Below, piece by piece: positions 1 through 64,000 of a DNA stretch of 64,000 nucleotides. The notes under the pieces are model-generated. The model was given only the letters and a program-made list of their open reading frames with translations, was not told the origin of the DNA and made no database searches. Position 1 is the first letter of the stretch, and each line of letters opens with the position of its first letter. Source of the DNA: an uncultured delta proteobacterium (lineage in GTDB: Bacteria; Desulfobacterota; Desulfobacteria; Desulfobacterales; JAHEIW01). A program made the position numbers and the translations under genes. The DNA is taken from assembly GCA_963706575.1 (NCBI GenBank), contig CAVPNL010000012.1:32001-96000 (forward strand). The letters run 5' to 3'.

Positions 1-413
1 CGGAGATTGTCAATGCCGCCAAAATTCTCCTGGAAAATCGGATTAATGGAATGCCTGTAATCGACGCGTTCGGCAGGCTGATCGGCCTTATTTGCCAGAG
101 CGATCTTGTCGCCCAGCAAAAGGCTATCCCCATTCCGTCCGTGTTCACTTTCCTTGAAAGCTTTATACCGTTAACATCCATGAAGCGGATCGACAAAGAA
201 ATGGAAAAAATTGCGGCCTTAACGGTAAAAGAGGCCATGACACTCGAGCCGGTAACGGTTAGCCCGGAAACCGATATCGAAGAGGTCGCCAAATTAATGG
301 TGGACAAAAAATATCACACGCTGCCCGTCGTGGATGGTGGCAAGGTCGTCGGAATTGTCGGCAAAGAGGATGTGTTGAAGACACTGTTACCCAAGTCGCA
401 ACCCGGAGAATGA
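1..413 (+). CDS. CBS-domain pair protein (5'-truncated by window edge)
   Basis: The frame is open from the window start (EIVNAAKILLENRINGMPVID...). Two CBS motifs (MPVID..G.LIGLI; LPVVDGGKVVGIVGKEDVL). Confidence 0.85.
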   Translation, partial: EIVNAAKILLENRINGMPVIDAFGRLIGLICQSDLVAQQKAIPIPSVFTFLESFIPLTSMKRIDKEMEKIAALTVKEAMTLEPVTVSPETDIEEVAKLMVDKKYHTLPVVDGGKVVGIVGKEDVLKTLLPKSQPGE

Positions 414-449
414 GCTCAGGCAGCGAATATAATCAGAGAAGGGAACTTC

Positions 450-1241
450 ATGCCTGACAAAGAAACCCCGCCGCAGCGAATTATCTCACTAACAGCTTCT
501 TTAACTGAAATTCTGTTCGCCCTAAAATTGGGTCATCGCGTGGTGGGGGTTACCGACAGTTGCGACTATCCCCCGGAAGTTAAAGACTTGCCGAATGTCG
601 CTTGCTGGTTCGACCCGGATATAGAAAAGCTCTTGGCCCTGAAACCCGATTTGGTGCTGGGTCTGCAAACCGCTCACCAGCATATAAAACCAGCCCTGGA
701 ATCGCAAGGCATTCGTTTTATACTTGTAAATCCGCTTACGGTTGAAGGGGCCATCGCCGATATCGCCCGGATCGGGGAAATACTGGGTGCGCATGGCGTA
801 TCGCAACACCTGATATCCAATCTTCATACCCGCCTGTCCGCGATCGATGCCCGGGTCAGCAAAATTGCCGGCGAAAGCAGACAAACCGCCTGCCGTATTC
901 TTGACATGGATGATGGTCGCTTCCATGTCGCCGGGCCCCTGTCGTTCCAATACGATATCATCTCTCGGGCCGGCGGCCAAAATGTTACCTGCTCGAAAAA
1001 TGAAGCCTATCCCAAGATAACGCTGCGTGAGCTGCGGGAATGGAATCCGCAGGTGATATTTAATTGCGGCTTTGATCTCAACTCACTTACCGGTATTGTG
1101 GATAAACCTGAGTGGCAGTCGCTGCAGGCCGTTCAGTCCGGCAGCGTGTTTACGTTTGATTGCGCTTTAACCTGCCGCACGGGGCCTCGGATCGTGGATA
1201 TGGTGGAGCTTTTATTCAAGACACTCTATTCGGATGAATAG
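450..1241 (+). CDS. Cobalamin/Fe-siderophore ABC substrate-binding protein (BtuF-like, helical backbone)
   Basis: PQRIISLTASLTEILFAL, VVGVTDSCDYPPEV, EKLLALKPDLVL and RTGPRIVD are BtuF-family motifs. No obvious signal peptide. Confidence 0.8.
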   Translation: MPDKETPPQRIISLTASLTEILFALKLGHRVVGVTDSCDYPPEVKDLPNVACWFDPDIEKLLALKPDLVLGLQTAHQHIKPALESQGIRFILVNPLTVEGAIADIARIGEILGAHGVSQHLISNLHTRLSAIDARVSKIAGESRQTACRILDMDDGRFHVAGPLSFQYDIISRAGGQNVTCSKNEAYPKITLRELREWNPQVIFNCGFDLNSLTGIVDKPEWQSLQAVQSGSVFTFDCALTCRTGPRIVDMVELLFKTLYSDE

Positions 1242-1350
1242 GGGTTTCAGGTGTCAGTAAAAAATAAGTGCTGAGCTATGAGGACTGAGGACTGAGGATG
1301 TGTTTAAAGTTGAAGCAAAAATTTAGATACAGCAGAGATAGAAAGCGGAG

Positions 1351-2475
1351 ATGAAAAACGAAAGGGATTTGCGGATTACGATTATCGGACTGGGGAATCT
1401 CATGGAAGCGATATTCTCCTGTATTGTTGAAACCATTGGCAGAGAAAACCTTTGGAGGCAGGTGAATGCAACCACAAACGACCAACCCGATTTGAGAAGG
1501 AAGCAAGAGGCCTTAGGGATTCCTGTAATTTTAAGTGACAATTTGGCGGCGCTTAAAGAAATGGAGCCGGATATCATCTTTTTTGCGCCACCGCCGCATG
1601 TCGCGCCCGGTATCATTCGCAATGAGTTGAAAAATTACTTTGCTTATATTCGGCAAGAATCAGCGGCCCTTCCCGAAATTTATGCTTTCCCGCCAACCCC
1701 TTCCGGTGCTTATTATGAGGAAATCCTGGGCAAGGATATACTTGTCGCGAACATACTGCCGCATCCGGTTCGCGTTATTGGCGGAAAACCTTTAAAGGAT
1801 GAAGGCTTTTATTCACGGACATTTAACCGGCCCTGGCCGCAAGAAAACACAGCCAGACTGAAGAGAATCTTTGAAACGATGGGGGACGGAATAGATCTCA
1901 AACCGGATGAAATCGTTCCCATGATGGGTGCCTGGATTATGCTTGAAGTCCTTTCAGAAGTGGTGACCACGATTGCCGACACGATTGAAGAAAAGGGGAA
2001 ACCCATTGGTCACAGAATTTTGTCAAAATATATGCGGGCTAAGGCACGGCAAGTGCTTAGAAGTGGTGAGGGCAGTGGCATTTCAGAGGCAGAACGAATA
2101 GAGCCGCCTTTGCGGCTGATTTTAGATTATGTTACGCTGGCATGGTATGAAGGGATTAGAAATTATTTCCAGGAGGTAAATTTTCCCCTTGAGTTGAGTA
2201 TGCGCATTTTAAATCTTCTAATGGATTTTCAGCTGCATATCCTTGAGGCCGAAAATCGAGTTGTTGTTGATAAAAATACCGTTATGGCGGCAACAAAGGG
2301 GGGTGTCCTTGAAAAAGGATTACATTGCTACCACCAAACCATTGAGGCCACCCTTAAAAAGGCGATTAAACAAATGCCTGAAAAATCGACCGAACAATGG
2401 AAAGATGTCCTTAGCGGTAAAGTGACCGAAGCCGCTCATGCCGTCCGCAAACATGGGATGACCTTGAGCGGATAA
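1351..2475 (+). CDS. Pyrroline-5-carboxylate reductase-like NAD(P)-binding protein (extended)
   Basis: N-terminal Rossmann IIGLGNLMEAI and C-terminal ATKGGVLEKGL resembling ProC (S/T)PGGTT. At 374 aa it is longer than canonical ProC. Confidence 0.6.
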   Translation: MKNERDLRITIIGLGNLMEAIFSCIVETIGRENLWRQVNATTNDQPDLRRKQEALGIPVILSDNLAALKEMEPDIIFFAPPPHVAPGIIRNELKNYFAYIRQESAALPEIYAFPPTPSGAYYEEILGKDILVANILPHPVRVIGGKPLKDEGFYSRTFNRPWPQENTARLKRIFETMGDGIDLKPDEIVPMMGAWIMLEVLSEVVTTIADTIEEKGKPIGHRILSKYMRAKARQVLRSGEGSGISEAERIEPPLRLILDYVTLAWYEGIRNYFQEVNFPLELSMRILNLLMDFQLHILEAENRVVVDKNTVMAATKGGVLEKGLHCYHQTIEATLKKAIKQMPEKSTEQWKDVLSGKVTEAAHAVRKHGMTLSG

Positions 2476-2508
2476 AAAGCGATACAGGAAAGAAAGAGAG
2501 GAACTTAA

Positions 2509-3831
2509 ATGATCTCGAACTCGGAAAAGTCGCAAAGGCTATATGAAAGGGCCAAAAATGTGCTGGTTGAAGGGGTCAATTCACCCTCGCGGGGTGGAGA
2601 GTTTTACAAGCCCTGCCCGATATTCATAGACCATGGACAGGGGGGCAAAATTTATGATGTAGACCAAAATGAATATGTTGACTTGATGCTGGGCTTCAGC
2701 GCCCTGGTCCTCGGCCATGCGCATCCGGAAATAATAACTGCTTTGCAGCGGGCCGGAAATATGGGCACGCATTATGCAGCCGCAGCGGAAATCGAAGTTA
2801 CAGTGGCGGAAAAAATGTGTCAATTGATCCCCAGTGCCGAAAAGGTGCGCTTTGCAAATTCAGGAACCGAAGCAACGATGGCGGCTATCAGGCTCGCGCG
2901 GGGTTACACCGGCCGGAAGAAGTTCATAAAATTCGAGGGTCAATATCATGGATGGTATGATGCCTTTCTTGTGAACTGTCATGCCAGACCCGCATACACG
3001 CTGGGTACCCGTAAAGACCCCGTATCCATTCCGGATTCATCAGGGCTTACGCCGGGGTCTTTAGCGGACACCATTATGGCGCCCTGGAATGATATTGAAA
3101 TTGTGGAAGAAAAAATAAAGCAGTATAAGGGGCAAATTGCTGCGATCATAACCGAACCGATCATGAGCAACATCGGCTTTATTCCTCCCAAACCCGGCTA
3201 TCTGAAAGACTTAAGGCAGATCACAAGCGACAACGACATTCTTTTGATCATGGATGAAGTTGTGACCGGCTTCAGATACGCTCCCGGGGGATGCCAGGAA
3301 TATTTTGAAATCCTTCCCGATATCGCCACTTTTGGAAAAGCAATGGGCGCCGGTATTCCCATCGGTGCCGTGGTCGGAAAAAAAGACATCATGGAGGCTT
3401 TTTCATGGGGAAAGGTATTACATTATGGCACTTTTAATGGCACCCGTCTTGCCATGGAAATCGTTGATACCAATATCGATGTACTCACCCGCGATGGAAA
3501 TGCCGGCATTAAACACCTGCACACCATTGGCGATAAGATCATCGCCGGACTTAAAGAGATATTCGAGCATCGGAAGGTGCCGGCGATCGTCCAGGGTTTT
3601 GGGCCGATGTTCCAATTATATTTCACGCAAAAGGATTCAATAAGTGATTTCAGGGATTACTGTAGCGAAGTCGATACGGATAAATACAGTCAATTCGCGC
3701 ATGAACTTTTCAAACGCGGTGTCTACAGCACCGTTTCGAACGGACTGCATTCGATTGCATGTATTGCGCATACCGAAGAAGATGTTGCCAAGGTTTTGAA
3801 TGCAGCCGATGACGTAATTTCCAGCATGTGA
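2509..3831 (+). CDS. Class III PLP aminotransferase (GSA-aminomutase-like)
   Basis: GVNSPSR, FANSGTEATMAAIRLAR, KFEGQYHGWYD, DEVVTGFR, TFGKAMGAG (PLP Lys), HYGTFNG. Confidence 0.9.
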   Translation: MISNSEKSQRLYERAKNVLVEGVNSPSRGGEFYKPCPIFIDHGQGGKIYDVDQNEYVDLMLGFSALVLGHAHPEIITALQRAGNMGTHYAAAAEIEVTVAEKMCQLIPSAEKVRFANSGTEATMAAIRLARGYTGRKKFIKFEGQYHGWYDAFLVNCHARPAYTLGTRKDPVSIPDSSGLTPGSLADTIMAPWNDIEIVEEKIKQYKGQIAAIITEPIMSNIGFIPPKPGYLKDLRQITSDNDILLIMDEVVTGFRYAPGGCQEYFEILPDIATFGKAMGAGIPIGAVVGKKDIMEAFSWGKVLHYGTFNGTRLAMEIVDTNIDVLTRDGNAGIKHLHTIGDKIIAGLKEIFEHRKVPAIVQGFGPMFQLYFTQKDSISDFRDYCSEVDTDKYSQFAHELFKRGVYSTVSNGLHSIACIAHTEEDVAKVLNAADDVISSM

Positions 3832-3897
3832 TCCCATTTTACAACTGGTATAAATAGCCCCGGGAAACTGAATAAGGAAGGATTATACGACAATAGG

Positions 3898-4783
3898 TCA
3901 GCGCGCATACCTGATAAGATAGAGCCCGCTGGACATAATAATAAGGGCCCCCATGACGGTCCAGGCATCCGGCAAGTCTGCGAACACAACAAAACCCAGA
4001 ATCGTTGCCCATATGAGCGTGGTGTAATCAAATGGTGCCAGCAAGGAGGCCGGTGCAAGCTTATATGCCTTAATCATTAAGTAATGGCCCAACGCGCCAA
4101 GAAATCCCATCCAGACTAAAACCAGCCATTGTCCAGGCGAAGGCGTGATCCAGAAAAACAAAACGCCGATCGTACAAATGATAGCCCCGCCGGCACTCGA
4201 ATAAAGCAGGGTGGTTAGTGCACCTTCAGTCCGTCCGAGGATTCGAGTTGAAATTTGAACCCCTGCATATAAAAGCGCTGTGATAAAGGGCAATATTGAC
4301 ACCCAGGCAACGATGGTGAACCCGGGTCGCATGACGACCAGCACGCCGACAAATCCTAAAATAACAGCTGTCCACCGGTGTCGGCCGACACTTTCACCCA
4401 AAATGCGGGGCTGCAAGCACTGTTACCAATAAGGGAGCGATAAAAAGAATTACGACACAATCCGCCAGCGGCAGAAACATCAATGCCAGCCAGAATGTAA
4501 GGGTCGAAGACACCAGCAGGATCGAACGCAGAATCTGCAGTTTTATTTTGCTGGTATGAATGATATCTGCGGGTGCACCTCTAAAGAAGAAAAGCGCAAC
4601 AAAGAGGAAGTTAAAAACATAACGCCCCCATAATAACACCCACAATGGAAGTTCATTGCCAAAATACTTGGCCGAGGCATCTAAAGACGAAAAGCAGATC
4701 GTCATAAAGATCACTAAACCGATCCCATGCAGCGGGTTTTGGGCGGCTGGCGAAATTGTTGCTTTATTTAGCACCGGGGGCAA
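3898..4783 (-). pseudogene. EamA/DMT family transporter interrupted by a +1 frameshift (possible sequencing error)
   Basis: ORFs 4394-4783 and 3898-4416 join into LAAP-ILGESVG if one base near 4405 is removed. Total span 886 = 295x3+1. Confidence 0.8.
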
Positions 4784-4892
4784 TTGGTCCCTTTCCTGTT
4801 CGGAGGTTTTTATGCGAATTTAAAAAACTCGTATCTATCAGAGCTTTCGTGGGGATGTCAATGAATACAATCCAGGTTCAAGGTTATTCGAA

Positions 4893-4922
4893 TGCGGATT
4901 GCGGATTGCGGATTGCGGATTT
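4893..4922 (+). repeat. Tandem heptamer (GCGGATT)x4
   Basis: gcggattgcggattgcggattgcggattt in the intergenic region. Confidence 0.9.
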
Positions 4923-5027
4923 TGGAATGAGAGGTGGGGTTTTAGGTCGGAAAGCTATTTGTAATATTTTCATATTTGCGATAATGACAGATTGATAAAC
5001 CTTTAAAATCCACAAAGGGATAAAGGT

Positions 5028-5993
5028 ATGACGTGACTTTTCAAAAGGTGCCGCTTATGTTGATGGCCAGATGGTGCCCATCGCTGAGGCTAAAATCTCG
5101 CTGCTTGACTGGGGCTTCCTTCATTCGGATGCAACCTATGATGTCGCGGGTGTGTTAAAGGGAAAGTTCTTTCGGCTCGATGACCATATCGAACGTTTCT
5201 TTGCGAGTATGGAAAAACTGCACATGTCAATTCCGCACAGCCGCAGCGATCTGCGCACTATCCTGATTGACTGCGTCCGGGCAAGCGGACTGAAAGATGC
5301 CTATGTCGAAATGATTTGTACCCGAGGGTTGCCCCAGCCGGGCTCGCGTGATCCGCGCACCTGCACGAATCAATTTTTCGCCTTCGCAATACCGTTTGTC
5401 TGGATCGCAACCCTTGAAAAACAAAAAGAGGGGCTGCACCTCATCATCAGTCGCCGACAGCGCATCCCACCGGAATCGGTTGACCCCACCGTGAAAAACT
5501 ATCACTGGCTCGACATGGTTATGGGCCTTTTCGAAGCTTACGATCGCGGGGGCGAAACGGTCATTGTCGTCGATGCGGACGGGAACCTGGTCGAGGGGCC
5601 GGGCTTCAATATTTTTGCGGTAAACGGCAGCACGCTGACGACACCCGGAAAAGGTGTGTTTAGAAGGTATGACGCGCAGGACGACGATCGAGATAGCACC
5701 GGAGTGTGGTTATGAAGTCTGTGCTGCGCAACCTGCCCGCTGATGAAGCGCTTGCTGCGGATGAAGTATTTATCACGACTACCGCCGGCGGCCTCATACC
5801 GATTACAAAAATCGACGGGCAGGCAATCGGCGCAGGCGCACCCGGCCCGGTTACCCGGAAATTACAAAAACGCTATTGGGAAGTGCACGAAGATCCGCGC
5901 TATACTTTGAAAATCGATTATTCCCGACTTGCGCGGAGATTTTATAACAATACGGTGAAAGCTCGGTTTCAACACCACTGGAGGCCTGCGTGA
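5028..5993 (+). pseudogene. Class IV PLP aminotransferase (branched-chain/(R)-amine transaminase-like) with three +1 frameshifts (possible sequencing errors)
   Basis: LLDWGFLHSDATYDV, TVKNYHWLD and EGPGFNIF are present. Removing one base each near 5034, 5660 and 5720 restores MTDFSKGAAYVDG..., GVLEGMTRRT and ADEVFITTTAGG. Confidence 0.8.
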
Positions 5994-6023
5994 AGATCTA
6001 GAAATGAAAGGAGATGACGTCCT

Positions 6024-6983
6024 ATGGGGCTTACAGAAATCTACCAGGAAGGCAAAAAGATCCTCAGGGGAAAAGAGTTCGGATGGGTGCTGGATGCGGT
6101 TGAAACCGGGTTTATTCTCGAACACGATCGTCGCATCCTCGATCGGTACACGTTTAGACCCCGTTACATCGACGGCGTGGAGCCCATAACCAGCTGCCGA
6201 ATTCTCGATGTTGAGTTGACAGCCCCGGTGATTATGTCGGCCATGACCATGCCGATTCCGGCGATAACGGATAACGGTTTGATGGATGTGGCCCAGGCCC
6301 TTAAAGATGCCGGCAGCCTCATGTGGGTGGGCACCCCCATCCCAAAGAATTTAAAGGACCTGGCTGCGACCGGCGTTCCGCTGGTAGCCAACGCAAAGCC
6401 TTTCAGAGATCGAGACAAAGTATTTCGAGATTTGGAAGAAATCCAAAAAGCCGGTGTCACCTGGGTGGGGATCGAGACGGACGCCGGGCAAGGAACCAAG
6501 ATCCACGACAAGCAGGTGGCCACCGACTGTGCACCGCTTTCACTGCAAGAACTCAAAGACATCCGCAAAAACGTTTCCTGTCCGTTGATCTGCAAAGGGA
6601 TTCTGAGTCGTCGGGATGCAGAAAAATGTGTCGAGGCCGGTGCCGACGGTATGGTTGTTTCCAACCACGGCGCCCACACCCTGGACTACCTGCCCCATGC
6701 CCTGCAGGTAATGGATGAAATTGTTGAAGCTGTCGGAGACAAGACTGTCCTGATTGCCGATGGCGGTTTCCGACGTGGCAGCGACGTCCTCAAGGGCTTG
6801 GCCTTTGGCGCTTCAGTCGTCGGCCTCGGCCGCCCGATCCTTTATGGCCTGGCCGCCCAAGGCCGGGAAGGTGTTTATCATCTCATCGATGAAATCACAA
6901 AAGAAATGAAACGTATCATGAGTATGATCGGTGCCGAAAATCCCGCAAAGCTTACACGCGATATGCTGATTGAAGACCCCTGA
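6024..6983 (+). CDS. FMN-dependent alpha-hydroxy-acid oxidase/dehydrogenase
   Basis: KGILS, VVSNHGA, ADGGFRRGSDVLKGLAFGA and GLGRPILYGLAA. Confidence 0.9.
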   Translation: MGLTEIYQEGKKILRGKEFGWVLDAVETGFILEHDRRILDRYTFRPRYIDGVEPITSCRILDVELTAPVIMSAMTMPIPAITDNGLMDVAQALKDAGSLMWVGTPIPKNLKDLAATGVPLVANAKPFRDRDKVFRDLEEIQKAGVTWVGIETDAGQGTKIHDKQVATDCAPLSLQELKDIRKNVSCPLICKGILSRRDAEKCVEAGADGMVVSNHGAHTLDYLPHALQVMDEIVEAVGDKTVLIADGGFRRGSDVLKGLAFGASVVGLGRPILYGLAAQGREGVYHLIDEITKEMKRIMSMIGAENPAKLTRDMLIEDP

Positions 6984-7047
6984 TCCATAGCAGTAAAAAA
7001 AAGGGGAGAATATCTTCGAAGGAAGAGAAAAAAAGTTCAAGAGGTGC

Positions 7048-7220
7048 ACTAAAGTTACAAGTGCCTAAAATGACTAAAATGAGCTAAAATGCCTAAAGTT
7101 GTGGTTTCGCTCGCGCAGCGCAGGCGCTTGCGCCGCGTGGCGCTCTATCTATTATTTTTAATATGATAGAATTCCTCAATTTTAGGCATTTTAGATCATT
7201 TTTAAATTTTAGCTCATTTG
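7048..7220. repeat. Intergenic inverted-repeat element with short-period arms (CTAAAATG.. / ..CATTTTAG)
   Basis: gcctaaaatgactaaaatgagctaaaatgcctaaagtt ... aattttaggcattttagatcattt...ttttagctcattt. Confidence 0.7.
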
Positions 7221-7527
7221 TTGTGATAAGCACTATTTATAGATATAGAGCTTTACCATATGACGGCAGTCCGCCGGAAGCGGATTGAGGCGGGTGCTAG
7301 ATATTTTTCAAGAAACTTTAGACTCTAACTTGCATTTTTTATCCACCTTAGATTTATCGCCACATTTCGGGCATCGTATATCGCCCCATTCAGCTTTAAT
7401 CGTTATTTTCTCAAACCCTCCATGCTTTTGGCATATAAATTGATAGACAGGCATTATATACTCCTTGACACATATATTTTATTAGAAACATCGCCTATCA
7501 CTGTATTCGGCCAACAGGGGGGATTAC

Positions 7528-7555
7528 TTTAGAAGTGGTTTCAAAACCCCATCTC
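7528..7555 (+). repeat. TIR-like 28-mer; inverted partner at 59027-59054
   Basis: TTTAGAAGTGGTTTCAAAACCCCATCTC matches the reverse complement of 59027-59054 at 26/28 positions. Confidence 0.75.
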
Positions 7556-7619
7556 GTTTTTTCGGGTATTTAGAAAGGTGGAAAGAAGGATGGATCAGAC
7601 GGGCTCCGGCCACAAAACT

Positions 7620-9252
7620 TTATTGTAAAACAATTTCATCGATCCAAATTGTGTTTGAACCCGGATTGCCGCCATCTCCTTGAAAGCTTGAAACCAGGAA
7701 AAAGATCTGAAGAACTTTTGCCATATCGGGTTTAGGCGGGTAATTGGAAACATTGTTTTGCGTCCATTTCGATGGGACAAAATCATCAAACGGGATTTCT
7801 ACCTTTTTCCAATCTTTGCCCGGAACAATTTCGCTGCGGTTATAATACTGAGCCACGGTCCCGAGTTTGGATTTAGCCGTCTCACTGTAGCAAAGGAGGG
7901 TGGCCAAGATTTTGTTGGGTTTTGATAAGAATGAAGTATCTTTCTCGCCTTTTAAAGAAAACGTTATGCTGTTGAACCTTGAAAGATCATAAGCCATCTC
8001 TCTGTGCTTTTCATTTATATAGGGTGCTTTAATCCCGATGCGAACGCTGACAGCTGATCTAGCATTTAACTTGTATTCTATTTTCATGGAACAGGAAGTC
8101 CCGTCGGCCGCCTGGGACGTGTCGGCCGAAACGTTGATCCTGGCACGGCCCTTTTTATGATGGCTCCATTTGTCATGGAAATTCTGCGACCAAAGGTCCC
8201 GGTCTTCAAAATCGTCCAGGATAAAAGGACCCTGACCCCGCTTCAAAACCTTGTGGGGCGTTTTTACCGTCTTCGGGATATAGGCCACGCGGTCGTCCTG
8301 ACCCTCAGCAGATCCCGATTCCAAGGTCCGGGGGGTTGCCTGCGGCTTTACAGCTTCGGGCGTTGTTTTTACAGCCATCTTTTTTTCAGGCGCCTGTGGC
8401 GGCACGAAGATAAAATCGCCGCGGTCCAGCTTGGGGTTGTTTATCTTACCGTACTGAGGGTGCTGCCCGCCCCGTGTGTAGTTTACCACCTTCTCCTGAA
8501 GGTGCATCCCCAGCTCGGAGCCGGTGACATAGCCATCCGCATTCAAGTCCGCGTCTCCGCTGATCCCCTGCAAGAACACCACCTTGAATACCGACTGATC
8601 CGGAACCTGTTCCCCCGCGCCGCCGGCCGTAATAAATTGCCTTACCGGCTGGGCGGATTTTTCAGAAATATCGACCGGGGCGGCACGCACGACATTGAAG
8701 AGGGAGCCCGAAAAACAGGAGTCAAACACCATAATGAAATGCTTGGACTTTACCTTTAGCGCCAGAACCTCCATGTCTTTCATGGAAATCGCTTTGCTGT
8801 CGAAGCCAACGGGATCCTTGTTCTTTAATGGACAGTCGCCGGGCACGATGTAACCCAGCTCGGTACCGTCGGCCAGCTCGATAGTCTCACCATGGCCGGC
8901 AAAATAAAACAGCAGGGCTCGATTTTTTTCTCTGCCCGCCTGGTAAACAACATCGCTTAGAACCTTTCTCAATTCTTTGGCAGAAGGATCCAGTGCGAGT
9001 TTGACCTCAAAGCCAATCTCTTTCAGGCGCGAGGCAACTTCGCTGGCGTCTTTGGCGGCGCTGGGCAGATCAGGCCATTTTTCGTAATCGCTGATTCCCA
9101 CAACCAGCGCATGGTAATCCTTATAAAGGTATAAGCTCTGTCCCTTTTTGGCAGTTACGTTGATGCCGCGCGTTGTTGAAAACGAAGAGAGGGGGAAAAC
9201 TGAAAAAAAGGAGCAGAAAGAATAGGGATAAAAAAGATATTCGTTTCTTCAT
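7620..9252 (-). CDS. Caspase-family (peptidase C14) protein with signal peptide and C-terminal carbohydrate-binding (CBM11/CIA30-like) domain; +1 frameshift in the leader
   Basis: HALVVGISDY, YFAGHG (catalytic His), DSCFSG (catalytic Cys); C-terminal LDDFED...DLSRFNSITFSLKG...IWIDEI. The ATG at 9250-9252 becomes in frame if one A is removed from the A7 run near 9203-9209. Confidence 0.8.
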
Positions 9253-9553
9253 GGCACACTCCCGTAATGAAATATCCTGGTTATGGTTAGGAGTGAGAAA
9301 CCGAAAGTGGCAAACCGCTTAACCAGCTAAAATGCAATTTAAAAGAAAACGGCAAGTTAGTCAAGAATGAAGGCTTGCTTCCCCGTTACCCTTTTGGGCG
9401 AAGTCCTTCAAGCAATAAGACCCGCTCTCAATTTGCTTGACGATGAAATAACCTTTTTGTTAAAAATAGAGTTCGATAATATTAGGATAACCCAAAACCA
9501 GAGGGCGCCATGATTAAAGAAAGGTTCAGGGTTAAAAAAAGATCGCGATACAG

Positions 9554-9588
9554 AAACCCCATTTCTCAAAAAGAGAGGTGGGGTTTTT
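9554..9588 (+). terminator. Intrinsic terminator-like hairpin
   Basis: AAACCCCATTTCTC-AAAAA-GAGAGGTGGGGTTT followed by a T-run. Confidence 0.65.
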
Positions 9589-9607
9589 GGTTTAGAGGGG
9601 TAACAAG

Positions 9608-9761
9608 TAGAACCTATCTCAAAAATGTGGATCAGGGTTCAGGGCAAGGCGTCACGTGAATTGAAACTCGTGTGTCCGAGCGTACACCGAGTGCGTGAGT
9701 ATTTCAATTCGCGGGACAACGCAGCCCTGGGCACTTAGACGCATATTTGCGATGGGTTCTA
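9608..9761. mobile_element. MITE-like element (154 bp), internally palindromic
   Basis: Ends TAGAACCTATCTCAAAAAT ... ATATTTGCGATGGGTTCTA, the same TIR family as 47336 and 54313. Internal arms gtgaattgaaactc / gagtatttcaattcgc. Confidence 0.75.
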
Positions 9762-9779
9762 AAAACTTGGAGCGTTAAT

Positions 9780-11129
9780 ATGTTTAGCCAGATTATTAAA
9801 ATGCTTCAGACGTGTGATACCGATCACGGGGTTTTGCCGCCTGCGGAAATATTTAATGAAGGCTGGATGCTTAGACTCATCCTTGATTGGTTTTCCAGAC
9901 AACCGGTATCCGGTCATCAATTGTCATTTGAAAAAAACGCGCGCTGGTATTCAGAGTTGTTATTACCATCCCAGTTCCTGCCAAGATATCAAAGGGATCC
10001 TCAAGCGGAGTCTTATGCGCATGCGGATGGTGTCATCGGGCATTTTTTAATTGGCCGCTCAGGAAAGGGCGATATTGATTTAGATTCCGACGCAAAACAA
10101 TTTGTGGTCGTTGAAGCCAAGATTTTCAGCAGGTTGTCAAAAGGGATAAAAAATTTTGAAAACTATGATCAGGCCGCGCGAACCACCGCATGTATCGCTG
10201 AGACACTATCTCTTGCACAACGACAAATTAGTGATATTTCAAGGTTTGGTTTTTATGTTCTCGCTCCTGAAAATCAATTAAAATTCGAGCCGACGTTCCA
10301 AACCTTTTTAGAAAAAGATAGTATCAGAATAAAAGTGCAGAAAAGGATCAAAGCCTATTCAGATCCAAAAGATGCTGAAACGAAGAATAGATGGTTTCAA
10401 ACATGGTTTCTGCCAACCCTCGAAGACATTGATATAAAATGCCTCACCTGGGAAAAAATCATATCGTACATAAACGCTAATGATCGCCACAATGGAGAGG
10501 CATTATCAGAATTTTACGAAAAATGTTTGGCTTTGAATCAACCCAAATCTAAATTAAGCCCGACAGAAAAATTATCACCCCAGGTAACAACAGGCAAAAT
10601 ATCCGAGTATAGGGTAATTACTAAATTACGATCTTTAGGCTTAGTCGCTAATAAACCGATACCTGATCGTGGAATCGATATCGAGGCAAAGTCTTTGGAG
10701 CATCCCGCTAAAATCATCAGAATCCAGGTCAAAAGCAGAAACCCAAAATACGATCCAAATTGGAGATGGTTTCAGATCAGAGTCCAGCCAAAGGAATTGG
10801 CGGCGGCGAAAAATAACGAGATTGATGCCGGCCAAACATGGATCGACAAGGTGAACAAAGTCGACTTTTTTGTCTTAGACGCCGTTAAACATGATGAAAT
10901 GTGGGTGCTGCCCAAAGAAAAAATATTCGAATTGGTCAAATTAAACGAGCAGCGGTACGGCAGCAGACCTGATAACGTTTTCAATTATGAAACGCCTTTA
11001 AAACAGAAACAAAAAGAAATGAATTTAGATATCGCGGTTGAGGGAGAAAAATTAACGCAGAAATTTGCTGAATATCTTGATAATTTTCAGTTGATTTTGG
11101 ATGCCCTAGCTAAAAAAGAGGTCGATTAG
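9780..11129 (+). CDS. Protein with two putative PD-(D/E)XK nuclease domains
   Basis: N-domain HADGVIG...VVVEAK...YDQAAR. C-domain SEYRV...PDRGIDI...IRIQVKS. GGAG RBS before the ATG at 9780. Confidence 0.6.
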   Translation: MFSQIIKMLQTCDTDHGVLPPAEIFNEGWMLRLILDWFSRQPVSGHQLSFEKNARWYSELLLPSQFLPRYQRDPQAESYAHADGVIGHFLIGRSGKGDIDLDSDAKQFVVVEAKIFSRLSKGIKNFENYDQAARTTACIAETLSLAQRQISDISRFGFYVLAPENQLKFEPTFQTFLEKDSIRIKVQKRIKAYSDPKDAETKNRWFQTWFLPTLEDIDIKCLTWEKIISYINANDRHNGEALSEFYEKCLALNQPKSKLSPTEKLSPQVTTGKISEYRVITKLRSLGLVANKPIPDRGIDIEAKSLEHPAKIIRIQVKSRNPKYDPNWRWFQIRVQPKELAAAKNNEIDAGQTWIDKVNKVDFFVLDAVKHDEMWVLPKEKIFELVKLNEQRYGSRPDNVFNYETPLKQKQKEMNLDIAVEGEKLTQKFAEYLDNFQLILDALAKKEVD

Positions 11130-11187
11130 TTAAATTGTTTATTGGTTGAATGGTAACCGATACGGGATCCAGATGATTAAAACCGAC

Positions 11188-11784
11188 CTATGATCCATCA
11201 AAAGCGGCCTGTGCGTCGACCTTCTCGGCATATTCCACCAAAAAATAATTGCTGCGTGACGGCTGCGGCAATCGATCCAGGATGTCTTCGTCTGCCTTGC
11301 GGACAATCGCTGCGGTCAGTTCGAGTTTGACGCCCTCCAAATACACTGCGACACGGTCTATACCCTTCCCTGTACTATTATTAGACTCGGAGACTGCCTC
11401 ATTTAGTGCTTCCAGCACAGAAGAATCTGCCGCAATGATATTCATTGATTGCACCGCCTTTTGTGCCCTTGGGGCACCGGGTGATTTACACATGTAAAAA
11501 TCCGGATGCTCCCGGTAAATCGGTCGTAAGTCCGCCATACTGATAGCATGTAGCGAAAATTCGTTAAATTCTTCTTTATGGGTCGCACGCTCAGCGCCGA
11601 ATAGCATATAAGTTTCTGAGAATGGCTCAAGCAACTCGAAATACGCGTCTAATTCGCCGGCTTCTACATACAATTCATTATCTTCCGTAAATGCAACGGC
11701 TTCCTTGACGGAACGCTGCCAGTAACCTCTCATAATAGCCACTGCCGCCAATATCAAAACGATACATATAAATGATTTTCTCAT
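11188..11784 (-). CDS. Hypothetical membrane-anchored/exported protein
   Basis: 198-aa ORF with AGGAG RBS and a hydrophobic N-terminus. Confidence 0.65.
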   Translation of the reverse strand: MRKSFICIVLILAAVAIMRGYWQRSVKEAVAFTEDNELYVEAGELDAYFELLEPFSETYMLFGAERATHKEEFNEFSLHAISMADLRPIYREHPDFYMCKSPGAPRAQKAVQSMNIIAADSSVLEALNEAVSESNNSTGKGIDRVAVYLEGVKLELTAAIVRKADEDILDRLPQPSRSNYFLVEYAEKVDAQAAFDGS

Positions 11785-11877
11785 GATAGCTCCTATTGAA
11801 AAATATTGCTGCTCTTAGGTTTTTATCGGTAGATTTGATTTTGAACTTTAGTAGGTATCGAGCCTGGGAAAGGGTCT

Positions 11878-11945
11878 CACGCAAAGCCGCAAAGACGCAA
11901 AGTCTAAATAGCTATTAACCACAAAGACACGAAGGGCACAAAGTA
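11878..11945. repeat. REP-like repeats: CACGCAAAGCCGCAAAG unit plus 33-bp unit identical to 43634-43666
   Basis: TATTAACCACAAAGACACGAAGGGCACAAAGTA at 11913-11945 recurs exactly at 43634-43666. Confidence 0.85.
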
Positions 11946-11994
11946 TGTTAAACAAAATATCGAATGTAGAAAAGCGATTCATAGAAGGCGAAAG

Positions 11995-12726
11995 TTAGCG
12001 CTGGTTGGGATTCTGCGGCAAAAATCCGTTTTCAAGACAAAATAATGAATAACCGGGAAAATTCAATTTCTTCAGATATTCGCTCGTCTCCCTAATATCA
12101 TACTCGAGCCTCCCCAATTCAAGCCGGCGCGTAGCCGTATCAAACGTGGCGAAACTTGCACGGGGGTCTCCATCCCTGGATTGGCCGACGCTTCCCGGAT
12201 TAACCAGAATCTTATCTGCGAAATTTTTGACATAAGGCATATGCGTATGGCCGGTGACAATCACATCTGCCCGGATATCCTGATAGTATTCAGCCAATTC
12301 TGATCGGGAGGTGTTTTTATCCAGGTAATGGTGAACAGACAAATGGGGCACGGTATGATTCATATAAAATGAAATCCGATCTAAAAAAAATCGACATTCC
12401 CGCGGAAGCTGCCTCAAATATTTTTTGGCGTCATCATCGATCAGCTCTATTGTTAAATCCGTATTGCGGTCAAGGTCCTTTGCAAGGTGGGCATATTTCT
12501 GACTGATGTAATTAGAGGCTTTTTGATCATAGGCGACATTATAGTCATTATTTCCCATACAAATGTGGGCACAACTATCTTTCAGTGCACGGATGCATTG
12601 CTGCGGAAAGGGGTAATCCACCACGATGTCGCCGCAGCAGAGCATGGCATCATATTTTACTTCTTTCATCACACTGTCAAGCGCATGATAATTTCCATGA
12701 ACATCGGATATGACTAACAATATCAC
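11995..12726 (-). CDS. Calcineurin-like metallophosphoesterase (YfcE-like)
   Basis: ISDVHGN, CGDIV, GNND, GHTH, NPGSVGQSRDGDPRA. Probable GTG start at 12726 after GGAG. Confidence 0.9.
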   Translation of the reverse strand: MILLVISDVHGNYHALDSVMKEVKYDAMLCCGDIVVDYPFPQQCIRALKDSCAHICMGNNDYNVAYDQKASNYISQKYAHLAKDLDRNTDLTIELIDDDAKKYLRQLPRECRFFLDRISFYMNHTVPHLSVHHYLDKNTSRSELAEYYQDIRADVIVTGHTHMPYVKNFADKILVNPGSVGQSRDGDPRASFATFDTATRRLELGRLEYDIRETSEYLKKLNFPGYSLFCLENGFLPQNPNQR

Positions 12727-12755
12727 TTTACGAACTCCGCGTTTAGTTGAACAGT

Positions 12756-12792
12756 AAAAACCCCGTTCTTCCAATGGAGAACCGGGGTTTTT
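12756..12792 (-). terminator. Intrinsic terminator after the small Cys-rich gene pair
   Basis: AAAAACCCCGTTCTTCCAATGGAGAACCGGGGTTTTT hairpin with flanking A and T runs. Confidence 0.75.
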
Positions 12793-12830
12793 GTTTGCTT
12801 AACCAGATCCTGATAAAACCTTAAGGCTTC

Positions 12831-13091
12831 TTAAGCGGCTTTTTTGCCAAATTTGATTTTGTAAGCGGATTCTATACGGTCAGTGGGAATACGACCATTA
12901 TTAAAACAAGTCCGGCACAAAGTATAGTAAAGGACAGGTGCTCTATCTTCCCGGTTTTTGGAACCCTTCGGCTCCTCCGGCGTATAACTGCCCAATACGT
13001 GAAGGTATGGATCCCCACACACGATGCAGGGTTCATCTCTAAGATCGTTAAAAAGCTTATCTTCTGCTTCAACCCGCATTTTATCTGTCAT
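12831..13091 (-). CDS. Small putative zinc-finger protein (CxxC...CxxC)
   Basis: PCIVCG...LCRTCF, with a GAGGGAG RBS. Confidence 0.7.
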   Translation of the reverse strand: MTDKMRVEAEDKLFNDLRDEPCIVCGDPYLHVLGSYTPEEPKGSKNREDRAPVLYYTLCRTCFNNGRIPTDRIESAYKIKFGKKAA

Positions 13092-13101
13092 AACGACTCC
13101 C

Positions 13102-13236
13102 TCAGTTTTTTAAGGGTAATTCCGGTTGCCGAAAACTCAGGTATGAAGAACAGGATTTACGATGCTGACATTGCTTGCAGATGGCGATGTGCTTTTTGTT
13201 ATTCGCTTTAGTTTTGGGACAGGAAACGTAGCTCAT
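13102..13236 (-). CDS. 44-aa Cys-rich small protein, absent from the ORF track
   Basis: MSYVSCPKTKANNKKHIAICKQCQHRKSCSSYLSFRQPELPLKN*. Its stop codon overlaps the RBS of the next gene and it lies just downstream of a near-consensus promoter. Confidence 0.6.
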   Translation of the reverse strand: MSYVSCPKTKANNKKHIAICKQCQHRKSCSSYLSFRQPELPLKN

Positions 13237-13319
13237 GGCGTTTTTTTACCCGCAATCATTAGTTTGTTTTAAATCCAATAAATCGAGAGAACCCCTTATT
13301 GCAGCTCCTTATTTAATTA

Positions 13320-13348
13320 TTTATACCCAATATATAGGTATTTGTCAA
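13320..13348 (-). promoter_or_regulatory. Sigma70 promoter for the small Cys-rich genes
   Basis: Minus strand TTGACA-N17-TATAAA. Confidence 0.75.
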
Positions 13349-13371
13349 CGAGTTATTACTATATGTTGTGT
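13325..13371. promoter_or_regulatory. Tandem NrdR-like boxes
   Basis: ACCCAATATATAGGTA (13325-13340) and TTACTATATGTTGTGT (13356-13371) versus consensus acaCwAtATaTwGtgt. The starts are 31 bp apart. Confidence 0.65.
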
Positions 13372-13558
13372 GTGTTTCATAGGTCAGGGTACATTCGGCA
13401 GATTAGTTAAATTGTTAAAAATTAAAAGGTTCAAGGTTATACCAAAGATTGGTATGCAGAAACTTTACTTCCTGAAATGAGAGGTGGGGGGGCCTGATTT
13501 ATAGGAATGTATATATTATAATTATAATATGATCATCCATAACTCATCTCACGGTTTC

Positions 13559-13587
13559 TTGACGAAAATCGGTCCTTTTTATATGAT
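13559..13587 (+). promoter_or_regulatory. Sigma70 promoter of the FHA gene
   Basis: TTGACG-N17-TATGAT. Confidence 0.65.
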
Positions 13588-13632
13588 AGTAAGATTGCAT
13601 CGGCCATCATATTTTTTTGCGAGTGAAAACAG

Positions 13633-14421
13633 ATGCCAACTTTATTACTGCAACTTAAAAATAAAATCCTTGGAGAATATCCCCTTCAAGAGGGTGCTTC
13701 TTTAACCATCGGCCGGCGGGATACCAACGATGTGGTCATTGAAGATTCTGCTGTTTCCGGACATCACGCCAAGATAGATGCCCTGAAAGATCGGTTTGTG
13801 TTGATTGACCTGCAGAGCAAAAATGGTTCCTTCGTCAACGAGCAGTTGGTGAACTCGCACTGGTTAAAACATGAGGACGTTATCACCATCGGCGAGCATT
13901 CTCTCATCTTTTATTATCATGAAAAAGAACGGACCGGCAAAGACGATTCTGATGACTTTGATGAAACTCAAGCGATGAATACGACCCAGCACCGCCGGAT
14001 GATGATCAAAAGCAACCCCACCAAAAGCATTAATGTGGTAAGATTCTGGGACAGGAGCCAGAATCGCGGCAAGGTCAAGGACGTGGAACCGCCGGCTTCC
14101 GAGCCTCGCATTAAGAGTCCAGAAGAAAAACCGGCGGGCGTCCTGGACTATTTAGCCGGCGGGATGGGCCAGATTAAACTCACTCGCAAAATTACGACCA
14201 TCGGAAAAGACCCCACATCCGACATCGAGGTCAAAGGTCTGCTGATAGGTTCAACCGCCGCCACAATCAGCAAAACGGCTGAGGGGTTCTGCTTTAATTA
14301 TATCAGCGGGCTGCCCCGACCCAAAGTCAATGACCAACCGGTTAGAAAATCGACTATCCTCAAAGATCGGGATATCATTGAAATCGGTTCGGCCCGGTTG
14401 CAGTTTTCAACTGAAGGGTAG
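13633..14421 (+). CDS. Tandem FHA-domain protein
   Basis: TIGRRDTNDVVI...VSGHHA...DLQSKNGSFVN is a canonical FHA. A second, degenerate FHA follows (TIGKDPTSDI...VNDQP...LKDRDIIEIG). Confidence 0.9.
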   Translation: MPTLLLQLKNKILGEYPLQEGASLTIGRRDTNDVVIEDSAVSGHHAKIDALKDRFVLIDLQSKNGSFVNEQLVNSHWLKHEDVITIGEHSLIFYYHEKERTGKDDSDDFDETQAMNTTQHRRMMIKSNPTKSINVVRFWDRSQNRGKVKDVEPPASEPRIKSPEEKPAGVLDYLAGGMGQIKLTRKITTIGKDPTSDIEVKGLLIGSTAATISKTAEGFCFNYISGLPRPKVNDQPVRKSTILKDRDIIEIGSARLQFSTEG

Positions 14422-14685
14422 TCAAAAACGTTCAAAGGTTCCCCTCTTTCATCCGCAGATTAAGCAGATTACACAGATTATAAAAATAAGTTCTGTAAAA
14501 TTAACCGCAGACACAGACAAATTAAAAATAATTAACCACCGCGGTTGAATCCCACCCTCTATCGAAATTTCCCATTTATAAAATGATTGCATTCCGCTTA
14601 AAAAAAATATAACCCATAAGCAAATAGTTTTTTGAGGCCAACCGTTTTTCATCGATTTATTAGCGCTTGACAAGGAGATAACCGT

Positions 14686-15999
14686 ATGGATCTACACCGC
14701 ATAAGGTACAGAGGAGATAAGGAGGATGTTGAGCTGTTGTTCAAGGAATACAATCTTGAAGGTATTATTTCCGCATCGGAAGATCGGCAGAAGTTGGAAG
14801 AGTCCGATTTTCGTAATAAATTGCTAAAAGACGGCGCCTTTTTACTGAGCAAACCGATTTCGCCCCGTATCTTCAACATCGTTGCGGAAACAAAACAAAA
14901 GCTGGGCCTCGAAGGTGAATATGAGGTTTTTTGTTTGAATTCGAGCAGCATAAACGCCTTTGCCTATGTCCAACCGGCTGAAGAGAAAAATTTTTTTATC
15001 ATCGGCATTACTTCCGCAGCCCTGGAGGAATTGGAAGATCGGGAGATACAGTTTATCCTCGGACACGAACTAGGCCATTTTTTGTTCGAGCACAACCGCA
15101 TGAACTATTTAATCAACCCCAACCCCAACAGCCAGGGCGTTACCCTGCTGCCCAGTATGGGAGAAAGTATTTTTTTAAGATGGCGCAAAAAATGTGAGAT
15201 CAGCACGGATCGCGTCGGGCTTTTGGCCTGCGGTGACTTTGAAAATGCCGCACGGGCCATGTTGAAAACAGCCTACGGCCTTACCGGGAAAAATTTAAAT
15301 TTAGACGTGGATTCACTGCTGCAACAAATCGATGATCTAAAAGAGGAGCCCGAGGCGCTGGAGGTAAACTATCGCTCCCACCCGCTGATGCCGCTGCGGC
15401 TTAAAGTCATGCAAATGTTCGCCGAGTCTTCGATATTTTCTCAGGTGGTAAACGGGAAATCCGATATTTCCGAAAAGGAATTAAACGCCCTCGAAGATCA
15501 AACGGATCAGTGGGTTAACTGGATTAAAAGATACCCGCGCCGCCCATTAGAAGTGGCTGCCATGAAATTAGTGACCGCCGCCGGCATCAAACTCATCATG
15601 ACCGAAACCGTTATCATGGACGAGGAGATTAAAGTCATTATTCAGATATTGCATAAATATTTTACCGACGAACCCGGAGAGGTCATCCACGAGGTCACGC
15701 AAGACACTAAAAATCTTGATAAATTAATCGATACGACTGTAAAAGAAATCTCCGAAAAGGGCGACGATCGACATAAAACCTTTGTTCTTTCACGTCTGGC
15801 CGATATTGCCATCGCCGACGGGAAATTGGCCAAACCGGAAGCGGGAATCATTTTTGATATTGCCAAGACCTTTGGCATCCAGGAAAAAGCGGCTTACGCC
15901 ATCGTGGTCGGGGGCATGAGTTCGGTGGGTTTGAATATCGATTGGAAAATGAATAATCTTGTGCGTGAAATAAAAGCGCAGTTACAGAAAAAATATTAA
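14686..15999 (+). CDS. M48 (HtpX/Ste24-like) metallopeptidase with C-terminal TerB-like domain
   Basis: INAFA, GHELGH (HExxH), EISTDR and SHP. The C-terminal LADIAIADGKLAKPEA is TerB-like. Confidence 0.8.
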   Translation: MDLHRIRYRGDKEDVELLFKEYNLEGIISASEDRQKLEESDFRNKLLKDGAFLLSKPISPRIFNIVAETKQKLGLEGEYEVFCLNSSSINAFAYVQPAEEKNFFIIGITSAALEELEDREIQFILGHELGHFLFEHNRMNYLINPNPNSQGVTLLPSMGESIFLRWRKKCEISTDRVGLLACGDFENAARAMLKTAYGLTGKNLNLDVDSLLQQIDDLKEEPEALEVNYRSHPLMPLRLKVMQMFAESSIFSQVVNGKSDISEKELNALEDQTDQWVNWIKRYPRRPLEVAAMKLVTAAGIKLIMTETVIMDEEIKVIIQILHKYFTDEPGEVIHEVTQDTKNLDKLIDTTVKEISEKGDDRHKTFVLSRLADIAIADGKLAKPEAGIIFDIAKTFGIQEKAAYAIVVGGMSSVGLNIDWKMNNLVREIKAQLQKKY

Positions 16000-16153
16000 G
16001 CCGGAACTCTCATCTGCGGATTCGTAATTAGCCACAGACCCGTCTTCGCTCTGGCGAGCTACGCCGCGGCAGGCCCCACACGGACAGACACAGACAAACT
16101 AACAAATAATATTTATCCGTAGATTACACAGATTATAAAAACAGGTGCTGATT

Positions 16154-16531
16154 TTAGCTGTATTTTTGGATTGCCAGGGCGGGTGCAAATTTGTTTTTCC
16201 GGACGTGAAAGACTTTTATCAGCCGGGTAACAAATTGAATGTTTTCGTGGTGCTCCCCCTGCAGGCGGATTCCATTGCCAACCATCCCTGATCTGTTGAT
16301 CCCTGAATAAATGACCTCTCCTTTGACTTCTATCAAATTGTTATCCAGGTCAACGGACATTAATGATATATATTCCGAAAAAACGAGCCGGGGCGTTTCA
16401 AGAAAGATCCCATTTTGGCTTATATTTAAAGCACGCCCCATGCCCAGGTCTATGATCTCACCATTTGCCTTTATCGCCATATAAGAAATAAGGTTACATG
16501 TTTTAACTCTCGGATAAATCCTGCGTTCCAT
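16154..16531 (-). CDS. PilZ-domain protein
   Basis: ERRIYPR (RxxxR) and NISQNG (D/NxSxxG). Confidence 0.85.
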   Translation of the reverse strand: MERRIYPRVKTCNLISYMAIKANGEIIDLGMGRALNISQNGIFLETPRLVFSEYISLMSVDLDNNLIEVKGEVIYSGINRSGMVGNGIRLQGEHHENIQFVTRLIKVFHVRKNKFAPALAIQKYS

Positions 16532-16578
16532 CTCTGCCTTTCAAAAGTATATGGTATAGGGTTTAGGGTGAAAGGCAT

Positions 16579-16594
16579 AGCATATTCTATGCCA
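16579..16594 (-). promoter_or_regulatory. Sigma54 (-24/-12) promoter of the PilZ gene
   Basis: Minus strand TGGCATAGAATATGCT (GG-N10-GC), about 50 bp upstream of the ATG. Confidence 0.6.
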
Positions 16595-16891
16595 TTAAGT
16601 TCGATGATCGAGGGAAATTTAGATTTGATAAATTATCACAAAATATCAGAGGGATATGAAAACACGGCCTGTTATTAGAGCCATTTTTTTAAAAAAAATC
16701 TAACTTTAGGGTCGCAATTGTGAAATTTATGAAATAGTTTATATGGAAAAAAGTTAGCAGATCGTCGCAATGGCGGCGAAGCCGGTGATGGCCAATTTCT
16801 TTTGAGATTGACTTTTGATATGCTGCCCTCAGGGTAAAATTGGAATCCGGTTGTTTAACCCTCGGGTTCTCAAAACAAAGGAAAACCTCGA

Positions 16892-17353
16892 ATGATTGAT
16901 GTTGTCAAACGATTTTTCAACAAAGCAGCCCCCAAAGTTAATGAAGTGGCAAGCCAGAATACGGAACACGATATCCGCGTGGCAACTTGTGCCCTGTTTG
17001 TGGAGATGGCACGGATAGACGAGACGTTTACTGAAACGGAGATGAATGCCATTCTTTCGATTTTAAAAGAAAGATACGGCTTATCCCCGGAACATGCCGA
17101 GGCGCTGATCGCAGAAGCTGAAAAGGAGCTCGAAAAGAGCGTGGATCTATGGCAATTTTCAAGACGCATCAATGAGAATTATTCAAATGAAGAAAAAATT
17201 AAAATCATCGAGACCCTGTGGCGTATTGTTTATGTTGACGGCAAAATGGATCAGTACGAACACTACCTGATGAACAAACTACAAAGTTTGTTACGCCTTA
17301 CTCACGAACAACTGATTACTGCTAAGTTAAAAGTGCTTCATTCGGAAAAATAG
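16892..17353 (+). CDS. TerB family protein
   Basis: ATCALFVEMARID...E and LWRIVYVDGKMDQYEHYLM. Confidence 0.85.
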   Translation: MIDVVKRFFNKAAPKVNEVASQNTEHDIRVATCALFVEMARIDETFTETEMNAILSILKERYGLSPEHAEALIAEAEKELEKSVDLWQFSRRINENYSNEEKIKIIETLWRIVYVDGKMDQYEHYLMNKLQSLLRLTHEQLITAKLKVLHSEK

Positions 17354-17502
17354 GAGACAATTGAGCTATAGGAGGTATCCCCAAAAACATAACTTTCCTA
17401 ACTGTTGGACAACAGGGTCAAGTTCTCAATCTCTGCCGATGCCGGATAATGGAAAGGATCTATTGAATCGGTGGATAACCGGACCGCACGCTTGAAGGGA
17501 TC

Positions 17503-18603
17503 ATGTTCGGAATCATTCTTATTTCTGTTTGCACGCTGATGCACATTTACGTCTTTTGGAGGGCTGCTTCTGTGCCGTTTGTGAATCGGTATGTCCCGCT
17601 CCATCTTCTTATCGTGACGGGTGTCTGCCTCTGGGCAATTTTTTTTATCGGTCGTCTAGTCCATCATGGCGGCACCGGAGCCCTTACCGCAACAACCGAA
17701 TTGTTCGGTATGCTCTGGATGGGCGCGCTGTTTCTGCTCTTTATCTCTCTTTTATCGATGGATGTCATTACCGTGTTTGGCTTTTTTCTGCCCAGGCTCG
17801 CGCCTTCACTTCGAGGCTGGGCCTTGTTCGCCGGTGGAGTGCTTGCGGCAATTGCACTCGCTCAAGGATTGCGGCCTCCAGTGGTGCAAAACTACACGGT
17901 GCACATAGCGGGCCTTTCCGGTGAGATGGACGGCAAGGTACTCGTCGCCATGTCCGACCTGCACCTCGGTTCGCTAATAGGGAAACGGTGGCTGGCGGCG
18001 CGGGTCGCCCAGGTCAAAGAAGAGCGTCCCGACCTGGTGGTCTTACTCGGTGATCTTTTTGAAGGACATGGCCAACCCCAGGAGGAGTTGCTTCCTATTC
18101 TGCGACGCCTCTCCGCACCCCTGGGTGTCTGGGCTGTAACCGGCAACCACGAGTTTCACGGTGCTGACAATAAGGGCATACGCCTGATTGATGCAGCCGG
18201 TTTTAAGCTGCTGCGTAATCGTTGGACCGAAGTTCGACCAGGCTTTGTCCTGGCAGGTGTTGATGATCTGACCTCGAAATACCGTGCCGGCCAGGATGGC
18301 GATTTCATCTCACAGGCAGTCGCGGGTCGCCCTTCTGGAGTGACCGTGCTCCTCTCACACACGCCATGGCAGGTCGAGAGAGCGGCCAACGCCGGCGTAA
18401 ACCTGATGCTATCGGCCCATACCCATGGCGGCCAGATTTGGCCTTTTGGCTATCTCGTCCGCCGTGTTTATCCGCTACTGGGAGGGCGATACGAGGTGGA
18501 CGGTATGCCCGTCATCGTCTGCCGCGGCACAGGCACGTGGGGACCCCGAATGCGTCTTTGGCGTCCCGGCGAAATTCTCCGCGTAACGCTTCGGAAAAAA
18601 TAA
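17503..18603 (+). CDS. Membrane-anchored metallophosphoesterase (YkuE-like)
   Basis: N-terminal TM helices; SDLHLG, GDLFE, GNHE, LSHTP, AHTHGGQ, GTGTWGPRMR. Confidence 0.9.
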   Translation: MFGIILISVCTLMHIYVFWRAASVPFVNRYVPLHLLIVTGVCLWAIFFIGRLVHHGGTGALTATTELFGMLWMGALFLLFISLLSMDVITVFGFFLPRLAPSLRGWALFAGGVLAAIALAQGLRPPVVQNYTVHIAGLSGEMDGKVLVAMSDLHLGSLIGKRWLAARVAQVKEERPDLVVLLGDLFEGHGQPQEELLPILRRLSAPLGVWAVTGNHEFHGADNKGIRLIDAAGFKLLRNRWTEVRPGFVLAGVDDLTSKYRAGQDGDFISQAVAGRPSGVTVLLSHTPWQVERAANAGVNLMLSAHTHGGQIWPFGYLVRRVYPLLGGRYEVDGMPVIVCRGTGTWGPRMRLWRPGEILRVTLRKK

Positions 18604-18624
18604 TGTGGCAAAAAAGGAAACGCT

Positions 18625-19152
18625 ATGGCTTCGTTGCAGTCTGAAACATGGCCGCAAGATATTTACCAGGTACTGATTGAAAATCGTGTGCGCCAGGTTG
18701 CTTATATACCAGACATTGGGCACACATCTCTCATCAAAATGTGTCACAAGAACGATAAGATGAAGACAGTCGTCTTGACCACCGAGGAGGAAGGCGTGGC
18801 ACTGCTTGCTGGTGCATGGCTCGGTGGCGACCGAGGCGTTCTTCTGATGCAAAGCAGCGGTGTTGGAAACTGCATCAATATGCTGTCTCTAACGCGCGTC
18901 TGCAGAATGCCTTTACTGATTATAGTAACCATGCGAGGCGAATGGGGAGAATTCAATCCCTGGCAGGTGCCAATGGGCCAAAATACAAACCAGATGCTGA
19001 CAGCTGCTGGGGTATTGACTTTTGCGGCAAACCGCAAAGACCGTATTAAGGAAGCTTTAAGGGCTGCTGCCAAAATGGCGTTCGAGGGGCCGGCAGCAAC
19101 AGCCGTTTTAATATCGCAGCGCATTCTGGGCGCAAAGACTTTTGGCAGGTAA
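18625..19152 (+). CDS. comD: Sulfopyruvate/phosphonopyruvate decarboxylase alpha subunit (ThDP, PYR domain)
   Basis: YIPD, TTEEEGVALLAGAWLGG, LMQSSGVGN, RGEWGEFNPWQVPMG. Confidence 0.75.
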   Translation: MASLQSETWPQDIYQVLIENRVRQVAYIPDIGHTSLIKMCHKNDKMKTVVLTTEEEGVALLAGAWLGGDRGVLLMQSSGVGNCINMLSLTRVCRMPLLIIVTMRGEWGEFNPWQVPMGQNTNQMLTAAGVLTFAANRKDRIKEALRAAAKMAFEGPAATAVLISQRILGAKTFGR

Positions 19153-19155
19153 ATT

Positions 19156-19761
19156 ATGAATTCTAAACGCAGCAAAGGCTACCCTCTTCACCGCCGCGCA
19201 GTTGTCAAGGAACTGCTTGCACAGCGGGGCGATGCACTGGTGGTTGCCGGCCTTGGAGCGGCCGCATGGGATGTGACAGCAGCGGGCGACGTGCCATTAA
19301 ACTTTCCCTTGTGGGGTGCAATGGGAGGGGCTGTACCACTTGGCCTCGGACTCGCCCTGGCCCAACCGTCTCGACGCGTTCTGGTTATCACCGGCGATGG
19401 TGAGATGCTTATGGGGCTTGGTTCACTTGCAACGGTAGCCACTCAATGCCCACCAAATCTCGCAATTGTTGTATTGGACAACGAACGCTATGGGGAGACC
19501 GGCATGCAGCTTACACACACGGCGGGTAGCGCGAATCTTGGGGCGATCGCAGCAGCATGCGGAATCCCTATCTGCAGTACCGTAGTTGACAAGAATAGCT
19601 TTAAATCTGTAATACCGCAGATCCAAAAAGAGGCGGGCCCGCTTTTTTTCAATATCAAAATCCGAGCCGAAGATCTTCCGCTCGTTCTCCCGCCAAAGGA
19701 TGGCGCATATCTTAAGGACCGTTTTCGATTCGCATTACTTGGAGCGGATGCGATTATCTAA
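19156..19761 (+). CDS. comE: Sulfopyruvate/phosphonopyruvate decarboxylase beta subunit (ThDP-binding PP domain)
   Basis: WGAMG and the GDGEMLMGLGSL...LDNERYGETG ThDP motif; immediately follows the alpha subunit. Confidence 0.75.
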   Translation: MNSKRSKGYPLHRRAVVKELLAQRGDALVVAGLGAAAWDVTAAGDVPLNFPLWGAMGGAVPLGLGLALAQPSRRVLVITGDGEMLMGLGSLATVATQCPPNLAIVVLDNERYGETGMQLTHTAGSANLGAIAAACGIPICSTVVDKNSFKSVIPQIQKEAGPLFFNIKIRAEDLPLVLPPKDGAYLKDRFRFALLGADAII

Positions 19762-19794
19762 TACTTGAATTTTACACGCGCCGGAGGCCAAACA

Positions 19795-20703
19795 TTGAAT
19801 GATCCCGTAAGCTGGCGAAAAAAGGCCTTGGGAGTGTTATTCGTCAATCTGGCAACCCTGTGCTGGGCCACCAATGCAGTTCTGGGTCGCTGGTTACGCG
19901 ATGATATCGGGCCCCTGGCACTGACCACACTGCGCTTTACCGTGGCCACTGCGGTTTTCGGCATTCTTCTCAGGGGCAGACCCGCAAAGGAGCGCCGCTA
20001 CGGAAAAGATAAGTGGTGGATTGTGGGCATGGGCCTGGCCGGCGTCGTCAGTTTCAGTCCACTTTTGTATCTCGGGCTCCGCTATTCCACAGCCGTAAAT
20101 TGTTCTTTGATTCAAGGATTTTCGCCGCTGATTACGGCCTTGATAGCCGGATTGATTATCCGCGAACCGGTCACCAGACGGCAGCTTGCAGGCGCGGTCC
20201 TGGGCCTGGTCGGGGTGGCGGGATTACTGTCGAGCGGTTCGCTCACGTTTATGCTTCGGCTCCAATTTAATCCGGGAGATCTGATTCTGCTGGCTTCGGC
20301 CGTGGTTTGGGCGTTTTATGCTGTTTTCGGCCGCCGGGTGATGCGCAACCGATCTCCGGTTGCAGCGACTGCCCTGTCCAACTTTATAAGTCTGCCCCTG
20401 ATTGCGGCGGCGGCCGCTTTTGAACTTCAATACATCCCCCTCAATCTTCGGGTGGAGACGATCGCCGCTATTGCCCACATTTGCGTGGTTCCAACCATCA
20501 TTGGGTACTGGTCCTGGAACCGTGGGCTCACGACCCTGGGAGCCGGTGGAGCAATGGTCTTCTATAACACCCTGCCCCTTTACGGCGCTGTCCTCGGAGC
20601 GGTCTTGCTAGGCGAGCCTCTGGGAATGATTCATTTTGTTTTTGGAGGACTGATCCTAATGGGGGGACTCTGGGCCACCCTTGGCAAAGAGCGGCGCAGC
20701 TGA
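19795..20703 (+). CDS. EamA/DMT family transporter
   Basis: About 10 TM helices, LRF and LLGEPL motifs. Probable TTG start at 19795 after GGAGG. Confidence 0.85.
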   Translation: MNDPVSWRKKALGVLFVNLATLCWATNAVLGRWLRDDIGPLALTTLRFTVATAVFGILLRGRPAKERRYGKDKWWIVGMGLAGVVSFSPLLYLGLRYSTAVNCSLIQGFSPLITALIAGLIIREPVTRRQLAGAVLGLVGVAGLLSSGSLTFMLRLQFNPGDLILLASAVVWAFYAVFGRRVMRNRSPVAATALSNFISLPLIAAAAAFELQYIPLNLRVETIAAIAHICVVPTIIGYWSWNRGLTTLGAGGAMVFYNTLPLYGAVLGAVLLGEPLGMIHFVFGGLILMGGLWATLGKERRS

Positions 20704-20723
20704 ACATTTAATTTAACACCCTA

Positions 20724-21254
20724 TTAAGATGCTTTCTGAAACCCAGAAAAACTGGCTTCTGATTTTTCAATATCCACTTCTGTGTCGAGGCCCGCACCGA
20801 TGTTGCTCACGAATTGACTTTCCAACTTTGAGCGCTGACCTTTTATGATGGACTCATAAATTCTTTTCATCTGACCGACAGCATCCGCACGCAGGCGAAG
20901 ACTGATGCGAGTCTTTTGAGGTTCGATTTCCTCGAGGTCCAAAATCATATGTAATTTTGTTACCGTTTCGGTAGCGACTTTTCCGAATTTTTTTAGGTTT
21001 TCTCCGGCTTCTGTTTCACCTCTGGCTTCAAGATGCCGGTTGTCTCTTCGCTCGATAATGGACATCGTCGCCTTACTATCAAGGGGTATCAGCCCGAGCT
21101 TTAAACGTAGATCACACACCACCGTATCGTCATCCAGCACTTCATAATCAACCATTGTCGGTACGCATTGAGCTACGGAATGCACATTGTTGAAAAAATT
21201 CCACACAGTTTCAACATCCTTTTCCGCAATTAAAATATTATCCAGACTGATCAT
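20724..21254 (-). CDS. CoxG-like SRPBCC-domain protein
   Basis: VETVWNFFNN...VAQCVP motif typical of CoxG. Confidence 0.75.
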   Translation of the reverse strand: MISLDNILIAEKDVETVWNFFNNVHSVAQCVPTMVDYEVLDDDTVVCDLRLKLGLIPLDSKATMSIIERRDNRHLEARGETEAGENLKKFGKVATETVTKLHMILDLEEIEPQKTRISLRLRADAVGQMKRIYESIIKGQRSKLESQFVSNIGAGLDTEVDIEKSEASFSGFQKAS

Positions 21255-21286
21255 AGATGAACTCCTTTATTGCTATTTGAACGTTG

Positions 21287-22867
21287 CTAAGATTCCCACC
21301 ATTTATCCAGGCCGTGATCTTCAGCGATTATTTCCGCTGCGATCAAGGCAGCAGCACCAATAATTCCGCCCCCCGGGTGGCCGCAAGCACCGCAGAGGTA
21401 AAGATTTTCAATGGGTGTCCGGTATTGCGACAACTCGGGCAAAGGTCTAAAGTATTCCAACTGACCCAGCATTGTTCGCCCCATAAAAACACCGCCCTTT
21501 TTCATGTTATACAGTTTTCTTTCGATGTCCAGCGGAGAGAAGGCTATTTTTTTGATAATGTTTTTGTCGTTTAGATTCGGAGCATATTCTCGCCATTTCC
21601 CGATGCAATGGTCCATGTAATCATTTTTGATATTGTCCCAACCCTGTGCCCCCCCTTCTTTAAGATCATAAGGTGCGGGCTGCCATATCAAGGCGGTATG
21701 CTTTCCTTTGGGTGCCTGGCTGGAATCAAATAAAGTGGGAATTGAGCAAAACAGCCCCGGATGCTCAGGAAGTTTTCCCGATCTTATTTCGGCCCAGAGC
21801 AACTGATAATCTTCAGGAGTTTCCAGGCCGATATTGAGCTTGAAAGCCCGATCGATATCCGGGTTAAAATTTGCTGCTGTATGGAAGGGCGGTTCATTCA
21901 ACGCCAGATGAACCCCGAAGATCGAAAATTCATCCAAAATAAAGCTTTGGATTTTTTTTATAAAATTTTCCTCCAGATGCGCTTCATCAATCAACTCTAA
22001 AAAAGTTTGTTTCAAATCGATAGCGCTAGCCACTAGCTTGTTGGCGTGATATTTTTCACCCCCTAAAACTTCAACCCCTTTGGCCTGGCCGTTTTCAATT
22101 ATGATTTTGTTTACATGTGAATACCCAAGGGCCATTCCGCCATTGGCAAAGTATGATCGCCATAGGGCGTGTGCCAGCACATGGGAACCTCCGATACAGA
22201 TTTGAGAATGTTCGACCTGACTGACGATCAAAGGAATTACCGTGCCCAGTCCGTCGTAGTCATGGGCAATACCGCGAGGAATCGGCAGCTGATGGAGAAT
22301 TAAAGCTTTCACATGCTCATTTTCAAAATATTCATCTAGTACGTCTTTGGGGTTCAGCCTGCCCATTCTGACAAAATCCAGCCCTTCCGGACTTGCTTCC
22401 AAAATTCCCAGTTGTTCTGAAGGCAGCTGCGGGCGCGTATATAACGCAGGCACCACAACCGACTCCATAAAATCCCCGTAGTTCTCATTCATCTCCCTGT
22501 AAGCCTGCGCATCGTGCTTTGACACTCTCGCAATCGATTCGCAGGTTTTTTCGAGATCAACATGGACCGTGACGGCCGTTCCATCTGCCAGTGCAATGCC
22601 GGCTTGTACTGGAGGTCGAAAATATCTGGCGTTGTAGTCTCCAAGTTTCAAATCGATAAAAGAAGGCATGATATTTATTGTGTCATGAAAGTAGGAATGC
22701 AAATTATGCAGGAACCCCGGAATGGTAACTTCCTCCGTACTTAACCCCCCGCCAATTTCTACCCGCCTTTCAAGAATCAGGGTCTTTAGCCCTGCTTTTG
22801 CCAGGTAGTTACCTAAGATGAGTCCGTTATGTCCTCCGCCAATGATAATGGCATCGAAGACTTTCAT
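21287..22867 (-). CDS. FAD-dependent oxidoreductase, phytoene desaturase/PYROXD2-like (paralogue 2)
   Basis: DAIIIGGGHNGL, LERR..IGG, APKGKHT, YRTPIENLYLCGACGHPGGG. Confidence 0.9.
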   Translation of the reverse strand: MKVFDAIIIGGGHNGLILGNYLAKAGLKTLILERRVEIGGGLSTEEVTIPGFLHNLHSYFHDTINIMPSFIDLKLGDYNARYFRPPVQAGIALADGTAVTVHVDLEKTCESIARVSKHDAQAYREMNENYGDFMESVVVPALYTRPQLPSEQLGILEASPEGLDFVRMGRLNPKDVLDEYFENEHVKALILHQLPIPRGIAHDYDGLGTVIPLIVSQVEHSQICIGGSHVLAHALWRSYFANGGMALGYSHVNKIIIENGQAKGVEVLGGEKYHANKLVASAIDLKQTFLELIDEAHLEENFIKKIQSFILDEFSIFGVHLALNEPPFHTAANFNPDIDRAFKLNIGLETPEDYQLLWAEIRSGKLPEHPGLFCSIPTLFDSSQAPKGKHTALIWQPAPYDLKEGGAQGWDNIKNDYMDHCIGKWREYAPNLNDKNIIKKIAFSPLDIERKLYNMKKGGVFMGRTMLGQLEYFRPLPELSQYRTPIENLYLCGACGHPGGGIIGAAALIAAEIIAEDHGLDKWWES

Positions 22868-22986
22868 TTTCCCGCTCTCCTAATTCATGAAAAACAAGCT
22901 GCAAAGGTTAATTGCCCTGCACAATGCTGATTTTCTTTATTCCAAAATATATACTTAAAAGTTCGCCTGACCGATAATGTCCATTA

Positions 22987-23802
22987 TTACTCGATTTGGA
23001 TAATACTATTATCCGGCAGACCCAGCTTAAGATGTTTCAGGGCCTGTTCCACCTGACGCTTTTGATAAGCTTCCAATGTAATCAGGACGCTTGAGCAGCC
23101 GTTTTTTCCGGCAGGATAGGAGCCAATGGTTACTGTTTTGTGAAACACAGCGACTTCGTTCAAAAATGTTGCGATTTCCGATTCGCACTGGGCCACATAG
23201 ACTTTTTTCAAAAATAGCGTATTATTCCCTAAATATTTGGTGCTGACAAAAAATTTGGCTTTCAACAGTTTCGGTACGCCCGGTAAAATGAATACATTTT
23301 TAAATTTTATCAGAGGGAATTTGAGGCACTTATCCATAATGAGCTCAGCCCCTTCGGGGGTCTGTGCCATTTTAAGGTTTTCAGTGGTCAGATGATCACC
23401 AAAGCGCTCGTGCAACAGGACTTTTAAATATTGATTAACAACCGGTTGCACATTGAAAGCCCCGGATATGGCTTCAATGGTGACATCGTCATGGGTGGGT
23501 CCGATTCCCCCGGAAGTGAAAACATATGTAAATCGATTCGAAAAAAATCTTATCGTCTCTCTAATTGCATCGATTTCATCTGGAATAATGGCCGTACATC
23601 CGACTTTTACGCCATGTGCACTCAGCTCCCTTGCCATGAACATTGAGTTGCTGTCTTTGATCATTCCCGAAAGGATCTCATTGCCGATAATCACGATACC
23701 TGCAGTGAATTCCTGAAAATCAACCTGCTTAAATGGCGCGACATGATGGCGAGCGCTAACGTTATCTTTGGGTACGGGATTTAACACATTCATTTGAATC
23801 AT
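22987..23802 (-). CDS. CinA/MoeA-like molybdopterin-binding-domain protein (FAD-hydrolase-like)
   Basis: IIGNEILSG...DSN, TSGGIGPTHDDVT, ILPGVP, IGSYP. Confidence 0.85.
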   Translation of the reverse strand: MIQMNVLNPVPKDNVSARHHVAPFKQVDFQEFTAGIVIIGNEILSGMIKDSNSMFMARELSAHGVKVGCTAIIPDEIDAIRETIRFFSNRFTYVFTSGGIGPTHDDVTIEAISGAFNVQPVVNQYLKVLLHERFGDHLTTENLKMAQTPEGAELIMDKCLKFPLIKFKNVFILPGVPKLLKAKFFVSTKYLGNNTLFLKKVYVAQCESEIATFLNEVAVFHKTVTIGSYPAGKNGCSSVLITLEAYQKRQVEQALKHLKLGLPDNSIIQIE

Positions 23803-23934
23803 CCTTTAATGGTAAGGTTTACAGTCTAATCATCAACGACATATTAAGCATAAAAATTTAAATCGCTCTGGTCTCCTTTACCATAATCCTATAAGAACAA
23901 ACCCTGCGGTATTCGGTAAGGCTGAAACTCAGAA

Positions 23935-24150
23935 TTAAAGTTTACGATCCGGCAGGTAAATAACCTCGCGGATGGGCTTCGAGAGTCCTCCAAATGCCGT
24001 TCCCCTGGGAGGCCCGTGTGCTTTTTTTTCTTCCGGGTCAAAATATGCATCACAGTGAGGACAATGACGCGGTAGATCCTGACCATATAGACCTGCATCA
24101 CAATGGAAGGAATTTTTACATTCGGGGCATTTGATATAATAGATTTTCAT
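23935..24150 (-). CDS. Small Zn-ribbon protein downstream of UbiD
   Basis: CPEC...CPHC, 71 aa, starting 14 bp after the UbiD stop. Confidence 0.75.
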   Translation of the reverse strand: MKIYYIKCPECKNSFHCDAGLYGQDLPRHCPHCDAYFDPEEKKAHGPPRGTAFGGLSKPIREVIYLPDRKL

Positions 24151-24164
24151 TGGTTTTATTCCGT

Positions 24165-25568
24165 TTAAATTTTAATATACTTTTCAAGCCGGATTCGCTT
24201 CAATATTTCCTCGGGAACCGCTGCTTTTGGTAGGTAAGCACGGTCCAGGGGCCGGGTGGCATCGATGACCATGCCCGACCCTCTGGTTTCCTGTTTGAGA
24301 GAAGGATCCAGCAATTGACCCTGTATGTTGTTTAAGATGGTCAGATCTGAGTCCGCCTGGCAGCAGCATGCTATGGCCCACATGACCGCTTTGGCGTCTC
24401 CAGGATCAATGTCCGCATCCACCACGATGACATGTTTTATAAAATTGCTGGCACTCAGTGCGGCCATGGCTGCGCGCATGGGCTCGCCTTCGGTTTTTTT
24501 TTGCATGCTAATCACCATATGAAAGGGGCCGCCGGAACTCAACCAGCAAACATCTTTTACACCCGGTATGGCCTGCTTAGCCCTTTGAAAGATGCTGGCC
24601 TCAATCGGGAAATGGGCATTGAGATGATCCAGATGGGCGCCGAAAACACAGTGCATGATGGGTTGTTTACGACAGGAAATGGCTCTGGCGCGAAAAAGCC
24701 ATGAGACCCGCTGAGCCCCGATCAAACGTGTAAACTCTCCGAAAGGTCCTTCAATGGTTCGTTTTTGAGGGACGATTTCGCCCTCGATCACCGCCTCTGC
24801 GTCAGCGGGAATGAGCAGACGATCCCCATAGGTTTCAGAAGGCACGACTCTCAACGGCTGGCCCAGGAGACCGCCGGCGACTTCATATTCGTCATCCTCC
24901 AGATGCGTGAGCGCCGACGCGGCAAGCATAAAGCCCATATGGTGCCCGAGAACAACACCGATGGGCAAGGGTTTGCCTCTGGATTCGGCTTCTTGAAAAT
25001 ATGTCCACAGGTGCCGGGGAGACATGTAAATGGCCATGTGATGGGAATCCATATACATCATACGGTTCCACGATGTGTTGTAGCGTTTTTTGTCAGGGGC
25101 TCGGGTCACTACGACCGGTGTCAGGTAAGGTCCGCCGTCCTGGGCATTGTGTCGCATGATCGGCAGGTCTGCCAGGTCCAGCGACGCCTCGCGAATGACG
25201 ACTTCTTTGACAGGTGCCTCTGCAGATTCAACCACGGTTACGGGGTAGCGCTGTTTGGAAATTTTCAGGTAGTGTTCAAAGAGCGCCGCCCGTTGAGAAA
25301 TTTCCCGGTCCCATGATACGGCGATCTTTTCATGTGTCGTAAAGGCATGGCTCAGCAACTGAAACTTCGTCGGCTCGCCTTTCACACTGGTGACCTTCTC
25401 GAAAAGGACGGCCTCCAGTTTCCCGCGTTCTTCCAGCTTATGCAGGATTGCTGAAACTTCAAACTGCGCGGGCTGCACCTTGCGGGATACCGTTAACGGC
25501 TCACCGGGAATTCGGGTTTTAAGATCATTTAACCAGCTGCGCAGGTCTTTTGGCATGTCATTCTCCAC
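24165..25568 (-). CDS. UbiD-family prFMN-dependent (de)carboxylase
   Basis: DLRSWL, DGGPYLT, EGPFGEF catalytic motif, VIVVDADID, LDPS, IDATRP. Confidence 0.9.
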   Translation of the reverse strand: MENDMPKDLRSWLNDLKTRIPGEPLTVSRKVQPAQFEVSAILHKLEERGKLEAVLFEKVTSVKGEPTKFQLLSHAFTTHEKIAVSWDREISQRAALFEHYLKISKQRYPVTVVESAEAPVKEVVIREASLDLADLPIMRHNAQDGGPYLTPVVVTRAPDKKRYNTSWNRMMYMDSHHMAIYMSPRHLWTYFQEAESRGKPLPIGVVLGHHMGFMLAASALTHLEDDEYEVAGGLLGQPLRVVPSETYGDRLLIPADAEAVIEGEIVPQKRTIEGPFGEFTRLIGAQRVSWLFRARAISCRKQPIMHCVFGAHLDHLNAHFPIEASIFQRAKQAIPGVKDVCWLSSGGPFHMVISMQKKTEGEPMRAAMAALSASNFIKHVIVVDADIDPGDAKAVMWAIACCCQADSDLTILNNIQGQLLDPSLKQETRGSGMVIDATRPLDRAYLPKAAVPEEILKRIRLEKYIKI

Positions 25569-25582
25569 AGGCTACCGAGCGT

Positions 25583-27196
25583 TTACTCAAGGTTTGACCA
25601 CAGGGTTTGCGGATCCGGCGGATCCCACCAGATTTTTAACTTAAGGTCTTCACAAATGACTCTGGCAGCATTGTAACCTGGAGCTCCGGTGATATTTCCG
25701 AAGGGATGGGTGCTTGATCCGCATAGATACAGCCTTTCAATCGGTGTTCGATATGGTTTAATCTCCGGGAATGGCCGATTATCGAGCATTTGATCATGCA
25801 GGGCTCTTCCCACGCAATGATCCCCGTATCGCATATTAATCAGTTTTCTTTCAACATCCAGCGGCGTAAATATGTAGTGAGCGATAATGTTGTCCCGGTT
25901 GAGATTGGGTGCATATTGTCTCCACCGCTCAAGGCAGACTTCCATGTAGTCTTCTTTGATGGTGTCCCATTCCTCGGCACCGCCTTTATTTAGGCGATAG
26001 GGAGCCATCTGCCAGAGAAAAGCGGTGTGCTTGCCTGCCGGTGCCTGGATCGGATCGTGCAGCGTGGGTTGCGCACACTGCATGCCCGGTTTTTGGGGAG
26101 GCTTTCCGGCATCGATTTCTTTTTCATGCGCGAAATAATCTTCCAAACACTCCAAGCCAATATTATAGTTGAAACCCTGATTGATATCCGGATCGAATTC
26201 AGCTGCGGTATAATGCAGGGGTTCATTCAGCGCTAGATGAACGCCGAAAAGCGGAAACTTGGAGAATTTAAACCCCTTTACTTTTTCAGCAAAATTGGAT
26301 TCCAGGTTGTCCTCTCCCACCAGTTCAAGAAACGTTTGCGGTACATCCACTGAACTGGCAACCAGCTTGGCGGCTTTTATTTTCCGCCCGTCATTCATGA
26401 TTACCCCCACAGCGCGGCCCGCTTCGATAATAATCTCGCGCACATGGGCCGCCTCTCGAATTTTGCCGCCGTGGGTTTCAACAAATTTAGAAATGCCATG
26501 TGCCAGGTAATGTGACCCGCCTTTGCACATGCTTCCCCTGAGGCCACCAATCATGGCCGCGGCAACATTGAAACCCAATCCCGGCTCATGTGCCAGAAAC
26601 ATACGGGTGGTCACCAGGAAGATAATCATTGCCTGCATTTGTTCGCTTTCGAAAAACTCTTTTGTTAAAGCCACCGGTGATTTTTCACTCAGGGCAAGAT
26701 ACTCACGGCCCAGCCCACTTTTTCCCAATAAAGCCTTTTTTTCTGCAAATGGAATCGGCGGTGAATAACTTTCGGGTGTAATAATTTTGTCACTTATTTC
26801 CTGGAAAAGAGACATGAGCTTACGGTAGGTACGGGCATCCTTTTCAGAAAAATAAGAAATATTTTTGATGGTTTTTTCCAGGTCACTATGAAACACGAGG
26901 CATTTGCCGTTGCCGTAGGGAGCGACTGTTTGGACATTGGGCATGATCATGCGAATTCCGAAATGCTCCAGCTCCAAATCCCGGTACCACGGAAGATCCG
27001 GCACCCATCTGAGAAAAAACGAATGCAAATTGTGATAAAATCCCGGAACCGTTATCTCCTCTGTACAGAGCCCGCCACCGGGCTCCATACGTCGTTCTAA
27101 AACCAGGGTACTCAAACCTGCCTTTCTCAGGTAGGCGGCCAGAATTTGACCATTATGCCCGCCACCGATAATGATGGCATCAAAAATCTCTTCCAT
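25583..27196 (-). CDS. FAD-dependent oxidoreductase, phytoene desaturase/PYROXD2-like (paralogue 1)
   Basis: DAIIIGGGHNG, APAGKHT, YRTPIERLYLCGSSTHPFG.ITGAPGYNAA. Clearly paralogous to 21287-22867. Confidence 0.9.
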   Translation of the reverse strand: MEEIFDAIIIGGGHNGQILAAYLRKAGLSTLVLERRMEPGGGLCTEEITVPGFYHNLHSFFLRWVPDLPWYRDLELEHFGIRMIMPNVQTVAPYGNGKCLVFHSDLEKTIKNISYFSEKDARTYRKLMSLFQEISDKIITPESYSPPIPFAEKKALLGKSGLGREYLALSEKSPVALTKEFFESEQMQAMIIFLVTTRMFLAHEPGLGFNVAAAMIGGLRGSMCKGGSHYLAHGISKFVETHGGKIREAAHVREIIIEAGRAVGVIMNDGRKIKAAKLVASSVDVPQTFLELVGEDNLESNFAEKVKGFKFSKFPLFGVHLALNEPLHYTAAEFDPDINQGFNYNIGLECLEDYFAHEKEIDAGKPPQKPGMQCAQPTLHDPIQAPAGKHTAFLWQMAPYRLNKGGAEEWDTIKEDYMEVCLERWRQYAPNLNRDNIIAHYIFTPLDVERKLINMRYGDHCVGRALHDQMLDNRPFPEIKPYRTPIERLYLCGSSTHPFGNITGAPGYNAARVICEDLKLKIWWDPPDPQTLWSNLE

Positions 27197-27213
27197 GTTC
27201 GTCTCATTCCTGG

Positions 27214-27939
27214 TTAATTAATTTGCTTCTGGGTCCGCTTTCCACCTAAATAGGCCTCCTGGACCTTTTGGTTGGCATAAAGCTCATCGCCGCTACCCTC
27301 TAAGACGATATTGCCGTTTTCGAGAACATATCCACGGTCGGCAATTTTCAGGGCCTTGCGGGCGTTTTGCTCTACTAAAAGAATGGCGACATCTTCACTT
27401 TTGAGTGCTCGAATTCTGGAAAAAACTTCATTTACCAGCATCGGCGCCAGTCCCAGAGAGGGTTCGTCCATCATTATCAACGTTGGTTTGGCCATCAGCG
27501 CGCGTCCGATCGCCAACATCTGCTGTTCGCCACCGCTGAGTGTTCTGCCCAGCTGGTGTTGCCGCTGTTGGAGAATCGGAAATATCTGGAAGACCTCCGG
27601 CAGGGACTGTTTTAAATCTTCGCTTGCCCTGGTGAATCCGCCCATCAGGAGATTCTCCATAACTGTCATCTCACTAAAAATTTCGCGTCCTTCCTGAATC
27701 AGAGAAATCCCCTGGCGCACAATTTTGTGAGGCGCCAAACGGACGATATTTTTTCCTTTGAAGAGAATCTCCCCCTTGCGAGGTACAAGAATCCCTGAAA
27801 TAGTGCCCAGCAGGGTTGATTTGCCGGCACCATTGGCGCCGATGAGCGTGACAATCTCTCCCGTTTTGACCTCAAGATCAACGCCCTTCAACACCTGTAT
27901 GGCGCCATAACCGGCTTCAATGCCTTTGACTGCAAGCAT
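27214..27939 (-). CDS. livF: HAAT/LIV ABC transporter ATP-binding protein
   Basis: GANGAGKST, LSGGEQQMLAIGRALM, DEPSLGLAP. Confidence 0.9.
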   Translation of the reverse strand: MLAVKGIEAGYGAIQVLKGVDLEVKTGEIVTLIGANGAGKSTLLGTISGILVPRKGEILFKGKNIVRLAPHKIVRQGISLIQEGREIFSEMTVMENLLMGGFTRASEDLKQSLPEVFQIFPILQQRQHQLGRTLSGGEQQMLAIGRALMAKPTLIMMDEPSLGLAPMLVNEVFSRIRALKSEDVAILLVEQNARKALKIADRGYVLENGNIVLEGSGDELYANQKVQEAYLGGKRTQKQIN

Positions 27940-27946
27940 AGATAAC

Positions 27947-28696
27947 CTACTCTTCCTCTCGTCCCAGATAGGCCTCTATGACGGCCTCACTGGTCTGAAT
28001 TTCTACAGGCGTACCCTTAGCGATCACGGATCCAAAGTTCAGCACGGATATATAATCGCAGATGCCCATAACGATATTCATGTCATGCTCGATCAACATG
28101 ATGGTCTGGCCCATATCCCGGATATCCTGGATCCTTTCCAACAGATCCTCGGTTTCTACCTCGTTCATGCCTGCAGCCGGTTCATCCAACAGCAAAAGCT
28201 CGGGGGCCAGCGCAAGTGCTCGTGCAATTTCCAGGCGTCGCTGGTCGCCGTATGCCAGGCTGATGCTCGGTTCATTTCGTTTTCCCCAGAGCCCCATTTT
28301 TTGCAATAAAACTTCGGCCTCTTCCTGTAATTTTCTCTCCCTGGCACTTAGAAGCTGGACCAGACTGAGAATGCCGGATCGTGCTCTGATATTCTGAGCC
28401 ACCAGCACATTATCCATAACGGTCATGGTGCCAAAAAGTCGAATGTTTTGAAATGTACGCGCGATTCCCAGTCTGGCAATTTTGTTGGGCGGCAGTCGGG
28501 TTAATTCCTTTCCGGAGAACCGGATTGAGCCCTCGGTTGCGGGTAAGAGGCCGGTAATGATATTGAATAGCGTTGTTTTCCCAGCGCCATTGGGGCCGAT
28601 GAGTCCATAAATCTGTTTTTCCTTCACCTCTAAACCAATATCATTAAGGGCCGTCAATCCGCCGAAATTTTTGGTGACGTTGGCAATCTCCAGCAT
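27947..28696 (-). CDS. livG: HAAT/LIV ABC transporter ATP-binding protein
   Basis: GPNGAGKTT, ARTFQNIRLF, LAYGDQRRLEIARAL, DEPAAG. Confidence 0.9.
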   Translation of the reverse strand: MLEIANVTKNFGGLTALNDIGLEVKEKQIYGLIGPNGAGKTTLFNIITGLLPATEGSIRFSGKELTRLPPNKIARLGIARTFQNIRLFGTMTVMDNVLVAQNIRARSGILSLVQLLSARERKLQEEAEVLLQKMGLWGKRNEPSISLAYGDQRRLEIARALALAPELLLLDEPAAGMNEVETEDLLERIQDIRDMGQTIMLIEHDMNIVMGICDYISVLNFGSVIAKGTPVEIQTSEAVIEAYLGREEE

Positions 28697-29551
28697 TCAG
28701 GCACCTGCCTTTCGAAAAATTCCGGAAACGAGTTCCTCGACCCGTCTTACCATCATGGGTGTAATGATCCCGGAGGGCCGGAAAATTAGCATCAACACCA
28801 GAACGGCACCATATAAACTCAGACGCCAGTCCTGCATGAAGCGCAGCATTTCGGGCAATATGCTGAAAATAATGGCCCCCACGACAGCACCCCAGAAGGT
28901 ATACATCCCCCCTAAGATGACGTATAGGATGGCCATGGTCGATACCAGAATATGGAAGCTGTTCGATTCGATGTAAAACATGTAATGAGCGTAAAGGCCG
29001 CCGGCCACGCCTGCAATAAAAGCGCCCAGCCAGAAGGCACCGAGTTTCAACAGCTTAACATTTAGTCCGATGGAACTGGCCACTTCCGGGTCGTCCCGTA
29101 CCGCAGCCAAAGAGCGTCCCAGACGCGAATGGCTCAGGAGCCAGAAGAATAGGATAAATGCCAGCACCCAGCCGAATATCATCGGCACAGTGGCTCCGAT
29201 CGGGCCGCGGAAACCATAAGCGCCTCCGGTAGGTTCAAAATTTAAGAAAAAGGTGCGAACGACTTCGCCAAAGCCGAAGGTGGCCATGACGATATATAGA
29301 CCCGAAAGCCTGAGGACCGGAATTCCGACCAGCAGGCCCATAAAACCAGCGACCAGAGCGCCGATGACAATGGCGGGAAATATGGCCAGGCCGGTTTTGA
29401 CCGTAAGATAGGCGGAAGTGTAGGCACCGATCGCCATGAATCCCGCATTTCCAAGTGAAACCTGATCTGTGGATATGATGGCATACACGCTCAGCGCCAT
29501 CAGGATGTTAACGCCCATAAGGGCCACGACCCCCTGCATGTAAACGCTCAT
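28697..29551 (-). CDS. livM: HAAT/LIV ABC transporter permease
   Basis: SLGNAGFMAIGAY, LRLSGLY, GRSLAAVRDD, VILGG. Confidence 0.9.
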   Translation of the reverse strand: MSVYMQGVVALMGVNILMALSVYAIISTDQVSLGNAGFMAIGAYTSAYLTVKTGLAIFPAIVIGALVAGFMGLLVGIPVLRLSGLYIVMATFGFGEVVRTFFLNFEPTGGAYGFRGPIGATVPMIFGWVLAFILFFWLLSHSRLGRSLAAVRDDPEVASSIGLNVKLLKLGAFWLGAFIAGVAGGLYAHYMFYIESNSFHILVSTMAILYVILGGMYTFWGAVVGAIIFSILPEMLRFMQDWRLSLYGAVLVLMLIFRPSGIITPMMVRRVEELVSGIFRKAGA

Positions 29552-29563
29552 TGCCGCTAGCTC

Positions 29564-30430
29564 CTATGCTCCCTGTTGTTTGGCCCCGAACAGCCCCTGG
29601 GGCCTGAAAACAATAAATATGAAAAATAAGCCAAAGAGAATGATATCGCGGTAGCTGGCCGTAAAGTAGGCATCGTTCATAATTTCGATAATCCCGATCA
29701 GCAGTCCGCCGATCATCGCTCCTCGCAGGTTACCCACTCCGCCGATGACCATTGCGACCATGCCGATGAGTCCCTGGCGAATTCCGATAAAAGGCGTGAT
29801 CTGTGAATAGACCAGGGCGGTCAGAACGCCTGCCACCCCCGCCAGTGCTCCGGAGGAAAAAAAGGTGAAGATAATGACCCTATTGGTGTCAACTCCCAGC
29901 AAACTGGCGGTCTGGGGCTTTTCGGATGTTGCCCGCATGGCACGCCCGAAGGCGGTTTTCATGACAAACAGATCGATGGCCACCATCAGTCCCAGTGATA
30001 TTGCTATGATAAGGATGTCGATGGATGAGACCAGAATAGGGCCGATCTGATACTGGGCCAGCTCGGTGGTTTGGGGGTAGCGCGAAGGTTCGGAGCCCCA
30101 GATCTGGGTGGCTACGTTCTGCAGCAGAATGCCAAAGGCAATCGTGCTGAGCAGGGGCATCAAAAAATGCGTTTTGCGCAGCGGTCGAAAACAAACGCGT
30201 TCGATCAGGATGGCCATCAACCCGGCTCCTAACATGGCCAGAAAAAAAGCCAGCGGCAACGGGACGCCTAAAGTGGCAAAACTGAGCCCCAGAAAGGCGC
30301 CGAACATGAAAACATCCCCATGGGCGATGTTCAACATCTGAAGAAGTCCCAGCACGAGTGTAAAACCGATGGCGATTAGAGAGTAGGTGCTGCCCAGTGT
30401 CAATCCATTGACAAGTTGTTGCAGAAACAT
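29564..30430 (-). CDS. livH: HAAT/LIV ABC transporter permease
   Basis: QQLVNGLTLGSTYSLIAIGFTL, NIAHG, GRAMRA. ATG at 30430 after GGAG. Confidence 0.9.
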   Translation of the reverse strand: MFLQQLVNGLTLGSTYSLIAIGFTLVLGLLQMLNIAHGDVFMFGAFLGLSFATLGVPLPLAFFLAMLGAGLMAILIERVCFRPLRKTHFLMPLLSTIAFGILLQNVATQIWGSEPSRYPQTTELAQYQIGPILVSSIDILIIAISLGLMVAIDLFVMKTAFGRAMRATSEKPQTASLLGVDTNRVIIFTFFSSGALAGVAGVLTALVYSQITPFIGIRQGLIGMVAMVIGGVGNLRGAMIGGLLIGIIEIMNDAYFTASYRDIILFGLFFIFIVFRPQGLFGAKQQGA

Positions 30431-30498
30431 CACGATCTCCGGCAAAAGATTTTCCAGGGGCGGTGCGAATGACCGCCCCTGATTAATTGAGCGCAATA

Positions 30499-31707
30499 TT
30501 ACGGCCTGCTGATGGGTACCCAGTGACCCCCTTTGATTTCAAAGACGTGTACATCTTTGATGCCATCGCCGTCTTCATTGAAGCCTCTGCTGGCGACCCC
30601 TTTGAAATCATTAAGCTTGGTGAAATACTGCATGATTTTTTCTCTGTCACCTGCAAGCGCATCGGGCTTATTGGTGACGCCTGTCTTCTGAATGGCCTCT
30701 ACGATCATAAAAACCGCATCATAGGCATTTACGGGATAATAATCCGGCGTAGCCGTATAAGGACTGGCATACATTGTTTTGGCACGTTTTTCGTAAGCCG
30801 CGATGAACTTCTTGCTGTCCTCAGATGCCAGGCTGAGGTGCCATATCGTTCCCGAAAACGTTCCCATGACGGCCTCGCCGCCCAGTTCAGGAACCTCTCC
30901 CTCCATAATGGGGGCGGTGCTCATAAAAGGCTGCTTCAGACCCTGCCGGCGGGCCTCCGTAATGATATTGAGCGCATCCGGCCCTAAAGCACCCATCCCG
31001 ATCCCATCCGGATTCATGGCTTTGAGTTTGGTAATCTGAGCTTTGAACTGAGTGTCATTGGTCTGGAAGGTAACCGGCTCGTCTCCGGTCATAACGTCAA
31101 TCCCCAGCTTTTTAAACGTCGGCGGCAGCACTTTAGTTCCAACGGCCTTGGATACGGCGTCCTTTATATCTGTGATAATGGCAACCTTTTTAATATTGTA
31201 TCTTTCCTTAAATGCAGAGATCACCGCCCCGGCTATTTTATCTTCTGTTAGCGTGTTGCGGAACGCATACGGACGATTGGCAGCTGCAAGTCCCGGCTTG
31301 GATGAAGCCACCGCAACCTGGACGATTTTAAGCTGATTTCCCAGGGGAAATGTTGTTTCGGCCACCGAACTATAATGCGGCCCGACAATCGCAATCACCT
31401 TATGGTCACCCGCCAGCTTGCGCACGACATTGACCGCTTCCTGAGGGTTGCTGGCCGTATCCTCGACAAACAGTTTCAGCTGCAAGCCGCCAACTCCGCC
31501 CATAGCATTGATAACATCTACAGCCGCCTGAGCGCCAATGGCCTCACGTTTGCCGACATTGGCACCATGGCCCGTAATCGGCACCGCCACGCCGATTTTG
31601 ATCTCCTTGCCCTCCAATGCCTGGGCGGTAGAGGATGTATAAAAAGTAACGGCTGACACGAATAAAACCAAAATCGCCAACATGATAATTCTGCTTTTCT
31701 TTTTCAT
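30499..31707 (-). CDS. HAAT/LIV ABC transporter substrate-binding protein (LivK-like)
   Basis: Signal peptide; IKIGVAVPITG, INAMGGVGG, YDAV. Confidence 0.9.
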   Translation of the reverse strand: MKKKSRIIMLAILVLFVSAVTFYTSSTAQALEGKEIKIGVAVPITGHGANVGKREAIGAQAAVDVINAMGGVGGLQLKLFVEDTASNPQEAVNVVRKLAGDHKVIAIVGPHYSSVAETTFPLGNQLKIVQVAVASSKPGLAAANRPYAFRNTLTEDKIAGAVISAFKERYNIKKVAIITDIKDAVSKAVGTKVLPPTFKKLGIDVMTGDEPVTFQTNDTQFKAQITKLKAMNPDGIGMGALGPDALNIITEARRQGLKQPFMSTAPIMEGEVPELGGEAVMGTFSGTIWHLSLASEDSKKFIAAYEKRAKTMYASPYTATPDYYPVNAYDAVFMIVEAIQKTGVTNKPDALAGDREKIMQYFTKLNDFKGVASRGFNEDGDGIKDVHVFEIKGGHWVPISRP

Positions 31708-33566
31708 GATCTTAATCCTCCTTTGCTTGTGTTAAGTGGAATACTTTTGGCCTCCTTTGTCAGTTCAAGCTTTATCAACAGGTTTAATGTCGGATTACCG
31801 TTTGGTTCCCATTGACGCGTGCGATAGTAATCATCTAGTAATCGATCGAGTTCAACAACATGTCCCCTGGCCGGGCCTTGCGGCATGGGCTCATCTAAAA
31901 GCCTGGGTGGCAGGGTATCCTCTTTGCGGGAAAATCCCTCACGAATGTTAAATAATCTTTCCAGATTCCAAATTCGGTCACCGGCCTCCATCAGCGACTC
32001 GGCCGTCCATGATTTTCCGGTGACACAGGAAAGAAGCTCGGCAATTTCCGCCATTTCCATACCGTCGTTATGGGGGGGGAATACGCACACGCCCAGGGAA
32101 TCAAGGACGGCGGTTTCATCCTGGGTTTCTTTGACCACCTTGCCTTTGCCGTCTATCGCCAGAGGATCAATAAACGGCGGCGCCCCGAAAGTTTCCCTTG
32201 CGATGAGTCCGCGCTCATGGCACCCGCCTCTGGGCGAAGTGGCATACTCAATTCCCATGCCTTTGGCGCCACGCGGATCATAGGCAGCCAGCTCCAAACC
32301 TTTGGCGTGCATGGCAAATTGTTCGGCCCCTTTGCCGATTTGTTCGGCGGCGCGGCGGACACCTTCGGCCAGCAGATCGCCGATCCCCTGTCGGCTTCCG
32401 ATTTTGCGGATCATTTCCACCATGGCCGAATGGTTGCCAAATTTTAAATTCAGCCCGTCCAGCTCCTGGGTTGTGAGGAGTCCCTTTTCAGCGCACTCCA
32501 TCGCAAAAGCAATGGCGCTTCCGGTGGAGATGGTGTCCAATCCCAGTTGATCGCACAGGCGGTCAGCTGCGATAATCGCATCAATGGAGCTGTTACCGCA
32601 TTGAGCGCCAAAGGCCCAGAAAGTTTCATACTCGGGGCCTTCGGTGCTGATACCCTCATAAGGTCCTTCGGCCGCCCGGGTAAGGTTGCCGCATGCGACC
32701 GGACACTTATGACAGGTCACCGCACTTGTGACCCGTTTTTGTTGCTCGACGGCATTTACCTTGTCGATGCCTTCAAACACGCCCTGCTGGAAATTGCGGG
32801 TCGGAAAAAGGCCCCGGGCGTTAACGAGGACGAGGTTGTTGGGCGTGCCAAATTTTCCGAACTGCTTAAGGCGCTCGATGGCGGGGACCTTTTTACGGAT
32901 GGCCTTTTGAATTTTATTAAACGTTTGCGGATCCGAGATCGGAACATTTCTTGACCCCTTTACGGCAATCGCCTTGAGGTTTTTCGCGCCCATTACCGCA
33001 CCGGCACCGCCACGGCCGGCCGCGCGCCAACCGCTGATGATGCAGGCAAACCGCACGGATTTCTCCCCGGCAGGTCCGATACAGGCCATCTCAATCGACG
33101 GCTGGTTTAATTCTTTGCGGATGGCATCCTGGCATTCGTCTGTTGTCATCCCCCCAAGATGGTTGGCACTGCGAAATTCAACCTCACCATTATCAATCCA
33201 CAGATAGGTGGGCTCATCCGACCGGCCCTCGATGATAAGCCCATCGTATCCGGCAAAGCGAAGATTTGGACCGAAGAAACCGCCGGCTAAGCTCATTAGA
33301 ATCGTTTCCGATAGCGGAGATTTTGTCACGACCGTGTATTTAACGCACCAGGGAGCTCCGGTTCCGAGCAATGGGCCGGTCAAAAACAGCAACTTATTTT
33401 CAGCACTGAGTGCATCCACATGCGGTGCCAGTTCATCAAATAAAATTTTGGCGCCAAGGCCCCGGCCGCCCAAAAATTTATCGATCCAAGATGGGCGGAT
33501 TATTTCCTCCTGTATTTTTTTCTGTGACAGATTTATTCTGAGGATGACAAAACTAAAATCTGGCAT
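31704..33566 (-). CDS. aor: Tungsten aldehyde:ferredoxin oxidoreductase (AOR family)
   Basis: LGGRGLG, KSPL, GRGGAGAVMGAKNLKA, CHKCPVAC, GPEYET, CDQLGLDTIS, YDPR, NLERLFN...DTLP. Confidence 0.92.
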   Translation of the reverse strand: MPDFSFVILRINLSQKKIQEEIIRPSWIDKFLGGRGLGAKILFDELAPHVDALSAENKLLFLTGPLLGTGAPWCVKYTVVTKSPLSETILMSLAGGFFGPNLRFAGYDGLIIEGRSDEPTYLWIDNGEVEFRSANHLGGMTTDECQDAIRKELNQPSIEMACIGPAGEKSVRFACIISGWRAAGRGGAGAVMGAKNLKAIAVKGSRNVPISDPQTFNKIQKAIRKKVPAIERLKQFGKFGTPNNLVLVNARGLFPTRNFQQGVFEGIDKVNAVEQQKRVTSAVTCHKCPVACGNLTRAAEGPYEGISTEGPEYETFWAFGAQCGNSSIDAIIAADRLCDQLGLDTISTGSAIAFAMECAEKGLLTTQELDGLNLKFGNHSAMVEMIRKIGSRQGIGDLLAEGVRRAAEQIGKGAEQFAMHAKGLELAAYDPRGAKGMGIEYATSPRGGCHERGLIARETFGAPPFIDPLAIDGKGKVVKETQDETAVLDSLGVCVFPPHNDGMEMAEIAELLSCVTGKSWTAESLMEAGDRIWNLERLFNIREGFSRKEDTLPPRLLDEPMPQGPARGHVVELDRLLDDYYRTRQWEPNGNPTLNLLIKLELTKEAKSIPLNTSKGGLRS

Positions 33567-33612
33567 TTCCCTATCCTAAAGGTTAATGATTGATATTCGT
33601 GAAAACCATATT

Positions 33613-33942
33613 CTAATATGTGCTCCCCCAAACCACCGACTTCTTCTTTTTAGAAGCCAGCTCGGTCATTTCCTCGATCGGACCAAAGTTCATACATTTG
33701 GTCATGCAATGGTGAACACAGGCAGGTTTTTGGCCCTGTACCACCCGACTCATGCAAAAATTGCAAAATTCGGTGGGAATCGGGACATATTCGATAACCC
33801 CTCGCCCATTCACTTTATAGGTACGCTCGATGACGCGAATGCCCCATTGGTCCGTTTTGAGATTATTTTCCTGTTTACAGGCAAGTTCGCAGGTATGACA
33901 GCCGCTGCACCAGTCATAATCGATATACAGTCCGTATTTCAT
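33613..33942 (-). CDS. 4Fe-4S electron-transfer subunit (small DmsB-like)
   Basis: IDYDWCSGCHTCELAC, CNFC, PACVHHC...C. ATGA overlap with the upstream Mo enzyme. Confidence 0.9.
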   Translation of the reverse strand: MKYGLYIDYDWCSGCHTCELACKQENNLKTDQWGIRVIERTYKVNGRGVIEYVPIPTEFCNFCMSRVVQGQKPACVHHCMTKCMNFGPIEEMTELASKKKKSVVWGSTY

Positions 33943-36200
33943 AAAAGGCTCTCCTTCTGGTATATACCGTTAATGCCTTCTTTGGCTTTGTAGACTTTGC
34001 ACATGATGGACTTATACTGCCCGCCGCCAAAACCACATTTGGCTTCGGTTCCATCCGGGATCAACTGATTGACGTTTACCTCCCACAGGCCGTAGAGCTC
34101 TTCGGCTTTCTTTTCCGGAAGCCACCAACCATGCGGTGTTTGAACGACTTTTGGATGGATACCGTGAAAGTAGCGGGTCTTGCGCTTGCAACGGCCATGG
34201 GGGTTTTCAACCCAGACCCAATCACCGTCCGCGATTCCCAGGGATCGAGCGGTATCCGGATGGATTTCCAGCACCGGATTGGGCTCCAGTTCCCTTAAGG
34301 GCTTAATGTTGCGATGTTCGGCATGAAAATACAGAACACTGCGTCTGCCGGTGGAAAGAATCAAGGGGTATTCTTTCGCGAGTTCGGGCGTGCTGTAAGG
34401 GCTCATGTGGGGCTCCTCATAATAGGGAAGCGGGTCATAGCCCATTCTTTCAAAATGCGTTGAATAGAACTCCACTTTGCCGGTGGGTGTATTAAAACCC
34501 GGCTTTCCGTCCGGACGCAACAGTCCCTTTTCATGTCTGTGATAAGGCTGAGTGGGATGTCCTTGCGGCGGAAACACCCAGCCTTTTTCTTTCAGCTGAT
34601 CATAATTCAGGCCGGACGGCTTTAAAAAATCGTCAAAAAGTTCACGCAGGCTGTTCCATTTTAGATTCGGGTTGAAACGCCTGGCCAGCTCAAAGCACAT
34701 TTCCTCATCGGGCTTGCAATGCGGCACCTCAATGGACTTCTGCATGGCATTCAGCGGTGTCCACCAGGCTCTGATGCCGTCACGTTCAGCCATTGTGGCT
34801 GCCGGCAGGACCACATCGGCCAGCGCCGCAATGGTCGGATTCATAAACACATCTGAAATGACAATAAAGTCCAGGCGGTTGAGGGCCTCATAATATTTTC
34901 TGGGATTTGCGGCCGAAGCCAGCATATTGTTGCCCGCTATCCAGGCGCCCTTCAAGGGATACGGTTTGTCCGTCAACATGGCTTTCAGGATCATGTCGGC
35001 CTGGGCCCGCCAGTGAAATTCCTTTACCACCGGGTACTCCTCCACTCCGATGCGTTTCGCCATTTGCTCGGGAGGCATGACATCACCATAGTACTTGGCG
35101 ATCGCTTCCTGGCTCATGGGATAAGGCGGAACGTCATAGGCCATTCGGGTGATGGCCATCCCCCCCGGGATATCGATATTGCCGGTGATGGTCCAAAGAT
35201 GTATGACGGAATTCGCCACCATAGCGCCCTCCGGAGCCAGGTCCACCGGTACCCCCCAATGGATGGAGGCCGGATGGCTGTTAGCAAAAAGCCGGGCCGC
35301 TTCGACTATTTTTTCCTTCGGAATCCAGGTAATTTCTGAGACTTTGTCCGGAGGATATTCCTGTACGCGTTCGGCCAGTTTGTCGAACCCGTGAGTCCAT
35401 TTTTGGACGAATTCCTTGTCGTATAAATCTTCATTGATAATGACATTCAGAAGCCCCAGGGCAAGGGCGCCATCGGTGCCCGGTCTGATTTGTAGCCAGA
35501 TCGCCGCTTTTGAGGCCACCCAGGTGTAAACCGGATCGATCACAATGGCTTTGGTTCCCCTTTTCATGCAGTCGATGATCCAGTTCGACATGAATCCATC
35601 ATTACAGGTTACCGCCGGGTTCTGGCCCCAGACCATGATGGTCTCGGGCAAAACAAATTCCGGGTGTTCATACCGCTCCTGGAAATATTGAGAACAGTCC
35701 GGTACGGTATAATCTCCCTGGGTCATTCGCATCGTGACCAGCCGGGGATGAAAGCATGAATTGCCGGTCAGGCCTCCTTGAAGCCAATTGGGACTTCCAT
35801 AGGAGTAAGCCACCAGCAGGAGCCAGCCCCCCACATTTCTACCGGTTCCCTGGATGAAAACCATGGATTCGGCGCCGAACTCATCCTTAATTTTATTCAT
35901 TTTATTTTCGATGAGATCGTAAGCTTCTTCCCAGGAAATTTTTTGCCATTTATCTTCTCCCCGTTTGCCAATTCTTTTCAGGGGTGAGCGCAGTCGGTCG
36001 GGATGATAGATAAAGTCTTTGATTGCCAGTGCCCTGGGGCAAAGACGGCCGTTATTGTAAGGATGATCAGGGTTACCCTCCATTTTAATCAGTTTGCCAT
36101 CCTTGACATGCATAAACACGCCGCAACCCCCATGGCATCCAGGACCTGCCGACCATGTTACGGTTCGAATAATCTCATCCGCCACATTATTTTCTTTCAT
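33939..36200 (-). CDS. Cytoplasmic bis-PGD Mo/W oxidoreductase (DMSO reductase superfamily; catechol dehydroxylase/acetylene hydratase-like)
   Basis: WSAGPGCHGGCG...GRLCPR Fe-S motif, YHPDRL, GNSCFHPR (candidate Cys ligand), RPGTDGALALG, LADVVLPAA, IHPDTA. No Tat signal. ATG at 36200 after AAGGGAG. Confidence 0.9.
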   Translation of the reverse strand: MKENNVADEIIRTVTWSAGPGCHGGCGVFMHVKDGKLIKMEGNPDHPYNNGRLCPRALAIKDFIYHPDRLRSPLKRIGKRGEDKWQKISWEEAYDLIENKMNKIKDEFGAESMVFIQGTGRNVGGWLLLVAYSYGSPNWLQGGLTGNSCFHPRLVTMRMTQGDYTVPDCSQYFQERYEHPEFVLPETIMVWGQNPAVTCNDGFMSNWIIDCMKRGTKAIVIDPVYTWVASKAAIWLQIRPGTDGALALGLLNVIINEDLYDKEFVQKWTHGFDKLAERVQEYPPDKVSEITWIPKEKIVEAARLFANSHPASIHWGVPVDLAPEGAMVANSVIHLWTITGNIDIPGGMAITRMAYDVPPYPMSQEAIAKYYGDVMPPEQMAKRIGVEEYPVVKEFHWRAQADMILKAMLTDKPYPLKGAWIAGNNMLASAANPRKYYEALNRLDFIVISDVFMNPTIAALADVVLPAATMAERDGIRAWWTPLNAMQKSIEVPHCKPDEEMCFELARRFNPNLKWNSLRELFDDFLKPSGLNYDQLKEKGWVFPPQGHPTQPYHRHEKGLLRPDGKPGFNTPTGKVEFYSTHFERMGYDPLPYYEEPHMSPYSTPELAKEYPLILSTGRRSVLYFHAEHRNIKPLRELEPNPVLEIHPDTARSLGIADGDWVWVENPHGRCKRKTRYFHGIHPKVVQTPHGWWLPEKKAEELYGLWEVNVNQLIPDGTEAKCGFGGGQYKSIMCKVYKAKEGINGIYQKESLL

Positions 36201-36231
36201 CAGGTAATCTCCCTTAATATAGATAACAAAT

Positions 36232-37398
36232 TCATTTTTCGCCATAAGCCTCCTGGAAGAGGCTAATGGCCTGTTCTTCAGAGACTTCGCGTATGTTCAT
36301 GTAAATCAACCGTTGGCCGGCTTCATGGGCTCTAAGCGCGAGCGCTTTTACCTCCTCCCTTTTTATTCCATAATCTTTGAGGTAAGGTGAAAAGCCAACC
36401 TTCTCAAAAAGGTGCATAAATACCTCGTGGGCTTTCAGGTACGGCTTTTGGGTAGGGAGCCCATCAAGGTTGTCTGCAAGAGCTTTGGCAATATCTGCGT
36501 AAAGCGTTTCGTTGCCAATGCTGTTAAATCGAATCACCCAGGGTGCCAGCACGGCCAGTGATCGACAGTGGGTAAACCCATCCAGGGCATCAATACCCAG
36601 AGCAAGGGCATGTATAGCACCCAGTCCACCATTGGAGCAACCAATTCCGGCAAGTGTTGCCGCGCGGGCCATGGCCTCTCTGGCTTCGAGGTCCGAGCCC
36701 TGCTGATATGCTTTGATAAAATATTTACCGATTAATCGTATGGCCTCCAATGCGTATAATCGGCTCACTGGATTGGCCTGGCGGGATGTGTAACCTTCTA
36801 CCGCGTGCAGAAGCGCATCCAGCCCCGTTTCCGCTGTAAGCCTGGGCGGCATATCCAAAGTTAACTCTGGATCTACAACGGCTGCTTCTGCCATCGTACG
36901 GGGATCCCAGATTGATTTTTTGACTTTTTCCTGCGGGTCTTCGACCACCACTGCCTGGGTGGCCTCGGTGCCGCTGCCGGCAGTCGTCGGCACCAAAATG
37001 ACGGGAATCCCTTTTTTTCTCAAGAGGTTTCTTCCCAGAAGCGGTCGCATGCCATCTTCATGGGTTGCGACCACTGCGGCTCCTTTTGCCACGTCCATTG
37101 GAGAGCCCCCGCCAAGACCGATAATCAGATCAGCCTTTGTTTCCCGGGCCTGGTTGGCACAATCTTCAACAATGGCAATATCCGGCTCCGGTTTGGGGTT
37201 GATAAAGATTTCAGCACAGCCCCTGTAAGCCCCCATGGCCTGCAGCGCGCGATCTACAAGGCCCAGTTTCTCAATCGTCGGGCCGCTGACTAACAGAATC
37301 TTGCGGGGTTCGATTGTTTCGATAACCCACTTAATCTGGCTCAGTGCTCCCGGGCCGATGTATAGGCTTTTGGGTTGGACGATGTTATACATGCGCAT
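36232..37398 (-). CDS. Iron-containing alcohol dehydrogenase
   Basis: GLGGGSPMDVAK, PTTAGSGTEAT, DALLHAVE, GAIHAL. Confidence 0.92.
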   Translation of the reverse strand: MRMYNIVQPKSLYIGPGALSQIKWVIETIEPRKILLVSGPTIEKLGLVDRALQAMGAYRGCAEIFINPKPEPDIAIVEDCANQARETKADLIIGLGGGSPMDVAKGAAVVATHEDGMRPLLGRNLLRKKGIPVILVPTTAGSGTEATQAVVVEDPQEKVKKSIWDPRTMAEAAVVDPELTLDMPPRLTAETGLDALLHAVEGYTSRQANPVSRLYALEAIRLIGKYFIKAYQQGSDLEAREAMARAATLAGIGCSNGGLGAIHALALGIDALDGFTHCRSLAVLAPWVIRFNSIGNETLYADIAKALADNLDGLPTQKPYLKAHEVFMHLFEKVGFSPYLKDYGIKREEVKALALRAHEAGQRLIYMNIREVSEEQAISLFQEAYGEK

Positions 37399-37508
37399 TG
37401 TTTATTTTTAACTACAAGTTAAAGGTGTTGCTCTCAATCGGCCCGAAACCCCATGGTTTCTGAAACCCAATAATCTAATCCGGTGGAAATCAACATCCGA
37501 AAATCGAT

Positions 37509-38213
37509 TCAGGTTTTTAAATAATCAAGGACATTGATTTGGTATTCACATGCCAGGAATCTGTCCATGCGTTGGTCAATGAGCTCACAGCGGAAATGAG
37601 AGCCATAAATAATTTCATCCGTTAGAACTGGCAGGGTGCCGGAAAATATTACCAGCCCGTCAGCCATGTCGTCGATCATTTTTGATTTCACCAGTTCCAT
37701 AAGTTCTGTTGCTGAGATGATACTTTCTAACGGGGCTTTCTGGTATAAAATGGCTTCGTGCCCATCAGTCTTGGTAACTTTACTTTGCAATATCAACTCG
37801 TCCCAGCCTGATTTGACATCGTCATAATTCCAGACCTGTTTTGAGATTACATTTGGGCATACCTGCTTGGACTTAATAATACTGTGCCTTTCGATATCCC
37901 GATCGGTATGGTCACTGCCCACGGCAACAAAAACGCCGCCCGAATTTAAAAGCAAGGCAAACTCCGCTTCTCCTGAAGTTTTGCGACCGACAACTTCTAT
38001 CTTATCGGCGGTGGTGATGTTGTGGCCTAGTACGGGAAATATCATCGGAACCGATGGGGGAGGAGGGACACCTTCTTTGCTCAGTTCTTCGATGTGATCA
38101 ACAACCGCCTGTCGGTCTCTGCCGACATAGCCGGCATTAATCATTCGCTCGACTTTAAATTGTATTGTTTCCAACCGGTTTCCGCTGACGACCTCTAAAT
38201 CCATTGTTTTCAT
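37509..38213 (-). CDS. DUF2848 family protein (FAH-like fold)
   Basis: INAGYVGRD..AV..HIEEL, TSGEAE, GSDHTDR, SKQVCPN, FSGT. Confidence 0.85.
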   Translation of the reverse strand: MKTMDLEVVSGNRLETIQFKVERMINAGYVGRDRQAVVDHIEELSKEGVPPPPSVPMIFPVLGHNITTADKIEVVGRKTSGEAEFALLLNSGGVFVAVGSDHTDRDIERHSIIKSKQVCPNVISKQVWNYDDVKSGWDELILQSKVTKTDGHEAILYQKAPLESIISATELMELVKSKMIDDMADGLVIFSGTLPVLTDEIIYGSHFRCELIDQRMDRFLACEYQINVLDYLKT

Positions 38214-38263
38214 AGCGATCCCCGCATAATTTTTATTAAGTCGCTTTACAGCCGAGAACCCAC

Positions 38264-38449
38264 CTACTTTTTATCGCTGAGCAACACCCCACCTGAACCT
38301 GTATTTTCCTTTGGAAATTCGAGCAGATGAATCATAAATTTTTCTTCCGGAATATTGTAGGCGTCGCTTGCGATTTTGGTTATTTTTTCGACAAGGATTC
38401 TCTTTTTATCCAGAGATAATGCTGGGCCTTCGATTGATATGTGCGGCAT
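38264..38449 (-). CDS. 4-oxalocrotonate tautomerase family protein (DmpI-like)
   Basis: MPHISIEG (catalytic Pro1) ... GSGGVLLSD, 61 aa, AAGGAGG RBS. Confidence 0.85.
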   Translation of the reverse strand: MPHISIEGPALSLDKKRILVEKITKIASDAYNIPEEKFMIHLLEFPKENTGSGGVLLSDKK

Positions 38450-38487
38450 ATAAAACCTCCTTTATTATTTTCTTCATCCAGAAGCAT

Positions 38488-39156
38488 TTATTGATTTTCA
38501 ACCAGTGATTTTTCGGTTGCTGCTAAATGATATTTTATTGATTCAGCGGCCTCTTGCTTATTTTTCTGCTTAAGCGCCTTAATAATTGTCTGATGTTCTT
38601 TGATCACCTCATGGATTCTCCCCGGACTGGCCAAGGCCTTTTGGCCAAAGATGGCGATCAGGTCACGAATGTTTTCCATAATTGAGGTCAAGAACCGGTT
38701 GCCGTATCTGTGAATCAAATTCATGTGAAATGCTTTGTCAGTTTCTAAAAAGCCATAAATATCGTCTTTATCAGCGCAATTCTTCATCTGAATCATTATT
38801 TCATCAAGTTCACTTAGATTGAGTTCAATGCTAGAGTCGACCAGCTGCTCAATGATATAAGATTCGATCATTTGGCGTGTTTCAAAAAACTCCTTAATTC
38901 GATTTTCAGAAAATTTTTTAATTTTAAATCCGCGGCCCTGCATGGAAGTCAGCAATCCTTCGGCACTGAGTTGTAACAGCGCTTCGCGAACGGGTGTTCG
39001 GGATACTCCCAAGATTTCAGCAAATTGATTAGTGGAATAAATTGAGTCAAAATCCAACTCGCCGCCGATAATAAGACCTTTGATCCTGTCATATGCCAGT
39101 GCCTGCAGCGTCCCGGGCCGTTCAATTTTATTCATATTTTCCATTGTTTTATACAT
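38488..39156 (-). CDS. GntR/FCD transcriptional regulator
   Basis: LGVSRTPVREAL HTH; DKAFH and EHQTII FCD motifs. Confidence 0.92.
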   Translation of the reverse strand: MYKTMENMNKIERPGTLQALAYDRIKGLIIGGELDFDSIYSTNQFAEILGVSRTPVREALLQLSAEGLLTSMQGRGFKIKKFSENRIKEFFETRQMIESYIIEQLVDSSIELNLSELDEIMIQMKNCADKDDIYGFLETDKAFHMNLIHRYGNRFLTSIMENIRDLIAIFGQKALASPGRIHEVIKEHQTIIKALKQKNKQEAAESIKYHLAATEKSLVENQ

Positions 39157-39505
39157 TTATTCGAAGGGATATGGTTGGAGGTTTTAAATGTCCTGTATGT
39201 AGTATACCGCATGTAGCATGTCAATTGTTTTTACCGGATTATGCCCTAAAATGCATCATTTTTCTAAGATCTGTGAATTCAATTTCCGACATTAACAAAT
39301 TACGCGCTTTGACGCTTTAGTTACTTTCCTAATTTACCTCCTTTGCGGTTAAAAGGTTTGACATACGCGAAAAGCCGGAGGTAAATTTATGATCGCCATT
39401 TAGTAGGTGCATACAGAACTATTGGCAAAAGTCCACACCTGTCATCTCACGACAGCACCCATACAAGGAACCCTATTCTTAAAGAAGGGGTAAGATCGGG
39501 AAGAC

Positions 39506-40162
39506 GTGCAACGCGATCCAGAAAAAAAGGAAGCGAGATTCATTCGAACGTGTTTTTCAACTGTAGTTTGCAATGCCCTGGAAGTCGGGTGCGGTAACGG
39601 CCGCATGACCAGCGATCTGGCCCAGATTGCAGATAACCTGGTAGCGACAGATCCATATGTTGAAGAATTGAGGTCCGCGCGCCGTCGTGTTGAGATCCCT
39701 GTCAAGTTTGTAGTGGCCTTTGGAGAGTCACTTCCCATTGCGGCAAACAGCCTTGACCTGGTGGCCTTCACCCGCTCTCTGCACCACCAGGAGCCACATA
39801 AAGCCCTCAGTGAGGCGCGCCGTGTATTGAGAGAGGGCGGGCAGATTTTTATCCTTGAACCGATGGGCGATTCTCTGTTTGAAAGACTGTTCGCGGTCTT
39901 TGATGATGAATCCAGGAAGTTTAAACTGGCCGAGAAAGCCATAGACGAAAGCGGACTGAAGGTGTTTCGTTCAGGATCCATTAGGACTTGGTGGGTGTTT
40001 GAGGATTTTACAGAGATGACCGCCTACTTGTTCGACTACTTCGGCTTAGAGCTGGATAGGGAGAAAGAAAACAGTATGGCACAGATTCTGGGCGATCGTC
40101 GGGGGTTAGAACCGCTGCCCATCGAGTATACTACCCGCTTCTGGGTTCTTCGCGAGAGGTAG
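39506..40162 (+). CDS. Class I SAM-dependent methyltransferase
   Basis: LEVGCGNG, SLHH, ARRVLREGG. Confidence 0.85.
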   Translation: MQRDPEKKEARFIRTCFSTVVCNALEVGCGNGRMTSDLAQIADNLVATDPYVEELRSARRRVEIPVKFVVAFGESLPIAANSLDLVAFTRSLHHQEPHKALSEARRVLREGGQIFILEPMGDSLFERLFAVFDDESRKFKLAEKAIDESGLKVFRSGSIRTWWVFEDFTEMTAYLFDYFGLELDREKENSMAQILGDRRGLEPLPIEYTTRFWVLRER

Positions 40163-40239
40163 GAGTCTATCGTAATGCCGCGTACATTTGATATTCCAAT
40201 CCGCCCGCCGGAGTTTTGATTCTGTGGTCGGCGCCGGTG

Positions 40240-41022
40240 TCAGATACCCCAGCCGGCGTCGACGCTCACGTCTTGTCCGGTGATGTTGCGGCTGTCCTCG
40301 CTGACCAGAAAAAGGACGGCATTGGCCGTGTCTTGAGCTTCGGTGGTGCGTTCCAAGACCTGCGATTTTTCGTAATGTTGGTGGACTTCCTCGACGGTCC
40401 AACCCCACAGCTCCGCCTTGCGCTTGCAAAGCATCTCCATGCGCGGGCCCTCGACGGGACCAGGCAATACACAGTTGATGTTGATGTTGTACGGCCCGAC
40501 CTCAATGGCGATGGTGCGTGTTAGCCCGCGAATCGCCCACTTGGATGCACTGTATCCTGCCCGATTCTTGTACCCACGCAACCCGGCAGTGCTTCCGATT
40601 GTCACGATCTTCCCGCTTCTTTGGTCGATCATAGTGGGCAGTACGTACTTAATCGGCAGGAAGGTGCCGACGACGTTGACATCAAGCACCTCACGGAAAG
40701 CTGCGGGCTCGATATCCCATAGCGGCGTTTCGACAGGACCGGGAATGCCAGCCACGTTGACCAGTATGTCGATACGACCGCCAAATACCGACAATGTTCG
40801 TTTGACCATCGCAGCTACCTCAGAGTCATTCGTGACATCGGTACCAACGATTTCAACCCGGCGGCCCAGCGAACGAACTTCGCTGGCGACTTTTTCAAGG
40901 GCGTTGGTGTCACGGGAAGCGAGCACGAGATCGGCGCCTTCCCGGGCCAAAGTTAGACTGATGTCACGCCCCATGCCTTTGGCGCCGCCGGTGACGATCG
41001 AGACTTTGTTTTCCAGTTTCAT
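40240..41022 (-). CDS. Short-chain dehydrogenase/reductase (SDR)
   Basis: TGGAKGMG, NVAG, YSASK, ITGQ..SVDAG. Confidence 0.92.
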   Translation of the reverse strand: MKLENKVSIVTGGAKGMGRDISLTLAREGADLVLASRDTNALEKVASEVRSLGRRVEIVGTDVTNDSEVAAMVKRTLSVFGGRIDILVNVAGIPGPVETPLWDIEPAAFREVLDVNVVGTFLPIKYVLPTMIDQRSGKIVTIGSTAGLRGYKNRAGYSASKWAIRGLTRTIAIEVGPYNININCVLPGPVEGPRMEMLCKRKAELWGWTVEEVHQHYEKSQVLERTTEAQDTANAVLFLVSEDSRNITGQDVSVDAGWGI

Positions 41023-41365
41023 TGAGTGATCATTTCATACACCGAATTTGATGCTCCGGTCATCGGACTGACCGCGCTTTACTGTAACCAAAGTGGCGTT
41101 GCCCGCTTAAATTGACGTTGCTATGGCTGTAAGATAGGAAATTGATTTTTTAGCGCGGATTAATCGAAAAAACTTTAGACAAGATTTTATCTTATGAGAA
41201 CGGTGAATGTGTCAACAACAAATTTGAATCCATATTTTTTTGCTTTCACAATTCCTGTGATATCATATTGTCAATTGAAGTTCTAACTTGCTTTCCAATT
41301 CTGCCAATTCACATATAGGCCAGGGCAATTAAATAGTTGATGGGGATATAAAAAAGCGCTGACGA

Positions 41366-42607
41366 TCAGCCATTTGCCATTGCGCCTTTCAATGCCGGTT
41401 TCAGCAATGCGACCAGCACAAATCCAAGCATAGCGATCACGGTGCAGATCCAGATGGCTCCACCATATCCGCCAGTGACGTCAAAAACGTATCCTGCCAT
41501 AACCGGACCCAGGGCACCGCCAAACATACCGCTGAACATGGTGACGCCGAAAAGTGCTCCATGAGATTTTATCCCGAAAAATTCGGCTACGATGGGGGAA
41601 AAGGAAGTAAAAAATCCGCCGTGAGCAACGCCGTAGACGGCGGCAAAGAGATAAAGCATCCAAAGTTCGGTTGCAATTTGCAGCCACAAAAGCACGGCAA
41701 TCAGCAGGAAAAAACAAAAAATCATAACTCTTTTGCTGCCGATACGATCAATGGCAAACCCGCTGACAAATCGACCCGCCATGCTCACGCCGCCAATGGT
41801 AGAGAGCACGCTGGCGGCCCGGGTCGGAGAAATGTTGAGTTCCTGGGCATAGGGTGCAATGTGCACCATAATCGTCATGAGGCAAAAGACGATTGCCAGC
41901 ATGGCAGCGCACATCGTCCAGAACTGTCGGGTGCGTATGGCTTCGCGCAGGGAAAGGCCTTCAGTGTCCCAATCCGGCGCGTCCGTCGACCCGGCCGCAT
42001 TCCCATCGTGTGAAAGACCCATCCGGCTCGGGTCTCGCCTCAGCAGTTGCGCGATGGCAACAAGTATGATCAATACCGCCACACCGATGATGACACAGGA
42101 ACTGCGCCAGCCGTAGCGAATAATGAGGATGCTCACCAAAAAGGGGATAACCATCTGCCCGGCACCGGTGCCGACTTTGACGATGCCGGTTACAATTCCT
42201 CTTTTTCTGACAAACCAGCGTGCGATGGTGGTCAGGGCAATCACATCGACCGTACTCAGGCCGATGCCGAAAATGATTCCAAAGAACAGGTATAACTGCC
42301 ATATCGCTTCAAGCCTGGACATGAGAAAATAGCCCAGACCGAAGAAAACGCTGGAGACGGTCATCAGCGCCCGCGGCCCGAATCTGTCATTTAATCTGCC
42401 AACGCCAATGCCGAGAAAACCCATCAGTAAAAAAGCCAATGATGCGGCCCCGGAAATCGAGGCCCTTGACCAGCCAAACTCATCGATCAACGGATTGAAC
42501 AACACGCCATAAGAAAAATAGGTGCCGATACCAACGGCCTGGATGCCGAAACACGTGGCCGCAATGACATGCCCATATAGATTTTTACCTTTTGGGTCCT
42601 TACCCAT
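41366..42607 (-). CDS. MFS transporter (MCT/OFA-like)
   Basis: About 12 TM helices; GRLNDRFGPR, WFVRKRG, IDRIG. Confidence 0.9.
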   Translation of the reverse strand: MGKDPKGKNLYGHVIAATCFGIQAVGIGTYFSYGVLFNPLIDEFGWSRASISGAASLAFLLMGFLGIGVGRLNDRFGPRALMTVSSVFFGLGYFLMSRLEAIWQLYLFFGIIFGIGLSTVDVIALTTIARWFVRKRGIVTGIVKVGTGAGQMVIPFLVSILIIRYGWRSSCVIIGVAVLIILVAIAQLLRRDPSRMGLSHDGNAAGSTDAPDWDTEGLSLREAIRTRQFWTMCAAMLAIVFCLMTIMVHIAPYAQELNISPTRAASVLSTIGGVSMAGRFVSGFAIDRIGSKRVMIFCFFLLIAVLLWLQIATELWMLYLFAAVYGVAHGGFFTSFSPIVAEFFGIKSHGALFGVTMFSGMFGGALGPVMAGYVFDVTGGYGGAIWICTVIAMLGFVLVALLKPALKGAMANG

Positions 42608-42745
42608 AAACAGAATTCCTCAACCGAAATGGTGTTTGAATCGGAAAGGGAAAAGAGGTTTTAGTTTAATCTTGTTGCAATGTAAAACGTGCTACTATTT
42701 TGAAACGAAAAAGGCCTGGCGAGTCAAACTAGCCTGCCCTGCCGT

Positions 42746-43030
42746 TCATAAGCCATTGCAGCCGAGCAACGCTTCAATGCCGGCGCCGGTCTTAATAAGG
42801 GCTTCCTTTTTATGTCTGGGCAGGCGCTTGACTTGGTGTTCCACTTTCAAAGCCCGCCCTTTTTCCCCGACCTGTTTTTTAAAAACCAGTTTCAGGGGAG
42901 CGCGTCCACGAAGGTATTTTGCGCCCTTGCTGGCCAGATGATCGGCAATTCGGCGTTCAACATCGGTGGCAATACCCGTATACAGGCTGCCGTCGCGGCA
43001 TTTTAGGATATAGACGTACCAGTCAGGCAT
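42746..43030 (-). CDS. Small GIY-YIG nuclease (UPF0213/YhbQ-like)
   Basis: WYVYIL.C.DGSLYTGIATDVERR..H..KGAKY. Confidence 0.9.
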   Translation of the reverse strand: MPDWYVYILKCRDGSLYTGIATDVERRIADHLASKGAKYLRGRAPLKLVFKKQVGEKGRALKVEHQVKRLPRHKKEALIKTGAGIEALLGCNGL

Positions 43031-43038
43031 CAGATAGC

Positions 43039-43521
43039 TTAAGAAGAGCAGGCACAGCCGCTGCCGCACCCCGCCGGTTCCTGGGTCGCCGTGGCGCTGA
43101 TGCCGACAACCTCGATATCAAAGGTCAGCGTCTGGCCGGCCAGGGGGTGATTCAGGTCTACGACCACTTTTTCATCATCCATCTCGGTAATCAGAGCCGG
43201 AACCTGCTGCCCTTCCGGCGAGGAAAGCGCCACTGTCTGGCCCACTTCGGGATTGATTTCGGCGGGAACGTCCGACCGGGGAAAAGAATGGGTAAGGCTT
43301 TCGTCTTTCTGCCCGTAAGCGTCCTCAGGTTCGAGGGTGAAAACCTTTTTTTCGTTTAAAGACATGCCCATCAGCGCATTTTCAAACCCTGAGATGATCT
43401 GCCCTTCGCCGATTTGCACTTCCAGGGGATGACGCCCCTCGCTGGTATCGAACACTTCTCCGTTTTGCAATGTTCCTTTATAATGCACACTGACAAACTG
43501 TCCGGTTTCAACTTTTTCCAT
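43039..43521 (-). CDS. slyD: FKBP-type peptidyl-prolyl isomerase (SlyD-like)
   Basis: VSVHYKGTL..GEVFDTS, PEDAYG, DLNHPLAGQTLTF, Cys-rich tail GCGSGCAC. Confidence 0.85.
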   Translation of the reverse strand: MEKVETGQFVSVHYKGTLQNGEVFDTSEGRHPLEVQIGEGQIISGFENALMGMSLNEKKVFTLEPEDAYGQKDESLTHSFPRSDVPAEINPEVGQTVALSSPEGQQVPALITEMDDEKVVVDLNHPLAGQTLTFDIEVVGISATATQEPAGCGSGCACSS

Positions 43522-43582
43522 CGCAATCTCCTTCAATTGAATTGATAACCTGTGAACTTAATTAAATTTAAAAAATATTTCC

Positions 43583-43666
43583 CTTCGTGAACTTTGTGCC
43601 TTCGTGGTAAAATTTTTGTAGCTCGAAAAGGGATATTAACCACAAAGACACGAAGGGCACAAAGTA
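43583..43666. repeat. Inverted pair of REP-like units
   Basis: cttcgtgaactttgtgccttcgtggtaa ... ttaaccacaaagacacgaagggcacaaag. Confidence 0.75.
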
Positions 43667-43779
43667 GGTTAATAATCACACAAGTCAAGTTTTAATTAAA
43701 GATTGCCTTTACAATTGGGATATACACTGATACAGTGCGCCGCTTAAAAATCGAAAACAGGAATAATCTAAGATAATTT

Positions 43780-45366
43780 ATGGATAGTTACAATCAAAAA
43801 GAAATTAACCGCAGAAGAACCTTCGGTATCATCAGCCATCCGGATGCCGGTAAGACCACGCTGACGGAAAAGCTGCTTCTTTTCGGCGGCGCGATCCAGC
43901 AGGCCGGGGCTGTCAAGGCAAAGGGTGCCGCGCGGCATGCCACCAGTGACTGGATGTCAATTGAAAAGGAACGCGGCATCTCGGTGACAACTTCGGTCAT
44001 GAAATTCAATTACAGGGATTTTGAGATTAATCTTCTCGACACTCCGGGCCACCAGGACTTTTCAGAAGATACCTACCGGGTGCTGACCGCCGTCGACAGC
44101 AGTCTGATGGTGATCGACCATGCCAAGGGCGTGGAACCCCAGACCGAAAAGCTGATGGAAGTCTGCCGCAACCGCAATACCCCCATCATGACATTCATCA
44201 ACAAACTTGACCGCGAGGGTATGACACCGCTGGATATCCTGGATGACATTGAAAACAAACTGCAGATCGAATGCACGCCGTTTTCCTGGCCGATCGGCAT
44301 GGGCAAACGCTTTAAGGGGGTATATAACCTTTTTCACAAACAGCTGCACCTGTTCAGACCCGGCGCCGACACGCGCCAACAGGAAGGCGTCGTTATTCAG
44401 AATTTGTCTGATCCTGCACTCGATCAACTTCTTGGCAGCCAGGCGGATGAGCTGCGGGCAGACATCGAGCTGATCGAGTGCGCCGTCAATCCGTTTGAGA
44501 TCAGCGATTATCTAAAAGGAAGTCAGACGCCGGTCTTTTTCGGAAGCGCCATTAATAATTTCGGCGTTCAGGAGATGCTGGATGCTTTTGTCGAAATGGC
44601 GCCTGCGCCGGGTTCGCGCGCTGCCGTCTCCCGCGAAGTTTCGCCATATGAAAAATCGTTTTCGGGTTTTACCTTTAAAATACAGGCTAATATGAACCCG
44701 GCCCACCGGGACCGCATTGCGTTTGTCCGGATCTGTTCGGGAAAATTCAGCAGGGGGATGAAGGTCATCCACCACCGGATCGGAAAAGAGGTCGCCCTGG
44801 CCAATGCCACCATCTTCATGGCGCAGGACCGCGAGAATGTGGAAGAGGCATTTCCCGGAGACATTATCGGCATTCACAACCACGGAACCATAAAAATAGG
44901 CGATACGTTTACCGAAAAAGAGGTTTTGAAATTCAGCGGCATCCCCAATTTTGCACCCGAACATTTCAGACGCATTCGCCTGCGGAATCCGCTAAAAGTC
45001 AAACATCTTCACAAAGGATTGACCCAGCTGGCCGAAGAAGGCGCTGTCCAGGTTTTTCGGCCGGTTACGGGCAGTGACTATATCCTGGGAGCGGTCGGCG
45101 TGCTCCAGTTCGACGTAACCATGGCCCGGCTCAAGGCAGAATATGGCGTGGATGCCGTATATGAACCGGTGGATTTTACGGTGGCCCGCTGGGTCGGCTG
45201 CGATGACCGCAAAAAAATGGCTGAATTTGAGAAAAGCAATATCGCCAACCTGGCCAGAGATGCCGAGGGACGTCTGTCTTTTCTGGCAACCAGTGAATGG
45301 CGGCTCGGCTACTGCATGGAGCAATGGCCGGATGTAGCATTTTTTAAGGCACGCGATATTAATTGA
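43780..45366 (+). CDS. prfC: Peptide chain release factor 3
   Basis: [57 protein letters not shown]...HRDR. Confidence 0.97.
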
Positions 45367-45392
45367 TCGAGGGGCGCACGAGGAGAAGTGGC

Positions 45393-45478
45393 TCACGCAA
45401 AGCCGCAAAGGGCGCAAAGATAAGGTTAAACGAGTTTAAAAAATATCTTCCTTTGTGAGCTTTGTACCTTTGTGGTGA
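45393..45478. repeat. REP-like short-period inverted arms
   Basis: ctcacgcaaagccgcaaagggcgcaaag ... ctttgtgagctttgtacctttgtggtga. Confidence 0.7.
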
Positions 45479-45500
45479 GAAATATAAAGGAAAAAATATA

Positions 45501-46571
45501 ATGAATATCGGACTTATCGGTCTACCGAATTCGGGAAAAACGACCATCTTCAATGCCCTGGCCAAATTTGAGGCCCAGGTTTCATCGTACGCCAATTCCA
45601 AATCGGAGCCCAACCGTGCGATGCTGGAAGTTGCAGATGAGCGCGTTGCGACCCTTTCTGACATGTATCATCCGCAGAAAACCACCTTTGCGGCCATCGA
45701 ACTGATTGATTTTCCGGGGCTGACCCAGGGCGCTGCCAGGGAAGGTCTTTTCTCCAGTTCTTCGATGGGGATGATAAAGACTACCGACGCACTTGCCCTG
45801 ATCGTACAAAATTTCCCGGACGGTCTGACGGACCTCCCCACGCCGCTGCAGGATATCGAACAGCTTGAAGACGAGCTATTGATTTCGGATCTGATCATCG
45901 CTGAAAATCGATTGGAACGAATCGAAAAAGCCGGCCGGCGGGGAAAAAAAACAAATCTTCTTGAAATCGAAGAAAAAATTCTGAAGAAGATTATCGACCA
46001 TTTGAGCAGCAATCGAGCCATCCGCGATCTGAAATTAGAGGGCGAGTCTGAAAAGATGATCCGCGGGTTTCAGTTCCTGACGCAAAAACCGGTCATGATT
46101 ATCGTAAACTCTGATGAAAACAATTTTGGCAAGAACCAGGAACTGTTGCAGGAAATCGAGAAGAGATACCGGGTTATTGAATTTGCAGGCAAATTCGAGA
46201 TGGAATTATCACAGCTAAATGATCAGGATGAAATAGCGCTCTTTCTGGCGGATATGGGTATTAATGAATCCGCCAAGGATCGATTGTGCACCGCCGCCTA
46301 TGAACTGCTGGGCTATATCAGTTTTTTCACGGTGGGCTCCGATGAGGTTCGCGCCTGGAGCCTGCGACAAGGTGAGAGCGTATTAGCAGCGGCCGGTACC
46401 ATTCATACCGATCTTGCACGGGGTTTCATCAGAGCGGAATGCTTCTCATATGATGATCTGATTGCGCATGGATCTGAAAAACATGTTAGTGAAAAGGGTC
46501 TGATGCGCCTCGAAGGTCGGAAATACGTCGTTCAGGATGGCAACGTACTGAATATCCGGTTTAATGTGTAA
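45501..46571 (+). CDS. ychF: YchF/Obg-like ATPase
   Basis: GLIGLPNSGKTTIFNAL, DFPGL, FFTVGSDEVRAW, AAGTIHTDL.RGFIRAE, RLEGRKYVVQDG. Confidence 0.9.
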   Translation: MNIGLIGLPNSGKTTIFNALAKFEAQVSSYANSKSEPNRAMLEVADERVATLSDMYHPQKTTFAAIELIDFPGLTQGAAREGLFSSSSMGMIKTTDALALIVQNFPDGLTDLPTPLQDIEQLEDELLISDLIIAENRLERIEKAGRRGKKTNLLEIEEKILKKIIDHLSSNRAIRDLKLEGESEKMIRGFQFLTQKPVMIIVNSDENNFGKNQELLQEIEKRYRVIEFAGKFEMELSQLNDQDEIALFLADMGINESAKDRLCTAAYELLGYISFFTVGSDEVRAWSLRQGESVLAAAGTIHTDLARGFIRAECFSYDDLIAHGSEKHVSEKGLMRLEGRKYVVQDGNVLNIRFNV

Positions 46572-46589
46572 AGGTCCTCCGGGTTCAGA

Positions 46590-46635
46590 GGTTTGGGGCT
46601 TCGCGCTCCGCGCTACGGCCCCACAAGCAGGGTTA
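46590..46635 (+). repeat. 46-bp palindromic repeat, copy 1
   Basis: GGTTTGGGGCTTCGCGCTCCGCGCTACGGCCCCACAAGCAGGGTTA; 45/46 identical to 55527-55572. Confidence 0.85.
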
Positions 46636-46667
46636 TTCGATTTTTTCATTAGCAGGTTACCCTAAAT

Positions 46668-47324
46668 ATGCAAAATACCATTGAGATTTACTGGAAACAG
46701 AGGTTAGAAAAATGTAGAAATGCTTTAGAAAATAACAATTTTGATGCTTATCTCGCAGAAGATTCTCTCGAAGCCAATCAAATTATTATTAAAGAAATTA
46801 TTCCAAAAATAGATGTAAAAAGTGCTTCTTGGGGAGACTCTATGACGCTTCACTCAACTGGTGTTTTAAACGCACTTAGAAAAATTCCTGACATCCATGT
46901 CATCGAAACATTTGCGGGCGGTGTGCCTCGAGAAGAAATTCTGGAACGTCGCAGACAGGCTTTATTGGTTGATTTGTTTTTTAGCGGAAGCAATGCGCTT
47001 ACAGAAACTGGCAAGTTAGTGAACCTTGATATGGTTGGTAATCGTATTGCCGGTATTGTTTTTGGCCCACAACATGTCATCATTACTGTGGGTAGAAATA
47101 AAATCGTATCAGATGTTGAAGAAGCAATGAAACGTATCAAAAATTATGCTGCACCACTTAACGCTATCAGGCACACCGACTTTAAAACTCCATGTAAAAA
47201 AACTTCTTATTGTATGGATTGTAAAAGCCCTGACCGTATCTGTAACACTTGGACGATAACCGAAAAATCCTACCCAAAAGGCAGAATAAAGGTTCTTATC
47301 ATTAACAAAGATCTTGGATTGTAA
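46668..47324 (+). CDS. LUD-domain (lactate utilization) protein
   Basis: WGDSMTL, GSNALTETG.LVNLD..GNR, GRNKIV, C...C..C...ICN. Confidence 0.85.
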   Translation: MQNTIEIYWKQRLEKCRNALENNNFDAYLAEDSLEANQIIIKEIIPKIDVKSASWGDSMTLHSTGVLNALRKIPDIHVIETFAGGVPREEILERRRQALLVDLFFSGSNALTETGKLVNLDMVGNRIAGIVFGPQHVIITVGRNKIVSDVEEAMKRIKNYAAPLNAIRHTDFKTPCKKTSYCMDCKSPDRICNTWTITEKSYPKGRIKVLIINKDLGL

Positions 47325-47335
47325 AAAGGGACCAT

Positions 47336-47481
47336 TACAACCCATCTCAAAAATGTCTTTTGGCCCCATATCTTTGTTGGTGCCTCGCTTTAAATCCTCA
47401 ACATACAACATTATGCTTCCGGTTTAAAACTCGGCCCCGCCGCGATATTGAACCAAAATCCTATTTTTGAAATGGGTTCTA
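47336..47481. mobile_element. 146-bp MITE, copy 1
   Basis: TIRs TACAACCCATCTCAAAAAT / ATTTTTGAAATGGGTTCTA. Same length as, and highly similar to, 54313-54458. Confidence 0.85.
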
Positions 47482-47540
47482 ATATCTGTATTTTTTAAAA
47501 CAACTGCTGGTTCGCCCACCCTTAGGGGATAGGTCAGTTC

Positions 47541-48026
47541 CTAATTGTCTGCCAGGGAGATCTCTGTTTTATTCACCGGAAAATCTTGCAGCTTTTTGAT
47601 ATGGCTGTTCTCTTCGGCAATGATCTTTGCTATATTTTCCAGGGTGCCATTATCTTCGATAAAAGGTAACAGGGTCTCGTAAAACAGGATGGTATCCTTT
47701 TCAAATTCTATAAAAATGGCGATCAAATCATCCAGACGATCTACCCTGGAAAAGTCAACGTCCCTGTGAGAGAAACTCTCGTCGCCCAGTATCCCGCCAA
47801 AAACCTTCCGGCCCATCTCTTCCATAAAGGGATTGATGGAATGCGTTTCAAAATTCTTTTTCACCTCAGAAAACCAGCGCCTATGCTGGGCCTCTTCATC
47901 TGCCATCCATAGCAGTAAAGAAACCAGATCGGGTTTTGTGACCTTAGCGACCGCTTTGCGGTAAACCGATTCGCCATTTTTTTCCAGCTGAATTGCCAGA
48001 TCCAGAATTTCGAGCACGGAAAACAT
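47541..48026 (-). CDS. Ferritin-like/rubrerythrin-family diiron protein
   Basis: AIQLEKNG..VY, MADEEAQH, EFEKDTILFY, IIAEENSH. Confidence 0.85.
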   Translation of the reverse strand: MFSVLEILDLAIQLEKNGESVYRKAVAKVTKPDLVSLLLWMADEEAQHRRWFSEVKKNFETHSINPFMEEMGRKVFGGILGDESFSHRDVDFSRVDRLDDLIAIFIEFEKDTILFYETLLPFIEDNGTLENIAKIIAEENSHIKKLQDFPVNKTEISLADN

Positions 48027-48114
48027 GGGCTTCCTCTTTTCTTGGTGTTTTTATGATTGTTAAAAATGTAACAGTAGAAAAAAAGGAAAGCAATAAAAAC
48101 CATGAAGAAGTCAG

Positions 48115-48152
48115 AACCCCGCCTCCCATCGGCAGATGAAAAGCGGGGTTTT
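48115..48152. terminator. Hairpin/terminator between 48179-48586 and the ferritin-like gene
   Basis: AACCCCGCCTCCCATC-GGCA-GATGAAAAGCGGGGTT. Confidence 0.55.
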
Positions 48153-48178
48153 GGTTTTCGGTTGGTAAATATCGAAGA

Positions 48179-48586
48179 TTAACTTTTGTCTGTCGAACAG
48201 CAGCTTGACCCCGATGATTGGCCACAGCCTGAACCCGACGATTGGCTTCGGGTTAACTGCTTGAGCTCGCTGTCATAAATGGTCACCTTTGATAAAACAC
48301 GGGCGTTATTAAACCAGGCCCGATACTGATCTTGTTTGTCATAATCGCTGGCGGCCCCGCCGAGTACTTTTTCATTCAGATAGCTGTTGAGAAGCACCTG
48401 GTTTTCAGCAGCCGGTTCAACGGCTGTTTTTACGCTAGGTGTCGGGTTGGATTCAGTTGCGGCCGGATTTGAATTTGTGGCCTGAACTCGATTGTGCGTA
48501 AAAACAAAAATGCTTACGGCAATGAATGCCAGCAAGGGAAGTATGATAACGATTTTATTGGCAGCAATCCATTTAAACAATCTCAT
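48179..48586 (-). CDS. Membrane-anchored hypothetical protein with Cys-rich C-terminal tail
   Basis: GGAGG RBS, N-terminal TM helix, ends GSGCGQSSGSSCCSTDKS. Confidence 0.7.
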   Translation of the reverse strand: MRLFKWIAANKIVIILPLLAFIAVSIFVFTHNRVQATNSNPAATESNPTPSVKTAVEPAAENQVLLNSYLNEKVLGGAASDYDKQDQYRAWFNNARVLSKVTIYDSELKQLTRSQSSGSGCGQSSGSSCCSTDKS

Positions 48587-49138
48587 TTCTTAAAACCTCC
48601 TCTTCAAAAACACATATGACAGTAAAATTGATATCATCTGTGCGATCAGGGCAAATGCAAATGTTGTATAGATAAGGAAAAAACCGGCAGGATCAAAATT
48701 GAGTGCTCCAAATTAGGTTCTGAGATTCTTGTAGATATTTATTTTATTATACCCTACTAAAATGGTCAAGTATAATATGCTAATTTGTGTCCGAAATTTG
48801 GGGTGAAATCAACAAAAATACCCCCACTTTTCGAAAAAAAATGGAGGGTTTTGATAATTCTACGGATGTCAAATTACAAAATGATGATTGAATTTATAAC
48901 CTTAGCGCTTAACGCGCTTGATGCGGTGGCAATTTATTTCATATGAATGTGCAACACATTACATATATCATTGAAATTATTAAAATTATTGACAAGGCCC
49001 GTATAAATTTTATATTGTTCTGGACTGAATTCCCCCAGAATTGCTGTCGCAGTCGCAACAACGATTCATAACCAAGTTCCCCAATCATTCAGATTTTCAT
49101 ACAACACAAGACCAGCGAGTGGAGATAGTTTATTAAAC

Positions 49139-49345
49139 ATGCACCACCCAAACACAAAAACAGTAGCCCGCCTGCCGCACAGAAAATTGCTATCAAAAAA
49201 TAATTCGCCCTTGAAACACCATGCAATAGATCGCCGCTCGGGAAAAGATCGGCGCAGATCGTGCGACACCAAGTATTTTCTAAACGGCGGAATTGAAAGA
49301 AGGAGTTGGAGGGAAAGAAGATTTTTATGGTATATGACGGAATAG
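49139..49345 (+). CDS. Small Arg-rich protein with DRRS..DRR repeats
   Basis: IDRRSGKDRR...YFLNGGIERRSWRERR; similar to 55759-55962. Confidence 0.6.
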   Translation: MHHPNTKTVARLPHRKLLSKNNSPLKHHAIDRRSGKDRRRSCDTKYFLNGGIERRSWRERRFLWYMTE

Positions 49346-49380
49346 GCCAGTGTCTTTTTTGATGATTCTTGTAAAATCAA

Positions 49381-49575
49381 ATGAGAAAAATAAGAGAATT
49401 AAATAAACGCCTGAGATCTGACAAAAAACCGGTCGTGAACAAGCCGTCAGATACCGATTTTGTTGAAAGGCGTTCAGCGGCGGCCGATCGGCGCAAAATA
49501 CATACCTTCATTGCAAATGACAGACGCAGTGGAATTGCTGACAGACGCCAACAAAATCGTAAAATCAGACCTTAG
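49381..49575 (+). CDS. Small Arg-rich protein with ERRS..DRR repeats
   Basis: VERRSAAADRR...NDRRSGIADRR. Confidence 0.6.
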   Translation: MRKIRELNKRLRSDKKPVVNKPSDTDFVERRSAAADRRKIHTFIANDRRSGIADRRQQNRKIRP

Positions 49576-49825
49576 ACGCGCCCGGACGATATCATCTGCC
49601 GTTTAAGGATACCACTTCCTGTGATTTAATCCATCGTATCAGTTTAGTTATTTTTAACTACATCATTATTACTATAATACTTAAGTATTAAGCATATAGC
49701 ACTTTAGTATTATGAAACGCATACCACAGAATTAACGACTTCTTTCCATATATTCGAATCCCGTATATTCCGCAACTCTCTGTCTATCCTTCTGTATATA
49801 TTCAATATTCATTTGTCTTCACATT

Positions 49826-49842
49826 TTGGCATATGTCTTGCT
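49826..49842 (+). promoter_or_regulatory. Sigma54 (-24/-12) promoter
   Basis: TTGGCATATGTCTTGCT, near-consensus, upstream of the tandem PilZ gene. Confidence 0.7.
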
Positions 49843-49974
49843 CCTTTCACATTTATATTCTGATCTTTATCTTTTTTCATTTCAGATTAATCGAAATGAC
49901 TAGATGAATGACAGGATTGCATTCAATTGCGCAATCGTATTCTCTTCATGTCTTTACTCCAGAGGAGACGAGCA

Positions 49975-50646
49975 ATGACTCGATTTTATGAAAAAAGATC
50001 TGATAGTCGTACCGATTTTAAATCGCCCATTATGGTGGAAGATTCGAAAGGTATTATCTATAAAGCCCGAATGGTTAACTATAGTGGAAACGGCTTGTGC
50101 ATTGAAACGGATTGGTTATTGCGACCGGGAACCGAGATCTATATTGAGATGGAACAATCACCCTACGCATCCCATTCATTTGATCTGCCCGAACGATATC
50201 GGGCGGTGATATTATGGCATGCCAGATTGGAAAACTCCTTCTACAGTTATGGCTATGGGGTTAAATATACACCCGAGGTAGATACGCAGATCCCGCAAAT
50301 CAAAATATTGCAAGAAACAAAAATTAGTGAAGATTTGAGGCGGTATCCGAGGAAGCATTTTTCTAACTCGGTATTTTTCACTTCGCGAAATGGATACTTT
50401 GAAGGCCTGATCAACAACATCAGTAAGAATGGCGTCTTCATCAAAACGCAAGATGATTTTACTGTCGGACAGGTGGTCAGGATAGTCATTCCGGGCACAA
50501 AAATTGATAACGGTACGATGCTAAAAGGTGAAATTCGGCATCGAAGCAAAAAAGGAATCGGAATACAGTTTAAACAGCTATTGAAGGCCAAATTAGATTC
50601 TAACCAGCAAGTCCAAAAAAAATCCTCTTGTGTGGTAACGCGCTAA
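49975..50646 (+). CDS. Tandem PilZ-domain protein
   Basis: EKRSDSR/NYSGNG and DLRRYPR/NISKNG. ATG at 49975 after AGGAG. Confidence 0.85.
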   Translation: MTRFYEKRSDSRTDFKSPIMVEDSKGIIYKARMVNYSGNGLCIETDWLLRPGTEIYIEMEQSPYASHSFDLPERYRAVILWHARLENSFYSYGYGVKYTPEVDTQIPQIKILQETKISEDLRRYPRKHFSNSVFFTSRNGYFEGLINNISKNGVFIKTQDDFTVGQVVRIVIPGTKIDNGTMLKGEIRHRSKKGIGIQFKQLLKAKLDSNQQVQKKSSCVVTR

Positions 50647-50686
50647 GATATGCATCCGCCAGAGTATATAGGGGGGCTCAGAGTAT

Positions 50687-51505
50687 ATGATGATGCGAAT
50701 TCTAAAGATTTTTTTATTTCTTTTCCTGCTTTCGGCACAGGTCGATGATGTTAATAGCGCCATATTCCAATTAGACCCCGATAATTTCAGTTCACGAGCT
50801 CATAACACCGGAATATATAGCTATGATTTCAGAGTTAATGTCATCGAGCATGACGGGATTCTGATGGATGCGGTTTCCGTCACCCCCCGCAGCACGCAAA
50901 GACCTTTCGTACCGTTTGACAATGGCGGCCATTTACTTTTCATTTCGAGAAATGTATTCCTGAATGTCACCAAAGGCATGATCGCAATGAACCTCCCGAC
51001 CGCTAAAGGAAGGTTGATCAGATTGATAGCCGGTGCCGGCAGTGATATTGAATTCGAACCGGATTCCTTTACAATCACTTCCTCTGTTTCTAACCCCAAT
51101 GCAGTAAAAGCGATCCTTGAGGGTATCGAGTTTATCATCCGGCCGGGTGAAACGACCCGCTTTATTGAAACGAATATTATCCCGGCAAGTGTAAATGTTG
51201 CTTTTAACCAAAACACAGGGGGATTAATTTCGGTTGCCATATTCGGCAGCGCTTACCTGGACGTAAATCAGATTAAAATTAACAGCCTGTTGCTCGAAAG
51301 CCCTGTCTTAAAGCAGAATGCAAAATCCGAGCGTCCCGCGACCATCGCTCACCTTAATGATGATTCATATCCGGACCTGATGGTTGAGTTTGAAGCAAAT
51401 AAAGGCCCCTCCAACGACAATTTCAGCCATGCCATACTACTTAAAGGCCGATTGTCCGACGGCACCATAATCAAAAGCATATCCGCAATGGACTTCATAT
51501 TTTAA
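50687..51505 (+). CDS. Hypothetical exported protein
   Basis: Signal-peptide-like N-terminus; C-terminal ISVAIFGS...HLNDDSYPDLMVEF segment (Ca-binding-like DxxxDL loop). Confidence 0.65.
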   Translation: MMMRILKIFLFLFLLSAQVDDVNSAIFQLDPDNFSSRAHNTGIYSYDFRVNVIEHDGILMDAVSVTPRSTQRPFVPFDNGGHLLFISRNVFLNVTKGMIAMNLPTAKGRLIRLIAGAGSDIEFEPDSFTITSSVSNPNAVKAILEGIEFIIRPGETTRFIETNIIPASVNVAFNQNTGGLISVAIFGSAYLDVNQIKINSLLLESPVLKQNAKSERPATIAHLNDDSYPDLMVEFEANKGPSNDNFSHAILLKGRLSDGTIIKSISAMDFIF

Positions 51506-51567
51506 ACAAATAGAGCGGCAGAGAATCGGGGGATCGCTTGCAGACATATCGGGGAAAGCCATCCATT

Positions 51568-52008
51568 TCAGGGCTTTTTGAGCCTGCCGAATTTCAGCGC
51601 TTTTTCGGTTGCTTCACTGTCTATCACCAGATTAGCGCCTTCCATGCGGATGCTGCGGGCTTTTTGCAGGGCAGCGAAAAAACGCTCTTCCTGGTCCATT
51701 ACCACCAACGGGCAAATTCGCCGGGTCGAACTGATGGGACCCACTTCGAAAAATTTAAAGCCTGAACGAACCGTGGCGAAATAGCGGTTACATCCACCCC
51801 AGCCGACAATCCGATCATTTCCCTGGAACCGTAAGGTCGATTGCACCCGGTCGATCACAGCCCTGCCGTCGATTTCCTCCAGCATCCAATCGGTGCTGTT
51901 AAACTCTTCGACACCCATGCGCAACCTCTCGGTTTGACTGCAGGCACCGATCAGAAACAAAGCGAAGATGAATAGCACAACCTTGGGCTTCATCGACAGG
52001 GCCTCCAT
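51568..52008 (-). CDS. META-domain (HslJ-like) lipoprotein
   Basis: Lipobox IGAC; W.LEEIDG, GWGGCNRY, STRRIC, QEERFFAAL. Confidence 0.85.
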   Translation of the reverse strand: MEALSMKPKVVLFIFALFLIGACSQTERLRMGVEEFNSTDWMLEEIDGRAVIDRVQSTLRFQGNDRIVGWGGCNRYFATVRSGFKFFEVGPISSTRRICPLVVMDQEERFFAALQKARSIRMEGANLVIDSEATEKALKFGRLKKP

Positions 52009-52015
52009 TTTTTGT

Positions 52016-52801
52016 TTACCATTCGCTGGTCAGCCGCCTTTTCACCTCACTCCATTTTGCATCCATATTTTTTACGGCATCAAAAGCGAGATCCAGATGC
52101 GGCTCCATGTACTTTGAAAAAACCTGGTTCTGTTTTTTCTTATCCTTGATTCCTCTTCTTTGAAGCGGCATATCGGATACCAGCATGATGGATCCAATCG
52201 GAACCCCGTAATGGTAGGCCACGGAGAACAGGGTGGCCAGTTCCATGTCGATGGCCAGTATGCGTTGATGGCGTAAATAGTCGACAAATTTTTTATCGAA
52301 CTCCCATAAGCGCCGATCGGTCGTATACATAATGCCGCAGCGGGGAATCAGCCCGATTTGCCGAACCGCCCCGAGGCAGTAAAGATTTACCGAAGAAGCC
52401 GGTATGGCGGGAAACTCCGGCGGCAGATAATCATTGCTGGCCCCTTCGCCTCGAATCGCGGCAGAAGGAACAATGAAATCCCCCTCTTCAAGAACATCGT
52501 CGATCCCTCCGCACATCCCCAGCATGATGACGGTTTTGAGATTCTCCAGGTAAGCCAGGCAGTTGATCACCAGCGCCGCCTGCGGTGAGCCGATACCAAA
52601 ATCGATCATGGTACAATTGATATCTTTGGCGTTGACGATGCGAAAATTTCCCTCGGCGTATTTTCCTTTGGTTCTCTCTTTAAACCGCATGATATATTTT
52701 TTGAAATTCGTAATAACGATATGATCGCAGATCTCTTCAATGCTGCAATTGGTATATCTTTCCAGTGTCTGCTTTACGTATTCATGTTCTTTGATTGACA
52801 T
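52016..52801 (-). CDS. amn: AMP nucleosidase (short PNP/UDP-family form)
   Basis: LERYT, TNF, IDFGIGSPQAA, AIRGEGAS.DYLP, TTDRRLWE, IDMELATLF, LVSDMP. ATG at 52801 after AAGGAG. Confidence 0.8.
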   Translation of the reverse strand: MSIKEHEYVKQTLERYTNCSIEEICDHIVITNFKKYIMRFKERTKGKYAEGNFRIVNAKDINCTMIDFGIGSPQAALVINCLAYLENLKTVIMLGMCGGIDDVLEEGDFIVPSAAIRGEGASNDYLPPEFPAIPASSVNLYCLGAVRQIGLIPRCGIMYTTDRRLWEFDKKFVDYLRHQRILAIDMELATLFSVAYHYGVPIGSIMLVSDMPLQRRGIKDKKKQNQVFSKYMEPHLDLAFDAVKNMDAKWSEVKRRLTSEW

Positions 52802-52955
52802 ATTCGGCTCCTTAGCTTCCGATACACTGAGCAATTCGGTGAAATTGAGTTTCATCCGTCCATCACGGATCATTTGCTCCCATGAGAATTTTTGTCTACC
52901 ACACGCGACGGGTAATAAATCAATTCGGCGAAAAGTAATAACATCTTTTATGGTC

Positions 52956-54062
52956 TCAGGACAGATGCGCAAGCTTTTCAAGTTCCTGATCATAGCGATC
53001 GATGAGATTCTCCCAGGCATACCTGGTCATTTGCTCTGAGAGGTCGCCACGAAGCTTTTCGAACTCGGAATAATTTGTAATCAGCCGGCCAAGCTTGTCC
53101 ACCAGGTCGCCCGGATCCTTGTAAAAAACCTGCGGATGGAAACGCTGCGGAATGATTTCCGGGTATGCCAGCCTGGCAGGCAGCAGCGGCACACAACCGT
53201 AACGGACTGCCTCGATTACGGCAATTCCAAAGTTTTCCTGCCGGGCGGTACTGATCACAATCGATCCGCGTTTCAGCCACTTAATATATTCCGCCCGTGA
53301 TTCCACATAGCCGTATTGAACGATGCGCTCCCCGTAACGATCGCGAGCGCCCATAAACGCTTTGGGAATCGCCTGATAGTTTTCGCCAAGCAGCGCAAGG
53401 CGAAACGCTGTCCCGCTTTCCATCAATGTATCCAGGGCTCGAAAAAAATCATCCGGATTTTTGTCAAACTCCCAGCGGTGGTTCCAGATAATCAGGGGCG
53501 GAACCTCCTGTGAAAATTCAGCGGCGGATAGCACCTGCGCAGGGAATCGGCAGCCGGGATAGAGAACGCCGGCCTTTGAGCGGATGGCTTCCACCACCCA
53601 GTTGGGCCGATACTCCGGCATCATCTTTAAAAAGCCCGGCAATTTTGAAAAAAAAGAATCGCTGTGGGTCCGGGAATTAAACAAAACCCGTTCCGCCGCA
53701 AGAGCCGTCGTTATATCCGTGAAGCCAAACTGATAGTCCATGTGCTCGCCGGGTGCCAGGGGATAGGTGAGCTGTGTTTCGTGAAAATAAGCCAGGGCCG
53801 GCGGACATTGGCCTTTTGAAAGTACCTTGTAATCCGACAGGCTCATCAAACCGGTTGTGATCAATCCGTTATAGGCCTCGAGGGAAGGAATTTTTTTAAC
53901 AAAATAAAGTGCCGCTCCTCGCATGCGCCATTTCCAGAAACGGGCGGGCATGGTCACCAGATCTATGTGGTGTTTTGAACGGGAAACCAGACCTTTTGCA
54001 AATTCCCGGTGTGACCCACCAAAAAACGGTTCCAGGAACAGAAATTTTAGCTTTGTCTTCAC
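52956..54062 (-). CDS. DUF3524 + GT4 glycosyltransferase (GTDC1-like)
   Basis: EPFFGGSH, ARFWKWRMRG, YFHETQLTYP, WNHRWEFDKNP, ENFGIAVIEAV, RLAYPE. Confidence 0.85.
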   Translation of the reverse strand: MKTKLKFLFLEPFFGGSHREFAKGLVSRSKHHIDLVTMPARFWKWRMRGAALYFVKKIPSLEAYNGLITTGLMSLSDYKVLSKGQCPPALAYFHETQLTYPLAPGEHMDYQFGFTDITTALAAERVLFNSRTHSDSFFSKLPGFLKMMPEYRPNWVVEAIRSKAGVLYPGCRFPAQVLSAAEFSQEVPPLIIWNHRWEFDKNPDDFFRALDTLMESGTAFRLALLGENYQAIPKAFMGARDRYGERIVQYGYVESRAEYIKWLKRGSIVISTARQENFGIAVIEAVRYGCVPLLPARLAYPEIIPQRFHPQVFYKDPGDLVDKLGRLITNYSEFEKLRGDLSEQMTRYAWENLIDRYDQELEKLAHLS

Positions 54063-54312
54063 TTTGAGGCAATGAGTACGAATCGTAACGCTTGTTAAAG
54101 CCGGAATGGAGAAGTGACCCTTTAAATGTATCCTGTTTTATCTAAGTCGTTGTCAAAATCGAAATTTGTTCAATTAATCCTATCAGAGCGCTTATGTCAA
54201 TCCCCATCAAAATCGACCGACAAGGACCCCGCAAGATCGAGACAAAGACGCGCAAAATCAATCCCGCTTTTGTCCGGATCTGACAATCTGCCATGCTATG
54301 CTCTAAACAATA

Positions 54313-54458
54313 TAGAATCCATCTCAAAAATGTCTTTTGGCCCAATATCTTTGTTGGAGCCTCGCTTCAAATCCTCGACATACAACAGTATGCCTCCGGT
54401 TTGAAGCTCGGCCCCGCCGCGATCTTGAACCAAAATCCTATTTTTGAGATGGGTTCTA
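54313..54458. mobile_element. 146-bp MITE, copy 2
   Basis: TIRs TAGAATCCATCTCAAAAAT / ATTTTTGAGATGGGTTCTA; colinear with 47336-47481. Confidence 0.85.
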
Positions 54459-54486
54459 AACCCATGGATTTTAGAAAGGAAAAAAA

Positions 54487-55017
54487 ATGATGCCTGGCAG
54501 TAATGTGGATTCAACCAACGCCGTATTCAAACTCAAAAATACCATCTGGGCATTTCCCTACCTTGCGGTGATGGGACTGATCTGGGGCTATCTGGCGGGC
54601 GCGTCTTCAGGTGCAATCGTCGGCCTGGCGGCCGCCGTGGCGATCTGCGTATTGATCGGTTCGGCAACACCCATCTTTAACGGACCGCGGGGCGGCAGCG
54701 CCGTTAGCACCCGTTCCAAACCGCCAAGAAACAACATGATTGTACGGAAACAGCTGGCTTCAGATCTGAATGCCGTGCGCTACCACAAACTATGTCATCA
54801 ATTCGATGATGCCCTGTTAAAAATCGAGGAAGTCCTCGCCAAAGATCCTGATTTTGTCGAAGCCTTGCTTTTAAAAGCCCAGATTCTGTGGGAGGGATTT
54901 GAGGACTGTCAAGCGGCCAGAGCCTGCCTGTTAACAATTTTAGCGGTAGTACCTGATGAAAAGGATGTGTTTCACAGCTGGGCGCTGAATATGTATAAAG
55001 AACTGTATCAGAAATAG
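54487..55017 (+). CDS. Membrane protein with C-terminal TPR-like repeat
   Basis: Two TM helices, then FDDAL..IEEVLAKDPDFVEALLLKAQIL. Confidence 0.7.
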   Translation: MMPGSNVDSTNAVFKLKNTIWAFPYLAVMGLIWGYLAGASSGAIVGLAAAVAICVLIGSATPIFNGPRGGSAVSTRSKPPRNNMIVRKQLASDLNAVRYHKLCHQFDDALLKIEEVLAKDPDFVEALLLKAQILWEGFEDCQAARACLLTILAVVPDEKDVFHSWALNMYKELYQK

Positions 55018-55106
55018 CCGGTCACGATTTTAAGCCGGTCAGCCGCAGGCGGATTGAGCCCGTTAGAAGAAGATGGAGATTATTATCGACAACTAATGGA
55101 GGTAAT

Positions 55107-55523
55107 ATGCATCGTAAAAAGCTAAGTAAAAAGGAAGCGGTAACTGTTTTCGCAAAAGCCTGGAACAATCTGGATGCATCTTTGATCGAACCTTACATTG
55201 CCGAAGACATTATTTACTGGTCCCAGCAGGTGCTGACCGACATGACCGGTAAAAAGGCAGTCATGAAATACTTAACAGATAAAATGGAAACCATTCGCAA
55301 ATCACCCGGTGATCGGATATTCGCCGAACTGGGAGAAACGAAGCCTTACCCGATGGCACCCGATCCGATCGAACCCTGCGTTATTCTGGCCCAGGGCCAT
55401 AAAGACAATGTCGGCGCTCTGGCCCTGCTTAGAATTGAATCCAATAAAATTAACAGTATCGGCATTTGTTCTGATGCGCCACATCCTTCAACCGCCAAAC
55501 GCTCGGGAGAGTATCCGCTGTAA
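55107..55523 (+). CDS. NTF2/SnoaL-like protein
   Basis: FAKAWNNLD...IAEDIIY...GKKAVMKY; GGAGG RBS. Confidence 0.65.
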   Translation: MHRKKLSKKEAVTVFAKAWNNLDASLIEPYIAEDIIYWSQQVLTDMTGKKAVMKYLTDKMETIRKSPGDRIFAELGETKPYPMAPDPIEPCVILAQGHKDNVGALALLRIESNKINSIGICSDAPHPSTAKRSGEYPL

Positions 55524-55526
55524 GCG

Positions 55527-55572
55527 GGTTTGGGGCTTCGCGCTCCGCGCTACGACCCCACAAGCAGGGTTA
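55527..55572 (+). repeat. 46-bp palindromic repeat, copy 2
   Basis: Matches 46590-46635; starts 3 bp after a stop codon. Confidence 0.85.
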
Positions 55573-55604
55573 AAAGGTTCAAAGGTTGGACAAAAAATTG
55601 GAAC

Positions 55605-55641
55605 AAAAAACCCCGATTCTCGAATTGAGCATCGGGGTTTT
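55605..55641. terminator. Bidirectional terminator between convergent genes
   Basis: AAAAAACCCCGATTCTC-GAATT-GAGCATCGGGGTTTT. Confidence 0.7.
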
Positions 55642-55758
55642 GGCTCTTACAGAATAGGTACAAAATGAATCTACCGAATGAGGTCACAGAAAAATATTTT
55701 GTAGGACCTGAAAGTCGAAAAGGCAACAATTGCTGCTTGAAAATGGGTTTAAGGTAAA

Positions 55759-55962
55759 TCAATTAGAATCCGGACAAACGCTGGACCAATCGCTGACCCG
55801 GACGCAGCTATCCCGCCGTTCGTCCTTTTGCCTGCGATCCCCGCCGTGCCTTCTTTCCACGCCGCTGTTTTCAAAATAATCCGAGTCATAGACAGCCCGT
55901 CTGTCTTCTCCGGATCGGCGATCCATATAAGGGTCTCTTACTCTTGCATTTTGCGAAGTCAT
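55759..55962 (-). CDS. Small Arg-rich protein with DRRS..DRR repeats
   Basis: DRRSGEDRR...YFENSGVERRHGGDRRQKDERR; GAGGAGG RBS. Confidence 0.75.
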   Translation of the reverse strand: MTSQNARVRDPYMDRRSGEDRRAVYDSDYFENSGVERRHGGDRRQKDERRDSCVRVSDWSSVCPDSN

Positions 55963-56150
55963 GATGGTACCTCCTCAATTAAAATATATATTAATCATCC
56001 ATAGCCATAAAGCAATGGGTCGCATAAAAACCGATATTACGCGAGGGCGTTCATTATTTTTCTCGGGCATTGTTTGTAATTTGATTGATTTTGCGATACT
56101 GAATCGGGAAATAGAATTCGCTGACCGATAATTATCGGGGAGGTAAATTG

Positions 56151-56600
56151 ATGTTTCTCTGGAAATATATGACCATTATTTTTGCTTTCGGGGCGCTCGG
56201 CGGAGTTGTCAATGCGCTGCTGACGGACAATGGGTTTATTCTTCCTAAAAAGGAGCGGCAGGATAACACCAGAATTATTCGTCCCGGGTTTTTAGTGAAT
56301 ATTTTTATTGGCGGAATTGCCGCTCTGGTTTCCTGGGGCTTATACGGGCCGTTTGCAGCGGTCTTTATTATCGGCGGAACCAATGATCCCGGCGTCGGCA
56401 GCACCGGACTCAGCCTGTCTTCTGTGATCGGCGGATTGCTTGTCGGCGTCGGCGGAGCGCGCTGGTTGACAAATGAAGTCGACAAGAAATTACTGCGCGC
56501 AGCTGCCAGCAAGGCGGCTTCCGGCCAGCCCAGCGATCAAAAAGCGATTCGAATATCAGCCGCCCCTCCGGCAGAGGCATTAAGAATCGCAGCAGAGTAA
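56151..56600 (+). CDS. DUF4257-like small membrane protein
   Basis: FGALGGVVNALL.DNGFILP...GFLVNIFIGGIAA...GVGGARWL; GGAGG RBS. Confidence 0.65.
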   Translation: MFLWKYMTIIFAFGALGGVVNALLTDNGFILPKKERQDNTRIIRPGFLVNIFIGGIAALVSWGLYGPFAAVFIIGGTNDPGVGSTGLSLSSVIGGLLVGVGGARWLTNEVDKKLLRAAASKAASGQPSDQKAIRISAAPPAEALRIAAE

Positions 56601-56619
56601 GCAGCCAGCGGCTCGCGCC

Positions 56620-56870
56620 TGGTTCAAAGGTTCAAGGTTCAAAAGTTCAGGGTTGAAGTAAAAAGTCCAAAAGGCCGGTTTCATTGGTCTGATTCGTTCA
56701 ATTGGTTTGATGGGTTAATTGTCGAGTCCTTCAGCCGGCTTCATTGGTTTAATCGGTTCGCTTTAACAAATAAAACCAATTAAACCAATCAAACAAATAT
56801 AACACTTGTTTTAACCCCTAACCTTGAACAGAGAACTCTGAACCCAGAACCTCTGAACCTTGAAACTTGA
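56620..56870. repeat. Nested inverted short-period repeats
   Basis: Outer arms (GGTTCAA)n / (TGAACC)n; inner arms ATTGGTTT / AAACCAAT. Confidence 0.7.
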
Positions 56871-56920
56871 TATTCTCTGCCAACCCATTTACAAAGTATA
56901 TAGAAAGGAAGAGATAGACA

Positions 56921-57808
56921 ATGTCTAAAGCTTCAAAAACGGTAGATGGTTTTCTTTTCCTGCCCCCGGCCCTGCGTGCCTGGATCAGCAAAGATATTCC
57001 GAATCAACCGTTCAGCGGCAAGATCCCGTGGACGCCGCTTGACAAATCGATCAGCGAAGCAACTTTTACCCTGATGACCAGCGCCGGCATCAGCATGAAA
57101 TCCGATCCGCCTTTTGATATGGAGGGCGAAAAAGCCGAACCGGCCTGGGGCGATCCGAGCTATCGCCAGATTCCGAAAACAGCGACTGAAAACGACATCG
57201 AGGTCAATCATCTCCACGTCAACACCGCATTTATCAAACAGGATATCAATGTCATGCTTCCGCTGGCGAGGTTCCAGGAGTTCGAGCAAGAAGGCCTTAT
57301 CGGGAAGCTTGCCCCGACCTGTTACTCGTACTATGGCTACCAAATGGATCCTACAGCCCTTTTGACTGAAACCATGCCGCAGGTGACCGAAAGAATGCGG
57401 CAGGAAAATGTAGAGGCTGTATTGCTCACCCCGACCTGACCGTACTGCTGCCTGTCCGGGGGACAGGTTGCACGTTATTTAGAGAAAAATGGATTTTCAA
57501 CCGTAATCCTGGCCAATACGCCGGAGTTTAACAGGCAGGTTGGAATTCCGCGGGTGGCGGCCATCGAATATCCCTATGGCCGTACGGTGGGGCAGGTTCA
57601 CGATAAAGACGGGCAACGAAAAGTGCTCAAGGCGGCACTGTCTGTTTTAGAAAATGCGGAAAAACCCGGGCAGATATCTCACCTGCCGTTTACCTGGCCC
57701 GAGGAGCCCAAAGAAGTCGATTGGCAACCCCCGGAAATTTCGCCTATCGTAAAAATTAATCTGGATGAAATTAAGCGGCTGGGGGCTGAAGCCCGCAAAA
57801 AAAAGTGA
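56921..57808 (+). CDS. GrdB/PrdB-like selenoprotein (glycine/betaine/sarcosine/D-proline reductase selenoprotein B family), Sec at TGA 57437-57439
   Basis: ORFs 56921-57439 and 57554-57808 are in the same frame. Readthrough gives VLLTPT-U-PYCCLSGGQVARYLEKNGFSTV...GIPRVAAIEYPYG, the GrdB/PrdB UxxC context. Upstream TSAG, GDPSYR and DINVMLP motifs fit the family. Confidence 0.88.
57450..57468 (+). promoter_or_regulatory. Bacterial SECIS-like hairpin
   Basis: CCTGTCC-GGG-GGACAGG stem starting 11 nt after the TGA, with a G-rich apical loop. Confidence 0.7.
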
Positions 57809-57850
57809 GCCCCAAAGAGAAAGCGGAATCAAAACTTTTTTATATTGTTA

Positions 57851-57940
57851 TCACGCAAAGCCGCAAAGATTTTTTATATAAGAAATATCTTCTGGTATCT
57901 TAGCGCGCGTGTTTTTTTGCGTCTTGGCGTGAGGCCCAAG
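57851..57940. repeat. REP-like inverted element (TCACGCAAAGCCGC ... GCGTGAGGCCCAAG)
   Basis: Same ends as 58906-58990. Confidence 0.75.
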
Positions 57941-58021
57941 TCAACAGTTCACTTTATCATTTGCTGGTTTTGGCGCCAGAATCTGAAACCAAAGGCCTAA
58001 CCGAACTTTTTGAGGTTTGAA

Positions 58022-58825
58022 ATGCCAATAGCGAAGACAGAAAACCTCGACATTTATTATGAAATAATCGGGCAGGGTGAGCCCCTGGTGATGATCAGGG
58101 GCATCGGCAGCAATGTCGATCACTGGTATGAGCAGGTTCCGATTCTATCCAAAAAATATCAGCTCCTGGTTTTTGACAATCGGGGGATTGCCCGCTCGTC
58201 GGATCCTGGCGGTTCTTTTTCCACCAAGGACATGGCCGCAGACACAATCGCACTGATGGAAGCGATGGGGATAAAAAAAGCTCACGTCCTGGGCTATTCC
58301 ATGGGGGGCATGATTGCCCAGGAATTGGCCCTGGCCTATCCCGAAAAAATAAACGGGCTGATCCTGGTGGCGACAGATTGCGGTATTAGCCTGCGGATCA
58401 AAGCCCGGCCGGAATACTCCAGGCTTTTCAGCGAGATGATCCGCCTGGGCACAAATGAGGCCAAAACAGCTGCCGCCGGCTGTTTATTCGCCAAACAAAC
58501 CTTTGAAAGCAGGCCGAACATTATTGAGCGCTATGCTGAAGTTTCCCTGCGCTTTCCCGCTCCGCAGAAAACGCTTGAAAGGCAATGGGAGGCAATCACC
58601 CGGCACGACGCCTGCGACCGGTTGCAAAACATTACTGCGCCGACCCTGGCGATCACTGGTTCCGAGGACGTGCTTATCCCCCCGGAAAACTCCAGGGTGC
58701 TGGCAGAACGGATTCCGGATGCCCGGGTGCGCTCTATCGACGGCGGCGGCCACCTGTTCGTGGTTGAACAGGCGCAACAGTTTAATGAAGCCGTATTCGG
58801 TTTTCTGGAAGGTCTGTCGCACTAG
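58022..58825 (+). CDS. Alpha/beta hydrolase
   Basis: FDNRGIARS, GYSMGG nucleophile elbow, GSEDVLIP, GGGH. Confidence 0.92.
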   Translation: MPIAKTENLDIYYEIIGQGEPLVMIRGIGSNVDHWYEQVPILSKKYQLLVFDNRGIARSSDPGGSFSTKDMAADTIALMEAMGIKKAHVLGYSMGGMIAQELALAYPEKINGLILVATDCGISLRIKARPEYSRLFSEMIRLGTNEAKTAAAGCLFAKQTFESRPNIIERYAEVSLRFPAPQKTLERQWEAITRHDACDRLQNITAPTLAITGSEDVLIPPENSRVLAERIPDARVRSIDGGGHLFVVEQAQQFNEAVFGFLEGLSH

Positions 58826-58905
58826 AAAATAAGTCCCGCCCGGGGCGAACTAAAGTGATCCCGCTGTAGCGGGATTGAGGAATTCTGTCTATTTTAATTT
58901 CCTGT

Positions 58906-58990
58906 TCACGCAAAGCCGCTAAGCCGCAAAGAATTTTAGTTTAAACAATAAAAAACCATCGGGTCTTTGCGGCTTTGCGTGAGGCCCAAG
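58906..58990. repeat. REP-like inverted element
   Basis: tcacgcaaagccgctaagccgcaaaga ... tctttgcggctttgcgtgaggcccaag. Confidence 0.75.
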
Positions 58991-59026
58991 CTTTAGTTTA
59001 CTTTAGGCACTTTAACCCTTGAACCT

Positions 59027-59054
59027 GAGCTGGGATTTTGAAACCACTTCTAAA
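59027..59054 (-). repeat. TIR-like 28-mer; inverted partner of 7528-7555
   Basis: GAGCTGGGATTTTGAAACCACTTCTAAA. Confidence 0.75.
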
Positions 59055-59090
59055 CGAGCGGGGTTAGCGTTGACGCGGCAGCGGGAAGCT

Positions 59091-59597
59091 TCACTCGCTG
59101 AGCAACCAATTATAGGCTCGCGAAAAACCCCTTAATGAAAAGGTAGGCTTTTGGGCCGTACCCGGATAAGAATCGTATTCAAACTGGATTTTTAGACCTT
59201 TTTTCATGGTTTTAATCAGTTCACTATTTTTGGGAATGAAATCTACAAGACAATTGGACTCACAGCCCTTTATGGCCGAGCGAATCGCCAGAGTATCTAC
59301 CGCGTCAATCCGATAAGAAAAATATACAGAGACAATCTTTTTTTCGGATTCTAAAGTCAACTCAATATTATCCCCGCCGCTGTCCGGATCCGACAGCCAC
59401 AAGGTGCTGATGCCGTCTTTTGCGAAAGTGCCTATTTGCCTGCTTTTCTTATTTGATGCCGCATCCGCTTTTTCGATCGCTACCCAATCGCCAAATCTGA
59501 TCTGTTCGGCCGGGCAGTTGGCAGAAAAAACCATTAACCATACGACGATGACCATAACGACGCGAAGCGAATACACACCTATACGAAATCTTCCCAT
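59091..59597 (-). CDS. Hypothetical exported protein (IalB-like)
   Basis: Signal-like N-terminus, FGDW, LIKTMKKG and FSLRGFSRAY reminiscent of invasion-associated locus B proteins. Confidence 0.55.
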   Translation of the reverse strand: MGRFRIGVYSLRVVMVIVVWLMVFSANCPAEQIRFGDWVAIEKADAASNKKSRQIGTFAKDGISTLWLSDPDSGGDNIELTLESEKKIVSVYFSYRIDAVDTLAIRSAIKGCESNCLVDFIPKNSELIKTMKKGLKIQFEYDSYPGTAQKPTFSLRGFSRAYNWLLSE

Positions 59598-59701
59598 GAT
59601 AAAGTCCCTTTCAGCCACGGTCTATAAGATTTATCTTAAATTAGCTTGGCGTACATGGCAAGAAAGAAAATCGGTAACACAAAGACAAGGGGATTTTCAT
59701 T

Positions 59702-60589
59702 TTATTCGGAGGAGTTGCCTTCCTTCCAGAGCGCTATAAAACTTCCCAACGGAGCCTGAATGAACCGGTGGATCGGGTCGCATTTCACTTTAAAAAGAAA
59801 AAAAACAGGCGGGGCAATATTTTTAGGATAGATAGCCTCAAAATTGGCCATGCCTTTGGCAATGATGAGATCTGAAGATGCGACCAGGCCTAAGAATTCT
59901 TTTGAGGCATTATCCCAATCGATTCCGACGCCGTCTGATCCTGTGTCCGCCACTTCACTAAAAAAATCACCCAGATCAGCAAACTGCATCTCGTCGCGGG
60001 TTAAATCGTTAAGCGAGGGCCCCCCTTTTACCACCAGAATCGTATTTTGAGCGCGCGCTTTGATATATTCGTACAACCGAATGTCGAAGAAAATTTCGCC
60101 GGCATTGTCTGAAAAGTATAAAACCCGTTCAGGTTTTTTTTTGATAAACGCTGCCAGACGATCGATATCATCGTAAAAATAAGAGATCCCCGTATTCAAT
60201 TGCGTCGGAATTTCAGCCAGGGCCTCGGCGGGATTTTTGAAAAAATCGAGGCTGTTTCCCAGAATCGCGAGACTCGCGCAGGATCGTAAATCAAGTAAAT
60301 TGCTGCTTTTAATTTGAGCAAAAATCTTCCGGGCCAGAGCCATCTCCTGCGCTTTAAACTGTTTGTAAGGATCCGATACCCCTGTGAGGCGCTTAATTTC
60401 CTTGAGGATTTGTCCGGCTAGCTGATGCGAACTCAGGCGATTGTCTCTGGCATTTTCAAGGATTTCACGGGTGATCGCTTCGGCTTTTTTTACGAGGTCG
60501 GAATCATCAGCACCGGCTAAAGCGGTTAAACTTTTTGCCAGCGACATGAGACAATCCATACATTGAGGAATCGGCTGCAACCTTTTCAT
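59702..60589 (-). CDS. DUF89/ARMT1-like damage-control phosphatase
   Basis: CMDC, DPYK..K, GNSLD, DNAGEIFFD, LND, AKGMANFE, KVKC. Confidence 0.88.
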   Translation of the reverse strand: MKRLQPIPQCMDCLMSLAKSLTALAGADDSDLVKKAEAITREILENARDNRLSSHQLAGQILKEIKRLTGVSDPYKQFKAQEMALARKIFAQIKSSNLLDLRSCASLAILGNSLDFFKNPAEALAEIPTQLNTGISYFYDDIDRLAAFIKKKPERVLYFSDNAGEIFFDIRLYEYIKARAQNTILVVKGGPSLNDLTRDEMQFADLGDFFSEVADTGSDGVGIDWDNASKEFLGLVASSDLIIAKGMANFEAIYPKNIAPPVFFLFKVKCDPIHRFIQAPLGSFIALWKEGNSSE

Positions 60590-60627
60590 ATCTGAAGACT
60601 CGGAGAAATGTGGCTGAGACAAAAATG

Positions 60628-60664
60628 AAAAGGGCACCCCTTCAGAATTCAACGGGATACCCTT
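60628..60664 (-). terminator. Terminator of the cold-shock gene
   Basis: Minus strand AAGGGTATCCC...GGGGTGCCCTTTT. Confidence 0.6.
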
Positions 60665-60683
60665 ATTCAGTTTAGAAATGCAG

Positions 60684-60884
60684 TTACACTAGGGTGACAT
60701 TGACTGCAGACGGCCCTTTTTGGCCTTCCTCGATTTCAAAAGTCACCTGGTCGCCTTCATTAAGAGATTTGAATCCGGCGGTATTAATACCTGAATAATG
60801 CACAAATACATCCGGACCATCTTCCTGCTCGATGAAGCCATAGCCTTTGCTGCTATTAAACCATTTTACAACCCCATTAGCCAT
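60684..60884 (-). CDS. Cold-shock protein (CspA family)
   Basis: [27 protein letters not shown]; 66 aa; AGGAGG RBS. Confidence 0.95.
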
Positions 60885-61190
60885 AATAACACCCTCCTGT
60901 AAAAAGTTTTTCAATGTTTCATACTGCAGGGTGCCACTTTGACAAATGGATCTTTCCCCTAAGATGAAACCGGCCTGCCGATAAAGCCATAGCCTTTATT
61001 GAATGATTGAACGATAGCAAGTTTAAAAAAAAAATCAAGCACATTATTCGATTTTTTTCAATACAAGTAAGGGTCCCAGGTAAGGCCTATGGTTATCATC
61101 ACCTTAAGCCGCTATTGTAAAGCCGTGCCCTGAGGCCTCTGACACGCTTGGCACCAGAATATATAAAAAATACAGTTAGATATCAGTCTA

Positions 61191-61219
61191 TTGACAAACC
61201 TGAGGCGCTACTCTATGGT
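61191..61219 (+). promoter_or_regulatory. Sigma70 promoter upstream of the BMP/ABC operon
   Basis: TTGACA-N17-TATGGT. Confidence 0.55.
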
Positions 61220-61466
61220 ACCTTGATACCTTTATAAAAAACATCTCACCTTAATGATTCCCGGGAGCGTTGCGGCCATGAAATCGCTTAATTTTCGTAA
61301 GAGATGGAAGTATTTCAGTAAATCTCCCGCAATCGTTTCCTTTGAACAAAGCATTTATCGCGTCTTTCATGACACTCCGGACCCGATCCTACTTCACCCA
61401 AAACGAAGCAAGCAAAAGCAATGATAACATCTGCATTATAAACCAAAAAAAGAAAGGAGAACGTGC

Positions 61467-62453
61467 ATGAAAAAAGTATTATGGATGACATTGATTGTGG
61501 TGTTTTCAATTTTATTTGCCTTCAGCGCCAGCCAGGCAAAACCATTTAAAATCGCGGCCATTTTTCAGACGGCCATTGAGGAGCCGTGGGATGGGGTGAT
61601 CCATCAGGCCTGTCTGCAAGCCAAAAAAGAAATGGGCAACATCGAATATGAATTTACCGAGAAAATCGCGGCAGCTGATTTTGAAAAAGTTCTCAGGGAG
61701 TATGCTGAAAGAGGGTTTGACCTGATTGTGGGCGATGCCTTCCTCGCTGGTGAAGAACCCGCCAGAAGAGTGGCTAAAGATTATCCCAACATCGCCTTTG
61801 CTTTCGGATCCGAGTTCGGGCCGGTTTCACCGAATTTTTCAGTCTTCGACAACTGGATTCACGAGCCGGCTTACCTGTGCGGCGTCATCGCCGGCCGGCT
61901 AACTAAAACCAACACCCTCGGTGTGGTTGCGGCCATACCTATCGGAGAGGTAAACCGGCTGGTAAATGCCTTCACAGCCGGCGCGCTCAGCGTCAATCCC
62001 AAGACCAAGGTAAAAATCTCTTATATCGGCGGCTGGTTTGATCCACCCAAAGCCAAGGAAGCGGCCATCGCCCAGATCGAGGCCGGTGCGGACCTGATCT
62101 TTGCCGAAAGATTCGGTGTTTTTGAAGCCGCCAAAGAAAAAGGTGTGCTGGCTTTCGGAAATATGTCGGATCAGAATGCGCTGGGGCCCAATGTGGTCAT
62201 CAGTGGGCCGGTATGGGATATGTACCCCACCATCAAGTTCGCTATTGAGATGGTCAAGAAAAAAGCCTGGGTATCCATGGATTTAGGCGAATGGTCCATG
62301 ATGGCAAAGGGCGGTGCCCGTCTGGCCCCATTTCATTCATTTGAAAAAACACTGCCCGGGGCGGTCGTTAAAGAAGTCAGAGATCTTGAGCAGAAGATTT
62401 TAAACGGAACATTCCGGGTGCCGGTGGATGAGCAGAAGCCGGTCTCAGATTAG
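61467..62453 (+). CDS. BMP-family (nucleoside/purine) ABC substrate-binding protein
   Basis: Signal peptide; LREYAERGFDLI, HEPAYLCG.IAG.LTKTN, GWFDPPKAKEAA.AQIEAGAD. Confidence 0.9.
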   Translation: MKKVLWMTLIVVFSILFAFSASQAKPFKIAAIFQTAIEEPWDGVIHQACLQAKKEMGNIEYEFTEKIAAADFEKVLREYAERGFDLIVGDAFLAGEEPARRVAKDYPNIAFAFGSEFGPVSPNFSVFDNWIHEPAYLCGVIAGRLTKTNTLGVVAAIPIGEVNRLVNAFTAGALSVNPKTKVKISYIGGWFDPPKAKEAAIAQIEAGADLIFAERFGVFEAAKEKGVLAFGNMSDQNALGPNVVISGPVWDMYPTIKFAIEMVKKKAWVSMDLGEWSMMAKGGARLAPFHSFEKTLPGAVVKEVRDLEQKILNGTFRVPVDEQKPVSD

Positions 62454-62637
62454 CACCTCAATTGAGCCAGACTCAATTGAGGTATCAGGTATTTGGTATT
62501 CGGTATTAGTTTAACAAAGGGTGTTTCAGGCTGTCGGGTATGCGCCCAGAGCTTGAAACACCTTTCATGTCTTCGTGTGCAATTCTGATCTGTTTGGGCT
62601 AGGCCATTTTGAATGAAACAGAGCCTTGAGGTGGTTG

Positions 62638-64000
62638 ATGGCAAATAATGACCAGCCGGCCGTAAGGATGTCTTCCGTTACCAAGCGTTTTTTGGACGTT
62701 ACGGCCAATAAGGATGTGTCTTTCAGTCTCTATTCAGGGGAAATCTGTGCGCTGCTGGGTGAAAACGGAGCGGGCAAAACCACGCTGATGAATATCCTAT
62801 TTGGCTATTACGCCTGCGATGAGGGAGAAATATTTATAAAAGGTAAAAAAGCCGACCTTTCCTCTCCGAAAGACGCGATTTCACGCGGTGTGGGCATGAT
62901 TCATCAGCATTTTGCCCTGGTTCCTTCTCAAACCGTACTTGAAAACATTATTGTGGGTGCGGATTCGGGCATTTTTCTTGACCTTAAATCAGCCCGGCGG
63001 GAACTTCTGGGGTTGCAGGAACGTTTCGGCCTTAAAATCGATCCTGACGCCTGGGTATGGACCCTGTCGGTGGGCGAGCAGCAAAAAGTTGAAATTCTCA
63101 AGGCTTTGTACAGAGACGTCGATATTCTCATCATGGACGAACCCACGGCGGTGCTGGCCCCGGCTGAAACAGCGGAGCTGTTTAACACTCTGAGGTCGCT
63201 TGTAAAAGAAGGCCGTTCGGTCGTTTTCATATCCCACAAGCTAAATGAAGTCATGGACATTTCAGACCGCATCGTGGTTTTACGAAGCGGCCAGGTGGTG
63301 GCGGAACGTCAGACGGCCGCAACCAATGCCAGAGAGCTGGCCAATCTGATGGTGGGGCGGGAGCTTCTGGAGACCATCGAAAAGAAAGAGCTGCCTGCAG
63401 CTGAGCCCGTCCTTAGAATCAAAAGCCTCTCAGCGTTGAATGACAAAAAGCTTGCGGCGCTAAAAAGCGTTGATTTGATCGTACGGCATAATGAAATTCT
63501 GGGGATGGCCGGAATTTCCGGAAACGGACAGAAAGAACTCTCAGAGGTGCTTTTCGGGATACGCTTTCCCACAGACGGTTTTATTCAAATAAACGACAAG
63601 CCCCTTAAATTCGGCAGCCCGACAGCATCGATTAAATCGCATATGGGAAGAATACCGGAGGATCGCATCGAAACCGGCCTGCTGATGGATCTTTCCGTTG
63701 AGGAGAACCTCATTTTAGAAAATCATTCTTCGGATGATTTGCAGCATTACGGGCTGATGAGATCGAAAAATATCCAGCAGTTCAGCGACGATCTGATTAA
63801 TAGATACAACATACAGACAGCCGGCCGCGATGCCGTCACCAAAAGCCTATCCGGCGGCAACCTGCAAAAGGTCATGTTGGCCCGGGAACTGGCCGGAGAA
63901 CCGTCACTGATCATCGCCTCGCAGCCCACGCGCGGCCTCGATGTGGGTGCCATGGAGTATATTCACCAGAGACTTCTGCAGGAAAGGGAAAGAGGCGCGG
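62638..64000 (+). CDS. Nucleoside/sugar (CUT2) ABC transporter ATP-binding protein, 3'-truncated by window edge
   Basis: MANNDQPAVRMSSVTKRF..VTAN..., LLGENGAGKTT, GMIHQHF, LSVGEQQKVEILKAL, DEPTAVL, LSGGNLQK, QPTRGLDVGA. Absent from the ORF track because there is no stop codon in the window. Confidence 0.92.
   Translation, partial: MANNDQPAVRMSSVTKRFLDVTANKDVSFSLYSGEICALLGENGAGKTTLMNILFGYYACDEGEIFIKGKKADLSSPKDAISRGVGMIHQHFALVPSQTVLENIIVGADSGIFLDLKSARRELLGLQERFGLKIDPDAWVWTLSVGEQQKVEILKALYRDVDILIMDEPTAVLAPAETAELFNTLRSLVKEGRSVVFISHKLNEVMDISDRIVVLRSGQVVAERQTAATNARELANLMVGRELLETIEKKELPAAEPVLRIKSLSALNDKKLAALKSVDLIVRHNEILGMAGISGNGQKELSEVLFGIRFPTDGFIQINDKPLKFGSPTASIKSHMGRIPEDRIETGLLMDLSVEENLILENHSSDDLQHYGLMRSKNIQQFSDDLINRYNIQTAGRDAVTKSLSGGNLQKVMLARELAGEPSLIIASQPTRGLDVGAMEYIHQRLLQERERGA

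Follow-up and report, generated by a model that had tools for sequence, protein, structure and literature searches.

The window analysed here (the whole stretch of DNA, 64,000 nucleotides) holds, at 20724..39156, 18 intact open reading frames (ORFs) on the minus strand, in the order first described and with gaps of -14 to 132 bases between neighbours (Table 1). An ORF check and Pfam/NCBIfam searches bore out the co-orientation and the family calls of the preliminary description, backing every label except that of the 71-aa Zn-ribbon gene, which had no Pfam match above cut-off. The Mo-enzyme gene most likely starts at 36200, giving 753 aa, because orthologues are 752-754 aa long and GGAG lies upstream of this start; instead of overlapping the ADH gene by 14 bases, it is then separated from that gene by a gap of 31. 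As described earlier, Pfam calls place no CoA ligase or CoA transferase inside the cluster. RNA cover over the cluster was thin in four RNA runs and did not exceed the cover of a control stretch in the window.

Table 1. Features of the cluster, in transcription order.
Feature	Position	Strand	Basis
Operator-like tandem of two imperfect 16-bp palindromes over the TTGACA -35 box, gntR promoter	39197..39226		matrix scan
GntR/FCD regulator	38488..39156	-	PF00392+PF07729
4-Oxalocrotonate tautomerase family protein, local accessory	38264..38449	-	NF041920 above cut-off
DUF2848, FAH-superfamily fold	37509..38213	-	PF11010
Iron-containing alcohol dehydrogenase (Fe-ADH)	36232..37398	-	PF00465/PF25137
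Bis-PGD Mo/W enzyme, cytoplasmic, catechol-dehydroxylase/acetylene-hydratase clade, 753 aa	33939..36200	-	PDB match, motif
Small Fe-S partner subunit, 109 aa	33613..33942	-	Fer4 domains
Aldehyde:ferredoxin oxidoreductase, AOR family	31704..33566	-	AFOR_N/C
LIV-type solute-binding protein, predicted non-amino carboxylate binder	30499..31707	-	residue alignment
LivH, LivM, LivG, LivF-type permeases and ATPases, 4 genes	27214..30496	-	Pfam/NCBIfam
Flavoprotein 1, COG1233-type, covalent-flavin His58 motif	25583..27196	-	motif, tree clade
UbiD (prFMN) decarboxylase, HmfF branch, optional	24165..25568	-	TIGR00148 above cut-off
Zn-ribbon protein, predicted VdcD-like small subunit of UbiD	23935..24150	-	two CxxC pairs
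CinA N-terminal/FAD-synthase-associated protein, accessory	22987..23802	-	PF00994+PF24102
Flavoprotein 2, COG1233-type, covalent-flavin His57 motif	21287..22867	-	motif
CoxG/SRPBCC-fold protein	20724..21254	-	PF06240

Conservation of the cluster and its promoter repeat

A core of Mo enzyme, both flavoproteins, CoxG-like protein and importer recurs in five other anaerobe genomes at about 47-86% identity, and Fe-ADH and AOR belong to it in 5 of the 6 genomes. Of the 152 loci that were fetched with the flavoprotein, 10 carry the Mo enzyme at 83% identity or more; three of these ten are one contig. Since other genomes and metagenome contigs also hold orthologues in clusters, at 59-96% identity, the cluster is more than a chance association. 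The suggested synteny check thus found the gene set co-conserved in distant anaerobes, which supports the earlier view of a dedicated O2-independent catabolic unit for one imported aromatic or heteroaromatic compound, read here as an acid; as a single unit the 18 genes hold only for the recurrent core and not as a fixed set, this UbiD being found in 2 of 6 genomes and the tautomerase having no match in the other loci, most of which stop short of its position. No characterised orthologue was found for any gene and, as in the preliminary description, no characterised pathway matching the cluster in the literature searched. In one genome, G814, the flavoproteins, Mo enzyme and importer occur with DUF2848, a cupin and a nitrilase, but orthologues of ADH, AOR, UbiD, the ligase and the HmfA-like protein were not found in this fragmented assembly (best matches of 31% for ADH and 43% for AOR were not taken as orthologues). 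Given this gene content, the alcohol-aldehyde-acid series may not be an invariant part of the pathway.

The promoter repeat is common to the cluster gntR and to a GntR gene neighbouring a second module on contig C1 of the same genome. The cluster GntR has a 64% paralogue there (C1:306670) and a 52% relative in G814. Using a matrix trained without the cluster site (on two sites from G814 and two from C1), the cluster site ranked first in the 5.67-Mb genome under a 14-base tandem model (27.8, with the C1 training site at 26.8 and the next site at 18.6) and fifth under a 7-base model. We infer that the repeat acts as an operator. Only three gntR promoters showed it, it was not found upstream of the cluster in other genomes, and it may serve autoregulation by paralogous regulators with different effectors.

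Predicted functions of the cluster proteins

The binding protein retains LivJ S79 and S/T102, which we take to be the carboxylate ligands, and has lost the presumed amino-group ligands (Y202 to L, E226 to A and Y150 to V in 7/7 orthologues aligned). It is therefore predicted to bind a non-amino carboxylate, in line with the earlier expectation that the importer does not serve branched-chain amino acids. It shares 36-38% identity with its counterpart in an aerobic operon of monooxygenase, cupin, amidase and DUF2848 genes. Orthologues of the LivHMGF-type components (68-83%) lie next to the binding-protein gene in other loci.

The best PDB match of the Mo enzyme is acetylene hydratase (2e7z, E 7e-104), and its N-terminal W-S-x-G-P-G-C-H motif resembles Cldh and Dodh. 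Judged by match and motif, the enzyme is a member of the Gordonibacter-type catechol-dehydroxylase clade, as its description as dehydroxylase-like implied; the characterised enzymes of this clade act on catechols (PMC7028382, PMC11887054). It shares with Dodh and Cldh the lack of a Tat leader or membrane anchor, a small Fe-S partner, the W-S/T-x-P-G-C-H and GTGRN motifs, and acetylene hydratase as nearest solved structure. In gut Actinobacteria, however, those enzymes use catechols as electron acceptors, whereas the cluster enzyme belongs to an oxidative operon for uptake and degradation in sediment anaerobes. It is the most conserved cluster gene (83-86% in G191, G372, G396, G420 and G814), and orthologues of the Fe-S subunit (70-93%) adjoin it. 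Fe-ADH orthologues of 59-66% occur in the first four of these genomes, and AOR, whose best PDB matches are AORs (E 7e-161 to 2e-133), has orthologues of 64-72% in four genomes.

The flavoproteins are 46.6% identical to each other, and both retain the histidine motif for covalent flavin attachment that occurs in limonene methyl hydroxylase CtmAB and in steroid delta-24 desaturase (GF-Y-H-N-L-H in flavoprotein 1), matching the published consensus (PMC11061730) at 6/8 and 7/8 positions. Flavoprotein 1 falls in its own clade of 11 rows (support 99), its best NCBIfam match, CrtO, being far below cut-off; flavoprotein 2 has orthologues (73-77%) in 4 of 400 phylum genomes. Motif and family calls thus suggest kinship to CtmAB and make oxidation more likely than the ring reduction proposed earlier. 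Castellaniella uses CtmAB together with an ADH and an aldehyde dehydrogenase for the methyl-alcohol-aldehyde-acid series before CoA activation (PMC4109377). Like CtmAB of C. defragrans and the delta-24 desaturase of Sterolibacterium denitrificans, the pair consists of two paralogues of the COG1233 type, both about 530 aa long and bearing the histidine motif, and, like CtmAB, they would act ahead of an ADH and an aldehyde-oxidizing enzyme. Unlike in CtmAB, the two genes are separated by three others, are accompanied by a CoxG-like protein and a soluble-acid importer, and have no CtmE/F ferredoxin pair within the window; their substrate is probably not a terpene or sterol but a polar heteroaromatic acid. 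The CoxG-like gene lies directly behind flavoprotein 2 in most loci reaching that position, including some in Acidobacteria, Nitrospinota and Betaproteobacteria, and is predicted to encode a carrier or third subunit. Loci of sister flavoproteins often carry an SDR (42 of 167, family F2), commonly NMT1/THI5-like binding proteins, and in some cases aldehyde dehydrogenase, AOR or UbiD.

UbiD is closest to HmfF in the PDB (6h6v, E 4e-71; VdcC, 2e-44; AroY, 1e-30) and retains the catalytic R and EGPFGE, with Ile in place of the HmfF arginine. Among the five other genomes tested only G372 has an orthologue, so that the UbiD/Zn-ribbon pair is optional. The Zn-ribbon gene has orthologues, found in the six loci carrying UbiD (L095, L096, L097, L099, L100, L183). 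By analogy with VdcD, a small decarboxylase subunit (PMC8379154), its product is predicted to be the small subunit of UbiD: as in VdcCD, a UbiD comes ahead of a Zn-ribbon protein that has four Cys and a tail containing proline, although the large subunit resembles HmfF and no family match to VdcD was detected for the small one. The CinA-like protein (orthologues in L095-L097 and G814) possibly supplies FMN. The DUF2848 structure model (pLDDT 82) gave best Foldseek matches that were all of the FAH family (E 2e-8, TM about 0.6), and the protein is predicted to be a hydratase, hydrolase or tautomerase of a ring-opened amide; copies occur in the G814 operon (61%) and in the second module (41-46%).

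A CoA-ligase module elsewhere in the genome

The C1 module encodes a CoA ligase, DUF2848 and a Mo hydroxylase of the furoyl-CoA-dehydrogenase clade, with a cupin and a Nit-family amidase nearby. Its co-occurrence with the cluster argues against the route without CoA chemistry envisaged previously. The ligase was found in 5 of 400 phylum genomes, namely all four with a flavoprotein-2 orthologue and one other, and the cupin (at least 63%) in 6 of 400, including three of the four cluster carriers; these counts are not independent, because the genomes represent only two families (three from f79, one from f66) plus that of G000. Cluster and module share a 76-kb contig in G372, and in L100 the module lies 0.5 kb behind the UbiD/Zn-ribbon pair. 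G222 has the module, and ADH, AOR and Mo-enzyme orthologues were not found there, as would be expected of a trunk pathway. Dehalogenase-like and PaaK-like genes adjoin the module in G000, G372 and G222 and have no place in our model.

The trunk hydroxylase is 53.5% identical to, and groups with, the HmfA-like protein of a Geobacillus kaustophilus plasmid (next paralogue, 33.5%). Together, cluster and module resemble the hmf pathway (HmfABCDE, HmfFG; Cupriavidus, G. kaustophilus pHTA426) in the HmfF-branch UbiD, in alcohol and aldehyde oxidation, and in a partner module that encodes an HmfABC-clade hydroxylase and a CoA ligase and keeps the gene order for CoxG. They differ in that AOR replaces the NAD aldehyde dehydrogenase, the flavoprotein pair and bis-PGD enzyme are added, UbiD lacks the HmfF arginine, UbiX is located elsewhere (C1:214109), and the ligase is not an HmfD orthologue. 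HmfE has no orthologue in the trunk, its place being taken by cupin, DUF2848 and amidase or nitrilase; the best matches to HmfD and HmfE (32-33%) lie at other places. In aerobes, the cupin/DUF2848/amidase cassette follows an HpaB-like monooxygenase, an enzyme group in which pyrrole-2-carboxylate monooxygenase is listed (PMC6165268). Such operons on Caballeronia and Thioclava plasmids share with cluster and module the cupin (50-65% identity), DUF2848 (35-40%) and, in Thioclava, the binding protein (37-39%), but need oxygen and are themselves uncharacterised; we infer that they are linked to pyrrole-2-carboxylate.

Proposed pathway and alternatives

We give about even odds to a two-part O2-independent pathway in which the cluster is the feeder half and the C1 module the trunk, whichever N-heteroaromatic acid is the compound, with all steps assigned from family and context. 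The importer would take up a substituted N-heteroaromatic carboxylate; the flavoprotein pair and CoxG-like protein would use water to oxidize a methyl or methylene carbon attached to the ring, a reaction like that of CtmAB on limonene; Fe-ADH and AOR would carry alcohol through aldehyde to acid; UbiD and its Zn-ribbon partner, where present, would remove a surplus carboxyl; and the Mo enzyme would remove or add one hydroxyl. The simple ring acid would then pass to the trunk, whose ligase would form the CoA ester and whose HmfABC-like enzyme would hydroxylate the carbon next to the ring nitrogen, after which cupin, DUF2848 and amidase would open the lactam, setting ammonia free. The G372 island also holds a glutamine synthetase and an aminotransferase. 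As the ring we tentatively favour pyrrole, with pyrrole-2-carboxylate converted to 2-oxoglutarate and ammonia as the aza analogue of furoate degradation; on chemical grounds, CoA activation ahead of Mo hydroxylation fits an electron-rich five-membered ring. The Mo enzyme has no natural role in this version, because the characterised enzymes of its clade act on catechols and a simple pyrrole has no such group.

A pyridine, a sub-case of the same two-part design, is somewhat less probable. Vitamin B6 breakdown via 4-pyridoxate is its most attractive form, since by our reasoning every cluster enzyme finds a handle there: the carboxylate, the hydroxymethyl (ADH, AOR), the methyl (flavoprotein pair) and the ring hydroxyl (Mo enzyme), with UbiD taking off one carboxyl. 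Sister loci frequently carry NMT1/THI5-like binding proteins, and reductases of the kind a six-membered ring needs (OYE, GFO, PreA-like) lie beside the cluster in L018, L105 and L166. Pyridoxal 4-dehydrogenase is the first or third NCBIfam match of the sister-locus SDR (256 and 218 bits), but below the 325-bit cut-off; the Mesorhizobium loti-type enzyme (3ndr) is only fifth among its PDB matches, and a metallo-hydrolase beside the sister pair of L034 had no 4-pyridoxolactonase in the best 60 of 99 PDB matches. 4-Pyridoxate is, moreover, no catechol, and the pairing of CoA ligase and HmfA-clade hydroxylase is less expected, because the known routes, to our knowledge, hydroxylate pyridine acids as free acids.

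The methyl-hydroxylase role of the flavoproteins could itself be wrong, though we consider this unlikely. They match Amino_oxidase weakly, RidA-family imine deaminases adjoin them in L030 and G372, ADH and AOR are possibly absent from G814, and the delta-24 desaturase shows the family to be capable of desaturation (PMC11061730); the pair could thus be an amine or N-alkyl dehydrogenase, turning aminomethyl or N-alkyl groups into aldehydes, or a desaturase aromatizing a partly saturated ring. However, five of the six genomes have a dedicated ADH, which implies an alcohol intermediate, and the binding protein lacks amino-group ligands.

Slightly less probable still is a carbocyclic phenolic (methylcatechol, hydroxybenzyl alcohol or a halogenated analogue) converted to hydroxybenzoate independently of C1. 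The clade of the Mo enzyme, the VdcD-like Zn ribbon after UbiD, phenylphosphate-synthase-like genes with a sister flavoprotein clade (L019, L156, L194) and the dehalogenase-like genes close to the trunk would suit it, but the cluster co-occurs tightly with an HmfABC-like amide-hydrolysing module and not with benzoyl-CoA genes, and UbiD is nearer HmfF than VdcC or AroY. Least probable is a furan (HMF, 5-methylfuroate or kin, through furan-2,5-dicarboxylate and furoate to furoyl-CoA dehydrogenase): HmfD and HmfE have no clear trunk orthologue, Ile replaces the HmfF arginine, UbiD is absent in 4 of 6 genomes and the amidase, nitrilase and glutamine synthetase neighbours indicate nitrogen, even though the G. 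kaustophilus plasmid, which also bears Fe-ADH, aldehyde dehydrogenase and CoxG, is the top plasmid match for UbiD (36%) and the trunk hydroxylase (54%), and sulfate reducers growing on furfural are on record (PMC3223595).

The gene cluster and its distribution

The catabolic cluster consists of intact ORFs with intergenic gaps of -14 to 132 bases. The preliminary description had proposed 18 co-oriented minus-strand genes with short gaps or overlaps, an arrangement that was borne out over its whole length, and its family labels were upheld by Pfam and NCBIfam, with the start of the Mo-enzyme gene better set at a new position (table below). The flanks are unrelated to the cluster: EamA and sulfopyruvate-decarboxylase-like genes converge with it at the left, and a methyltransferase gene diverges at the right. 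The GC content of the cluster (0.44-0.53) is near the mean of the 5.67-Mb host genome G000 (0.484), whose nearest protein matches carry the labels Desulfobacterales or Desulfobacteraceae. Runs sharing at least half of the words of the stretch came from estuary, sediment and marine-sediment metagenomes (9 rows from 6 studies, one of which may be the source). Coverage by four RNA runs was thin (bins with depth: 29, 25, 12 and 30 of 30), and since a control stretch was covered as much or more (28, 29, 12 and 26), these reads are no evidence of expression or co-transcription. Promoter and terminator scans gave chance-level counts (28 versus 22.8 expected, and 25 versus 23.0).

Features of the window and of related contigs (C1 and C4, contigs of the host genome; L-numbers, compared loci)
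Location	Strand	Feature
7620-9101		caspase-domain gene
13633-18603	+	FHA, M48 peptidase-TerB, TerB and metallophosphoesterase genes
18625-20703	+	sulfopyruvate-decarboxylase-like alpha/beta pair and EamA transporter
39156-20724	-	cluster, 18 co-oriented ORFs
21287-22867	-	flavoprotein 2
25583-27196	-	flavoprotein 1
30499-31707	-	binding protein of the importer
36200	-	better start of the Mo enzyme
39197-39226		gntR promoter
~47350-47480, 54310-54460, 56620-56840, 59016, 60790-60885		pile-up of many partly matching contigs; probably a dispersed repeat or small mobile element
56921-57439		match to the C-terminal part of GrdB only
C1:214109		UbiX
C1:293.7-309.9 kb		partner module: CoA ligase, second DUF2848, CoxL-CoxG-CoxM-CoxS, importer; back-to-back with genes for a 64% GntR paralogue, a Nit-family hydrolase and a cupin
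C1:293.7-307 kb (L011:11542-20000, L012:1-6392)		also ADP-forming acyl-CoA synthetase and amidohydrolase
C1:294366-295544 and C1:308653-309852		binding proteins
C1:304037-305683		CoA ligase
C1:306.7-318.9 kb (L012:6674-18906)		GntR, Nit-family hydrolase, cupin, importer (livH split in two ORFs), OYE, two reductive-dehalogenase-like genes (TIGR02486 above cut-off), divergent UbiD (catalytic EGPxGE reads DGPNPGP)
C4:97545-102131 (L014:7546-12132)		second COG1233-type pair that lacks the His motif (~30% against the window pair), preceded by a 397-aa gene, aminomethyltransferase-like by eye
L240:351-1571 (G420:C99, sediment genome)		class A beta-lactamase-like ORF (NF033103 above cut-off) between cupin and importer

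A profile scan with the flavoprotein 1 alignment found at least 79 genome loci and at least 73 metagenome loci. Among the 152 loci listed, several of which are the same contig and many of which end before all genes are covered, the Mo enzyme was matched at 83% or more in at least 10, the binding protein at 71% or more in at least 13, and the window-type UbiD at 71% or more in at least 6. The cluster is present in six genomes: the host, G191 (record label Desulfarculaceae), G372, G396, G420 (Syntrophaceae) and G814 (Ca. Desulfacyla euxinica). The synteny search that had been proposed found a co-conserved core: all six encode the Mo enzyme, both flavoproteins, the CoxG-like protein and the importer, in an order that is rearranged between genomes and with the cluster sometimes split over contigs. 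Orthologues of the ADH and the AOR occur in five of the six and were not found in G814, while the window-type UbiD occurs in two; UbiD of another clade (36-39%) is encoded in G191, G372 and G396, and in G372 adjoins the second gene module described below. No UbiD orthologue was detected in 24 genomes of the host's own family (best E value 9e-43), and no Mo-enzyme orthologue in four genomes of its genus. The distribution of the cluster is patchy.

In a full-text literature search, whose scope leaves out most subscription journals, we found no description of the gene set, no occurrence of the name DUF2848, and no paper joining three of four terms for B6 degradation. The lumichrome pathway follows a similar logic but employs a P450 (PMC12746152, in excerpt). 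The cluster is a new conserved combination of known enzyme kinds; as each component belongs to a known kind and the substrate is putative, we regard it as a good lead and not as a surprise.

Enzymes and importer of the cluster

Flavoproteins 1 and 2 (537 and 526 aa) are COG1233-type proteins, 46.6% identical, that fall in two separate supported clades by a quick tree method. As is typical of CtmAB (the limonene methyl hydroxylase/dehydrogenase of Castellaniella) and the delta-24 desaturases, two paralogous COG1233-type subunits, expected at ~55-63 kDa, are encoded in one cluster. The delta-24 desaturase motif G-F-L/R-X-N/S-T/L-H-A, whose His carries the covalent flavin, is also present in CtmAB (excerpts of PMC11061730). 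Against the consensus taken from that excerpt, flavoproteins 1 and 2 match 6 and 7 of the 8 positions, respectively, and both keep the His (His58 and His57), which is invariant in two flavoprotein alignments (A1 and A3). Enzymes of this kind are marked by a hetero-oligomeric make-up, a covalent flavin and oxidation with water at an allylic or benzylic carbon, traits that the window pair may share. CtmAB performs water-dependent methyl hydroxylation upstream of ADH and aldehyde dehydrogenase steps (PMC4109377, in excerpt), and the same series from methyl through alcohol and aldehyde to acid could be matched here by the flavoproteins, the Fe-ADH and the AOR. Judged by sequence, this is resemblance to CtmAB and not membership by activity. 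We found no solved structure for the CtmA/B comparison, and the flavoprotein 2 model was poor (pLDDT 62), with uninformative fold matches (TM <=0.3). CtmAB has a dedicated ferredoxin acceptor, CtmE/F; the window holds no ferredoxin gene apart from the Fe-S subunit of the Mo enzyme, and in two sister loci (L043, L063) a small ferredoxin gene lies between the flavoprotein genes. A CoxG-like gene also stands 3' of flavoprotein 2 in Acidobacteria, Nitrospinota and Betaproteobacteria, and its product is therefore probably part of the flavoprotein enzyme. Phytoene desaturase and ketolase identities were rejected, as the NCBIfam scores are far below cut-off.

The best solved relative of the Mo enzyme is acetylene hydratase, an identity that we rejected: C-D-I-N-C of the hydratase (2e7z) aligns with C-H-G-G-C, so that Asp13 beside the Fe-S cysteine, which we take to be the catalytic residue, is replaced by His. 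By eye, the N-terminal Fe-S motif W-S/T-x-P-G-C-H is common to the Mo enzyme and to Cldh and Dodh in rows of the alignment file of PMC7028382. These Gordonibacter-type catechol dehydroxylases lack a Tat leader and have a small Fe-S partner (excerpts of PMC7028382 and PMC11887054), and the Mo enzyme is built in the same way, as a cytoplasmic bis-PGD subunit that has no Tat leader and is paired with a small Fe-S protein. The earlier label 'dehydroxylase-like' stands as a clade call, because N-terminus and layout match; the reaction of the Gordonibacter-type enzymes is reductive removal of the catechol para-hydroxyl. Relatives at 50-56% occur in 10 of 400 class genomes and, among the matches listed, in unrelated contexts that give no substrate clue. 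The AOR has AFOR_N and AFOR_C domains and the Fe-S cysteines; a PBP_like_2 search cannot separate tungstate from phosphate binders and so gives no guide to tungsten or molybdenum as its metal.

UbiD is nearest to HmfF of the furan pathway and keeps the catalytic Arg/Glu (SWNR, EGPFGE) and the His. It was rejected as a true HmfF, since the GGI(A/P)RE-helix Arg of HmfF-type proteins from Pelotomaculum, Geobacillus and Cupriavidus, presumably in a distal-carboxylate role, is Ile in the window protein and the five orthologues aligned. In all six loci that have window-type UbiD, a four-Cys Zn-ribbon gene follows it. The same gene order is found in the two-subunit UbiD VdcCD, of which VdcD is a comparable small subunit (PMC8379154, in excerpt), a likeness that concerns the genes and leaves putative the role of a small subunit that would bind and activate the large one; excerpts of PMC8988006 and PMC10176493 give background on UbiD classes only. 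UbiX is encoded outside the cluster.

The binding protein is 23% identical to E. coli LivJ and keeps S79 and S/T102. Residues Y202 and E226, which we take to be the amino-group ligands, are L and A in all seven orthologues. This pattern of loss and retention points to a predicted ligand that is an acid without an alpha-amino group. Amino-acid uptake by the importer was rejected on the absence of these ligands and on the NF011933 score (98 bits; cut-off 477).

The partner module and its probable chemistry

The partner module on contig C1 is conserved at 63-83% in G191, G222, G372, G396 and G420, and is a candidate anaerobic trunk for pyrrole-2-carboxylate or a similar compound. In one locus (L100) it lies directly behind the UbiD/Zn-ribbon pair, and in G372 cluster and module share a 76-kb contig, together with CoA transferase, dehalogenase-like, PaaK-like and glutamine synthetase genes and a PadEFGHI-like complex. 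The route had been described as lacking any CoA ligase or CoA transferase; none lies inside the cluster itself, and the partner module supplies a candidate ligase. In one sample of 400 phylum genomes a flavoprotein 2 orthologue (at least 73%) occurs in 4, and the trunk ligase in 5, including all 4. In the fifth, G222 (100% complete), ADH, AOR and Mo-enzyme orthologues were not found. Because these genomes are related to one another (families f79 and f66), this co-occurrence is no independent test. G814 is an exception, in which the ligase and CoxL were not found and cupin, nitrilase and DUF2848 genes lie inside its operon. With a 14-base tandem matrix built from the gntR promoters of G814 and C1, the gntR promoter of the window ranked first genome-wide; a plain scan at 3 mismatches missed this operator, which the matrix alone found. 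The trunk of G372 and that of G222 have dehalogenase-like and PaaK-like genes as neighbours, as do flavoprotein pairs in L038 and L043; given this recurrence, those on C1 may belong to the feeder/trunk regulon and not to a separate islet.

The trunk Mo hydroxylase has its best plasmid match on pHTA426 of G. kaustophilus, in a cluster of hmfABCDE layout, the Hmf labels having been assigned here from gene order and an excerpt of PMC3223595, which, citing unpublished data, lists the strain as degrading furfural. Trunk proteins match the Geobacillus HmfA-, HmfB- and CoxG-like proteins at 53.5%, 46.6% and 44.4%, respectively, and the Mo hydroxylase shares the RAPEP motif and in a FastTree analysis branches as sister of the HmfA rows (support 0.89). 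Orthologues of HmfD and HmfE were not found in the trunk, the best matches (32-33%) being at other places, and the trunk CoA ligase is absent from the four best HmfD matches. DUF2848 is predicted to have a FAH fold. Two aerobic plasmid operons have a cupin-DUF2848-amidase cassette 3' of an HpaB-like monooxygenase gene, and in three further operons the cassette stands behind other enzymes. Cupin identity between the aerobic operons and the anaerobes is 50-65%, which speaks against a dioxygenase role for the cupin. PMC6165268 (in excerpt) names pyrrole-2-carboxylate monooxygenase among the members of the HpaB group. By analogy, the trunk chemistry would suit pyrrole best, because it would require one hydroxylation beside the ring N and then hydrolytic steps.

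Proposed route and alternatives

The chances that the cluster feeds an N-heteroaromatic acid into the trunk appear to us evenly balanced. The cluster would import a substituted N-heteroaromatic acid, oxidize its side chain by the flavoprotein pair and then by ADH and AOR, optionally decarboxylate it, and use the Mo enzyme to take off or add one hydroxyl, whereupon the trunk would form the CoA ester and carry it through hydroxylation, lactam opening and deamidation. At clearly less than even odds, we entertain the joint reading that substituted pyrroles or vitamin B6 are degraded without oxygen by a pathway not yet described: a flavoprotein pair with covalent flavin would hydroxylate a heteroaromatic methyl with water, a catechol-dehydroxylase relative would act on a nitrogen ring, and the products would enter a CoA-dependent trunk that would give DUF2848 its first function.

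Within the feeder-to-trunk model, and judged outright, pyrrole is a possible but doubtful choice of ring: furoyl-CoA chemistry with N for O would lead through a lactam and 2-oxoglutaramate to 2-oxoglutarate and ammonia, and its weak point is that the Mo enzyme lacks an obvious role. A pyridine or B6 ring, also judged outright, is unlikely; although 4-pyridoxate offers every cluster enzyme a handle, it fits the CoA- and HmfA-type trunk more poorly, and the supporting SDR match is under cut-off. Less probable again is a different reaction for the flavoproteins, a reading that overlaps with all the others. A carbocyclic phenolic substrate has a small chance, and a furan route the smallest.

The gene-level map of substituted N-heterocycle breakdown by strict anaerobes is poor, and cluster and partner together give a short testable list of one binding protein, one regulator and four enzyme types. 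From them, the small CtmAB/delta-24 desaturase family could gain a third reaction, the large dehydroxylase clade its first environmental substrate, UbiD enzymes a new specificity of use in carboxylation chemistry, and DUF2848 a function.

Relatives of the flavoproteins occur in several other settings. In the loci L019, L156 and L194 (G302), a sister flavoprotein clade is accompanied by split PEP-synthase-like genes and an SDR, as well as by AOR, aldehyde dehydrogenase or UbiD; the set may be an oxygen-free counterpart of cresol degradation via a phosphorylated intermediate. Metagenome loci L119, L138, L142 and L149 have a tandem flavoprotein pair with SDR and UbiD, and three of the four also nitrile hydratase genes; in one partner of this group Ala replaces the motif His (HNTLAY). 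In Alphaproteobacteria (L020, L036, L045 and kin), single-copy flavoprotein 1 relatives adjoin DUF993, GFO, DHDPS-like, TIM-barrel and NMT1/THI5 genes, predicted to form another uncharacterized N-heterocycle cassette. A TPP pair similar to the sulfopyruvate-decarboxylase-like pair of the window lies near the flavoprotein pair of L034, and L193 (G086:C19) carries four tandem COG1233-type genes with an SDR and genes that look GlcD/GlcF-like.
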